In this document: positions 1 through 64,000 of the stretch, one piece after another | How the letters are laid out: each line of letters opens with the position of its first letter | How positions within the stretch are numbered: the first letter of the stretch is position 1 | NCBI RefSeq assembly: GCF_004010195.1 | Contig: NC_057755.1 | Coordinates: 3,619,462 to 3,683,461, forward strand | Direction: 5' to 3' | Source: Chiloscyllium plagiosum | Lineage: Eukaryota | Length of the DNA: 64,000 bases | The notes under the pieces: generated by a model | Database searches by the model: none | Told to the model about the DNA's origin: nothing | Seen by the model: the letters and a program-made list of their open reading frames with translations, nothing else | Position numbers and translations under genes: made by a program

Positions 1-2825
1 TCCTTCTACTACCACTCGCTGTCTTCTGTATCCAGACAGCTAAGTTCCCCTGTCTCCCATTCCTCTTGACCTTCTGAAAGTGTCTACCATGGGGAACCTT
101 ATAAAATGCCTTGCTGAAGTCCATATACACCACATCCACAGCTCGACCCTCATCAACATTTCTAGTCACATCCTCAAAGAATTCGATAAGGTTTGTGAGG
201 CATGACCTGCCCCTCACAAAGCCGTGTTGACTGCATTTAATCAAGCCCATGCTCTTCCAGATGGTCATAAATCGTATCCCTCAGAATCCTTTCTCATACC
301 TTACAGACGACAGACGTGAGACTTACTGGTCTGTAATTGCCGGGCTTTTCCCTATTTCCTTTCTTGAAGAGAAGAATTACATCTGCCTCTCTCCAGTCCT
401 CGAGTACGACTCCAGTGGTGAGTGAGGTTGCAAAGATCTTCGCAAGTGGCGAAACAATTGCATTTCTCGTTTCCCAAAGTAGCCGAGGACAAATCTGGTC
501 CGGGCCTGCTGACTTGTCAATCTTAATGTTTGACAAAATTTTCAGCACATCAGCTTCCTCTATCTCTATCCATTCCAGCATGCAAACCTGCTCTTCAACG
601 GTTTCATTCACTACAAAGTTCGTTTCGTTCGCAAAGACAGAAGCAAAAAACTCATTTAGGGCTTTTCCTACCTCCTCAGACTCCACACACAAATTCCCTA
701 TGCTATCCCTGATCAGCCTACTCTTTCTTTGACCATTCTCTTATTCCTCACATAAGTGTAAAATGCCTTTGTGTTCTCCCTAATCCGTTCTGCCAAGCCT
801 TTCTCGTGCCCCCTCCTGGCTCTCTTCAGACCATTTTTGAGCTGCTTCCTCGCCTGCCTGTAATCCTCTAGAGCTGAGCTTGGCCCTAGCTTCTTCCACC
901 TTATGTAAGGTACCTTTTACCTTTTGACGAGAAGCTCCACCACTCTCGTCATCCAAGGTTCCTTTATCTTATCACTTTTTGCCTGTCTCAGAAGGACATA
1001 TTTATTCATCACTTGCAACAACTGTTCCTTAAACAGTCTTTACCATGAAACTATTGCTCCCAATCCATTCTTCCTAACTCATGTATAATCGCATCGCAGT
1101 TTCCTCTTCCCCAATTAAATATTCTTCCATTTTGCCTAATCCTCTCCTTCCCCATAGCATTGTAGAATTTGAGACAGTTGTGGTCACTATCTCCAAAATG
1201 CTCTCCCACCACAAGATCTGATACGTGCCCCGGCTCGTTTCCGAGCATCAAGTCTAGAATGGCCTCTCCCCTCGTCGGCGTGTCAACGTACTGAGTTAGG
1301 AAACCCTCCTGAACACACCTTACAAAAACAGCTCCATTCAAAATCTTCTGCTCGAAGGAGGTTCCAATCAATATTGGGAAAGTTAATGTCACCCATTACA
1401 ACAACCCTACTATGTCCACACTTTTCCAAANNNNNNNNNNNNNNNNNNNNNNNNNNNNNNNNNNNNNNNNNNNNNNNNNNNNNNNNNNNNNNNNNNNNNN
1501 NNNNNNNNNNNNNNNNNNNNNNNNNNNNNNNNNNNNNNNNNNNNNNNNNNNNNNNNNNNNNNNNNNNNNNNNNNNNNNNNNNNNNNNNNNNNNNNNNNNN
1601 NNNNNNNNNNNNACATATTTATTCATCACTTGCAACAACTGTTCCTTAAACAGTCTCCACATGTCTATAGTGCCTTTACCATGAAACTATTGCTCCCAAT
1701 CCTTTCTTCCTAACTCATGTATAATCGCATCGTAGTTTCCTCTTCCCCAATTAAATATTCTTCCATTTTGCCTAATCCTCTCCTTCCCCATAGCATTGTA
1801 GAATTTGAGACAGTTGTGGTCATTATCTCCAAAATGCTCTCCCACCACAAGATCTGATACCTGCCCCGGCTCGTTTCCGTCTAGAATGGCCTCTCCCCTC
1901 GTCGGCGTGTCAACGTACTGAGTTTGGAAACCCTCCTGAACGCACCTTACAAAAACAGCTCCATTCAAAATCTTCTGCTCGAAGGAGGTTCCAATCAATA
2001 TTGGGAAAGTTAATGTCACCCATTACAACAACCCTACTATGTCCACACTTTTCCAAAATCTGTGAACCTACGCTTTCTTCCATCTCCCTGCTGCTATTGG
2101 GGGGACTGTAGTAAACCCCTAACCAGGTGACTGCTCCCTTGCTGTTCCTAATTTCCACCCATACAGACTTGGTGGGCAGATCTTCCTCGACAATGGAAGC
2201 TTCTGTAGTTGTGATACCCTCTCTGATTAGTAATGCTACACCTCCTCCTCTTTCCCCCCCCTCCCTATTCTTTTTAAATGCTCTAAACCCTGGAACATGT
2301 AGCAGACATTCCTGCCGCTGAGAAACGCACGTTTCTGTTATGGCCACAACATCATAGCATCAGGTACTGATCCATGCTCTAAGTTCATTACTTTTATTCC
2401 TGACACGCCTTGCGTTAAAGCAAACACACTTTAACTGATCCCTTGGTTCATTCCCAGGAAAATCCTTCCCACTAGCTGGTCTACCTCTTGCTGTTGCCTC
2501 ATCTGCATCAACTCTCACCTCTGGTATACAGCTCAGGTTCCCACCCCCCTGCCTTACCAGTTTAAACCCTCTCGAACTACTCGAGCAAACCTTCCACCCA
2601 GGACATTGGTCCCCTTCCAGTTCAGATGCAACCCGTCCTTCTTGTACAGGTCCAACCTTCCCTAGAAGGCATCCCAATTATCTACATATCTGAAGCCCTC
2701 CCTCCCACACCAGCTGCGCAGCCACATGTTAAGCTGTGCCCGCTCCCTGTTCCTTGCCTCGGTATCTCGTGGCACCGGTAGTAAACTAGAGAACACTACT
2801 CTGTTCGTCCTGCTTTGCAGCTTCC
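1..2825 (-). mobile_element. CR1-type LINE, decayed: ORF1 end, AP endonuclease and N-terminal reverse transcriptase; interrupted by an N-gap at 1431-1612
   Basis: Minus-strand ORFs carry CR1 ORF2 motifs: CFNARRVRNK, AITET, GGGVALLIR, GVYYSPPN, VVMGDINFPNIDW, TRGEAILDL, GDSDHN, KSAGPDQICPRLL, DWREADVILLFKKG, PGNYRPVSLTSVVCK. Frameshifted. Confidence 0.93.
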
Positions 2826-3327
2826 ANNNNNNNNNNNNNNNNNNNNNNNNNNNNNNNNNNNNNNNNNNNNNNNNNNNNNNNNNNNNNNNNNNNNNNNNNN
2901 NNNNNNNNNNNNNNNNNNNNNNNNNNNNNNNNNNNNNNNNNNNNNNNNNNNNNNNNNNNNNNNNNNNNNNNNNNNNNNNNNNNNNNNNNNNNNNNNNNNN
3001 NNNNNNNNNNNNNNNNNNNNNNNNNNNNNNNNNNNNNNNNNNNNNNNNNNNNNNNNNNNNNNNNNNNNNNNNNNNNNNNNNNNNNNNNNNNNNNNNNNNN
3101 NNNNNNNNNNNNNNNNNNNNNNNNNNNNNNNNNNNNNNNNNNNNNNNNNNNNNNNNNNNNNNNNNNNNNNNNNNNNNNNNNNNNNNNNNNNNNNNNNNNN
3201 NNNNNNNNNNNNNNNNNNNNNNNNNNNNNNNNNNNNNNNNNNNNNNNNNNNNNNNNNNNNNNNNNNNNNNNNNNNNNNNNNNNNNNNNNNNNNNNNNNNN
3301 NNNNNNNNNNNNNNNNNNNNNNNNNNG

Positions 3328-3545
3328 GAACCTTGTTGAACGCCTTTCTGAAGTCCTTATCGATCACATCTACCGCTCTGCCCTCATCAATCCTCTTTGT
3401 GACTTCTTCGGAAAACTCAATTACGTTTGTGAGACATGATTTCCCACGCACAAAGACATTTGAACTATCCCTAATCAGACCTTGACTTTCCAAATACATG
3501 TAAATCCCATCCCTCAGGATTCCCTCCAACAACTTGCCTACCTTG
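3328..3545 (-). mobile_element. CR1 LINE reverse transcriptase fragment
   Basis: Translation FVRGKSCLTNVIEFSEEVTKRIDEGRAVDVIDKDFRKAFNKV. Confidence 0.88.
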
Positions 3546-5179
3546 GGAAATTTGCCCCATTGTCAGAAGAATACCAGTACTGTAGCTATCCTGGAACAGC
3601 TTGACTCGGAGCAGCATTGTGAAATTGAGTAGGGAAAGGGTTTCCCAGGCAATAATTATACACGTGCACCAATAAGGTTTCATTGTATCAGATCAAACAT
3701 GGGCCAGGGCATCTCCTATTGATTCCCAATAACTTTCATCCCCAACATGCCTCCCTGCTGACACATCCCTAAATCCCACTTAGAGGAAGTATTGGGGGAG
3801 AAAAGGCGAAAACCTCGCACAGGAATCTCTCTTTCTATCCCTCACATGATCTCTGACTCTCCAATGTATTGCTCTGACTATTTTGCTGAGAAAAAATCAA
3901 GATCATTGTGGAACACTTTCATCCTCAGACTACCTGCAAACAGTTTCTGTCTGTATCCTCCAAAATCTGCTATGATTACCTACCCTATTCATTGCCTCCC
4001 TGTTTAATTTGCATGTCCTCAGAACCCATGTGTCGTGTTTATAGAGAGATCAGAACTCATAGAATACATGAGTTCCCTGATTGGGGTTGTTAATCTGGTA
4101 CAAGCAGGGAGCCCTGGCTGACAGATAAAATAAAAGGAGTGTCACATATCCTGACAGTCTGAGAGCTGGCTCTGAGGGAATTGGAGCGGTGTCAGATACT
4201 TGCCCCGTGTAAAGAAAGGGTGACTTGATGATGGGATATCTGCGTCTGTGCAGTATTTTCACCAAGTTCAGTAACGTTCTGAATATAAGATGCTACCTGT
4301 GAGTCTCAGCTGCCACGAATACAGGTTGGGACATTGTGTTCGTGATGTTTGTAATTTTCAGTCTGTTATTTTCGAAGGATAAATCCTGCGATGCCAGTGC
4401 CACTGATCTTAACTTTCTATTGTAATTTATCACAGCACTCAACAGGAATAAGGTAAGGAATATCAAAGATCTTTCAAATATAGAGAAAGTCTAAAATGAA
4501 GAGGCTGAACCTTTCTTATATCATGTCCCTATTCCTCTAGAAGCAGCAAAAGCATGGTGTTCCAGTCTCTGTTCAGATCAGATAATTTTTCCCATCGAGA
4601 TGTTGAACTTGGAATGATTTAAGCTATCTGATCTACACTGCTCCCATTTCGTGTACTTTTTATTTCTTGTATGACTCTGGAATCTCAATCTTCATGAAAT
4701 CTCAACTGAACTGTGCTCTGGTGAATATTTCCAGGATGTTAACAGAGGGTCACAGAAGGAATCACCCTCGTTCCAGAGAGCTGTTCAATCATAGAGAGAG
4801 AGAGACAGCTGGTGGTAAGTTTAACCTAAAGGTCACCTCGCCTCTCTATATCTCACATGAGTCATACAACCAACTGTGTTAACTGATTCTGACGTATGAC
4901 ATTATGATTGAGGGAGTGGCAATTATACAGTCACTAAAGATAGTTAGGCCTCGGACACAATCTTGAGGAACTCCAGCAGTGAAGTCCTGGAGCTTAAATG
5001 GCTGGCCTCCAACAAACACACCAGTCACATGTAGCCCAGACCAGGTACAGACAGTAGTTTTCTTTCCCTAAAGGACATTAGTGAAACAATGGGTTTTTAC
5101 AACAATTGACAATGGTTTCATGGTCAGTATTAGAATCATAATTCCAATTATTTATTCAACCCAGAATCCCGTGTGGAGG

Positions 5180-5430
5180 TTGGTAATGCAGATGTTGGAG
5201 ATTAGCGTCAAGATTAGAGTGGTGCTGGTGAAGTGCAGCCCGTCAGGCAACATCCAAGTAGCAGGAAAATTGACATTTTGGGAAAAGGCCGTTCATCAGG
5301 AATGCAGGAAAATCGACCCTTTGGGCGAAAGCCCTTCATCAGAACGAAGGGCTTTTGCCCAAAATGGCAAATTTCCTGCTCCTCGGATGCTGCCTGACCT
5401 GCTGTGCTTTTCCAGCACCACTCTAATCAT
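5180..5430. mobile_element. Penelope-like pseudo-LTR remnant in inverted arrangement, with degenerate hammerhead cores
   Basis: About 5212-5300 is the reverse complement of about 5346-5429 (gattagagtggtgctgg... / ...ccagcaccactctaatc). The same sequence ends the GIY-YIG fragment at 9960-10060. Confidence 0.75.
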
Positions 5431-5789
5431 GATAAGATTGACCTGAGTCCATCATAATACTTTGGAAGTATCTGAATATTTAAAACCCAAAAGTGATACT
5501 TTTGTTCCAATAACAAAAATAAGGGCATTGAGTTTTGTTATTTATCATTGAGTGCAATAATTAATTTGTCATTGTTTATTTTCTAGAAAACGGTTGTGTC
5601 GACAAAGTGGGGATGAAAATTTCTGAAATTGGATTGACTGTGAACAATTGTGAGACCATCCAGTTTGCTTCTGATTGAGATGGGTTCGTGTATTTGCTCA
5701 GTGGGAAGCCTGAAGGAATCATGGATGAACCCAGTGAACTGTTTTCCCGTGCAAAGGAAGGTATTAAGTAGAAAGGTTGAAGAATAGCT

Positions 5790-6285
5790 ATTACAAGGGG
5801 GCATAGCTTTAAATTAAGTGGGGGGGGGTAGGTATAGGACAGATGTTAGGGGTAGGTTCTTTACTCAGCGAGTCGTGAGTTCATGGAATGCCCTGCCANN
5901 NNNNNNNNNNNNNNNNNNNNNNNNNNNNNNNNNNNNNNNNNNNNNNNNNNNNNNNNNNNNNNNNNNNNNNNNNNNNNNNNNNNNNNNNNNNNNNNNNNNN
6001 NNNNNNNNNNNNNNNNNNNNNNNNNNNNNNNNNNNNNNNNNNNNNNNNNNNNNNNNNNNNNNNNNNNNNNNNNNNNNNNNNNNNNNNNNNNNNNNNNNNN
6101 NNNNNNNNNNNNNNNNNNNNNNNNNNNNNNNNNNNNNNNNNNNNNNNNNNNNNNNNNNNNNNNNNNNNNNNNNNNNNNNNNNNNNNNNNNNNNNNNNNNN
6201 NNNNNNNNNNNNNNNNNNNNNNNNNNNNNNNNNNNNNNNNNNNNNNNNNNNNNNNNNNTATTCTTCTATGTTCTATGTTCTATGT
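5790..6285 (+). mobile_element. CR1 3' end with (TTCTATG)n tail, spanning the N-gap 5899-6258
   Basis: Translation GGRYRTDVRGRFFTQRVVSSWNALP; ttctatg repeats follow the gap. Confidence 0.85.
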
Positions 6286-6469
6286 AATAATTTACGTGTG
6301 TGAGGTATATATTGTGTTTGTGTGCTTCCATGCGTGTGTGTGTGTGTGTGCGCCTGTGTGTGCCTGTGTGTGTAAAATCCCTCAGACTTCTTCCACATTA
6401 TGAGTGTTTTGTTAAACATTCTTTCTTTCACTTGCTCTATAAGGTCGTTGGAATGTCTTGATCTTCCTG

Positions 6470-6695
6470 CTGCTCTGGTTTCCTCCAAAATGCAAAAATG
6501 TGCAGGTTAGGTGAATTGGCCAAGCTGAATTGCCCATAGTGTTCAGATATGAGTAGGCCAGATGCATTTGTCGGGAGTAGGTGTAGAGCAATGGGATGGA
6601 GGAGTGGGTCTGGATGGGTTGCTCTTTGGAGGGTTGGGGTGGACGTTTTGGGCTGAAGGGCCTGTTTCCACACGGTAATGATTCTATTCTATACT
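6470..6695 (+). mobile_element. HE1/V-SINE, 5'-truncated
   Basis: gtgcaggttaggtgaattggccaagctgaattgcccatagtg...gaagggcctgtttccac matches the fuller copy at 13352-13648. Confidence 0.8.
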
Positions 6696-6699
6696 GTAT

Positions 6700-7334
6700 G
6701 TTTGGCGAGCTTAAAATTGGACGATTCCTGAGGTCTTCAGGAGTTGTAACCAAGGAGATGATGGTGGAAATTATGAGTACTGTGACCAACCTTTAATTCC
6801 TCTTCAGCTACTCGGGATGTGTCAGAAAACTTCAGCACAACTGATGTGTTTCCACTTTTCAAGAAGAGTGATGGAGATTGACCTGGAAATACAGATCAGT
6901 GATTCCATGTACATGTGAATGTATTCGAGAAAATTATGAAGGTTGAAATTAATCTCCATTTTGAGAGGCAAGGCTTGATTCGTCAGCATAGCTTTGTCAG
7001 AGGGCCAAAATGCCTCACAGATCTGGTGGAATTTTTCAAATGGTTGACCACATTTGTCGATGAGGGTAGGGAAACTCATGCAGTTTATATGGTTTTCAGC
7101 AAAGCCTTTGAAAAGGCCCCAGTGGGAGATTGATACCTCAGGGAAAAGTACATCGCATCCAGAATTAATTAGCAAATTAGTTCCAAAATTGGCTCAGTCA
7201 GAGGAGGCAGATGGTGTTGACAGATGGCTGTTTGTGTAATTGGAGGTTGGTGTCCAGTAGTATACCACTGGGCTGAATGATGGGTCCCTTATTGTTTATG
7301 ATATTCATAAAAGATAATGAAGAGTGTGCCTGTT

Positions 7335-7367
<33 letters not shown>

Positions 7368-8500
7368 AAATGTGTGTGCATCTGATTGTGCCTGTGTGTT
7401 GTAGTGGGTGAGGATGGTTGGGGAGGTTAAGTCAGTTTGCAATGACACAAATATTGACCAGGTGTTTGGCAGTGAGGAAAATATTCTTAGGTTACAAATA
7501 GAAATAGACAAATTGGTCAAATGGGCGGATCAATGGCAGGTAGAATTTAACCCTCATAAACCTAGGGATGATATACTTTGCCATAAGTTGCAAAACAAGG
7601 CAGCACTCAATGAATGGTGCAACACTAGGAAGGGCAAAGGAACGAAAAGATCTTGAGGAGCTTGTTAATAGATCTATAAAGGACTGACAGGTTAATAGAG
7701 CAGTTAAGAAGGTGTATGGGGTATGCACCTTTACCATTCAAGACACAGATGATAATAGCAGGGAGGTCCTGTTGGAGCAATTAAGGTGATTGGAGGAAAG
7801 TTTCGGGGAGATGCCAGAGGTAGGTATCTTACACAGCGAGTAGTGAGCACATGGAATCCATTGCCAGTAGTGGTAGTAGAGTCAGGTACATTAGGCACAT
7901 TTAAGCGACTCTTGGGTTGACACATGTGTGATAGTAATACGTAGGTTAGTTTGATTTTCGATTAGGATAAAAGGTCAACACAACATCGAGTGGTGAAGGG
8001 ACTCTACTGTTTTGAGTTCTATTGTATGCAATTCTGGTCACTGCACCATAGAAAGGATGCAATTGCATTGATGGAGATCAAAAGACGTTCACCAGAACGT
8101 TGCTTATTCCGTAGCAATTTGGCTGTGAAGGGGGAGGCTGGATAAGCACAGGTTGCTTTCTTTAGATCAGAGATGGGAGAATCTATGAGGGGCATGGACA
8201 GAGTAAACAGAAAACAGTTGTTCCCCTTTAGTTGAAGGGCCAATAACACGGTGGTATAATTTTAAGCTGAGAGGCAGAAGCTTTAGAGGGGACACGAGGG
8301 AAACTCCCCTCAACTAGAGGGTGGTACGGACCTGCAATTGAAATGCAAAACCTCAGAAAAGAACTTGGATGTACACATGAAATGTCATTAAATTCAAGGT
8401 TATGGGCCGAAAGCTGGAAAGTGGGGATGCTGTAGATTTAGTGTAATTTTGCTGGGTCAAACACAGTGGGCCGAAGGGTGTCTTCTGTTCGATGTGATTC
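6700..8500 (+). mobile_element. Old, fragmented CR1 ORF2 and 3' ends
   Basis: Residual motifs QHSFVRGPKCLTDLVEFF, VYMVFSKAFEK, WADQWQVEFNP, plus CR1 3'-UTR-like gaagggactctactg. Confidence 0.75.
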
Positions 8501-9144
8501 TCATTCTAGAATTCTGAATTTCCGGTTCTGAATTAGTTTCTTTCATTCTTGTATTTGATTTGAGAAACTTTGTATAAGTTCCAGCTGTTGTTGTGGTCAG
8601 TATCAGCTTCAAGTTCAGTATTAGAGTGCGCATTCACAGATAGAATTTCACAAATGAGTTGGAAAACTGAATTAACAAGGATAGCAGTAGGATAACAGTG
8701 TGCAGCAGAGGAGCTCTTAAGGAGCTCAACAACATGATGTATTGAATAACTGAATAACCTCAGCAAAATGACAGTCATCACTGAAACGGATATCGAAAAA
8801 TATTTTGAAATTGATGGGACTGATAGTGAGTGAAATAATGCAAGTCTGGTTGTTTGAAGACAAATTGCAATGAACATTTCAGACCAAATAAGATCAGATT
8901 AATCCAGTCCTTGGGGTATTCAAATACAAATGTAAATCTGAGTGATATCACTGCATTAAAATAAACTTGTTGTCATTCAAAAAACGACTTTAAAGATAAT
9001 GAAAGCATCATAATATTTTTCCAGTGGAGATACCAAGCAAGATAAAACAGTCTGAAACTGTCTCATGTCCAATTATGAGATAGTTCTCCAATGCTGAGAG
9101 ATTGCCATTAGCAGGAAGGAAGCGGTTATTTCACAAGCAACAAA

Positions 9145-9211
9145 ATGTATTTTCCAAGGCTAAAGATCTTAAAAATATACTGCATTATCCTTCCCATTGT
9201 TCGTATGCCTG
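9145..9211 (+). pseudogene. Orphan exon 1 of a GPR139-like GPCR, divergent paralog, probably pseudogenic
   Basis: ATG plus 22 codons plus one G (MYFPRLKILKIYCIILPIVRMP-G), the same length and phase as exon 1 of the two intact genes (MTFSLYHLRKIFYTTIPIVAIP-G). The donor is GCAAGT instead of GTAAGT. A GAGAGATTGC motif also occurs upstream of the ATG in the intact genes. Confidence 0.6.
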
Positions 9212-9609
9212 GCAAGTCATTTAACCACTTAAGTTATATAAGTGTCTACATTCCTACTGAATGCCTAATAAGTATTTTGTTTCCACTTAGTAAGGCAAAT
9301 CCCGAGCCAGATGACAGTGTCCTCACTAACAGAGTTTTAAACGAATAGTTTGTCAGTCAGGAGGCTCCTCAGTAATGTGCAGAATGGGTTTACACTGAGG
9401 CCACATTGATGAAATTTGACTGAGCAGTGGCCCTGGAATGGGAGCACAAATACAATGTTGACAATAGGTGGTTGAGCAGGTTGTTATGGAGTGATAAGTG
9501 AGGGTCAGCACGGATGGCTTCTATCATTCTGAGTGTTTTTGTCAGTCAGTGGATGTGTGGGGACATGATATTTGTGAGGACAGATCATCGGAGGAGTGTT
9601 GGGTACAGG

Positions 9610-10063
9610 GTTCCAAATACGTTCCGCCTACTTGCGGAACGTTTCAGAGAACACCTCTGGGACACCCGCACCAACCAACCCAACCGCCCCGTGGCTGAAC
9701 ACTTTAACTCCCCCTCCCACTCCGCCAAGGACATGCAGGTCCTTGGCCTCCTCCATCGCCAGACCATGGCAACACGACGTCTGGAGGAAGAGCGCCTCAT
9801 CTTCCGCCTAGGAACCCTCGAACCACAAGGGATGAAGACAGATTTCTCCCCATCTCTGGCCTATTACCCTCGCCTTAACCTCCTTCCACCTATCGCATTC
9901 CCAACGCCCCTCCCCCAAATCCCTCCTCCCTACCTTTTATCTCAGCCCGCTTGCCACGCCCTCCTCATTCCTGAAGAAGGGCTTGTGACCGAAACGTCGA
10001 TTCTCCTGCTCCTCGGATGCTGCCTGACCTGCTGCGTTTTTCCAGCAACACATTTTTCAGCTC
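9610..10063 (+). mobile_element. Penelope-like element 3' end: GIY-YIG endonuclease C-terminus plus pseudo-LTR
   Basis: Translation LAERFREHLWDTRTNQPNRPVAEHFNSPSHS...RRLEEERLIFRLGTLEPQGM, followed by a C-rich terminal repeat. Confidence 0.88.
9966..10003 (+). ncRNA. Minimal type I hammerhead ribozyme motif (Penelope-associated)
   Basis: CTGAAGA-A-GGGC-TTGT-GACC-GAAAC-GTC. The CUGANGA, GAAA and GUC core is intact, stem II has one mismatch, and helix III is the palindrome ACGT. Confidence 0.65.
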
Positions 10064-11344
10064 CAAATATAATGTGTATCGTTGAATTATTTGTTGGTCA
10101 AAAAACATGCCAGTTGTGCCATTGGTAAAAGATGCACAGTGCTCTAGTGTGGACATTAATAGGACAAACAATGAGATCTGGAGTGCAGTGGCAGCAGCTC
10201 TCCCACAGAGGATCAAACAACTTTGTCCATCAGTATATTTCCCACTTTGCCCTTTGTTTCTGTTATCATTTCCTGTTCCCCAAACTATAATGGTCTCTGT
10301 AAAGGTGCTTTACAATCAATTGCAAATTAGAAAATCTTCACAGTTGGTTGAATATGTTGGTACTAAGCTTACAAACTGAAATGTCCCCATGGAGGAAAAC
10401 AGATGCAATATCTTTTTAATAAACGAAAAGTAGCAGAGTTACAATTTCGATTCAGTAAAATGCCCGAAAGACATGTCATGTTTACTCAAATAATATTGAT
10501 AATGCATTTGGGACTGATTAATCTTCCAGCAAAGTTAGGACAAGCTGTGAGACATAGTTACACTAACTTCTGATCTAGACTTTAATAAGAATTGATATAG
10601 AGCTGGAAGTGTTAACACAATTTTACACCAGTATGTGATCAGATTTGGATTAACAGTTGATGAATCTGTATTTCAAAATTTTTCCACAGTAGATTAAAAG
10701 TAATTGCTACTTTTTACTTTGCGTCTTCCTGGGGGTTGTGGCGAGGTGGGGTGGGGGTCGGGGGACGGGTGGGGGCAGGTGGGGAGAGAGGTTCATCAGT
10801 CACTTTTAAGTCAATATATAAAAACAAAAAAAAAGAACAGTATGATGAATGAAAATATACCTGTATTAACAAATAACCAACTTAAGTTCCTTTAATACCT
10901 TTAGTATATCTGTAATTAATAATTGAGTTCAAGAGCATTACATAGAATTAAAAGGACAGAATACAGAACATTAGACATGTTCCTTTAAAATACTATCTGT
11001 GGCTCGCCCATGACAAAGTGTTCAAAACCCGAATGAGTATTTTAACTAAATGAACTCTGGTTGTGTTGTACTTTATTCGTAGAAATGGCATTTCCATATT
11101 TTGCATTATTCAATCCCTTAGTGTTTCATTCTCCACATTTGACTATATTCTGCTCACTCTCAGTGAATTTCAAGAAACAGAGGCGTCACTTTCAATATAG
11201 AATATTATGGCCCATTCTCAGTATACTTTATATCACTGATACAGATCACAATTCTTATTTCTAGAATGTAAACATTTCTGTTCTTTTACTGTGATAATGA
11301 CAAACATTCTGTCTTTGCCCGGGAGTCCAAACTGTACCAAACCC

Positions 11345-12430
11345 ATTTTCTTGTATCGCAGCCTCTGACCTTGCCGACACCTTCTCCTACCAGCCTCTTG
11401 ACCACAACCCCCTCTCTCATCACTAAACCATAATCTCCAACACTATCCACAAGCTCATCACCTCAGGTGATCTCCCACCCTCAGCCTCCAATCTCAGTTC
11501 CCCAATCCAATAACGCTCAGTTTTATCTCTTGCTGAACATCCACAAACCCGACTGCTCCAGTCGACCAATTGTTTACACCTACCCGATTGAACTCATCCT
11601 CTCTTGTTTCAATTCCGTCCTGTCCCCCTTGGTCCAGAAACCACCCCCTATCCCCCATATGTTCCAGACACCACCCACTCCCTCTACCTCTTCCATTACT
11701 TTCGTTTCACTGGCCCCCAACACCTCATCTTCACCATGGACATTCAGTCCCTCTACACATATATCCACTATACGAAAGGCCTAAAAGTCCTCTGATTTTC
11801 CGCTCTCACCGACCAAACTGGTCCCCCTCCACTGACAATCTGATTCGCTTGGCAGAACCTGTGCTTGCATTTAACAACTTTTCAATTGAATCCTCCCACC
11901 TCCTACAAAACAGAGAGGTGACTATGGGTACCCAGATAAAATCCAGGTATGCCTGCCTCTTTGTAGGATACATGGGAATAATCCCTCTTCCACAGATACA
12001 CTGGCATCATCCCCCACCTTTTCCTCCGCTACATTAATGACTGTACTGGTGATACTTTGTGCTTCCACGAGGAGCTTGGTTAGCTCTCATTCACCACACC
12101 AGCACATTCCAACCGAACCTCGAATTCACTTGGTCCATCTCCAATGCCTCCCTCCCCTTCCTTAACCTCTCTGTCTCCAGAGATTGATTCCACACTGACA
12201 TCTACTACAAACTCACTATTCGCACAGCTGCCTTGAATAAACCTCCTCCCATCCCCTTTCTGTAAAAGCATCATCCCCTTGTTCCAATCCCTCTACTTCC
12301 CTCTGCTGTATCTGGTCTCATGATGAACAATTCCACTCCGAGGCATTGCAGATGTTCTCCTACCTCAAGGACCGTAATTATTCCTGTTGTGTGATCGACG
12401 GTGCCCTCAATTGCACCTTCTCCACTGGCT
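11345..12430 (+). mobile_element. Penelope-like element reverse transcriptase fragment, decayed
   Basis: Motifs FYLLLNIHKPDCSSRPIV, FTMDIQSLYTYI, MGT..SRYACLFVGY; ttcctccgctacattaatgac encodes FLRYIND. Confidence 0.85.
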
Positions 12431-13351
12431 ACACCTTTGCCCTCGATCACCACTGGCTGGTCTAATACTGCTGCTTTGTTGTATGGCCTTATAATCCAAT
12501 ATATAACCATATTTATATATTGCCACAAGCAGCTCCAACACGAAAAACTATTTATGTATTGCATCCTTGGAATCCTGATTATCGTTGAATATTTCCCTGT
12601 CTTGTTTCGTTCATTAGGCTAAGGTATTTGAACTGAAGTAATAGTTCGATTTTCAGAGCGCCGAAGATGCAGATACTGACATTTAGCTATTTCCCAGGTT
12701 GCCAGAAATGAACCATTGAGAGCAATCCATGCACCGTGACCTGCTGTAGTGTTCAGTTGTCATTTTCCAGGAGTGGGAATCTCATAATCAGACAGAGACA
12801 GAACCACACCCAAAGGGACACAGAAACATACCACACCCTCACACACACAAACACGCAGAAGCACACCCACACACAGAAATACAGGCTGAGTGAGATATAG
12901 GAACACACTGACAAACAAAAACACACTTACACGCACACACAAGTACACACACGCATGTACAAAAGTGCAATAACGCAGTCAAACTGAAATGTGGGAACAC
13001 ACTTACACAAAGACTACAGAAGCATTCCCACACCCTCACAGCACACACAGGCATACAATCAGAGTGCAGAAGGGGAATATACCAACTCACCCATGCGTGC
13101 GCACGCGCTCACACACAGAAAAATAGACATACGGAGACATTTTGGAACACAGCCATGTACAGAAAGAATAAAAACATCCGCATACAAAGAAATACAGTCA
13201 TACTGAGATATTGGAATAAATCTACACACATACATAAATACAGACTTACTTAGCAAGAATGTAACACACCCATATACAGACAGAACGTACACACATCCAC
13301 ACATGCAGACACACCACACACACGCACACACACAACACACAAATTCTGTGA

Positions 13352-13648
13352 TATGGTTAGCACTGCTGCCTCACAGTGCCAGAGACCCGGGTTCAATTCC
13401 CGACTCGGGCGACTGACTGTGTAGAGTTTGCACATTCTCCCCGTGTCTGCGTGGGTTTCCTCCGGGTGCTCCGGTTTCCTCCCACAGTCCAAAGATGTGC
13501 AGGTCAGGTGAATTGGCCATGCTAAATTGCCCATAGTGTTAGGTAAAGGGGTATATGTAGGGGAATGGGTGGTTTGCGCTTCGGCGGGTCGGTGTGGACT
13601 TGTTGGGCCGAAGGGCCTGTTTCCACACTGTAAGTAATCTAATCTAAA
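13352..13648 (+). mobile_element. HE1 (V-domain) tRNA-derived SINE
   Basis: Pol III B-box-like gggttcaattccc, V-domain gtttgcacattctccccgtgtctgcgtgggtttcctccgggtgctccggtttcctcccacagtccaaagatgtgc, CR1-like 3' end and (AATCT)n tail. Confidence 0.92.
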
Positions 13649-13754
13649 ACATCTGAACGCAGACACAGAATCACATGCACAGCCTCACAAACATATGTAA
13701 ATGAACTCAGAGTAAGGGGCATTACACACCAACCTACAAGAACTGACAGATACT

Positions 13755-14510
13755 TCTTATAGAACATAGAACAATACAGCACAGAACAGGCCCTTCAGCC
13801 CACGATGTCGTGCCGACCACTGATCCTCATGTATGCACCCTCAAATTTCTGTGACCATATGCATGTCCAGGAGTCTCTTAAATATGCCCAATGACACTGC
13901 CTCCACAACTGCTGCTGGCAACGCATTCCATGCTTTCACAACTCTCTGTGTAAAGAACCCGCTTCTGACATCCCCTCTATACTTTCCTCCAACCAGCTTA
14001 AAACTATGACCCCTCGTATTAGTCATTTCGGCCCTGGGAAATAGTCTCTGGCTATCGACTCTATCTATGCCTCTCATTATCTTGTATACCTCAATTAGGT
14101 CCCCTCTTCTCCTATTCTACAATGAAAAAAGTCCGAGCTCAGTCAACCTCTCCTCACAAGATAAGTCCTGCAGTCCAGGCAGCACCTTGTAAACCTCCTC
14201 TGAACCCGCTCCAAAGCACTCACATCTTTCCTATAATAGTGCGACCAGAACTGGACGCAGTATTCCAAGTGCGGTCTAACCAAAGTTTGATAGAGCTGCA
14301 ACACGATCTCACGACTCTTAAACTCAATACCCCTGTTAATGAAAGCCAAAACACCATATGCTTTCTAAACAACCATATCCACTTGGGTGGCCATTTTAAG
14401 GGATCTATGTACCTGCACACAAAGATCCCTCTGTCCTCCACACTGCCAAGATTCCTATCCTTAACCCTGTACTCCGCTTTCAAATTCGACCTTCCAAATG
14501 CATCACTTTG
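13755..14510 (-). mobile_element. CR1 LINE 3' portion
   Basis: Translations LYQTLVRPHLEYCVQFWS and TRGHSFKLVGGKYRGDVRSGFFTQRVVKAWNALP; tail atagaacatagaac. Confidence 0.92.
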
Positions 14511-15474
14511 CATTTATATATATATACACACAAGCACATTCAAGCACAGTTACTGAACTACCACCACAATTATATATAGATATAGAACGACTCAGAAACG
14601 AACACAGAGGCACACCCACAGAGAGGCACAGGTCGGTACTGCTGGGAGCGCAGTAGGCTCTTGGAGACGGACAGGCAACCAAACATCGTCTCAACAACAC
14701 ACTCACCTGCTTTAACAAAAGCAGAGCCAGGCAGAGACACATCCCGCAAACCCACAATAGTACATTGACACTCAGATCTACACACACATGGAGTCGCAAA
14801 ACCATCACAATTTGCTGACAACCACACCCACAAACACACCCACCGACAACCACACGGTCAGAGGCATATGAACCCACAAACAGCATACACCTTATTAGAT
14901 GCACACCTGCAAAACACATACAAATACGCAATCACACAGGCACAGTAACACAGACTCACATACAAACACTCAACTTCACGGAAACACTCTCATACAGACT
15001 GAATAACATTCCCAAACACATAAATACATGAATATGCAGTCACTGAAATACTTCCCAATACACACAAAGGGACACCCACACACAGATGCATAAATGCACT
15101 CATAATGTGTCACAGCCGGGGACATATCTAATGATAAAGTCCGAGGGAAACACACACAGAGTGACATCCTCACAAAGACAATGAAACACCCTCACACGGA
15201 GACACACAGAGACCCTCACAATCCGAAAGGAAATCGCATGAACACACCTCCCTGAAGCCACATAGAGAGGAAAAAGAGACGATCGAAGTTCAGGAGACTT
15301 ATTAACAATAATGTGACAAGGTATTGCTGGCTGTATCTGTGCACTTTGCGTTTTACAATATCACTTCTTGGGGAAAGATCAGTGAATGGATGGAACAATA
15401 AGGGACTTGAGTCAATGAAAGTGAGCATGTGCTAAACTGAGACAAGTGCCTGACATGGTAAATGTGAGAAAAAT

Positions 15475-15765
15475 ACAAAGACAGCGCGCGAGAGAGAGAG
15501 GGAGAGAGAGAGCCAGATAATGAGCTGGACAGAGAGACAAAGAAGGATAGGCATAGTGGGAGGCAGTGAGGCAGGCAGTCAGATAGATAGGTAAAGAGAG
15601 ATAGAGAGAGAGCGCAACAGAACGACATAGACGGGGAGAGACGCAGAGAGCGAGATAGACAGAGATATAATCTGAGCAAGAAATTGAGAGATGGGGAGGG
15701 AGAGGAAGAAAGGAACAGAAAGAAAGTCAGACAGAAAGAGGCAGAAAGAGAAAGACAGAAAACAA
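15475..15765. repeat. GA-rich low-complexity tract of the GPCR 3'-flank module; also at about 25320-25610 and 53130-53380
   Basis: Degenerate (GA)n/(GACA)n at the same position in the module copies. Confidence 0.85.
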
Positions 15766-16440
15766 TATCCTTGTGATGTGAGAAGACATGCTGCAGATTC
15801 AATAAATTCTCTCAAAAACAAATGTGCACACAACACTAACCAAGTCAGATAAGATTCCGCCAGCCAGTCTTTAACAACAGGCAGTCTGTTCAGACCCAAA
15901 CTTCCAGCTGACCCATCACTCACAGCCAGTCCATCATTTGGAATCATTCTTCCAACCTCTTTCTATCCTATTCTGCCTTTGACAGTCACCTCTTTCCCAT
16001 TACCTGCTTTCCCTTTGTCGCATCCTTCAATTTGTCTTAAGGTGGAAATGGATAGATTCTTGTTAAATTTTGTGGGGAGGGATGTTACTCAGTGGCACAA
16101 AGGAATGCGCATTTGACTGCACAATTGGATGAGCAGCCATCTTCTGAAGTGCAGGGAGACCAGGCTCAAAAGGCTGCATGGCCTGCTGCTGTTCATTGTC
16201 TGTGTGTCCACGTGTGCGTGAATCCATCAGTCAATCAGGGATAGCAGCATGTTCCTGAGCGGGGTGAATGGTGACCCATCCTGTTAACCCCCACTCTACC
16301 TACCGCTGGGTGTTATACTCAGATCCATGTGGTTATACTGATGGAATCCTGGCCGTTCATATACAATGTCTGCACTGGGAACACTGCGGCTGCCTTTGGA
16401 CAACTCTCAAATGTTTTGCTGAGTTATTAAGTGAACAAAT

Positions 16441-16790
16441 TACGTGATCTGCTGTTGCACCGCGTTCCTGAACTTCACTCTGAGCTTGGACAAAGTCACT
16501 GCATAAAATAATGTGTTCGTGCTTCAGCTGAAATCCTTTCTCCAACATACGTAAAAATGTCTAGATTTCCATGCTAGCACTATTGCAGCTTCTAATGTTA
16601 ACATATAAGATTTTAAGACCGTACACAGAAGTATAAAGCTGATGCATATGGTGAAGAGATAAATTACCAACTTCGTCCGGTTCTCCGTCTCAGCATCTTC
16701 TTGACTCTCTCCCTTCCTCTGACGCCTCAGGCTCTTGTGAACTTGACTGGTCACTAAAATGTGCCTGACTGTCAGGGTGTTCATGAACAT
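16441..16790 (-). pseudogene. GPR139-like GPCR pseudogene, only the TM5 end through TM7 and C-terminus remains
   Basis: MNTLTVRHILVTSQVHKSLRRQRKGESQEDAETENRTKLVIYLFTICISFILLCTV, then a disrupted ECL3/TM7, an in-frame stop, and STNTLFYAVTLSKLRVKFRNAVQQQIT*. The 5' part of the exon is replaced by intron-like sequence. Confidence 0.9.
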
Positions 16791-17059
16791 TTTACACCAT
16801 GGTAAAGTAATTGAATAAATCTCTCATTCCCATCTCATCAGCACAGATCTGCACATCCACCCAGTTCCAGGAACTTAAAAGAGCTAAAACAATAACCAAA
16901 AATGCTAAAAGAGGAAGTGAAGGCTATTAGTTACGGGTGTTTTCCTTAATCTCAGATTACAGAACTCTCTAACAAATCTTGAAAGCTCTGTTAATATCAT
17001 GCTGGGTTGCAAACCGTCAAAAAATAAACAGAAGTTCATTCGTACACAAATGGAGAGAA

Positions 17060-18030
17060 GACGTTCTTTCTCAATTCATTCCTAAATCTGCTCCCTCTAA
17101 TCTTGAGGCTATGTCTTCTTGTCCTAACTTCACCTAACAGTGAAAACATCCCATCTACTTGTATTTTTTTGATTCCCTCTATGATTCTATATCTTTGTAT
17201 GAGATTTCCCTGCATTCTTATGAATTCCAATTAATATAATTCAAATCTACTCAGTCTCTCCTCATAAGCCAACCCCCTCAAGTTGGAATCAACGTCGTGA
17301 ACCTCCTCTGCAATCCCTCCAATACCAGTACATCCTTTCTCAAGTAAGTAGACCAAAACTGCACACAATCTTCCAGGAAATGCCTCGCCAGTACCTTGTA
17401 CAGCTGCAACATTATCTCTCTGCTTTTATACACAATACGTTTAGCAATGAAGAGCAAAATTCCATTTGCCTTCCTAACTAATTGTTGCAGCTGTCAGACC
17501 ATTTTCTAATTTCCACCCAAATGGATTTAACCTCACTGTCCATATAACCTATATCATCTCTCAGCACTGCCTTGATATCCTCCTTGAATATCAGAGCCAC
17601 ACTACTTACCTTAAGTCCCTGTCTACCCTTCTGACTAGGCTTGTACCCCTGGATATTTAACTCGCAGTTGTGACCATTCTGTAATCACGTCTCGAGAATG
17701 GCTACCAAATCATATTCATTTGCAATGAGTTGTGCCATTTGCTCATCAAACTTGTTACGAATGCTACGAGCATTCTGTGAAAGTGACTTTATGCTAGCCA
17801 TCTTACCACCATGATTCACAACATCTCTAATATCTCCTGAGTTATCCTTCCTTTTTGTTTCTTTCATAGTCTGCCTTGAACTTAAACATTCCTGTACTCA
17901 TGCTAATCTGCTGCTTACCTTTTTATTTATCAGCATACTTCCTGTCTCTTTCTCTTTCCCTTCCCCCGAACTCACAAATTTAAATTACTAGTGACCACCC
18001 TATTTTTCCTTCTCGCTAGAACACTGGGTC
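17060..18030 (-). mobile_element. CR1 fragments: 3' end plus endonuclease start
   Basis: Translations RTRRHSLKIRGSRFRNELRKNVFS and SQNARSIRNKFDEQMAQLIANEYDLVAILET. Confidence 0.85.
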
Positions 18031-18570
18031 CAGACTTGAGAGGCTGAAAGAACTGCCATTATGTTCATATGATTATTAATCTCCTCTCAAAGCCATTCCA
18101 AGTCATTGACATCCTTTAAACAGCACCCGTCACAAACTTTAACCATCTCTCTATCTGTATTTGACTTTCTCCCGATGTCTCTCTGAGTAACCCTGTCGCT
18201 ATTACTCTCAGTTTGATCCTATCCCTCTGTACTTAACCCTATCCTTTTTGCCTGTATTTAACCCTTTCGCTGCTCCACCATATTCAATCTTCTTTCTATA
18301 ACTGTCCATTAACACCTCTCACGATTACATTGTATTACATTCAATTCTCCTCTCCAGTATTTAATGCTGTTCTTGTTCCCTTGTATTTAATCCTCTCACG
18401 ATTACCTTGCATTTAACCCTCTCTTTATTATTGTCTATTTAATCCTCCCCCTATTATTCTCAATTGAATTATTTCCCTATTACAATCTTTAACACCCTCT
18501 CTATCTGTATTTAACGCTCTCTCTTTCCCTAGTGCTCTTGAATTATTGTTCCCTGAATACATAATGAGAG

Positions 18571-19647
18571 CGAGATTTGAGAAGATTTGTTGCTCAGGTT
18601 GAAGTTCTGGATGTGAGTTTGCTCGCTGAACCGGAAGGTTCATTTTCAGACATTTCATGACCATACTAGGTAACATCTTTCTATCATAGTCACAGAGATG
18701 TACAGCATGGAAACAGATCATTCAGTCCAATTTGTCCATGCTGACCAGATATCCTAAATTCATCCAGTCCCATTTGCTAGCATATGGACCATATCCCTCT
18801 AAACGCTTCTTATTCAACCCATCCAGATGCCTTTTAAGTTTTGCAATTGTACCAGCTCCACCAGTTCCTCTGGCAGCTCGTTACATACACGGACCACACT
18901 CTGCATGAACATATTGCCCCTTAGGTCCCTTTTAAGTCTTTCGCACTCACCCTAAACCTATTTCCTCTAGTTCTGGACGCCCCCACCCAGTGAGCCTCCA
19001 GTGAAGCACTGGTGGTATGGCCCGATTTTTACTTGTGTGTTTAGGTTTCCTTGGGTTGGTGACATCATTTCCTGTGGAGATTTAGCCATGGCATCATGGA
19101 AGCTCACAAACCCATAAACAAACCAAAACAGCAGCTAATGAACTTGAAAGGCCCGATGCGGACAACAGGCAAAACTAATGTCATTGACAATATACCTTGC
19201 AAGAACTGTAACAAACACTACATTGGATAAAAGGTAGAAAACTGGCCACCAGGATACATGAACTTCAACTAGCCATGAAAAGACATGACCCACTCTCACT
19301 AGTATCTTTACATACAGATGAGGAAGGATGCCACTTCGCCTGGGACAGCACAACCATCTAGGACAAGCCAAACAGAGACACGTGTGAGAATTCCTAGTAG
19401 CACGGCATTCCAACCAGAATTCTAATAGCAAACACATTAACTTGGATCCCATTTACCACCCTCTGAGAAAAGAAAACAGGAAATGACACCGTCACAGGTA
19501 ATGCTGTCGCTAACCCAAGGAAACTGAAACACATAAATACAAAGCGGGCCATGCCACCAGTGCTTCACCGGGGCTCACTGATGATGTAACGAAGTATGAT
19601 GATGAATCGTCAGAACCTTCCAGCTCAGCAAGCAAACTTACATCTAT
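18571..19647 (+). mobile_element. Penelope-like (Poseidon-type) insertion: inverted pseudo-LTR, GIY-YIG remnant, pseudo-LTR; 10-bp target-site duplication
   Basis: ATAATGAGAG flanks it at 18561-18570 and 19648-19657. 19170-19450 resembles the GIY-YIG region at 41064-41357 (ccttgcaagaactgtaacaaacactacattgga). 18610-18680 plus 18988-19075 is the reverse complement of 19480-19645. Confidence 0.85.
18680..18987 (-). mobile_element. CR1 3' end nested in the Penelope pseudo-LTR
   Basis: Reverse complement of the CR1 3' ends at 42740-43055 and 58090-58400. Confidence 0.88.
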
Positions 19648-19839
19648 ATAATGAGAGATCGGGTGTCCCTGCCTATTTATTCCCCATTACCACTAAGAAA
19701 TGACCGATGCTGCTCTTTGCAGCTGCCCCTCTAGCAGGTGGTGGGACTGCAGGTCCATCCCAAAGCAGAGGAGGAGCTTATCATTCACACTAAATGTTCA
19801 GAAGCGGTATTGCTGATGAGGAGGAGACAGGCAAACATC

Positions 19840-20346
19840 AACATATATTAATGTTTATATTTAAACAAGAACTGCTCCACTCCACAGCAATATTGATTTA
19901 CAAAGATGAATAGTTCCATGAAAGAACATACACATAAACAAAAACAGTTCCAACATATGACAATATTTATATGAACATAAACACTTCCGAAACACAGTAT
20001 TTCTTATATTATCATGTACAGCTCGAATGCTTGACAATATTTATATTAATCCATAACACTTCCAAGACACAACATTATTTATGAAAAAGCATGAACAGCT
20101 TCAAAACAAAACAGGATTTAAATATAAACATGCACATTTCCCATATACATCACTATTTATATTTTAAATCAAAGGATTTCCACACAAAGCAATATTTATT
20201 AACAAACAAAGGCTGTTCCAGTGCACAATAATATTTACATGAAAACACTGTCAGCTACAATGCAAAACAATATTTATGAACAGCCAAACTGCTCTATCCA
20301 ACAATGCATAATAAATATTATACATACTGTGTAAAGCATGCAATAC
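19840..20346. repeat. Degenerate AT-rich minisatellite (about 36-40 bp, aacaatatttatat..aaaca..aacagctcca); paralogous array at about 49480-50270
   Basis: Recurrent caatatttat motifs at regular spacing in both regions. Confidence 0.7.
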
Positions 20347-21992
20347 TGTAGTGAATGAAACCATTGAGGAGCAGGTAAACATGCTGGAACAGATAGAGAT
20401 TGAGGAAGCTGATGTGTTGAAAATTTTGACAAACATTAAGATTGACAAGTCGCCAAGGCCAGACCAGATTTGTCCTCGGCTGCTTTCGGAAGTGAGAAAT
20501 GTGATTGCTTTGCCGCTTGAGAAGATCTTTGCATCCTTGCTCTCCACCGGAGTCGTACCTGAGGACTGGAGGGAGGCAAATGTAATTCCTCTCTTCAAGA
20601 AAGGAAATAGGGAAAAGCCCGGCAATTACAGACCAGTCAGTCGCACGTCTGTCATCTGCAAGGTATTAGAAAGGATTCTGAGGGATATGATTTATGACCA
20701 TCTGGAAGAGCATGTCTTGATTAAAGGCAGTCAGCACGGCTTTGTGAGGGGCAGGTCATGCCTCAAAAATCTTATTGAGTTCTTTGAGGATGTTACTGGA
20801 CAAGTTGATGAGGGTCGAGCGGTGGATGTTGTGTATGTGGACTTCAGTAAGGTATTTGATAAGGTTCCCATGGTAGGCTCGTTCAGAAGGTCAGGAGGAA
20901 TGGGAAACAGGGAAAGTTAGCCGTCTGGATGTAGAATTGGCTGGTCGACAGAAGACAGCGAGTGGTAGTGGAAGGAAAGTATTCTGCCTGGAAGTCAGTG
21001 GTGAGTGGTGTTCCACAGGGCTCTGTTCTTGGGCCTCTACTCTTTGTAATTTTTATTAATGACTTGGATGAGGAGATTGAAGGTGGTTTAGCAAGTTTGC
21101 AGACGACACAAACTTGCAGAGTGTCGTTGGCAGTGTACGCTGCAGCGTGACATTGATAGGATGCAGAGATGGGCTGAGAGGTGACAGGTGGAGTTCAACC
21201 TGGATAAATGCGAAGTGATGCATTTTTGTGGGTCGAACTTGAAAGTTGAGTCCAGGATTAAAGACAGGATTCTTGGTAGTGTGGAGGAACAGGGGGCTCT
21301 TGAGGTGCAGGTACATAGATTCCTTAAAATTGCCACCCAGGTGGACAGGGATGTTAATAAAGCATAGGGTGTTTTGGCCTTCATTAACTGAGGGTTTGTG
21401 TTTAAGAGCCGTGAGACCTTGTTGCAGCTCTGTAAATCTTTGCTTAGACTGCACTTGGAATACTGCGTCCAGTTCTGGTCGCCCTATCATAGGAAAAATG
21501 TGGATGTTTTGGAGAGGGTTCAGAGGAGGTTTACCAGGATGCTGCCTGGAATGGAAGGCTTATCTTACGAAGAGAGGTTGACTGAGCTCGGACTTTTCTC
21601 ATTGGAAAAAAGAAGGAAAAGAGGGGTCTCTAATTGAGGTGTACAAGATAATGAGAGGCATAGATAGAGTTGATAGCCAGAAACGTTTTCTCAGTGCTGA
21701 AATTGTTAACACGAGGGGTCATAGTTTTAAGGTGTTTGGCGGAAAGTATGGAGGGGATGTCAGAGGCAGGTTCTTTACGCAGAGAGTTGTGGGAGCATGG
21801 AATGCGTTGCCACCTGCAGTTGTGGAAGCGCGGTCATTGGGGATAATTAAGAGACTGCTGGACATGCATATGGTCACAGAAATGTGAGAGTTCGTACATT
21901 AGGTTTACCTCACATGAGAATCAATGATCGGCACAACATCGTGGGCTGAAGGGCCTGTTCTGTGCTGTACTGATCTATGTTCTGTGTTCTAC
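20347..21992 (+). mobile_element. 5'-truncated CR1 LINE: reverse transcriptase and 3' UTR
   Basis: ORFs 20351-20920 (QHGFVRGRSCL, YVDFSKVFDKVP), [32 protein letters not shown]; ttctgtg/ttcta tail. Same subfamily as the element at 1-2825. Confidence 0.95.
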
Positions 21993-22049
21993 TGTGTATG
22001 CGAATGACTGAATAATGAAGCGAACGTACTGGAGCCAGAGTTTCAGTTG

Positions 22050-22560
22050 GGATCGAAAATAGGTGGGAAGGCAAGTTGGGAGAGGGATGCAGACAGTTTA
22101 GAGAGAGATTTTGTTCGGTTAAGTAAGTGCGCAAAATGTCAATTTAACTTGGGAAAATATGAAGTTGTTCATTTTGGAAGGTAGGATAAAAGAGCAGAGA
22201 ATTATTTAAATAAGGGAACGTTGGGGAAAGCTGCAACACAAAAATAGTTTTCGTAATTATGAACAAAATGCAGAAAACGTATGACAGAGGTGCAGCAGGC
22301 TGCTAAATAAGATAAAATCCCCCTGTATTAGTGACCAGGTACGAGTATGGACAGAGGATTGGCTGACTGGAAGAAGGCAGAAAGTAGCGAATGGTGGCGA
22401 GTGGTGATACACAGAGGTTTGATTGGGACCACAAGTATTCATGAAATACATTAATGACCGGGATGATGGAGGTTATTTTTGCAAAGTTTGAACACGATGC
22501 AAAGATAGGTGGAATAGCATGGACTGCAAGTGAGCGTTTATGAACTTGGGTCAGAAGAAT
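22050..22560 (+). mobile_element. Highly decayed CR1 fragments
   Basis: aatttaacttgggaaaatatgaagttgttcattttggaag and gaggattggctgactggaagaaggcagaaagt resemble CR1 reverse transcriptase segments. Confidence 0.6.
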
Positions 22561-24199
22561 AGATGTGCAGACTATTTTCTTATGACGGAAAGTTGTTGAA
22601 ACCCTAAAGCACACGAGCGATTCAGGCGTCCTTTTTACAGGATAATACACCATAACTATTAACTATTCTCTAAGTGAGCGAAATTCCATTGATATGCTGT
22701 TCCAATAAACACAGGTCCCATCTGTATAAATATAAGTAATAAGAAAACAATAATTTCTAAATTCGTCTCTCAACGTTCACACAGGTCTTTTGGAATGCTC
22801 TGCGGTCTCCGCTGTCTCTCAGTCTATTTTCTGATCCCAAGTCACAAACGCCTGCTTTCCGCTGATCCTGCTGTTAGGGATGTTTTGTCTGCAATTTATT
22901 TTGACTGGAGTATTAGCTAAAAGTGTCATGGTCCCTTTTATGGATGAATGGTGCTTTATATGAGAGCTGAAAGTTGTTACCTCCTCAGATGGCAGTTGGC
23001 TCTTTCTAATTTTCAAATGCCCTCATCTTTAATACCCTTGATGACCTATTAATTTCATTATAATTGAAATGTTTCGAAATAGACAAAACCATCAGATATA
23101 AATTTAATTGGGTTTTGGTGTCTCGGGCCTGGTACACGTTTCAAATTCAGAATTGTCTGTCGTCTGCAACTGCTTACAGACACATTTTTCTGTGTACTTT
23201 TTAAGTTTAGAAAAGCACTTTACCTCTTAAAGGGACCACACGCACTTTCCTCCGATGATTTTTACAAAGAAATTCTCGCTTCCTGCCTTTCACATCACGA
23301 GTACTCTTCACAACGTCATTTAGTAAGAAAACACATTGTTAGCATTGATTTAAAGATAACTTGAATACAAGAGTAGAGAACACACTGCTGCGGCTGTAAA
23401 AGGCTCTGGTCAGGCCGTGTTTGGAATATTGTGAGCAGTGTTTGTGCCCCATGTTGAAGGAAGACTATGCTGACGTTGGAGGTGGTCTGAAGGACGTTTA
23501 TAAGAATTCCATATTCACCTGCTCCCCACATTAAACTCTGTCACTGTTCCCGCATCTCGTCAGCATTTTGAGGTTTGATGTGTCTATTGCCATCATTTGT
23601 TGACCAGAACTGCAGACAGTACCCCAGCTGTATCCTCACCAAGTCCTGGAAATCTCCAACATGCCCTGCTATAATCTGCACTACGACTGATATAAATATG
23701 TGTCCCGTGTACCTTCTTAACCACTCTGCTAACAAGAAATGCCATCTTCAGGAATTTGTGGACAAGCATGCCAAGATCCCACTGTCCTCTGAGCTTCCTC
23801 GTGCCCTGCCTTTCATTGAATAGTCCATTGTCGTGTTTAATTGGTTTGTTTTAGGTCTTTTAACTGAAATAACAGTTCAACCTTCAGGTTTTCTGTGGTA
23901 CAGATACTGATATTTAGCTCTTTTCCAGGTTCCCATAAAATAGCTCATTGAAGGCAATCTGTGCACCGTGATCTGCTGGCAGGTTCACTCGGCCATTTTC
24001 AGGAGAGGACGCGTCATTGTGAGACAGAGACATAACCACAACCTGAAGGACATCGAAACACACCTAAACACATAAATACTGTCAGAATGAGATGCAGGAG
24101 CATACTGACAAACAGGAACACTCTCAAACCCGCGTGCACACACTCACATCCAACGACCTCCCCAAATGTTCCTAACCACACACACACACACCCTCACAA

Positions 24200-24674
24200 T
24201 GTCACAAGACTGGTCCTTTTTGTTCTCAAAGCTATTCCTTTTCTCAAGGATACTGTGCCTCTGATTTTTTTCCACAGGTGTCATAAAACTCTCTTGGTTC
24301 CAATTAGACTTGTTTGGTACAGAGATTAAAAGGTACTGAGAGGGCTTTTTGTTTGCATGTAAACGGATAAGACGTCAGGCCAAAATGGTCATGTTTTAGA
24401 AGTGACCTGGATAATGAAAGGGAAGTGGTCAGCTCTCGAGCTGAGCAATTCAGTCCATAATGAGTAAGAGTTCACCTCTGTGGAAACTGTCTCTCTCCTT
24501 CTGCCTTCTAACTTCAACCTGTAAGCATTTATTCCATTTTTATATTTTTTAACGGGTGTTTGATTATTGGGACTATTGTGTATATTCGAAACAGCTTAAT
24601 TAAATCTAGTTTGGATAGATGATTTCTGCAGGGGTTCATTATTCTGTTCTTTGTGTTTCACTGTGTAATTTTGT
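24200..24674. mobile_element. Probable solo-LTR fragment
   Basis: Begins TGTCACAAG, is homologous to 29850-30490, and is absent from the other 3'-flank module copies. Confidence 0.55.
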
Positions 24675-25074
24675 ACAGACACAGAGCAACACTCTTAAAC
24701 AAACACAGAAACACAGCCACACAGAGAGAACCTGCCGGATGCACAGAAAAGTCTTGACATACAATCCAACAGCCAAATGCAGTCTGAACAACACACTCAC
24801 CTACTTATGCAGGAACACAGCCAGGCAGAGAGACACACCCTGCATTCACGCAATAAAACAACTGCACTCTAAAGACAGACACACATAGAATTAGTTTGAC
24901 ACGCTGACACACACAAGAAAAACAACATATATTCCGCACAAATTGAAACGCAAAAAACACCATATGCAAAACACACCGAGATACACAGGAACATACCCAT
25001 TTTTTTTTTACAAACTGAGGAACATAAACAGAGTGACATCCCCACAAAGGCAATGAAACATGCCCACACACAGA

Positions 25075-25230
25075 CCCTCACACACTGAAAGAGAAACACA
25101 CACACAAACACAAACACACACATACACAAACACACACGCACACACACATATGCACACACACACATGCAAACACACATACAAACACACATACACACACAAA
25201 CACACACATACACAAACACAGATACACGAA
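25075..25230. repeat. Imperfect (CA)n microsatellite
   Basis: Direct reading of the sequence. Confidence 0.9.
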
Positions 25231-26854
25231 AACAATCATTGAAGGTAGGGATCAGGAATGCACTTGAGCCAACGAACGTGGACATATACTAAACTGAGAG
25301 AACAAATGTTTGACATTGTCAATGAGAGAAAAAGAGATAGTGTGAGAGAGAGAGACAAAGAATGAGATAGACAGAGAGAGAGAGAGAAGTAAAGAGACAG
25401 AAATACAGGAGAACGAGAGAAAGACAGACAGACAGACCAAGTGAGTGAGAGAGGAACAGAGAGAGAGAGGCAGAGTGAGACACAGAGAGAGACTGACAGC
25501 AGGAAATTCAGAGAGAAAAACAGAGAGAGAATTACAGAGACGGAGAAAGAGATGAAGGGAGGGACAGAGACAAAGAAACACAGTAAGAGGCAGAGAAGTA
25601 GAGAGACAGCAATATCCTTGTGATGGGATTAGCCAGGAGGTGGGCTCAAGAAACTCTCTCAAAACTAAATAAAAATATACGAAATAATAACCAGCTAACC
25701 CCAGAGGACCATCAACACCAGAGCCTTTTTCTTGTGGTAATAAAGTGTTTATTGCGAGCTGAACAGAGAGGTCTGACAATCACCATGGTGCAGGAGGGCC
25801 TGTTTACGTCCTTCCCCCTTCTCCCCTACAGGGGAATTGCAGAGAACCCGTCTGCCGGTCTTTAACACTCATCCACAGGGCAGTCAGCGAAGAGCCAATG
25901 TTCTAGCTGAACCCTGCACTCACAGCCAGTCCGTCATTGTAATCACTCCTGCAGGCTCTTTCCCTCCTACTCTGCCCCTGACAATCACCTCTTTCTTCCT
26001 TCCCTGCTCTCCATTTGTCATGTCCTTCAATATTGTTGAAGGGACAGGTAGATAGATTCTTGTTAACATTTTGGGGGTTGAGTGAGGATAGTGCTCAGGT
26101 GCATATGGGAATGCAGATTTGATGTTACAATTAGATAAGCTGATGTCTTCTGGAGCGGCAGGAGGACCAGAGTCGAAGGGTTAAATGGCCTAATGCTGTG
26201 CTTTGTACGTCCCCATGTGTGTCAATCCGACAGTCAATCAGGGATAGCAGCGTGTTCCTGAGCAGGGTGAATGGTGACATCATTTGTGGAGGGAATCATT
26301 TTTGGATCTTTACTTCCCAGAGATTATCTCTACTTCCACCCGGTTGACCTGCTCCCTATATTAAACTCTATCACCCTTTCCATCAGCGTTTTGACGATTG
26401 CTGTGATCATGTGAGTGCACAAATTTCTCTCATGTGTTGATCAGAACTGTACACAGTTCTTCAGCTGGATCCTCACCCCCCCAAGTCCCACAAAACTCCA
26501 ACAAGACCACCTTGCCTCGATAATCAGCACCAGGACTAAGCAAGATATTGGATGTTCCACATGTCATCTGTGCTATTCCGTTAACATATCATCTCACCTT
26601 CAGGGATGTGTGGACAAGCACCCCAAATCCTACTGTTCCTCTGAGCTTCCTAGTGCCTTGCGTCTCATTCAATATTAACTTGTCTTGTTTAATTAGTTAG
26701 ACAATAGGTCTTTAAAGCAAAGTAAAAGTTCAGGTTTCAGTGGTTATGAGGTGGAGATACTGGTGTTTGGATTTTTGCAAGTTCCCACATATACTCCATT
26801 GAGAGCAATCTGTGCACCATGACCTGCTGCAAACATTGACTGGGAACACTATAG

Positions 26855-28380
26855 TCCGAGTACGATAGATGGGTCAGTTTTTGTCCAGTGTGTGCAGGAG
26901 GGCTTCCTGACATAGTATGTAGACAGGCAAACAAGGGGTGAAGCCACATTAGATTTGGTACTGTGTAACCAGCCCGGCCAGGTTTTAGACTTGAAAGTAG
27001 GTGAGCACTTTGGTGATAGCGATCACAATTCTGTTATGTTTACTTCAGTGATAGAAAGGGATAGGCGTATTCCACTGGGCAAGAGTTACAGCTGGAGGAA
27101 AGGCAACTACGATGCGATTAGGCAAGATTTAGGAAGGGGAAGGAAACTGCAGGGGATGGGCACATTAGAAATGCGGAGCTTATTCAAGAAAAAGCTCCTG
27201 TGTGTCCCAGACAAGTCAGACAGGGAGGAAGCTGTAGAGCGCGGGAGCCATGGTTTACGAAGGCAGTGGAATCTCTGGTAAAGAAGAAGAATAAGGCTTA
27301 TGTTAGGATGAGATGTGAAGGCTCAGTTAGGGCGCTTGAGGATTACAAGGTAGCCAGGAAAGACCTAAAGAGAGAGCTCAGAAGAGTCAGGAGGAGGCAT
27401 GAGAAGTTGTTGGTGGATAGGATCAGGGTAAACCCTAAGGCTTTCTATAGGCATTTAAGGAATAACAGAATGACAAAAGTAAGATTAGGGCCAATCAAGA
27501 AAATATTGGGACGTTGTGTGTGGAGTCAGAGGATATAGGGGAAGCACGAAATGAATATTTTTCGACAGTATTCACTCTAGAAAACGACAATATTGTCGAG
27601 GAGAATACTGAGATACAGGCTACTAGACAAGGTGGGATTGAGGTTCACAAGGAAGAAGTATTAGAAATCCTGCAGAGTGTAAAAATAGACAAGTTCCCTG
27701 GGCCGGATGGGATTTATCCTAGGATCCTCTGGGAAACTAGGGAGGAGATTGCCGAGCCTTTGACATTGATCTTTAAATCTTCATTGTCTACAGTAATAGT
27801 GCCAGAAGACTGGAGGACAGTAAATGTGGTTCCCCTGTTCAAGAAGGGGAGTAGAGACAACCCTGGTGGTTAAAGACCAGTGAGCCTCAATTCAGTTCTT
27901 GGAAAATGTTGGAAAAGGTTATAAGAGATAGGATTTATAATCATCTAGAAAAGAATAATTTGATTAGGGATTGTCAGCACGGTTTTGTGAAGGGTAGGTC
28001 GTGCGTCACAAAGCTTATTCAGTTATTTGACAAGGTGACCAAACAGGGAGATGAGAGTAAACTGGTTGATGTGGTGTATATGGATTTCAGCAAAGCGTTT
28101 GGTAACGGCGAGCACGAGGGGGCATAGCTTTAAATTGAGTGGTGATAGATATAGGACAGATGTCAGAGGTAGTTTCTTTCGTCAGAGAGTAGTAAGGGTA
28201 TGGAATGCTTTGCCTGCAACGAGAGTAGATTCGCCAACTTTAAGTGCATTCAAGTCGTCATTGGACAAACATATGGACGTACGTGGAATAGTGTAGATTG
28301 GATGGGCTTCAGATTGGTATGACTGGTCGGTGCAACATGGAGGGCTGAAGGGCCTGTACTGCGCTGTAATGTTCTATGTT
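26855..28380 (+). mobile_element. CR1 LINE with an internal deletion near 28100
   Basis: EHFGDSDHNSV, KFPGPDGIYPRILWE, QHGFVKGRSCVT, YMDFSKAF, then a jump to TRGHSFKL and a ttctatgtt tail. It interrupts the 3'-flank module. Confidence 0.93.
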
Positions 28381-29240
28381 CACTCGTCTTTTTCCAGGAG
28401 ACGGAGTGCCATGGTGTGACAGAAATATAAACAGATCTTGAAGGACACAGAAACACACTCACACCATCACACAAACATACACACAGACGCAGAAACACAT
28501 CCACATGCACAAATACAGTCAAGGTGAGACGAAGGAACATATTGGTAAACAGAAACAATTACACATTCCATCGTACGCCCCAAATGGGCAAACATATACA
28601 GAATCATATTCAAACGGAGATATGGGAACCAACTACACAAAATAAACCAGATCCTGACGGGCATAGAAACAAAACCTCACCCTCATGCACACAGAGAATA
28701 CAATCAGACTGCAGTATGTGACCATACCTACACATCGCTACATTAACACACTCATACTTCACACACAGGAACACCACCATGCTGAGAGGTATAGGAACAT
28801 GACTATGTACAGATAGATAATGCACACACATCCATACACAAAATACAGTCAAACTGATATATGGGAACAGAACAACGCAGAGATACAAAACACAGACACA
28901 CGCACACATAGCAAGTCATCCTACATAAAGAAAAATATTTACACACAAACAAAGTTGACCCACATCTCCGCACGCATATGGAAATGAGTTCATACTGAGA
29001 GACATTGCACATCAACATGCAAAAACTTGCAGAAACATCCGTATATACACAACTTTAACATAGTTACAGAACCACACATGCAATTAGATATAGATATCGA
29101 GCGACACTCATAAACAAACAGAGACAGACTCACAGAGAGGCAAACAGAGATCCTGCTAGGGGCTCAAAAAGATATTGACACACAGACAGACAACCAAACA
29201 CAGTCTGAGCAACACACTCACCTCTTGTTGCAATGAAGTG

Positions 29241-29246
29241 TTTATT
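29241..29246 (-). terminator. Candidate polyadenylation signal (AATAAA) of GPCR gene A
   Basis: TTTATT on the plus strand, at the homologous position of the 3'-flank copies (25748-25753 and 53515-53520). Confidence 0.45.
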
Positions 29247-29844
29247 GTGAGCTGTACAGAGAGAATCTGACAATCATCATGATGCAGGAGGCACTGATTT
29301 TGCCCATTCCCCCTTCACCTCTGCAGAGGAATTGCAGAGATCCCTCCAGCCAGTCGTAAACACCCATCCATAGGGCAGTCTGTGATGATGCAATGTTCCA
29401 TCTGAACCCATAACTCACAGCCAGTCCGTCATTTGGAATCACTCCCCAGCCTCTTTCCATTCTCACATGTCACTGACAGTCTCCTCTTCCTCCCTTCAGT
29501 GCTGTCACTTTGTCACATCTTTAAATTTTTCTTAAGGTGGAGGTGGATGGATTCTTGTTTAGGTTGGGAGATGGGTATCATTATCAGGGACAGACAGGAA
29601 TGCGGATTACACTTTAGAATTGGATGAGCCGTGATGTTTTGGAATGGTGGGCGGACCAGACTCGAAGCGCTGAATGACTTTGTGCTGCTCATTACCTGTG
29701 TGTCTCCGTGTATGTCCTTCTGCCAATCACTCAGGAATAGCCATGTATTCCTGAACCACTGAATGGTGCCTCATATTTCTTCCCCCATCCCGATCCTCTG
29801 CTGGGTGTTTACTCAGATCCATGTGATTGTGCTGATGGTCTCTA

Positions 29845-30490
29845 TTCCAAAGCTAATCATTTTTTAAAAAAAAACTCTTCCTTGGTTCAAGTATACTCTG
29901 TCCTTGATTTTTTTTTTCACAGTGGTAATAAACCAGGCCGGGCTCCAATCAGTCTGGTTTGGTACAGAGGTGAAAAGGATTTCGAGAGGACTTTTGTTTA
30001 TATGAGATGAGACGTCAGGTCAACGTGGTCATGCTTTAGAAGTGACTGTGGAATGAAAGCAGAGTGGTCATCTCTCGAGCTGAGCTGAGCACTTTAGTTG
30101 TCTTCAGCTGGTGAGGATATCAACATTGAGCTGTGTAGAAACTCTCTCTCTCTTTCTCTCTCTCTCTTTCTGCCCTTCAACTTCACCATGTGTTCCATTT
30201 CTACCGGTTTTTAAAGGAAGTTTGTTTTTTGGGACTGTTGTGTATATTCGGAGCAGCATAATTAAGTCTAGTTTGGATCGAATGAGTTCTGTTGGTGTTC
30301 TTCATTCTGTTCTTCGTGTTTCATTGTATAATTTTGAGAACAGATTTTGCTCTATTTTAAAATATAGTAGTCAAATTAGCTAACTTGCTCAGGGTAATTT
30401 TCACTGTGCACTTACCAAAACAAATTGATAAATTACGGTCTGGGCTGCCTGGTTAAGAATGTTTTGAGTGGTCTGGCCTCGTCCATAACA
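29845..30490. mobile_element. Probable solo LTR inserted about 100 bp downstream of the gene A stop codon
   Basis: Ends ...CCATAACA, is homologous to 24200-24674, and is absent at the paralogous site near 54110. Confidence 0.6.
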
Positions 30491-30585
30491 ACGCCCAATC
30501 GTTCATATGTAATTCCTGCACTGTTAACACTGCAGTTGCCTGGGGACCTCTGCCAGTTCTTTTGCTGAGTCATTAAGTGAAGAAT

Positions 30586-31460
30586 TTATGTAACCAGTTG
30601 TTGCACTGCATTCTTGAACTTCGCTCTGAACTTGGGCAGAGTCACTGCATAAAATAATGTGTTCGTGCTGCAGCTTAAAACCCTCAGCATTTCTGCAATG
30701 TACGTAAAATCCTTTATAGAACTGGAGTTCCAGCGATATGTTCCTTTAATGCGAAAGTACAAGACGTTTGAACCGTGCACTGTCCACAGAAGTATGAAGC
30801 TAATGGATATGGTGAAGAGGGAAATCACTGACGCCCTCCGATTCTCCATCTCTGTGTCTTTGTGATTCTCTCCCTTCCTCAGACCCCTCAGGCTCTTGCG
30901 GACTCGACTGACCAATAAAACATGCCTGACTGTCAGAGTGTTCATTAATACAATTAACACGAATGGGATGAAAGGGGTTAAAATTATATCAAACCACTTA
31001 AATCCCAGCCACCTGGGATCAGTAAAATAACTTGATTTCATTCGACAGGACCACAGAACATTGTCAATTTTCCTCACAGGTTCATACCGAAAATAGAAGG
31101 GAATGCTTTTGAAACAGAGCAGAATTGCAATTGCAGCCAAAGCCACAGCCAAGGCTTTTTCTGTCCAATATTCTTTCTTCATTTTCGGGCAGCAAATGGC
31201 TACAAAACGATCAAAGGAGAAAAGGACAGTAAACCAGACGGAACAATCTGTGGCCGCACGAGCCAAGACATAGACAGGACGGCACACATAGGTGAGATCC
31301 AGGAAACAGATTGGCATGTCAAAGTATTTGAGTTTCCACAGTATTATGTCAGTGAGAACGAACAGTAGATCCGATGTTGCCATAGCCAATAGGCAGCGCG
31401 TTGTGCAGTTAGAAAGGCCACACTTGCCCCGTGCAAGAACCAAAATCACCAGGAAATTAA
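30586..31460 (-). CDS. GPCR gene A exon 2: probable G-protein coupled receptor 139/142-like, class A 7TM; full protein 313 aa with exon 1 at 40132-40198
   Basis: Open frame with TM1 N (VNF), TM2 LAMATSD, TM3 Cys (VCRP) and DRF, ECL2 Cys, TM5 P (IPF), TM6 W, TM7 NTLFY, helix 8 KFR. Polypyrimidine tract and acceptor ttacttcctgtctctttcag|TT, phase 1. Confidence 0.93.
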
Positions 31461-32269
31461 CTGAAAGAGACAGGAAGTAAAATGCAATCGAAAAATAATG
31501 ACCAAACATTCTCTGCGCCAGCCCAGGTATCAATAGAAGATCTTAGCACCTAACTGGGGCTTTTGAGACAGTTAAGATGTCGAGTTTGAACATGTGCATC
31601 CCAATGACCTGACCCACTTCGATGCTGCTCACTCCCGTGTTTGACCAAGTGTGGGCAGGCAATTGTCAGATGGCGGGGTGGGGGTGGGGGGCATAGATGT
31701 TAAGGTGAAAGGGAAGAGGTTTGGGGGATCTGAGGAAGAGATTTTCACCCAGAGAGTGGTGGATGTCTGCTTTAAAAACTATCTGGTTGACCACTTGAAT
31801 CAGCATAAAATTCGAGACCATGAGTATAATGCTGGAATCAGGGACGAGCGTGAATATAGTGTAGCATTGACAACACAACTGGATGGCCCAAAGGGCCTCT
31901 TCTGTACAGTCCAGTTGTATGATTCTAAGAATTACTTCTGGGAGGCAGTTTGGAAAGTGAAGTATTTTAATGAAACAAATGAAAGTGCTTTGAATGCTAA
32001 AAACATGAAACAGAATCAGAGATAATTGTCAAAACCCAAGAGGTATAGCAGCATCTGTGGAGAGATAAACAGGGTGAATGGAATCACGCTTCATTAGAAC
32101 ATCATCTGAACAAGGGTCACTGAATTCAGGACATCATCTCAGATATCTCCCCACAAACAAAACCGCATGATTGCAACCAAAAGACTGCTCATTTCTGAAA
32201 GGGAGTTGAGATTTATAGTGCTGATACTCATCTACTACTAACTACATTGGTTAGACTACTCTTAGCATA

Positions 32270-35200
32270 CCAGTTAGAGTAATGGAGCTGTGTAGCATGT
32301 GAACAGACCCTCGAGCCCACATCATCAGTGCCCAACAGAAATCCCAAAGTAATCTGGATTAATTTGCCCCTTTATTCCTCTAAATTCTTTCTATTAATCT
32401 TCCCATCCAGATACATTTTAAATGTTATAATTGCACCAGCCGCCATCACTTAATTTGGCAATTCATTCCATAGATGCACCACCCCCTGTGTGAAAACGTT
32501 GCCCCTTCAGTTCTTTTATATTTCCCCCGTCACACTAAAACTATCTCCTCTAGTTCTGGACTTCTCTAACCCAGGGATAAGACATTCTCTATTTATCCTC
32601 TCCATGCCTCTGAAGATTTTATAAACCTCCATGAAGTCACCCCTCAGCCTCTGATGCTCCCGGGACAAGAGCACCAGCCTTTGCAGCCTCTCCCTAAAGT
32701 TCAAATAGTCCCACGTTGGAAACATCTTTTCTGAACACTTTCCTGTTTGTCAACATCCTTGGACAAGAAGGGAATTGCACACAGTATTCCAAAATTGGCC
32801 TAACCAATGTCCTGTACAGCAACGCCATGATCGCCCAACTCCTATATTCAAAGCTCTGACCAACAAAGGAACGTACTCCAATCATTGGCTTCACCAAACT
32901 ATCTAACTGAGACATTATTTTCAAGAAGCTACGAACCTGCACTCCAAGGTCTCTTTGTTCAGCTACACTGCACAGGACCTGACCATTAACTGCATATGTA
33001 CTGCTCTGATTTGCCCTTCCAAAATGCAGCAACTCATAAACATTTAAAATAAACGCTATCTGCCAGTCCTCGACACATTGTACACTGAGGTAACCTTTGT
33101 CACTGTCCACTCAACTCTGATTTTGGTGTCATCTGCAAACTTGCTAACTGTACCTGAAATGGCCATGTTCAAATCATTTGTATAAATAACGAAAAGCCAT
33201 AGATCCAGCACCGAGCCCAGTCACACACCAGTGGTCACAGGCCTTGACTGTGGAAAGCACCACCACCCTCTGTCTTCTACCCTCAAACCAGTTCTGTATC
33301 CAAATGGCTGGGTCTCCCTGAGTTCACTGTGATCAAACCTTGTTAACTGGTATACAATGAAGAATCTTGTCGAACGTCTTCCTGAAGTCCATATACATCA
33401 CGTCCACTGTTCTGCCCTCACCCAAACCTTTTGGTTACTTTTTCAAAAAACTCAATCAAGGTAATGAGACATAATATTGCACGTACAAAGCCATGTTAAC
33501 CATCCCTAATCATTTCTTGCCAATCAAAACACATCTGAATAGGCTGGCGCTCTATTCCCGACAGCTTCGGAGGCTGAGGGACGACCTTATGGAGATTTAT
33601 AAAGTCATGAGGGGTATGGATAGGATAAATAGAGAATTTCTTTTCCCTTCAGATTCCCTCCGACAACCTGCCCACCACCAAGGTCAGGCTCACGAGTCTA
33701 TAGTTCCCTGGCTTTTCCTTACCACCTTTCTTAAACAGAGGCACCACGTTAGCCAACCACCAGTCTTCCGGCATCTCATCTGTGACTATCAATGATTCAA
33801 ATATATCAGTAAGGTGCCCACTTCCCTCGCTTTCCAAAGAGTTCTAGGGACACCTCATCAAGCCCTGGCGATGTATCCACCTTTATGAGTTTTGAGACAT
33901 TCAACGTGTCTGTCTCTGAAATATGGACATTTTTCGAGATGTCACCATCTATTTCCCCATATTTTGTATCTTCCATGTCTTTCTACACAGTAAACAAAGA
34001 TGCAAAGTAATCGTTTCCTATTTCCCCCATCTCCTGCATTTCCACACATAGGCTGCCTTACTGATGTTTGGGGGCTCCTATTTTTTCTCCATCTGCAATC
34101 TTGTCCTTAATGTATTTATTACATCCCTTTGGATTCTCCTTAACTCAATCTGCCGAAGTTATCTCATGCGCCCTTTTTGATCTCCGATTTCCTTCTTAAG
34201 TACACTCCTACTGCCTTTATACTGGTCGAAGTATTCGTTCGATCTCTACTATCCTTCCTGACATATGCGTCCTTCTTTGTCTTACCAAAGCCTCAATTTC
34301 TCCACTCATCTTGCATGCCCTGTACCTAACAGCCTTGCCTTTCACCCGAACAGGAACATACATCTCTGGACTCTTTTTATCTCATTTTTGAAAGCTTCCC
34401 ATTTTCCAGCCGTCCCTTTACCTCCGAACATCAGCTTTACCTCCGAACATCAGTCAACTTTTGAATGTTCTTGCCAGGTACCGTCAAAATTGGCCAATTT
34501 TAAAACTAATAGAATTATGGTCACTGGCCCCCATGTTGTACCCCACTGACACCTCAGTCACCTGCCCTGCCTTATTTCCTTAGAATAGGTCAATGTTTGA
34601 GCCTCCACTCGTATGTAGACCCACATACTAAATCAGAAAATGTTCTTGTACACACTGAACAATTTCCTCTCCATCTAAACCTTTAACACAACAGCACTCC
34701 CAGTCTATGTTTGAAAAGTTAAAATTCCCTACCAACACCACCTGATTATTTATACTGATAACTGAAATCTCCTGACATTTGTTTTCTCGATTTCCCACTG
34801 ACTGTTCAGGGGTCTTTAATACAATACCAATCAGGTAATCATCCCTTTCTTATTTCTCAGTTCCATTTCAATAACTTCTCTTGACACATTCCCACGAATA
34901 TCCCAGCTAAGTACAACCATAACATTATCCATTATGAAAAACATAACTTCCCCTCTTCGCTTGCACCCCCTTTCTTTCCATCTTTTAGTCTTTGTATTCT
35001 GCAACTTTAAGGTGCCAGTCCTGTCCACCCCTAAACCACGTCTCTGTAATTGCTATGATATCCAAACCCCATTTTTCGAACCATTCCCGAAGTTCATCTG
35101 CCTTCCTTGTTGGTCCTCTTGTATTGACATAAATTTAGTTTAGTCGATCAGACGTTCCTTATCCTCTGCTTTGTTCCTGCGTGACCTGATTGTTTGAACA

Positions 35201-37170
35201 TACCCTTTTCACAAATGTACTGATCTCTTTCCTCAATATCTCCGTGGGTCCCACACACTCTATTCCCCCCATCCCCAGTCCACACACTCTCCATCCGCGT
35301 TAGTTTTAATCTTCCTGAGGACATCGAGCATATCTCCCCACCAGGGCATTAGTCCATTTCCAATTCAGATTCAAACTATCATCCTTATACAGGTCACGTC
35401 TACCTCAGTAGAGATTCCAATGATACTTAGATGTGAATCCTTCTTCGCTGCACCAGCTCCTCAGGCACGCACACATCTGCTCCATCCTCCTATTTCTCAG
35501 CTCACTAGCTCGTGGGACAGGAGCAATCCAAAATTACTATCTTCAAGCACCTCATTTTAAATTCTTGCCGAATGTCTTCAGAATTTCAACCGTTTCCCTT
35601 CCCATGTGATTAGTTCCAATGTACACAATGTCCTTCTGCTGTTCCCACTACCCTTTGAGAATATTCTGCACCGTCTCCAAGATATCCTTCATCCTGGCAC
35701 TGGTGAGGCCACACTGCATTCTGATTTCTTGCATTGCTCGCGGAAACGTCTGTCTGTGCCTCTGATTAGATTAGAGTGGTGCTGGAAAAGCATAGCAGGT
35801 TAGGCAGTATCCGAGGAGCAGGAACATCGACGTTTCAGGCAAAAGCCCTTTATCAGGAATGAAGGCAGGGAGCCTCCAGGGTGGAGAGATAAATGGGAGG
35901 GGGTGGGGCAGGGAAGAAGGTAGCAAAGAGTACAATAGGTGGATGGAGGTGGGGAGGGGATGGAGGTGGTAAGTCAGAGAGGAGGGTGGGGCAAGGTAGC
36001 AAAGAGTACAATAGGTGGATCCATCCCACCCCCTCCCACTTATCTCTCCTCCCTGGAGGTTCCCTGCCTTCAGTCCTAATGAAGAACTTTTGCCTGAACG
36101 TCGATTCTCCTGCTCCACGGATGCTACCTGACCTGCTGTGCTTTTCCAGCACCACTGTAATGTAGACTCTGTTTTCTAGCATCTGGGGTCCTCACTTGTG
36201 CCTCTGATTAGACAGTCCCCTATCACAATTGATTGTTTAGAACCTGATACACCCCTCGTTCTATTAACTCACTGAATCTATCATCGCTTGTTTGGGAAAC
36301 TAAATAATTCCTTGTCATGTTTGACAAATCTTCTAATTCAGCCAATCTCGGTGTCAGAAACTTGGCTGTTCATGCCACATTCTCCTAAGAGTACATCACA
36401 CTCTATACTTTCCAAAACAATATACTTGTTTGAGATTGGGATAGCTACAGGAGATTCCTGGACTACCTGTCTCCCCCTCCCACGTTTCGTGGAGGTAACT
36501 CATCTACAGGGAAGCTCTCCTTAATCCACATCTGAAAAGAAGAATACATCACTCTCCTAAAGGCCATATTTGCACCTAATAATCTACGGACCCAGAAAAT
36601 ACCACAGTCTTGCTGCTCCAAATGACTCTGCTCCAGGCCAACTTTGTGCTCGTGCTTTATATTTTTAAATTTTAATCAGGAGACAGATGTCAGTAAAGCA
36701 TATAACAATAAAGAACTCATTACATTCACTATTGTAGATTTACACAAACATAGTCAGCAAGGTTACACTTAAAAACCATGCACTAACCTGCTTCTGTGCT
36801 GTGAACTCTTCCACACAGATTCCTCCAAGGTCACCTGTTCATTCTTCTTCCGACTCCCAGAAATACATAAACTCAAACAGCAAAGGTAGTAGCTGTCCAG
36901 ATTCACTACCTTTTTTTTCTCTCTCTCTCTCCCTCTCTCTCTCTCTATCTCTCCCGCTGACCATGTGGTCACTAACGTTGTCTCTCTTCCTCCTTTTTAA
37001 ATTGCAGTTGCTTTTCTCTTTCTTTTCCCAAAATTTACAAAGTAATTGAACAGTTTACAAACCAATAATTCCTCTTGCAGGAATTCGTGAAAGTCAATTC
37101 TGACACTTAAGATATCACAGAACCCTTGCAGCCACAATCTTTTCCTGTCCTCCACATAGGATTGCCTAGA
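32270..37170 (-). mobile_element. Long decayed CR1 LINE in the gene A intron
   Basis: Motifs LYRTLVRPILEYCVQF, PEDWWLANVVPLFKKGGKEKPGNYRLVSL, RGEVMFFI..ELRNKKG. Colinear with 55530-60680. Confidence 0.88.
35771..36196. mobile_element. Inverted (tail-to-tail) Penelope pseudo-LTR pair with a 16-bp direct repeat and two hammerhead-like motifs
   Basis: TGTGCCTCTGATTAGA at 35755-35770 and 36197-36212. Minus strand 35826-35860 reads CTGATAAAGGGCTTTTGCCTGAAACGTC; plus strand 36076-36103 is degenerate. The site is empty in the paralog near 59600. Confidence 0.85.
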
Positions 37171-40131
37171 ATCGACTGTTTGCTATATTACAAAAACATG
37201 AGTTGTTTCACGAAAGGAGATGCAATTATTTGATAGAGAGTGCAAACAGAGCTGAGAAAGTCACGTGTCATTGTTAAAGGTCCAAGCCACGACCTCAGCC
37301 CTCTCTGTAATAATAAACTGAGGATCTATTAACTCACTGAATCTATCTTTGCTTGTTTGGGAAACTAAATAATTCCTTGTCATGTTTGACAAATCTTCTA
37401 ATTTTGCATGTATATTCCGTCAGTAAGTAATGCAAATGGGAAGATGTGATTTCTTTTATTGCATTGACTGATTCAAATAGCTTTGGGATGTGCTTGTTGA
37501 CATTTTATGAATCAACTACCACAATGTGAAACAAAACAGACAGCTCACTTCTGCAATTACTGAATTCTGCAGCTCCAAACCATTACAGCATAAATATGAC
37601 ATGGGTAAAAAAAAAATCAAGTCTGTCTGACTCTCTATTGTATTCTGATCATGTCAGGGGCATTTAACATTTAAAGTGAGAATCTGAATATTTAGCAGTT
37701 CATCGATAGTACAAGATTTCACAACACTTATTTTTTTAAAAATGTAAAGAGAGTGACTGAACAAGGTAAGCAATATTAATTGAATAAATAGATAAGTTCT
37801 TATAATCTAATATTAGTTAGTATTATTCTTCCCATGCAAAATTTCTTTATGTATTGTAAACAATTTTGAAGCTACAAACACTTCTTCAGGGAACAACTAG
37901 AAGGTAGCCACAGACCTCTGGAATTCAACTTAACACTTCACTGTGTTCCAATGTTGGAAACGGAAAACACAGAAACAGGCCATTCCACCCATCAAGTGAA
38001 TTTACTTTAACCAACCTCAGTCTTTCTATGATCCTACAAAACAGTAGGAAAGTTATGGCACTGACATATGCAATTTATGTCTTATCAACTGAATAAACTA
38101 GCTACCTGTTCTGATCCCATTTTCCAGAACCTGGTCCACAGCATTGAAGCTTTCTACGCATCGGGTGCAATTCCAAGTTCCCTTTAAATGAGTTGAGGAT
38201 TGCCAGCTCAAGCCCCGACACAAACTGGGCAGTGAATCCCAGGTACACTATGACCTTCTTAATGAAAAGGTAGGCCTCAAATTCCCTGTAAACATTTCAT
38301 CAAATATTTTCACTCCGTGTTTCCTGGTAAATGGTCCTGCATTCGTGGAGGCAGATCTCCATCCAGGAAACCGCTTATTTTGTACATCTCAATCACATCA
38401 ACTCTCAATCATCTCTGTTTAGGGAAAATAATCCTAACCTATCCATCTTTTCTCAATGCTGCAGCAATTTCCACATACTGTCAACAGCCTCGTAAATCTC
38501 TCCTTTATTCTCCTCAGTGCCACTCTGTACTCATTGCTCCGTGATGCCAGTTCTGTGCACAAAACCACAGCTGGGTGCCACCGAGTGTCTCATGTAGTTT
38601 CAGTGTTACGGGTCCGGCAGATGATGAGGGGATTTTTTATTTTTTTCTGAGTTAGCTCTGGTGCATTGAGCAGTAAAGTTTGAAGGGGTAATATGGAATT
38701 AAATCGCAGTGCGGATGCCTGTTCAGGGTCTGTGGCATAAAATGGATCTGAACGAATATAATTAGGGTCCAGTTTATTTGAACTGTGAGCTTAATTTATA
38801 AGTTCATTGGGAGTTAGTCTAAGTGTATAAGACGTTCGATTCTGTTCTGATACCAGGTGATTAATTGCTGAACAAGTCAGATCCTCGACAGAAATCCGGC
38901 TTGATGAAACATAACCTTGTTTGTTTTAATTTTACAAACTGACCTCTTGCTGAATCGTAAACCCACAATGCTGCAACATCTGTTTCCATAATAAAACAGA
39001 AGTTTATTATTGAAGAAATGACGATAAAATAGAATAAACCAAACTACGAACTGAAAACATAGATTCAAATGCAATGAATACGTAGTAAATGTGTCTTTCC
39101 CGTTAATCGCAAAACAGTGCATAAATGAAATGAAAGGACGCAACTTTTATATATATTATACAAAACACGACTCACAGTTCCAAACAAAATAACCTTCACA
39201 TCGTATTCACACCAGAATCCCTGTATCTATAACATGGCTAAATGACTTGTGACTGTCACTTTTAAACTGGAACTGCAGTCAATTTCTTCCTGGAGCTACA
39301 ACACACCTGAGTGCCAATATTCTCAGCTTTAAACAATCTCTTCAGGGCTTTGTTCATCCCAAAATTTGAGCCTGGGATCAACACAAAATTTGCACCCGAA
39401 GGCAATGTAATTTACTAAAACTCTAAATATCTTCACGTGAGCACAGATCTGTACATCCACTCAACTCCAGGTACTTAGAAGGACTCAAATAAATGAGGAA
39501 TATGATAGAAGTGACGGTAAAGTTTTCAGAGTTAACGTTTTCTTCCTTAATCACAAATTCCAGAACTCCGCAACAAATGTTTGAGGATGCATTAATACCA
39601 TGCTGGGTTGTAAGCATCAAAAATAAACAAAAGGTTCACTCGTGCACAAAAGCATTCTGCCGATTGCCAAATTTCAAACACAACTTTTGAAATAATTTGC
39701 TGCGATTACAGAAATAACTCCAAGTTTACTGTAAAGTACAGATGCACAGCGAAGCCCACTGCGTATTCACTCAAACAACAGAACCAAACTCAAACTAAAT
39801 AACATTGCACTCTCTACATAAAAATGCCACCGCTTATATTTTCCAAAGTGATTCTTTGCCTTAGTTACATCGAAACTCACCGTAGACTCAGATCGAAATG
39901 GAGATTTCTGGAAGGTTCCCAGAAGAGATGAATAATTTCCCAGAAAGTTCCTATGGAATCTGCCATGATGTTAATCCACAGAATCTCGATAATCTGAAAT
40001 TAATTTACCGATTGTCTGCCCCTGTGTGACTCTTAGACGCAACATGCCCATATATCATTGTCAGTGGCAGAGTGAACCTGTAGATAAGCCTCAGGCAGAT
40101 TCGCACAAATTCAATGGTGCATGGCACTTAC

Positions 40132-40198
40132 CAGGAATTGCTACAATCGGAATGGTCGTGTAAAATATTTTCCGCAAATGATATAACGAAAACGTCAT
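40132..40198 (-). CDS. GPCR gene A exon 1: N-terminus and start of TM1
   Basis: aaaATG...MTFSLYHLRKIFYTTIPIVAIP-G|gtaagt. The 67 nt exon is phase 1 and joins exon 2 in frame (G|TT = Val). Conserved at 63603-63669. Confidence 0.88.
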
Positions 40199-40273
40199 TT
40201 TTCTGCCAGAATATCTTTGCACAAGCAATCTCTCTGCCCGCAATGATGAGGTGATATCATCCCAAAGCCTTTC

Positions 40274-40280
40274 ATTTATA
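40274..40280 (-). promoter_or_regulatory. Candidate TATA box (TATAAAT) of gene A
   Basis: About 80 nt upstream of the ATG; identical context gcaggtataaatgaaaggc in gene B. Confidence 0.55.
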
Positions 40281-40469
40281 CCTGCTGACATCGCCTGGGG
40301 GAACATTACATTACAATGTGGTTCAATTGATTTATTTAAGCATTCGACCAAGCAGGTCACAATGGTGAGTTAACTCCCAGTTGTAACAGAGTATTTTTAG
40401 AAATTAGGTTTATTGGATGGTGAAAATCTCAACCGTGAACAGCAACACTGCAAAATGTATGTTTAGTAA

Positions 40470-40615
40470 AATCATACAATCCTTACAATGTGGAAGCAGG
40501 CCAATGATCCCATCAAGTCCACACTGACCCTACAAAGGGTTTCCCACCCAGACCCATCCGCTCGCTCTGTGAGGCAGCAGGTCTAACCACTGAGCCTCTG
40601 AGCCACTGTGCCACT
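40470..40615 (-). mobile_element. HE1 SINE remnant, internally deleted
   Basis: gtgaggcagcaggtctaaccactgagcc is the SINE head and caagtccacactgaccc the SINE tail, both in reverse. Confidence 0.7.
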
Positions 40616-40726
40616 CTGTATACCAGCATTGACACTCGAACAGCATCGACCTATCTTTGAGACCTCATCTTCTTTCAGGACATCCTTCCCTTGACTTTGA
40701 CCATGTGAAAATTAAGTGCCAGTTCT

Positions 40727-41881
40727 TGTGGTTCTGTTCACCGAGCTGGGAATTTGTGTTGCAGACGTTTTGTCCCCTGTCTAGGTGACATCCCTCAGTG
40801 CTTGGGAGCCTCCCGTGAAGCGCTTCTGCGATGTTCCCTCCGGCATTTATAGTGGTTTGAATCTGCCATTGCCGGTTGTCAGTTCCAGCTGTCCGTTGCA
40901 GTGGTCGGTATATTGGGTCCAGGTCGATGTGCTTATTGATTGAATCTGTGGATGAGTGCCATGCCTCTAGGAATTCCCTGGCTGTTCTCTGTTTGGCTTG
41001 TCTTATAATAGTAGTGTTGTCCCAGTCGAATTCATGTTGCTTGTCATCTGTGTGTGTGGCTACTCAGAATAGCTGGTCGTGTCGTTTCGTGGCTAGTTGG
41101 TGTTCATGGATGCGGATCGTTAGCTGCCTTCCTGTTTGTCCTATGTAGTGTTTTGTACAGTCCTTGCATGGGATTTTGTACACTACATTGGTTTTGCTCA
41201 TGCTGGGTATCGTGTCCTTCGTCCTGGTGAGTTGTTGTCTGAGAGTGGCTGTTGGTTTGTGTGCTGTTATGAGTCCTAGTGGTCGCAGTAGTCTAGCTGT
41301 CAGTTCGGAAATGCTCTTGATGTATGGTAGTGTGGCTAGTCCTTTGGGTTGCGGCATGTCCTCGCTCCGTTGTCTTTCCTTTCAGCATCCATTAATGAAA
41401 TTGCACGGGTATCCGTTTTTGGCAAATACATTGTATAGGTGTTCTTCTTCCTCTTTTTGCAGTTCTGGTGTACTGCAGTATGCTGTGGCCCTTTTGAACA
41501 GTGTCTTGATGCAACTTCTTTTGTGTGTGTTGGGGTGGTTGCTTTCGTAGTTCAGGACTTGGTCTGTGTGTGCGACTTTCCTGTGTACCTTTGTGGTGAA
41601 TTCTCCGTTCGGTGTTCTCTGTACCAACGTCTAGGAATGGGAGTTGGTTGTCCTTTTCTTCCTCTCTAGTGAATCGGATTCCTGTGAGTGTGACGTTGAT
41701 GATCCGGTGTGTGTTCTCTATTTCTGTATTTTTAATGATTACAAAGGTGTCATCTACATATCTGACCCAGAGTTTGGGTTGAATTTGCAGTAAGACTGTT
41801 TGTTCTAACCTTTGAATTACTGCTTCTGCTATGAGTCCAGAGATGGGTGAGCCCATGGGTGTGCCGTTGATTTGTTCATAT
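40727..41881 (-). mobile_element. Penelope-like (Poseidon-type) element: reverse transcriptase, GIY-YIG and pseudo-LTR with a degenerate hammerhead at 40761-40800
   Basis: YEQINGTPMGSPISGLIAE, WVRYVDDTFVI, LPFLDV, ATLPYIKSISE, VVYKIPCKDCTKHYIGQTGRQL..RIHEH. Frameshifted. Confidence 0.95.
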
Positions 41882-43055
41882 ATGGACTTCAACACGGTTC
41901 CCCATGGGAGACTGGTTATCAAGGTTAGATCTCATGGAATGCAATGACAACTAGCCATTTGGATACAGAACTGCTCAAAGGTAGAAGACAGATGGTGGTG
42001 GTAGATGGTTGTTTGTTAAATTGGAGACCTGTGACCAGTGGAGTGTCACGAGGATCAGTGCTGGGTCCACTACTTTTCATCATTTATATAAATGTTTTGA
42101 ATGTGGGCAGAAGAGATATCGTTAGTAAGTTTGCAGATGACACCAATATTGGAGGTGTCGTGGACGGCGAAGAAGGTTACCTCAGATTAAAACTGAGTCT
42201 TGATCAGATGGGCCAATGGGCTGAGAAGTGGCAGATGGAGTTTAATTCAGATAAATGCAAAGTGCTGCATTTTGGGAACGCAAATCTTAGCAGGACGTAT
42301 ACACTTAATGTAAGGTCCTGGGGAGTGTTGCTTAACAAAGAGACCTTGGAGTGCAGGTGCATATCTCCTTCAAAGTGGAGTCGCAGGTACAGAGGTTAGT
42401 GAAGAAGACGTTTGGCATACTTTCCTTTATTGGTCAGAGTATTGAGTACAGGATTTGGGAGCTCATTTTGTGGCTTTATAGGACATTTGTTCGGTCACTT
42501 TTGGAATATTGCGTGCAATTCTGGTCTCCTTCCTGTCGGAAAGATGTTGTGAAACTTGAAAGGGTTCAGAAAAGATTTACAAGGATGTTGCCAGGGTTGG
42601 AGGATTTAAGCTATAGGGAGAGATTGAATACGCTGGGACTGTTTTCCCTGGAGCATCAGAGGCTGAGGGTTGACCTTATAGAGATTAATAAGGTTATGAG
42701 AGGCATTGATCGGATACATTGACAAAGTCTCTACCCTGGGGTGGAGCAGTCCAGAACTAGAAACATAGGTTTAGGGTGAGAGGTGAAAAATATAAAAGAG
42801 ACCTACGGGACAACTTTGTCTTGCAAAGCATAATATTTGTATGAAATGAGCTGCAGGGGAAGTGGTGAGGACTAGTACAATTGAAGCATTTAAAAGGCAT
42901 CTGGATGGTTATATGAGTAGGAAGGGTTTGGAGGGATACTGGCCTGATGCTGGAAGGTCAGACGAGATTGGGTAGGGATATCTGGTCGGCATGGACGAGT
43001 TGGACCGAAGGGTCTGTTTCCATGCTGTTCATCTGTATGAGTCTATGACTCTAAT
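41882..43055 (+). mobile_element. 5'-truncated CR1 LINE
   Basis: [31 protein letters not shown]; (CTATGACT) tail. Confidence 0.93.
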
Positions 43056-43299
43056 TGATGTATAAATGAGCAATGATGGATTGAGGAATATTAGTAAAGA
43101 GGTCCCTGGTGGATAGATAATTGCTAAAGATGAAGAAATGCCTGAATGATTTTCAACAATTAATCAGTTGCCTCTAGATCAACTATAAGACAGGAAAGGT
43201 GAGAGGGTGCAGCCCTACTTGACTGTGGACCTGATCAGGGAGCTTTCTGATTCTCAACCATTGGCTGTGACTGCACTGATAATGCTGGTGTAGAGCAGT

Positions 43300-44800
43300 C
43301 GGATTTATTTGTGGAATCCCTCCTCAAAGACTGCTTTGGTGAACACATCCCACATGTATGTGTGTGAGATCCTGTCAATGACCTTCTGTTCTAGGCTGAT
43401 GAGGGAGGCTTCCAACTCCTCTGCCCCGCACACAGGCGATTCTATCCCTGAGAAGTGTGAGGCTGGCAGTACAGATCAGGTTTGTTCGGGGTGAATCTCT
43501 GATCCAAAAGCGGAACTGACCCGATTGGTGTGACCTTATTCAGAACACTTCAATTTACATGCAGCAATGAAATCGGTCGGCAGTCCTCCCTCTGACCCTT
43601 CAGATTGTAGATGATTGGGATGATCACTTTCCTCATGGATTCAAACCGGCAACCTGTTAGAGGTATACGGTTGTCCACATTCAGCAGGTCCTGGCCAATC
43701 CAGTCTCACACAGTCAAATAAAACTCTACTGGTAAGCCGTCACTTCTGCCAGTCTTTCTCTTGTCTAAGGACTCGAGAACCTTGGTCAGCACATCCAGAG
43801 ATATTGGTTGTGCAGCCTCTCTTGTGTATTGTCGTTTAAGACTGACATGATCGGGATGAATGACTGGGAGGCTGTGCTGCCTGTGATCTTCATGTCATGC
43901 ATTATGTCACAAATATTTCGCTGATCCTCAGGATGTCAGGCTGAGGTAACATGACAGAAGCATCTTCTCCTTTCAGGCTGGTCAGCACCGAGCTCTCCCT
44001 CTGCGACTTCTCAAAGACCAAACGTGAGTGTGTTTCATCCTGCTCCGCGGTGTGGACCCTGGACTGGGAGATTAAATCGGAGGCTTCTTACATTAAGAAT
44101 GTGACCTTGTGGTTCTTCACCTCCTGAACATCCTCTGTGACATCGAACCCCATCTTCTGCAGCAGGAGTAAGTTCTGCATGGTTTTCTACAGTTTGAACG
44201 GTTCGCCCCATTTCTGTCCCCCCTTCAGAGGACCTTTGAGAATAAAGATCCTCTTGATGTTCCCCTTGACTGTTTTCCACAAGTCCGAGGGAGACTCAAA
44301 GGGGGACTTCACGGTTTTCCAACCTGTGGAATCTCTTTTGTGCACCTGCATGTTTTCTGCGATCGGCAGTTTCACGTTCTGATTCCGCATTCCCTTGCTG
44401 ACCAGCAGGAGGCAGTTGTCAGGGAAGAACACTGGCTTGACATGGGTGGGTTTGACCAAAACCAATCCCAGACTCTCTAATCTCACTTCATAGGAGAAAC
44501 ACTCAAGCCCTAGTGATTCTCCCTCATTCCCTTCCTTGTTCATTTGTTTTATAATGGCAGGCTTTGACATGGTTGGCAGTGTCCAGGCTCCTGAGTCTAT
44601 TTGATCCCAATCACCAGGCCGGTCGCATCCTTCTTTCTCCTTTGCTGTCTCGTGTTCATCTTGGTCGTCTCTTCCATTTGCCGGTATCAGTAGCATCAAC
44701 AACAGCAGCGTTGTCACCCTGGAACAGATATCCTGGTGTTCGTAGTGGAGTCAATGTGGTAGGCCCAGGTACCCATTGTCTTGTATGCTTACATTGACCG
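43300..44800 (-). mobile_element. Tx1/L1-clade LINE ORF2 fragment, decayed
   Basis: GWKTVKSPFESPSDLWKTVKGNIKRIFILKG linker, IHPEQT, and DRISHTYMWDV reverse transcriptase motifs. Confidence 0.75.
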
Positions 44801-46254
44801 GATGTTAATGAGATAATGGAACTGAGATGTTAAGCCAGCAAGCCGGCAGCATTCCCTGTCAAATTGAATCAAACCAGCCAGATATGCAAGCCTTCACCTG
44901 GAGTGAACATTGAATGGGTTGTTGATGAGACATTGTCACAAGGTTTCAGGTAGAACAAGGATCTGAGTTTCAGTAGGACTGCTCGTGACACAGTTCAATA
45001 AAATCGGGAGAAATTAAAATATCCAATACCTTCTTGAGATAGAAACTGAATTTAAATTATGTTAATAGCATTGTTGGACCAAACTACTGCTAAGCCACTA
45101 CAATCTGAAATGACCTGGATATCGAGCTAAACGAAGGTCAGAAGTCACATGAAAGTTTGTGAAATCAAATATACCTCTTGGGACAATAACCTGGTCTCTT
45201 GTGACTTCTGACATTGTTCACCCCAGTTCAACACTGGCATCCCACATAAAAGCTCATCAAATCAGAGAGGTCCGACATGTACTCCAGAGAATATCAAGGT
45301 AAAGAAGCAGGAGACTTGAAAAGAGGAAGAAAAGCACCAACTCCAGTTCGATAAGCTGTTATCGAGGATTGTAAACCAGTGTGTGGGCATATACATTTTA
45401 GAACTTTAAAGTTAGTCGGAATATTGGAAAGAAAACCTGTTTTTGTAGAGTTGGATATTTATTTATCTTTTTTTAAGACAATGCATGGCATATCATTACT
45501 CGTGTCCAACGGAGCCCACTAAGTAAGCAAATAGATCAGACCATACGTAAATGAAGCTTACAGGCGATATTGTCAATGGCTACAGAGAAAATGACCAGGT
45601 CTGGCTGATATGTGACTCTAGACTGACAGCGATGTGGTTGACTGTTAACTGCTATCTGGAATGGGTAAAACATACTGTTTTAGCCAGTGATGCTCTCATC
45701 TCATATAAGAGCCACATAAGTTATGCTGCAGTTAGACAAAAACCTGGTTAGATCTCACTCAGAAAACTGTGAGCAGATCCAGGTACCACACCTGAAGACG
45801 GATATGTTGGCCTGGGATGGAGTACAGTGTAGATTTGAAAGAATGATACCTGGAGTTTAGATATGGGGGGAGACTACAAATTAGTCCACATTTCTCCAGA
45901 GCTTAGACGATAGGGTTTATAAAGATAACCCATTTCCACTGTTTGAGGATTCAAACACAAAGGGACATAGTCTGCGATGTAGGGCTAATGTGTTCAGGAG
46001 AGATATTAGGAAGCACTGCCACACAGAAAGGGTGTTGGATGGTTGGAACTCTCTTCCACAAAGGGTAGGAATGTTGGATTAGATGTTAATTTTTCATCTG
46101 ATATATATTTTGTTAAGTAGGTATTAAGGGATAAGGCACAAACACAGATATATAGAGTTTGGCTATGAATCAGCCTCTGAATAGTGTCACTAACTCACGG
46201 GTGCTGAATGTCCTATTGCTTTGTTCCTATGACCGTTAACCTCCTCCCCCAGCC

Positions 46255-46590
46255 TAGAAAGAATCCCCACAGTGTGGAAATAGACCCTTCAGCCCAACAA
46301 GTCCATCCCAACCCTCTGAAAAGTAATCCACACAGACAAATTCCCCTAACCTATACTTACCTATGACAAATGCACTTAACTTACACATCCCTGAACACCA
46401 TGGGCAGCTCAGCCTGGCTAATTTTTCTGACCTGCACATATTTTGGATTGTGGGACGAAACCAGAACACCCGGAGAAAACCCACGCAGGCACAGGGAAAA
46501 TGTGCACAGATAGTCGCTCGAGGTTAGAATCAAACCCAGGTCCCCGGTGCTGTGAAACAGCAGTGTGAACCATTGAGTAAACATGCCATC
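46255..46590 (-). mobile_element. HE1 SINE
   Basis: Reverse complement of the head, V-domain and tail seen at 13352-13648. Confidence 0.85.
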
Positions 46591-47199
46591 GCCAAGTATC
46601 CATGGCAATGACATCTTTCCTAAAGTGCGGTGTTCAGGAGCTCAGGTTTAATCCAATACAAGTCACTCGATTTTCAAGAGTTCACATCTGGTCTGTTTCC
46701 CCCAACTGTGGCTGAAGCGTTGATTTATACCAGTTAAATAACATTTCCCTTTCCTTTGCATTCCCCATTCGACTTTGGATGGCTTTTTTTTTTCAAATAT
46801 GCTAAATGTTCCCAGTCACTTTCCAAAAAAGAAGTATGCACCTCCAAGTCTTGATGTTATTAAGACCCCACCAGAAATCAGCCACTTCATTTATATGATC
46901 TCTCTTTACCAAAAAGAATTAAGCTTTTGTACTTCCAATATTATCTGACATTGGCTTGCCCATTTCACTGGTTAACGGTATAAAATGCACATGAGTATAT
47001 CTCACTTATTGACAGTGATTAGGTGCAATATTTGGAACACTGAAAGCAGCCTTCATTCAAAATACGAACAACAAATAGACAGAGATTTGAAAATTTCATG
47101 GACTGATTTTTTAAAATTCAGGGATAAAGCATTGTTTCATTTACGATGATGAATGATTCTGCTGTTGGCATAAACAAACCCAACAATATTGGATTAGGA

Positions 47200-47512
47200 C
47201 GAGGCCATTCAGCTCCTTCTCCAACCTGTCCCACAGGAACAGGAAGAGGCCATTCAATTCTTTCTCTAGTCTGTCCCACAGGGGCAGGGTGAGGCTATTC
47301 ATCCCATTCTCCAGCCTATCTCATGGGAAATGGAGGCCATTTAGCTCCTTTCCAGTCTGTTATTCTGGTAAATGAGGCCATTCAGTCCCTTCTCCAACAT
47401 GATCTCTGGGAAAACGAGGCCATTCAGCTCCTCTTCGGCCTGTTATTCTGGTATACGAGGCCATTCAGCCCTTTCTACAGCCTGATCTCTGGTACAGAAG
47501 GCCATTCAGCTC
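47200..47512. repeat. Minisatellite, about 8 copies of a 41-45 bp unit (GAGGCCATTCAGC..TTCTCCAGCCTG..)
   Basis: Unit starts at about 47201, 47246, 47291, 47333, 47374, 47416, 47457 and 47497. Confidence 0.85.
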
Positions 47513-47699
47513 TTATTTCTCTGAATAGATGCTGGCAGATGTACTGATTTCTTCTAGGAATTTGTTTTTTTTGTTTCTGATTTAGAGCATCCACAGTTCT
47601 TTCAACTTTTATTAGGACCCTTGGACTAGCCTGTTACACAGGAGGAGCCTATTTGGGGGTAGAGGGGATGTCCCAGCAGAATTATCGCTGAACTTGTTA

Positions 47700-48000
47700 G
47701 CCAGGTAACGCAGTCATGTTCTCGGGACGCAAGTTCAAATCCCACTGTGGCAGATGGCGAGGATTCAATTCAATGATCGTCTGGAATGTAAGAGTTTTAT
47801 GATGAATCCACAGACGCTTGAAGATTCGCTAATGCCTTTTAGCGAGGGAAATTGCATCATTACCAGGTCAGGAGTACACGTGACTCCAGACGTACAACAA
47901 TGTGGTTGACACTTAACAGCTCTCGAGGCAATTTGGAATGGGCAATAAATGTTCATGCTGGACAGCGATGCCCTCATCCTGTGACTGAATTAAAAAAAAA
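47700..48000 (+). mobile_element. Deu-domain (SacSINE1-like) SINE
   Basis: gttcaaatcccac head, gtgactccagac..aatgtggttgacacttaac core, gggcaataaatg..gcgatgccctcatcc tail and poly-A. A weaker copy lies at about 45590-45710. Confidence 0.65.
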
Positions 48001-50479
48001 AGAAACATCCTTGAGAACGATACAGAGGAAGTGCAGGAAGTGCTTTCTCTCATTCTGATTTGATAAAGAAGAAGAGCAGAAGGCCTTTCATTCCTACTCC
48101 TGAGCACAAGAAAAGCAGAAGGGCATAACGTCCGTCCACACTGTTCGACATGATAAATCAAAGATAGGAGGGGAAGGGAAGGCACGAGGAGTAGGGTTGT
48201 ATGGTGTGTAATGACAACTGGAATGGGAATGAGTGAGCAGTCGGTGAGATGAGAAGAGTTAGCCCCGGGAGACAGTGCAACATGGAGCCAACTGTTTTGG
48301 GGAATGGACACAGAGAGAGCCAAGGTTCAATGTTGATGTCTGGAAATTTGAAGAGAGCACTGAGCCCATCTCCACCACTGCCGCCAAATTGTATAAAGCT
48401 AGAAATAGTCTCTCTTTCCCTGTATTTATTCATTGCTATTGCCCTGCATTTTGCCACTCAGTGTCCCGATATTTAAGCATTTATATTTCCCTGTATGCAA
48501 ACCTCTCCCTGTTAATCTGCATTTACTTAAATCGCTGTTCCCTTGTATGTAGCCCACACTTTTCCCCATTGTTTAATTTTCTCCTGATTTCTCTTTCACC
48601 TTCTGTCTCTGTATTTGAAACTTTCCCTATTACTCTATATTTAAGACTTTATCTGCATTCAGTCCTCTCTATTCCCTGCGCTGTAATTAATCCTCTTCTT
48701 CTTAGTCTGCCATTAGTCCGACACTACTACTCTTCACTTAATCCTGTCTTTACCTACGTTTAATCCTCTCTATTCCCCTGTATCAAACCACCTCCCTCTT
48801 ACCCTGTTTTCAATCCTCTCCATTTCTCGCTATTAAATTATNNNNNNNNNNNNNNNNNNNNNNNNNNNNNNNNNNNNNNNNNNNNNNNNNNNNNNNNNNN
48901 NNNNNNNTATCCCAGTTGCTTTGTTTTCAATTTTCTCTCTATTACACTCCATTTTACCCTCTCTATTGCCTTCTATTGAACTCTCTATTTAACCGTTTTC
49001 CTGCTGCTTGATAACAATTCCTCTGCCTTTTCCTGTAATTAACACTTTCCTCCATCAGTTATATTCGAAACTCCATTTGAACCTTTTCGATGACGTTGTA
49101 CGGAAGCCGATTCCCATATCCTCTGTGTAACCCTCCCGTTATTACTCTCTGTGTAATCCTTTACTAATTATTGTCTATTTAATCCGATACCATTTATCCT
49201 CTGTTGAATTCTCTCTCTATTAAAATCTTTAGCCCTCTCTCACTATCTCTATCTTCCCTGATGCTCTTCAGAATGTGTGTTCTGCCCCACAATAACCAGA
49301 GACCGCCTGTACTGTCCAAAGCATTCCATCAACCACAAACACGTGTAAACTGCTGCTCTTTGTTGCCGTCCCACTGCCAGGCGCTGGAACAGCAAATTCA
49401 TCCCACAGCACTGGGGGGGTGGGGTGTTCAGCAGCCGATCCACTCATCAGATATAGTATTGCTGCTAGGAAGGATGCAGGCACAACTTCAAAATACACTA
49501 ATACTTACATATAAACAGCACGGATCCAGGACACAACTATATTTATATAGCAACTGGAGCAGCTCCAACACAAAATAATATCTATACACATAAACTGGAA
49601 CAGCTCCAATTCACAACTTTTACATATAAACAGAAACAGCACCAATTCACTACTTTGATATATAAACTGAAACAGCTCCAATTCACGACTTTGATATCTA
49701 AACTGAAACAGATCCAGGAAACAACAATATTTACATACAGACGTGAACAGTTCTCATTTACAATATTTAGAAAATGAAAGTGAACATGTCCAAAACACAA
49801 TTGATATGCAGAAACATAAACAGTTTTATTCCAACTTTAATGTGCGATATTTTTTATGTATAAACGTAAACACTTCCAAAATGCATTAATATTCAAACAT
49901 ATACTGTCGCAGCTGCAACACACCACGAAATTAATATATAATGGAGAACACAACTAAGATACAACAATATTTACATGCAAGCATGAACAACCCAAAAATA
50001 AAACAAGATGCAAATATGACCAGAAGTCATTTCCAGACACAACCATGTTTATATTTACAAATGAACAGTTCTAATGTTTCATAATATTTATGTTTAAACT
50101 AGAACAACTCCAAAGCAAAACAATGTTTATTTATAAACACAAACAGATACAACGCACAATAATATTTGCATGCAAACATGATCAACTCGTATACATAGCA
50201 AAATTTGTACAGACACACTCAGCTCCAACATATAATAATATTGAATACTTTACATGATATACATATGAAGCGTGAAATACTGTTAACTCTGAGTTCTCTC
50301 CACGGATGCTGAGCAATCCAGAAATTTCTGCTTTTGTTTATGTATGACATTCTTGCTTCTAACATCAGCCAAGAGCTGAATCCCAGAGGGGTGGTGAGAG
50401 GGACACACCCTGACATCCCTGTGGCACGCTCAGAATTCACTTGAAGGACAATCGGGGGCGCATGCCTTGTTCGCACCTG

Positions 50480-50900
50480 TCATATCTGGCACATAGAAAG
50501 ATAGTTGCCGTTGTTAGAGAAGAGTCAGCTCAGCTCCAGAACATCTCTGCAGAACTTCCACGGTGTAGTGTCATCGGCCAAAACAGCTTCAGCTACTTCA
50601 TCAATACACAACTGTTCATAATTAATTTGAATATTATTGCTACAAGAGGATGTTAGAAGCCAGGAAGACCACGGCAAGTAACTCACCTCCTGACTCCCCA
50701 GAGTCGAAGCAAAAGTAAGAAGTGTAACGAATTACTCCCCAGTTTCTTGTTTGGATGCAGCTCCATCAACACTCACAAAGCATGACACCACCCAAGACAA
50801 AGCAGTTTGCTTGATTGACATCACAACTCCAAACATACACTTCCTCCACTCAGTAGCAGAAATGTGGCACAAACACAAACTGCACCAAAGAGAAATATCA
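50480..50900 (+). mobile_element. Decayed CR1/L2-group LINE 3' fragment
   Basis: actcacctcctgactcccca...ggatgcagctccatcaacactc...gacaccacccaagacaaagcag. Confidence 0.55.
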
Positions 50901-53514
50901 AGGCTCAGTGGACAGTGTCAATGCTCAGTTCATCAGCTCTGCTGGTGACACCGTAGTCTGAATATTTTTTTCTCCAATAATAAGAGGAGATTGACGTGTT
51001 TTTGGAGGGGACCATTTCTGGATCTTTATCTACAAAGGATTGTCTCCACTCTTGCCCAACTGACCAGTTTCCCTTATTAAACGCTGTCACCCTTTCCACC
51101 TCTCATCAGATTTTTTAAGATTTCTGTGTTCATGTGAGTGTATACAATCCAACAAAACTCCAGAAAGACTTCCCTACCCCTATAATCTGCACCACGACTG
51201 ATCGAGGCATGTGGTGTACGATGTGCCACCTTACATATTGTATTAACCTGCTCTCCGATATTCAGGGATCAGTGGACAAGCATCCCAAGTTCCCAGTGGT
51301 CCTTTGAGATTCCTCGTGCCTTGCATCTCATTAAACATTCCCTTGCTTTATTTCTTTAGTGAAACAATAGGTCTAGAAACCGAAGAAAAAGTTTAGGTTC
51401 CAGTAGTTATGTGGTGGAGAGACTGATGTTTGGATTTTTCCCAGGTTCCCACGTATACTCAATTGAGAGCAATCTGTGCACCGTGACCTGCTGTCGGCTT
51501 CACTCGTCCGTTTTCAGGAGAGGGAGTGTTGTGACGAGACAGGAATATAACCGGGTCATTAGAGACACAGAAACACACCCACATGTTCACACTCGCAAAA
51601 GCTAGCCACTCAGACACAGAAGTAAACCCACACGCCTAAATACACTCAAGTTGAGACATAGGAAGATACTTATAAACAAAAACAGGAACACATCCCATCC
51701 TCCAGCCACAACACACGAACATACACACAAACATTGAAACGGAGATATGGGAAACCAGCTCCAGACAGAAACATTACCTGATCCTGAGGGACATATAAAC
51801 GCAAACCCACCCTCACAAAAGCACAGAGGAAAAAAATCAGACTAAAGTGTGTGATTATACCTATACACTGAAACATTAACATACCCAAACTTTACATGCA
51901 CCGCCATACTGAGAGATATAGGAACACGCCTACATAGAGACAAAGAATGCACACACATGCACAGACAGAAATACAGTCATACTGTGACATGCAAACAGTC
52001 CAACAGAACACACACATGCACACGTAAAAAGTATTTCCAAATAAAGAAACATATTGACACACAGACACATAATCACACCCACATCCCTACGCCTATATAG
52101 AAATGAAGTCATACTGAGAGACATTGCACATCAACATGCAAGAACTTACAAAAACATTTGTACACACATGAGCACAGTAAAACACAGTTACAGAACCACA
52201 CATACAATTATATTTAGACATCGAGCGACACTCGGAAGCGAACAGAGATATGCCAACAGAGAGTCAAACAGATCCTGCTGCGGGCACAGAAAGATCCTGA
52301 CTCAAGGACAGGGAGGAAAACACAGTCTGAACAACACATGCAACTGCTTAAACACAAGCAGAGGCAGTTAGAGACACAGCCCCACTGCCACAATGATGCA
52401 CTGAACGTCAGAGAAAAACACATATAGAGTCACCAACTGACATGCTGGCAGTAACACATGCATACACACATACACAAACACACAAAATTCATTGTCATAG
52501 GAATGTAATAACACACAATCACACAGCATATACACTGGCACAAACACAACAGATACAATGTCAAAACACACTGATACACATTCATGATGGCACAGGAGCA
52601 AACAGTCACACACACATACTCACTGTCACAGAAACACTCCCTCATAGACTGACTAATATACCAAAACACATAAACACCGCAATATGTAGTCACCAAAATA
52701 CTTCTCCAGGCCCACACACAGAGGGAAATCAACACACGGGGGCAGAAATGAACTCACAGTGTGTCACATGGACATATCCAAAGTCAAAACCTGTGGACAC
52801 ACACACACACAATGACATTCCCACAAAGGCAGTGAAACATAGATGCACACAGAGACCCTCACAGACGGAAAGTGAAGCACTTAAACATAAACTCCCTAAC
52901 ATTGACAGGGAGAGAGAGGGAGACAGTCAAAGTGCAGAAGATGAAGGGATACTACATTTACAGAAATGTAACTAATATTATGCCAAGGTATTGTTGGATA
53001 TGCCTGTGCATTTTGTATTTTCCAAAATTGCCTCCTCAGATAAACTCACTGAAAGGAGAGATATAGAAGTGCTTTGAGCCAATTCATGTGAGCAAATGTT
53101 AACCTGAAATGACACGTGTCTGATGTGATCAATGTGAGAAAAAGAAACAGAGCGTGAGGCAGAGACAGCGACAGAGAAAGAGAGAAAACACATGAGACAG
53201 ACAAAGGCAAAGACAGACAGAGAGACAGAGGTAGAGGGAGAGAGTCAGAGAGAGACTGACATCAAGAAATGTAGAGATGGAGAGAGAGATGCAGACATAG
53301 CGAAAGAGAGTGAGAAAGAGAGGAAGAGAGGGACAGAGACAACGACATGCAGAAAGAGGTGGAGAGAGAGAGAAGGCAATATCCCTGTGGTGGAAGTAAA
53401 CATGGGGGATCTCGAGAAACCCTGTCGAATCTGAACAAATGTGAATGGAGCAAGAAACAGTTCAGATACAATGATCACCAGCAGACCGAGTCTTTCTTTT
53501 GTTGTAATAAACTG

Positions 53515-53520
53515 TTTATT
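53515..53520 (-). terminator. Candidate polyadenylation signal (AATAAA) of GPCR gene B
   Basis: About 690 nt past the stop codon; positionally conserved in three module copies. Confidence 0.45.
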
Positions 53521-54205
53521 GCCAGCGAACAGACAGAGACTGACAATGATCATGGTGCAGAAATGACTGTTCCGGTCCCTCCCTCTCCTCCCCTACAGTG
53601 GAAATGCAGAAACCCCTGCTGCCGGAATTTTTCACTCATTCTCAGGCTGTCTGTGAAAAATCAATATTCCAGCTGAGTCCATCGCTCAAAGCCAGTCCAT
53701 CATTTGGAATCACTCCTCCAGCCTCTTTCCAACCTCCACTGCCCCTGACAGTTACCTCTTGTTCCCTTACCTGCTGTCCCTTTGTTATGTCTTCTAATAC
53801 TCCTTAAAGTTGAGGTGGATGGATTCTTGTTCAGCCTGGGAGATTGATATCATTATCCACAGCAGACAGGAATGTGGATTACAATTTAGAATTGCATGAG
53901 CTATGATGCTCTGGAATAACGTGTGGACCTGTTTAGAAGGGCTGAAAGGCCTACTGTTCCTCATTGTCTGTGTGTCTCCATGTGTGTCAATCCGTCGGTC
54001 AATCAAGGAGAGCAGCTTGGACCTGAGCGTGGTGAATGTTGACCCATATTGCTTCGCCCCTCGCCATCCACTGCAGGGTGTTCAACAAAATTCATGTGAT
54101 TGTGCTGATGAAATTCTGTCTGCACATATGCAATTCCTGCACTGGGAAAACTGCTGATGCCTGGGGACCGCCCCAGTTCTTTTGCTGAGTCATTAAGTGA
54201 AGAAG

Positions 54206-55080
54206 TTACGTAATCAATTGTTGCACCGCATTCTTGAACTTTGCTCTGAACTTGGACAGAGTCACTGCACAAAATAATGTGTTCGTGCTGCAGCTTAAAA
54301 CCCTCAGCATTTCTGCAATGTATGTAAAATCCTTTATAGAACTGGAGTTCCAACGATATGTTCCTTTAATGCTAAAGTACAAGACGTTTGAACCGTGTAC
54401 TGTCCACAGAAGTATGAAGCTAATGGATATGGTGAAGAGGGAAATCCCTGACCTCCTCCGATTCTCCATCTCTGTGTCTTTGTGCCTCTCTCCATTCCTC
54501 TGAACCCTCAGGCTTTTGCGGACTCGATTGATCAATAAAATGTGTCTGACCATCAGAGTATTCATCAACAGAATTAATACGAATGGGATGAAAGGGGTTA
54601 AAATTATATCAAACCACCTGAATCCCAGCCACCTGAGATCTGTAAAATAACTTGATTTTATTCGGCAGTGCCACAGAACATTGTTAATTATATTCGAAAG
54701 TTCAAGCTTAAAATAGAAGGGAATGTTTTTTAAACAGAGCAGAATGCCAGTTGCAGCCATAGCCACAGCCAAGGCTTTTTCTGTCCAATATTTTCTCTTC
54801 ATTTTCAGGCAGCAAATGGCCACAAAACGATCAAAGGTGAAAAGGACAGTGAACCAGACGGAACAGTCTGTGGCTGCACGTTCCATGACATAGACAGGAC
54901 GGCACACAAATGTGAGATCCAGGAAACACGTTGGCATGTCAAAGAATTTGAGTTTCCACAGTATGATGTCAGTGAGAACAAACAGTAGATCCGACGTTGC
55001 CATAGCCAACAGGCAACGCGTTGTACAGTTAGAGAGACCACATTTTCCCCGTGCGAGAACCAAAATCACCAGGCAGTTAA
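54206..55080 (-). CDS. GPCR gene B exon 2: probable G-protein coupled receptor 139/142-like; full protein 313 aa with exon 1 at 63603-63669
   Basis: Intact 875-nt exon, colinear with gene A without indels (offset 23620). DRF motif, disulfide cysteines, acceptor ttacttcctgtttctttcag|TT. TM7 reads NTLFC. Confidence 0.92.
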
Positions 55081-56972
55081 CTGAAAGAAACAGGAAGTAA
55101 AATGCAAATTGGAAATTAATGATCACGCTTGTGGACGTTGGAACAGATAGCAATATAAGATCTTAGCACATAAATGTGTCAGTGGGAAGGTTCAGATATC
55201 GAGTTTGAACGAGACACCTCCAATGGCCTGAACCAATTTGAAGATGTTCACTCCTGTGTTTAAATAAGGGTGGGCAGGCAATTCTCAGATGGCGGGAGGT
55301 GGGGATGGGTATACCTTTCAGGCTAAAGGGAAGAGGTGTTTTGTGGGTGTCTGCTAATTCAGTGCCTGGGAGAGTTGTGGAAGAAGGAAATATCACAAAC
55401 TTTAAAAACCATGTGGATGAACGGTTGAAGCATCATAATATTCGTGACTATGAGTATAGTGCAGGAAGCTGGGACGAGAGTCGACATTGTGTAGCTTCGT
55501 TAGCACAAACTGGAACGACCAAAGGGAAAACAGCCCAGCATATTCAGCCTATCCCTATACTTCAAATATTCCAACCCTGGCAATATTTTTTCTGAACCAT
55601 TTCAGATTTTCCAACATTCTTGGAGGGAGACTAGAATGGCACACAATATTCCAAACGTCGCCTAACCAATGTCCTGCACAGCCACAACATGATCTCCCAA
55701 TCCCTATACTGAATGCTCTGATCAATAAAGGAAAGTATACCAAACATCGTCTTCATCGAACTCTCCACCTCAGAAAACATTTTCAAGGATCTATGATCTT
55801 GCACTCCAAGGTCTCCTTGTTCAGCGACAAAGCCCAGGACCTTACCCATAACTGTCTGTGTCCTGCTCTGATTAGCCTTTCAATGAGAAGGGTCTCACAT
55901 TCATCTAAATTAATGCGACTCTGCGACTCCTTGGATTATTGGCCCATCTGTTCAACCTTCTCCCTTGTCAAATCCCACTTTAAATTTCGTGTCATCTGCA
56001 AACTTACGAACTAGAATGTAAATTGTCAATTTCATATCGTTTCTGTCAATGGCAAAAAGCTGTGGATCCAGCATCAATTCCACTCACACACCACTGGTCA
56101 CAGGCCTCCATTCTGAAAAGCGAGTCGACACCACCACCCTCTGTCTTCCACCGACAAGCCAGTTTTGTACCAAAAAGCTGGGTCTCCTTGAGTTCAATGC
56201 CAGCTAACCCTTAGGAATTTGTCTACCATGGCAAACCAGTTTGAACACCTTCCTCAAGTCTATATCGATCACGTCCACTGTTCTGCCTCATCAATCCACT
56301 TTGATACTTCTTCAAAAAACGCAGTTAAATTGGTGAGACATGATAGCACATGTACAAAGGCATGTCAACTGCCCCTAATCAGTCCTTGCCACTCCAAATA
56401 CATATATATCCTGCCCCTGCAGATTCACTCTCACAACTTGCCCACCACTAATGTCAGGCTTTCCACTCTATACTGTCCTGGCATTTCCTCTCACCTTTTT
56501 TTAAATAGTGGCGCTATGTTCGCCAACCACTAGTCTTCCAGCACCTCACCAACTGTCAATGATAAAAATATCTCACCAAGTCCCACAGCAATCACTTCCC
56601 TAGCTTCCCAAAGAGATTGCAAGGACACCTCATCACGTCCTGGGGATTTATCCAACCTCATGATTTTTAAGATATCCAGCATCGCTTCTGATGCAAAATG
56701 GGCATTTTTCAAGATGTCAGCACCTGTTTCCCAATGCCCTGTATCTAGCATGCCATTCTGCGTAGTAAACAAAGATGCAAAATGCTTGTTTACTATTGCT
56801 CACATGACCTGCATTTCCACACACAGGCTGCGACATTATGCTTCAGGAGTCCTGTTTTCTCCTGTGTTACAGTTCTGTCCTTAATATATTTATGAAATAC
56901 GTTCGGATTCTCCTTAACCCTTTTTGGCAAAGCTATCTTATGTCCACTTTTTGCCCTGCCGATTTCCCTCTT

Positions 56973-58445
56973 CGGTTAACGAGTTTTGAGAAGATTTACA
57001 AACCCTTCATCAAAAACAGGAAATTACATCACTCTAGGAAATGAAGTCACCACAGGAAATGACATCACCCACCCAAGGAAAATCAAACATATAAGTAGGA
57101 CGCCAGAGACAATACCAGTGCTTCATTCGAAGGCTCACTGTATATGTTACCTTGTTCTAATTTTTTTAAATAAGTAACAACGAAGATTGATGAAGGCAGA
57201 GCAGTAGGTTGAGATCTATATGGACTTCAGTGAGACGTTCGACAAGGTTCCCCATGGGAGACTGATTAGCAAGGTTAGATCTCATGGAATAAATGGAGAA
57301 TTAGCCATTCGGATACAGAACCGGCTCAAAGGTAGAAGACAGAGGGTGGTGGTGGAGGGTTGTTTTTCAGACTGGAGGCCTGTGACCAGTGGAGTGCCAC
57401 AAGGCTCGGAGCTGGGTCCTCTACTTTATGTCATTGACATAAATGATTTGGATGCGAGCATAAGAGGTATAATTAGCAAGTATGCAGATGTCACCAAAAT
57501 TGGAAGTGTAGTGGACAGCAAAAAGGGTTATCTCAGATTACAACAGGATCTTGATCAGATGAGCCAATGGGCTGAGAAGTGGCAGGTGGAGTTTAATTCA
57601 GATAAATGCGAGGTGCTGCATTTTGGGAAAGCAAATCTTAGTAGGACTTATACACTTAATGGTAAAGTCCTAGGGAGTGTTGCTGAACAAAGAGGCCTTG
57701 GAGTGCAGGTTCATAGCTCCTCGAAAGTGGAGTCACAGGTAGATAGGGTAGAGAAGAAAGCGTTTGGTATGCTTTCCTTTATTGGTCAGAGTATTGAGTA
57801 CAGGAGTTGGGAGGTCATGTTGCGGCTGTACAGGACAGTGGTTAGGCCACTGTTGGAATATTGCGTGCAATTCTGGTATCCTTCCTATCGGAAAGATGTT
57901 TTGAAACTTGCAAGGGTTCAGAAAAGATTTACAAGGATGTTGCCAGGGTTGGAGGATTTGAGCTATAGGGAGGGGCTGAGCAGGCTGGGGCTGTTTTACC
58001 TGTCGGAGGCTGAGGTGTGACCCTATAGAGGTTTACAAAATTGAGTGGCATGGATAGGATAAATAGACAAAGTCTTTTCCCTGGGATCGGGGAGTCCAGA
58101 ACTAGAGGGAATAGGTTTAGTGTGTGAGGGGAAAGATATAAACGAGACCTAAGGGGCAACCTTTCCACGCAGCGTGTGGTACGTGTATGGTATGAGCTGC
58201 CAGAGAATGTGGTGGAGGCTGGTACAATTGCAACATTTAAGAGGCATTTGGATGGGTACATGAATAGGAAGGGTTTGGAGGGATATAGGCCGGGTTCTGG
58301 CAGGTGGGACTAGATTGGGTTGGGATATCTGTTTGGAGTGGACAGGTTGGACTGAAGAGTGCGTTTCCATGCTGAACATCTCTATCACTCTATGACTCTA
58401 TGTCTGAAAATGAATCTTCCAGCTCAGCGAGCAAACCTACATCCA
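56973..58445 (+). mobile_element. Poseidon-type Penelope pseudo-LTR with a 9-bp target-site duplication, split by a CR1
   Basis: TTCCCTCTT at 56964-56972 and 58446-58454. 57000-57153 plus 58401-58445 match 19450-19645. Confidence 0.8.
57160..58400 (+). mobile_element. 5'-truncated, relatively young CR1 LINE with a 266-aa reverse transcriptase ORF
   Basis: ORF 57220-58020: FDKVPHGRL, SGVPQGSELGPLL, SKYADVTKI, LEYCVQFW; ctatgactcta tail. Confidence 0.95.
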
Positions 58446-60423
58446 TTCCCTCTTAAGTCTTCTCCTGCTCCCCTCATGCTCTTGTCAGTATTGACTCGAT
58501 CTCTGCTGTCTATCCCTGACATATGCGTCCTTCTTTTTACCAAAACCGCGATTTTTCCCATCATACAGCATTCCTGCACCTTTCAGTCTTGCCTTTCAGC
58601 CTAACAAGAACATACTGTCTCTGGACCCTTGCTATCTCATTTTCGAAGGCATCTCATTTTCTAACCATCGCTTCACCTTCGAACATCTCCCCTGAAGTCA
58701 GCTTTTGAAAGTTCTTGCCAGGTACTTTAAAAATTGGCCACTTTTTAAACTGATATATTTATGTTCGCTTGCCAGAATGTGCTCTCCAGTGACGCCTCAG
58801 TCACCTGGCCTGCCTTATTTCCTGAGAGTAAGTCAACGTTTGAGACTGCACCAATACCTACATCTGCTTAGTGAATCAGAAAATTTTATCCTACACACTT
58901 AACAATTTCCTCTCCATCTCAACCCTTAACATTCTGCAGTCCCAGACTATGTTTGAAACGTTAACATTCCCTACTATTACCACCCTATTATTCTTACAGA
59001 TAACTGATATCTCCTTACGAATTTTTTTGTCGACTTCCCACTTACCATTCGCGGGTCAATAATACAATCGCAATAAGGTGCTAATCGTTTTCTTATTTCT
59101 CAGTTCCACACAAATATCTTCCCTGGACATAATTTCAGGAATATCCTGTCTAATTACAGCTGTAATGTTATCCATTATCAAAAACACAAATTCCCTCTCC
59201 TCTTTGCTCCGTTTCTTTCCTTTCGACAGCATTAAGCTGTCAGTCCTGTCCTCCCCTGAGCCACGTCTTTATAATTTGCTATGATATCCTATTCCATCTT
59301 CCTCACTATCCCGACGTTCATCTGCCTTCCCCGTTGGTCCGCTTGTATTGCACCGAAAGTAATCCAAAATCATTCCCCCAAGCACCTCCTTTTAAATGAC
59401 TGCCGAACTTCTTATATTTCACATTCTGAATTTTATTCTTTTCCCTTCGTATGTCATTAGTTCCACTGTGCACACGACTTCCTGCTGGTCCCTCTCCCCT
59501 TTGAGAGTATTCTGCACCCTCTCCAAGACATCCTTGATCTTGGCACCAGCGAGGCAACATTCCATTTTGGTTTCTCAATGTTTGTCGTAGAAATGTCTGT
59601 TTATGCCTCTAGCTGGACAGTGCCTTATCACAATTGATCACTTGTAACCTGGCATGCCCCTGTTATATATTAGAGCCAGTTTTGGTGTCAGAAACCTGGT
59701 AGTTCATGCCACATTCTCGAAGAGTCCATCACCCCCGACATTTTCCAAAGCTGCATACTTGTTTAAGATGGCGATAGCCACCGGAGACTCCTGCACGATC
59801 CACCTCTCTGTCCAACCTTTCTTGGAGCTGACCCATCTACATCATTATATCTGCGGTTTTCCCCTCCTACTGTAAATGCTAGCCATCACATTCCCTACCT
59901 CCTGTAAATACCCCTTTACCTCTTACTGCTTCTCCAATCGAGTTAATAGGATTCAAAATCAAACACACTTACTGTAGACATAATTTTCAGTAAATAGAAG
60001 CTTTCCTAGGAAGAGTTTATCAGTCCACTAAAAGTCATCTTTGCACCTCAATAATCTACAGACCCAGACAATACCACAGCCCTAGAGCTCTAAAATACAC
60101 TTCTCCGGGCTAAAGTATTGCCAATGACTTATACTTTTATACTTTACTCAAGAGGCAGAACTAAATAAAACAAATACCCAAGAATGAACTCGCTCCACTT
60201 GCTGTTGTAGACTGACACAAAAAAGGCAGGAAAATTATACTTAAAAACTATGCTCTCATCTGCTCCTGTGCTGTGATCTCTTACACACAAGTTCCTCCAA
60301 GGGCAGCTGTGATTTTTGCTGGGTTTGCTTTCCCAGGTACACTCTGATGACCAGAAACACAGGGACTCAAACAACAAAGACAGGAGCTGTGCAGATTCAC
60401 TGCGGTCTCAGACAGCAGTAATA

Positions 60424-60461
<38 letters not shown>

Positions 60462-63400
60462 CCCTCTGGCTGACCATGTGGTCTCCAACTTTGTCTAACG
60501 TCCTTCTTATTGCCTGGCTTTGATATTTATTTTCCCCAATTATCCAAAGCAGTCCACCTACTTGCAAATTAATAATCTTTCAGGAATTCGTGAAAGTCAG
60601 CTCTGACACGTAAAATACCTCAACTAAGGGAGCAGCTCTTACAGCCACAGTCTTTTCTCGTCCTCCATATAGGTTTGCCTGGAATGTTCTGATCTGCAAA
60701 AACATGAGTTGTTGCACTTGTGAAGATGGAATGGTTTAACGGAGGATGCGAACAGAAACGAGAAAGTTTGGTTTCATCATTGAAGGGACAAACCACAATC
60801 TGTGATGATAAAATGAGGATCTATTAACTCACTGAATCCTGTAGAGTTTGTTTTGGGAAGTGAACAATTCCTTGTCATATTTAGAAAGTGTTCCATTTTT
60901 GCTTGTACATTCAGTGAACAGATAATGCCAAATACAAATCAGTAGATGTGCCTATTTTATTACGTTATCTGCATTGTCTGACTGAAATTGTCTTGGGGAT
61001 AGGCTTTTTGAAACTTTTTGAATAAGCGACATAATGCACAACAAAACAGACAGCGTCACTACTACAAATTCCGAATTTTGCGGATCCAATCCATTGTGTA
61101 ATAAAATAAGACGTTAAAAAATAATCAGGTGTCTCTGACTCTCTATTGTGCTCTAATCATGTCAGGTGCAATTAACATGGGAAGTGTTAATACAAATACT
61201 CAGCAGTTAGTAGACAGAACAAGATTTCATAATTCGTTCTTTTTTAAAAAACTTTATTTTGTAATGAGAATGCCTAAATAAGGTAAGCAATATTAACCTA
61301 ATGAATTGATTCATTCATATCTTCTAAACGTAGTTCGCAATAATCCTCCTCAGGCAAAACTGCTTCATGCAGTGTAAAAAATAGGAAGCCACAAAAACTT
61401 CTTCAGGAAAACAACTGGAAATTAGCCACAGTCATCTGAAATTCAATTTAACACTTCGCAGTTTTAAAATGTTGGAAATGGACAACGCAGCAACAGCCCA
61501 TTCTGCCCACTGAGCGAATCCACTTTAATACTCCTTAGTCTTTCTTCAGTCCCACAGAACTACAGGAAAGTTATGGCACTGAAAGAGGTTATTCATGTCT
61601 GCATTAATTGAGTAAACTGGCTACCTGCTCTGATCCCATTTTGCAGCACCTGGTCCACAGCGTTGAAGGTTTTTACACCTCAGGTGCAGATCCAAGTTCC
61701 CTTTCAAATGGTTGAGGGTTGCCACTTCACGCCACTATCCAAACTGGAAAGTGAATTCCAAATGCACCGTCAGCTTTTGAATGAAATTGTACGCCTCATG
61801 TCCCCTACATAGCTTCCATCAATTATTCATTCTCTGCGTCTCCTGATAAATGGTCCTGCGTTTGGGGAGATGAGTCTCCATTCAAGAGCCTCCTTATTTT
61901 CTACATCTCAATCACGTCAATTCTCATTCCACTCTGTTTACGAGTTGACCCAAACACTATCTTTTTTCTTGTAAATCTCTTCTATACTCTCCTCAGTGCA
62001 ATTCAGTTCTCACTGCTGTCTCATAACCAGCACTGTGCACAAAACCGCAGCAGGGAGCCAGCCAGTGCCTTATGTAGTTCCAGTGTTACAGGTCGGGAAA
62101 GTGTGCGGTATTTTTTTTTGTTGGCGCTGGTGCGCAGTGAGAGAGAAGTAATGTTGGGAGGAATAATATGTAATTACATCTCAATGTGAATCTCTGATCG
62201 GGATCTGTGGCATATGATGGATCTGAACGGATATTCTTTGGGCACAATTTATTTGAGGTTTGGGTGTAGTTTATCAGTTTCAGACAGTCTAAGTGTTTAA
62301 CAGACTCCCTTCTGTTTTGATATCAGGTGATTAATTACAGAGCACACCTCGATACTCGACAGAAATCCAAGCTGATGACACATGACCTTGTTTGTGTTGA
62401 TTTAACAAAGTGATCTCTTGCTGTATCGTAAACACACAATGCTGTAAATATTACATCCTTTAAAAATGAAATTTATTGCTAAAGAAATGATGGTAAAGCA
62501 GAATAAAGCAAACTACGTACGTATAAAACAGATTTAAAGGCAATGAACACACAGCAGAAGTATAATTGTCATTAATCTCAAAACAATGCATATATGAAAC
62601 GAAAGGCCACGATTTTCACATTTTACACAAAACCCGACTCCCAGTTCCGTTCAAACAAAACAGCCCTCAAAACATATTCACACCAGAATCGTCGTATCTA
62701 TCACTTGGCAAAATGACTTTTGACTGCCAATTCTCAACTGGAATTGCAGTCAATTTCTTACTGGAGCTACCGCACATCTGAGCATCAATATACTCAGCTT
62801 AAAAAAAAATCTTCAGAGCTTTTCTTTGGTCACAACACTACAGTCTGTGGCTAACACAAAACCTTCACTCCAAGGTAATGCTATTTACGAAAAGTCTCGT
62901 TTCGTTTGCATAGGCACAGGTCTATGCAGCCACTCAGTTCCAGGGTCTTACAGCAACAAAACTAAATGATAAAAATGATAAAATTGAAAGTAAAGCTTTC
63001 TCAGTAAGGATTTCTTCCTTAATTGAAAATTCCAGAACTCACCTACAAAGTTTTTGAGGCCCCATTATGCCATGTTGGGTTGCAACCATCAAAACTTAAC
63101 AAAAGCTCATTCGCACACAAAACCATTCAGCCCATCGCCAAACTTCAAACGCAATCTTTAAAAGAAACTGCAGCAACTACACAAATAAATCCAAGGCAAC
63201 TATAAACTTTAGATGCACAGAGAAGCCCACTGCTTATTCACTTCAACACCAGAACCAAACACAAACTCACTAATATTGCACTCTCTGCATATAATATCAT
63301 CGCTCTCTGTTTCCAAAGTGATTCCTTGCCTTAATTCCATTGAAACTCTCCGTAGTCTACGATTGAAATGGGCATTTCTGGAAGGTTTTCAGGAGAGATG

Positions 63401-63602
63401 AATAATATCCCAAGCAATTCCTGTGGAATCTGCGATGACACGGTTTCCATAGGGTCCCTGTAATCTGATGATAAATTACCGAGCTCCAGCCATTGTGTGA
63501 ATTTTGGGCACAACCTATCTATATATCATTGTCAGTGACAGAGTGAACCCGAAGCCCACCATCAGACAGATTGACACAATTTCAATGGTGTACTGCACTT
63601 AC

Positions 63603-63669
63603 CGGGGATTGTTACAATCGCAAGGGTCATATAAAATAATTTCCGCAAGTAATAAAGTGAAAATGTCAT
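63603..63669 (-). CDS. GPCR gene B exon 1
   Basis: MTFSLYYLRKLFYMTLAIVTIP-G|gtaagt; 67 nt, phase 1, in frame with exon 2 at 55080. Confidence 0.88.
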
Positions 63670-63742
63670 TTTCTGCCTGAAACTCTGTGCGCAGGCAATC
63701 TCTCTGTACTCAATGCGAGGTGATGTAATCTCAAAGCCTTTC

Positions 63743-63749
63743 ATTTATA
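63743..63749 (-). promoter_or_regulatory. Candidate TATA box of gene B
   Basis: TATAAAT about 75-80 nt upstream of the ATG, same context as gene A. Confidence 0.55.
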
Positions 63750-64000
63750 CCTGCTGGCATCGCCTGGGGGACAGTTACATTACAATGTGTTTCACTTCAT
63801 TTATTTAAGAATTTGAACAAACAGGTGACAGCGGTGAGTTAACTCCCAGTGGCAGCAGATTATTTTTACAACTGTGGTTTATACGAATATATCTATCGAA
63901 TTCTCATTTCATGTCAGTGTTGTCCTCCCCTTGACTTTGATCATTTGGAAATTAAATCCCAGTTGTTGAGTGTCTCTCTGAGAAACGTTCTCTTCAACAC

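Follow-up and report, generated by a model that had tools for sequence, protein, structure and literature searches.

What do the small, tandemly arranged receptor genes of a cartilaginous fish recognise, and from which receptor family did they arise? The question is raised by a window of 64,000 nucleotides of the Chiloscyllium plagiosum genome (contig NC_057755.1, positions 3,619,462 to 3,683,461; "the window" denotes this whole stretch), in which a first-pass annotation had proposed a tandem birth-and-death cluster of GPR139-like receptors: two intact genes (here A and B), a pseudogene, an orphan exon 1 and a gene-less 3' module. All five elements are present, and the birth-and-death reading is supported; the elements are placed as follows (window coordinates):

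9145..9211, plus strand: orphan exon 1; GC donor; no exon 2 on the plus strand within the window
12574..16439, minus strand: 3' flank module of the pseudogene; 70-72% like the other modules
16440..16790, minus strand: pseudogene; last third of exon 2 alone, with small indels and a stop
16791..17050, minus strand: intron-1-like stretch abutting the pseudogene remnant; 71% match to 39389-39650
23514..26278, minus strand: gene-less 3' flank module; 70-72% similarity to the remaining 3' flanks; adjoins the gene A module at its far end
26283..30585, minus strand: gene A 3' flank module
30586..31460, minus strand: gene A exon 2, coding part; second half of TM1 to the stop
31461..40131, minus strand: gene A intron; 8671 nt, phase 1, GT-AG, LINE fragments inside; splicing predicted
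40132..40198, minus strand: gene A exon 1; 22 codons plus 1 nt, encoding a short N-terminus and the first half of TM1; GT donor next
40275..40280, minus strand: gene A TATA-like hexamer, 77 nt upstream of the ATG; putative function
50999..54205, minus strand: gene B 3' flank module
54206..55080, minus strand: gene B exon 2, coding part; open, with Cys at 7.53
55081..63602, minus strand: gene B intron; 8522 nt, phase 1, GT-AG
63603..63669, minus strand: gene B exon 1
63744-63749, minus strand: gene B TATA-like hexamer, the same element as in gene A by alignment; putative function

Genes A and B each have a coding sequence of 942 nt, split by a single phase-1 GT-AG intron and encoding 313 aa, and differ at 47 of 313 residues and 100 of 942 nucleotides, so that the annotated pair of intact two-exon class A GPCR genes is borne out. 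Pfam 7tm_1 matches the exon-2 frames of both above its curated cut-off (E 1.3e-17 and 6.2e-16) and is their only Pfam match; seven helices and N1.50, D2.50, C3.25, R3.50, P5.50 and W6.48 complete the class A assignment. The DRF motif and the absence of a TM6 proline (6.50) hold as family features. The annotated NTxxY motif holds for gene A but not for gene B, which has Cys at 7.53, where Tyr is found in 120 of 120 listed homologues; lacking this invariant residue, gene B may be impaired. Likewise, a glycosylation sequon is indeed missing from the N-terminus, but both proteins carry one at residue 267, in the third extracellular loop. A longer N-terminus from an upstream ATG was rejected, as the frame is open in A but stopped in B and overlaps the shared TATA-like hexamer. 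The stretch 60010-63882 on the gene B side is 73% like 36539-40413 on the gene A side, and a polyadenylation-type hexamer at 29246 in the gene A 3' module lines up with 53520 of gene B. Between A and B, the last third of exon 2 is little diverged (3-5 changes per 75 nt), which is suggestive of gene conversion.

Among the relics, the pseudogene was correctly recognised as such. The intron-1-like stretch next to it (16791-17050) resembles the 5' part of intron 1, and their boundary is probably a deletion junction. The gene-less module is a module by similarity, but it ends some 160 nt before reaching the stop-codon position and has no coding match, and its counting as a "copy" is conjectural; the block 24228-24673 / 29871-30336 was discounted as a module part, being a high-copy repeat instead. 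Of the 922 stop-free 22-mers of the window that begin with ATG, the orphan exon 1 has the third-best score by an exon-1 matrix derived from homologues, 7.4, as compared with 11.1 and 11.0 for genes A and B, -17.0 for the fourth 22-mer and -5.7 for the best score in 100 shuffled windows. A two-gene DNA profile, a weaker test, detected it at E 0.009, a score surpassed by 1 of 20 shuffles, and a gapped protein HMM of low power (shuffles up to 11.3) did not detect it. The orphan exon is confirmed, with the corrections that it sits on the opposite (plus) strand, that its donor is GC and that it has diverged far more (35-36 of 67 nt identical to A and B, versus 53 of 67 between A and B in exon 1). 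It probably derives from a more distant family member and was inverted; as the pseudogene's lost first exon it was rejected, being inverted and diverged from A and B far more than the pseudogene.

Outside the window, a homologue search returned 1118 matches, 120 of which were listed and underlie the counts and motif tallies given here; all 120 are elasmobranch. At least 74 distinct members belong to the horn shark (74 of the 120 listed matches), none of the 74 compared being above 93% core identity to another, and 33 of the 74 are listed with one and the same sequence length, 74.5 Mb (hand count). Many tandem paralogues with pseudogenes, a feature of chemosensory repertoires, are thus found. 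Members occur in 17 named species, including sharks, rays, skates and the chimaera Callorhinchus, with many deep subfamilies common to sharks, rays and chimaera; the expansion proposed at first is real, but not restricted to sharks. In sequencing run X1, whose contigs match unique flanks at ~99%, summed depth is 1050-2309 on exon 2 and 1590 in the exon 1 bin versus 29-60 in four unique flank/intron bins, a pile-up that hints at many relatives, depth being no copy number. The automatic NCBI label for the family is "probable GPR139", and full-text searches of the published literature found no description of it.

Is the family then GPR139-like? Among solved structures, the family profile matches human GPR139 best (E 1.8e-14; next 6.5e-10), but the kinship is distant, the profile scoring 57 bits on human GPR139 versus 171 on an amphibian sister gene. 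Gene A exon 2 alone has no match to GPR139 at E 0.001, and GPR139 is absent from the top 50 fold matches. Shared with GPR139 are the two exons, the lack of proline at 7.50, Trp 6.48 and the TM5 proline, whereas the family differs by DRF, the missing 6.50 proline, a longer conserved third intracellular loop, a variable pocket and, together with a Cys in ECL2, Cys 3.25, where GPR139 has Asp. GPR139 is a single-copy, two-exon gene, 70% identical from human to zebrafish, whose Trp/Phe pocket comprises E108, F109, H187, W241, R244 and N271 (PMC7318219); mapped via the profile alignment, gene A retains W only (1/6) and gene B E and W (2/6). GPR139 orthology was rejected given the low similarity, these pocket residues, the two intact copies here and the at least 74 in the horn shark.

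In the phylogeny, 38 family sequences form one group (96/88), which is joined by six amphibian and sturgeon sequences (96/99); the tree includes no GPR139 or GPR142, true members of which were found neither among the 150 best matches of the profile search nor with an amphioxus relative as query (11 proteins, all of amphioxus type), and its deep branches are weak (64/60). This amphibian/sturgeon receptor (labelled "probable GPR139"; e.g., P0232, P0299 and P0315) is the sister group of the family. Both have a Cys-Cys behind the DR motif as well as the Cys in ECL2, and their third intracellular loops end alike. Unlike the family, it has an invariant pocket, Asn at 2.50, and retained Pro 6.50 and DRY. 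It is 27% identical to gene A, forms one cluster per named species and appears to be single-copy. A coelacanth protein also scores 171 bits on the family profile, and GPR139 is likewise the nearest human receptor of solved structure for it and for the amphibian sister. Such coelacanth and fish relatives belong to the same orphan group of the GPR139/142 neighbourhood, outside the family-plus-amphibian clade in the tree, and probably correspond to the "GPR210" sets of PMC6504862; the GPR210 members named in the available part of that paper include no chondrichthyan, and its main text there does not contain "shark".

The family could be imagined as internal sensors of the GPR139 type, responding in brain, gut or gonad to aromatic amino acids or endogenous neuropeptides and multiplied for dosage or tissue-specific control. 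Besides GPR139 as top solved-structure match, the responses of GPR139/142 to Trp and Phe (PMC7318219) and of GPR139 to dynorphin peptides (PMC12287315) favour this scenario, as does the amphibian sister, which keeps 3 of the 6 pocket residues plus Lys for Arg. We consider it quite improbable, given the one and two pocket residues retained in A and B and a diversity of pockets (below) unfit for a small fixed ligand set. The amino-acid sensing first suggested by analogy to GPR139 finds no support, because the Trp/Phe pocket is not kept.

The distinctness from OR, TAAR, V1R and V2R is borne out by the relatives: membership of OR, TAAR, V1R/ORA, V2R, TAS1R or TAS2R was rejected, none being named among the 120 listed homologues or 60 listed PDB matches. 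FPRs, MRGPRs and nematode srw receptors provide further examples of expanded sensor GPCRs. With these, and with OR, TAAR, V1R, V2R and mollusc repertoires, the family shares tandem birth and death, a short N-terminus, a variable pocket and a conserved intracellular face; it differs from OR, TAAR, V1R and V2R in ancestry and in its intron in TM1. Some members of its ESM Atlas neighbours have Srw-type Pfam matches.

The pattern of variation bears on what these receptors do. Among horn-shark paralogues, 21 pocket-facing positions, predicted by helix numbering and not from coordinates, are the most variable sites, with a mean entropy of 1.48 bits versus 0.85 at 42 other outer-helix positions (p 0.004), entropy being no codon test and relaxed constraint on the pocket being expected to look similar. 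In 20 amphibian sequences the values are 0.02 and 0.38, the two sets being of similar divergence (core identity 81% in amphibians, 78% in horn shark). The outer and inner halves give 1.44 versus 0.61 in the 120 listed family members and 0.35 versus 0.65 in amphibians. The 74 horn-shark paralogues display 71 different six-residue pocket combinations, while signalling motifs are invariant in 120 of 120 listed homologues and the G-protein face is conserved in sharks. The predicted model has seven transmembrane helices, a two-strand ECL2 hairpin and the disulfide cysteines, and its best fold matches are peptide receptors; the fold search does not separate receptor subtypes. This is the pattern that a many-ligand receptor repertoire with peptide-receptor architecture would leave.

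Could the same pattern arise by genomic drift, i.e., copies multiplied by unequal crossing-over where large genomes are rich in repeats, with pockets varying from lost constraint? Three of the five traces in the window are dead, gene B has a likely damaging change, and the available part of a preprint (bioRxiv 10.1101/2025.06.08.657570) reports that, of two batoid genomes, the larger one tends to have the larger tandem clusters. However, dN/dS between A and B is 0.34 overall (Fisher p 4e-7), showing purifying selection; the ECL2 window reaches 1.27, as one of 7 windows, with an uncorrected Fisher p of 0.013 and not significantly above 1. The invariant signalling motifs, the greater variability of the pocket than of neighbouring outer-helix positions and the retention of many deep subfamilies across sharks, rays and chimaera also argue against drift, which we regard as improbable.

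The predicted pocket differs in nearly every copy, and the family is therefore likely a repertoire of chemical sensors. We favour, at a probability of about 45%, a GPCR family that has grown large by tandem duplication in cartilaginous fishes and forms a likely chemosensory repertoire, with distinct ligands, most likely peptides, and a shared G protein. In the chondrichthyan stem, a sole receptor of the jawed-vertebrate ancestor, tied to one fixed ligand, would have become a many-ligand repertoire, in which each copy is predicted to bind its own ligand from outside the body. Peptide ligands are suggested by the modelled ECL2 hairpin and disulfide cysteines and by analogy with the wider, peptide-activated clade of receptors (PMC8557429), and a shared Gq-type coupling would follow from kinship with GPR139 only. 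The receptors would serve sensory cells in the nose, mouth, skin or gill.

The same pocket pattern also fits immune sensing. Receptors on leukocytes, mast-like cells or epithelia may read microbial, parasite or damage peptides as barrier sentinels, like mammalian FPRs and MRGPRs, whose clusters are precedents for such a repertoire. The diversified pocket, tandem turnover and peptide-receptor fold suit this function too, and the sequence matches that follow GPR139 include chemokine and peptide receptors, a weak indication. Weak evidence against it, other gene names being possible, is that the family name is absent from the supplementary files searched of shark immune single-cell studies (4 files of PMC11372145, 1 small file of PMC10529500) and of a thymus paper (12 of 19 files). 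An immune role is possible, if somewhat unlikely.

Expression in a sensory tissue was looked for and not found: a single-cell RNA run of unspecified tissue has no reads on gene A exon 1 or on bins wholly in exon 2 (~2% of the run covered), and four runs compared with 28400-40500 gave X5 reads on repeats only, none from X6 and no splice joint, which does not bear on other tissues. In the available part of PMC11979771, no GPCR is among the 50 most specific genes of a catshark brain-plus-olfactory library, which is uninformative for sparse receptors.

Cartilaginous fishes have been credited with a small chemosensory repertoire (65 known genes in the catshark, PMC6368271), because surveys sought only six known families. 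One shark alone has at least 74 distinct members of the present family, more than those 65 genes, and they sat under an automatic "probable GPR139" label. If the chemosensory reading holds, that repertoire would be larger than described; sensory or immune alike, the family would be a large ligand-recognition system, and its conserved, apparently single amphibian sister gene may allow the ancestral ligand to be traced in Xenopus.

Self-comparison of the window reveals four related minus-strand modules set among LINE fragments, two of which contain complete genes, A and B, each an intact two-exon class A GPCR gene. The relevant features are as follows.

40198-40132, minus strand: exon 1 of gene A (gene model)
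31460-30586, minus strand: exon 2 of gene A (gene model; Pfam 7tm_1 match)
63669-63603, minus strand: exon 1 of gene B (gene model)
55080-54206, minus strand: exon 2 of gene B (gene model; Pfam 7tm_1 match)
about 16790-16440, minus strand: pseudogene of the third module, retaining the last third of exon 2 and carrying indels and a stop
23514-26278, minus strand: fourth module, 3' flank only (alignment to the other flanks)
9145-9211, plus strand: orphan exon 1 with a GC donor (exon-1 candidate ranking)

The gene models bear out the two intact 313-residue receptors of the first-pass annotation: each frame comprises 942 nt, is predicted from sequence to be spliced across a single phase-1 GT-AG intron of ~8.6 kb inside TM1 (first transmembrane helix), and has a TATA-like hexamer 75-77 nt upstream of the start codon and a polyadenylation-type hexamer at matching register in the 3' flank, the two genes differing at 47 residues and 100 bases. 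The 3' flanks are 70-74% alike in every pair of modules, so the duplications are old. The pseudogene, orphan exon 1 and gene-less 3' module listed in the same annotation were all located, and their description is correct. Since the exon-2 remnant of the pseudogene directly abuts a stretch resembling the start of intron 1, we read the junction as a deletion. The orphan exon 1 ranks third of 922 candidates, close behind exon 1 of A and B, and far exceeds the best score from 100 shuffled windows; it was missed by a gapped HMM, reached only E 0.009 with a two-gene DNA profile (one of 20 shuffles scored higher), and has no plus-strand exon 2 within the window.

Broken fragments on both strands (1-3600, 20300-21900, 26900-28100, 32400-33500, 41900-43050 and 55500-58400) are, from their motifs, presumably LINE-type reverse transcriptase/endonuclease. 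Fragments of a second retroelement type lie at 40665-41931 (minus strand), with motifs that we take to be Penelope-like reverse transcriptase and GIY-YIG endonuclease, and related pieces at 19169-19488 and about 9600-9800. Direct copies at 996-1430 and 1613-2057 (92.5% identical) flank an N gap (1431-1612) and are possibly an assembly artefact. Tandem arrays occur between genes A and B at 47196-47512 (41-45-nt units) and 49586-49716 (36-nt units), and an open stretch of 187 codons at 44187-44750 (minus strand) has no receptor-family match.

Genes A and B belong to a large and ancient family. Gene A exon 2 matched 1118 proteins, and the best 120 examined come exclusively from sharks, rays and skates, nearly all auto-named 'probable GPR139', the closest being carpet sharks (64-73%). 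The horn shark has at least 74 members, the number among these 120; no pair exceeds 93% core identity, they form 68 groups at 90%, and 33 of them, counted by hand, give one and the same 74.5-Mb sequence length, the others giving several. A family profile found 132 matches below 1e-30 in a 50%-identity library; of 20 divergent representatives at family level, 17 carry a species name, all chondrichthyan and including Callorhinchus milii, and three lack a species, so the family likely originated before the shark-chimaera split. In total, 17 named species carry it.

The best solved-structure match of the profile is human GPR139 (E 1.8e-14, 57 bits), which gene A alone did not find. A salamander and a coelacanth protein lie much closer in profile score (171 bits each), and amphioxus and unnamed proteins score 98-115 bits. 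Searching with the salamander protein gave 25 rows: 20 amphibian clusters, in which each named species appears once, four proteins from elasmobranchs and one from sturgeon. Clustering at 90% may conceal near-identical paralogues. No teleost or amniote sequence was among these rows, but the word index limits the search's reach, and genes in those groups may have been missed. In a tree of 55 sequences, built without true GPR139 and GPR142, the 38 family members (33 chondrichthyan-named or from the window, five without species) form one group (96/88) joined to six amphibian/sturgeon sequences (96/99), while coelacanth/fish sequences and amphioxus fall outside, with weak deep support. Our reading is of a distinct jawed-vertebrate gene near GPR139/142 that remained one gene in amphibians and sturgeon and multiplied massively in cartilaginous fishes; the GPR139 name is a loose automatic label. 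The amphibian/sturgeon receptor (proteins P0232 and P0296-P0315), apparently a single-copy gene, is present in frogs, salamanders, one caecilian and sturgeon; its predicted pocket is invariant, position 2.50 (class A helix numbering) is Asn, and it resembles a conserved orphan receptor dedicated to one fixed ligand. The models of four homologues (P0258, P0180, P0016 and P0025, one amphioxus-like) start at or just before the exon-2 start point, which hints at an old origin of the TM1 intron.

GPR139 contacts Trp and Phe through E108, F109, H187, W241, R244 and N271 (PMC7318219). Transferred by profile alignment with human GPR139, these six positions read A, R, D, W, H, E in gene A and E, R, D, W, H, E in gene B, which thus keep one and two of six, so amino-acid sensing by GPR139 analogy, as first proposed, is not supported, and GPR139-like internal sensing is quite improbable; F, W and N persist in the amphibian gene, where K replaces R. 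Among the 120 listed homologues, entropy at 3.29, 3.32, 3.33, 6.51 and 7.39 is 2.1-3.5 bits, whereas all five are invariant in 20 amphibian sequences. At 21 pocket-facing positions, a list we take from class A numbering, horn-shark paralogues average 1.48 bits versus 0.85 at 42 other outer-helix positions, and amphibians 0.02 versus 0.38 (sample sizes matched; core identity 78% and 81%, respectively). Over six positions, the 74 listed horn-shark paralogues carry 71 different residue combinations. The predicted pocket is variable, and an expanded, ligand-diversified repertoire is well supported. Drift with a relaxed pocket seems improbable; A and B are under purifying selection (dN/dS 0.34, p 4e-7), with 1.27 where the second extracellular loop (ECL2) is covered (one of seven windows, p 0.013 uncorrected).

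The signalling face is conserved: across the family the intracellular half has 0.61 bits versus 1.44 bits for the outer half. D2.50, P5.50, W6.48, N7.49 and Y7.53 are kept in 120/120 listed homologues, as is the ECL2 Cys (Cys 3.25 in 119/120); the DRF motif and missing TM6 proline (6.50) noted earlier prove family-wide and, like two first-intracellular-loop cysteines, are not seen in the amphibian gene. These cysteines belong to a near-invariant intracellular cluster (first loop and TM3 end; residues 36, 41, 112 and 113 of A and B), which could be palmitoylated or metal-binding. Because codon 293 of gene B (exon 2, 55080-54206, minus strand) replaces the invariant Tyr 7.53 with Cys, its signalling may be poor. 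A and B also share departures from near-invariant residues (45, 70, 116, 121, 229, 236, 287, 292 and 297), and in the last third of exon 2 (54206-54500 and 30586-30880) differ by 3-5 per 75 nt, below most other blocks, reflecting either gene conversion or strong constraint. The AlphaFold exon-2 model (mean pLDDT 77, against 48-60 for the four others) has seven helices, and its ECL2 forms a two-strand hairpin; in fold it comes closest to the receptors for neurotensin, cholecystokinin, galanin and chemokines, with sequence identity of about 20%, and GPR139 is absent from the best 50.

Each paralogue would recognise its own ligand, probably a peptide or peptide-like and probably originating outside the fixed set of hormones of the animal, and all would act through one shared G protein, possibly Gq as in GPR139. 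In protostomes, the sister group of GPR139/142 is activated by peptides (PMC8557429). We tentatively favour use in chemosensory cells (probability roughly 0.45); immune or barrier sensing, which fits the present evidence equally well, is a somewhat unlikely alternative. Exon-only bins held no reads in one single-cell RNA run of unspecified tissue. The catshark chemosensory repertoire has been given as 65 genes in six families (PMC6368271).

Full-text searches, in which subscription papers are thinly covered, found no description of the family (PMC12287315 and PMC12294341 among the sources), and its name did not occur in the supplementary files examined, one set being partially covered. 'GPR210' sets are named in coelacanth and fishes, 'shark' being absent from the available main text (PMC6504862), as is GPR139 from that of PMC11979771; a survey of tandem clusters in rays leaves the family unnamed in its available text, and its Fig. 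5A, Fig. S3 and Table S4 may list it (bioRxiv 10.1101/2025.06.08.657570). Since NCBI already offers the genes as public models, anyone who counts them can see the expansion. We take the family to be an expanded GPCR repertoire of sensor type that arose from a new ancestor.
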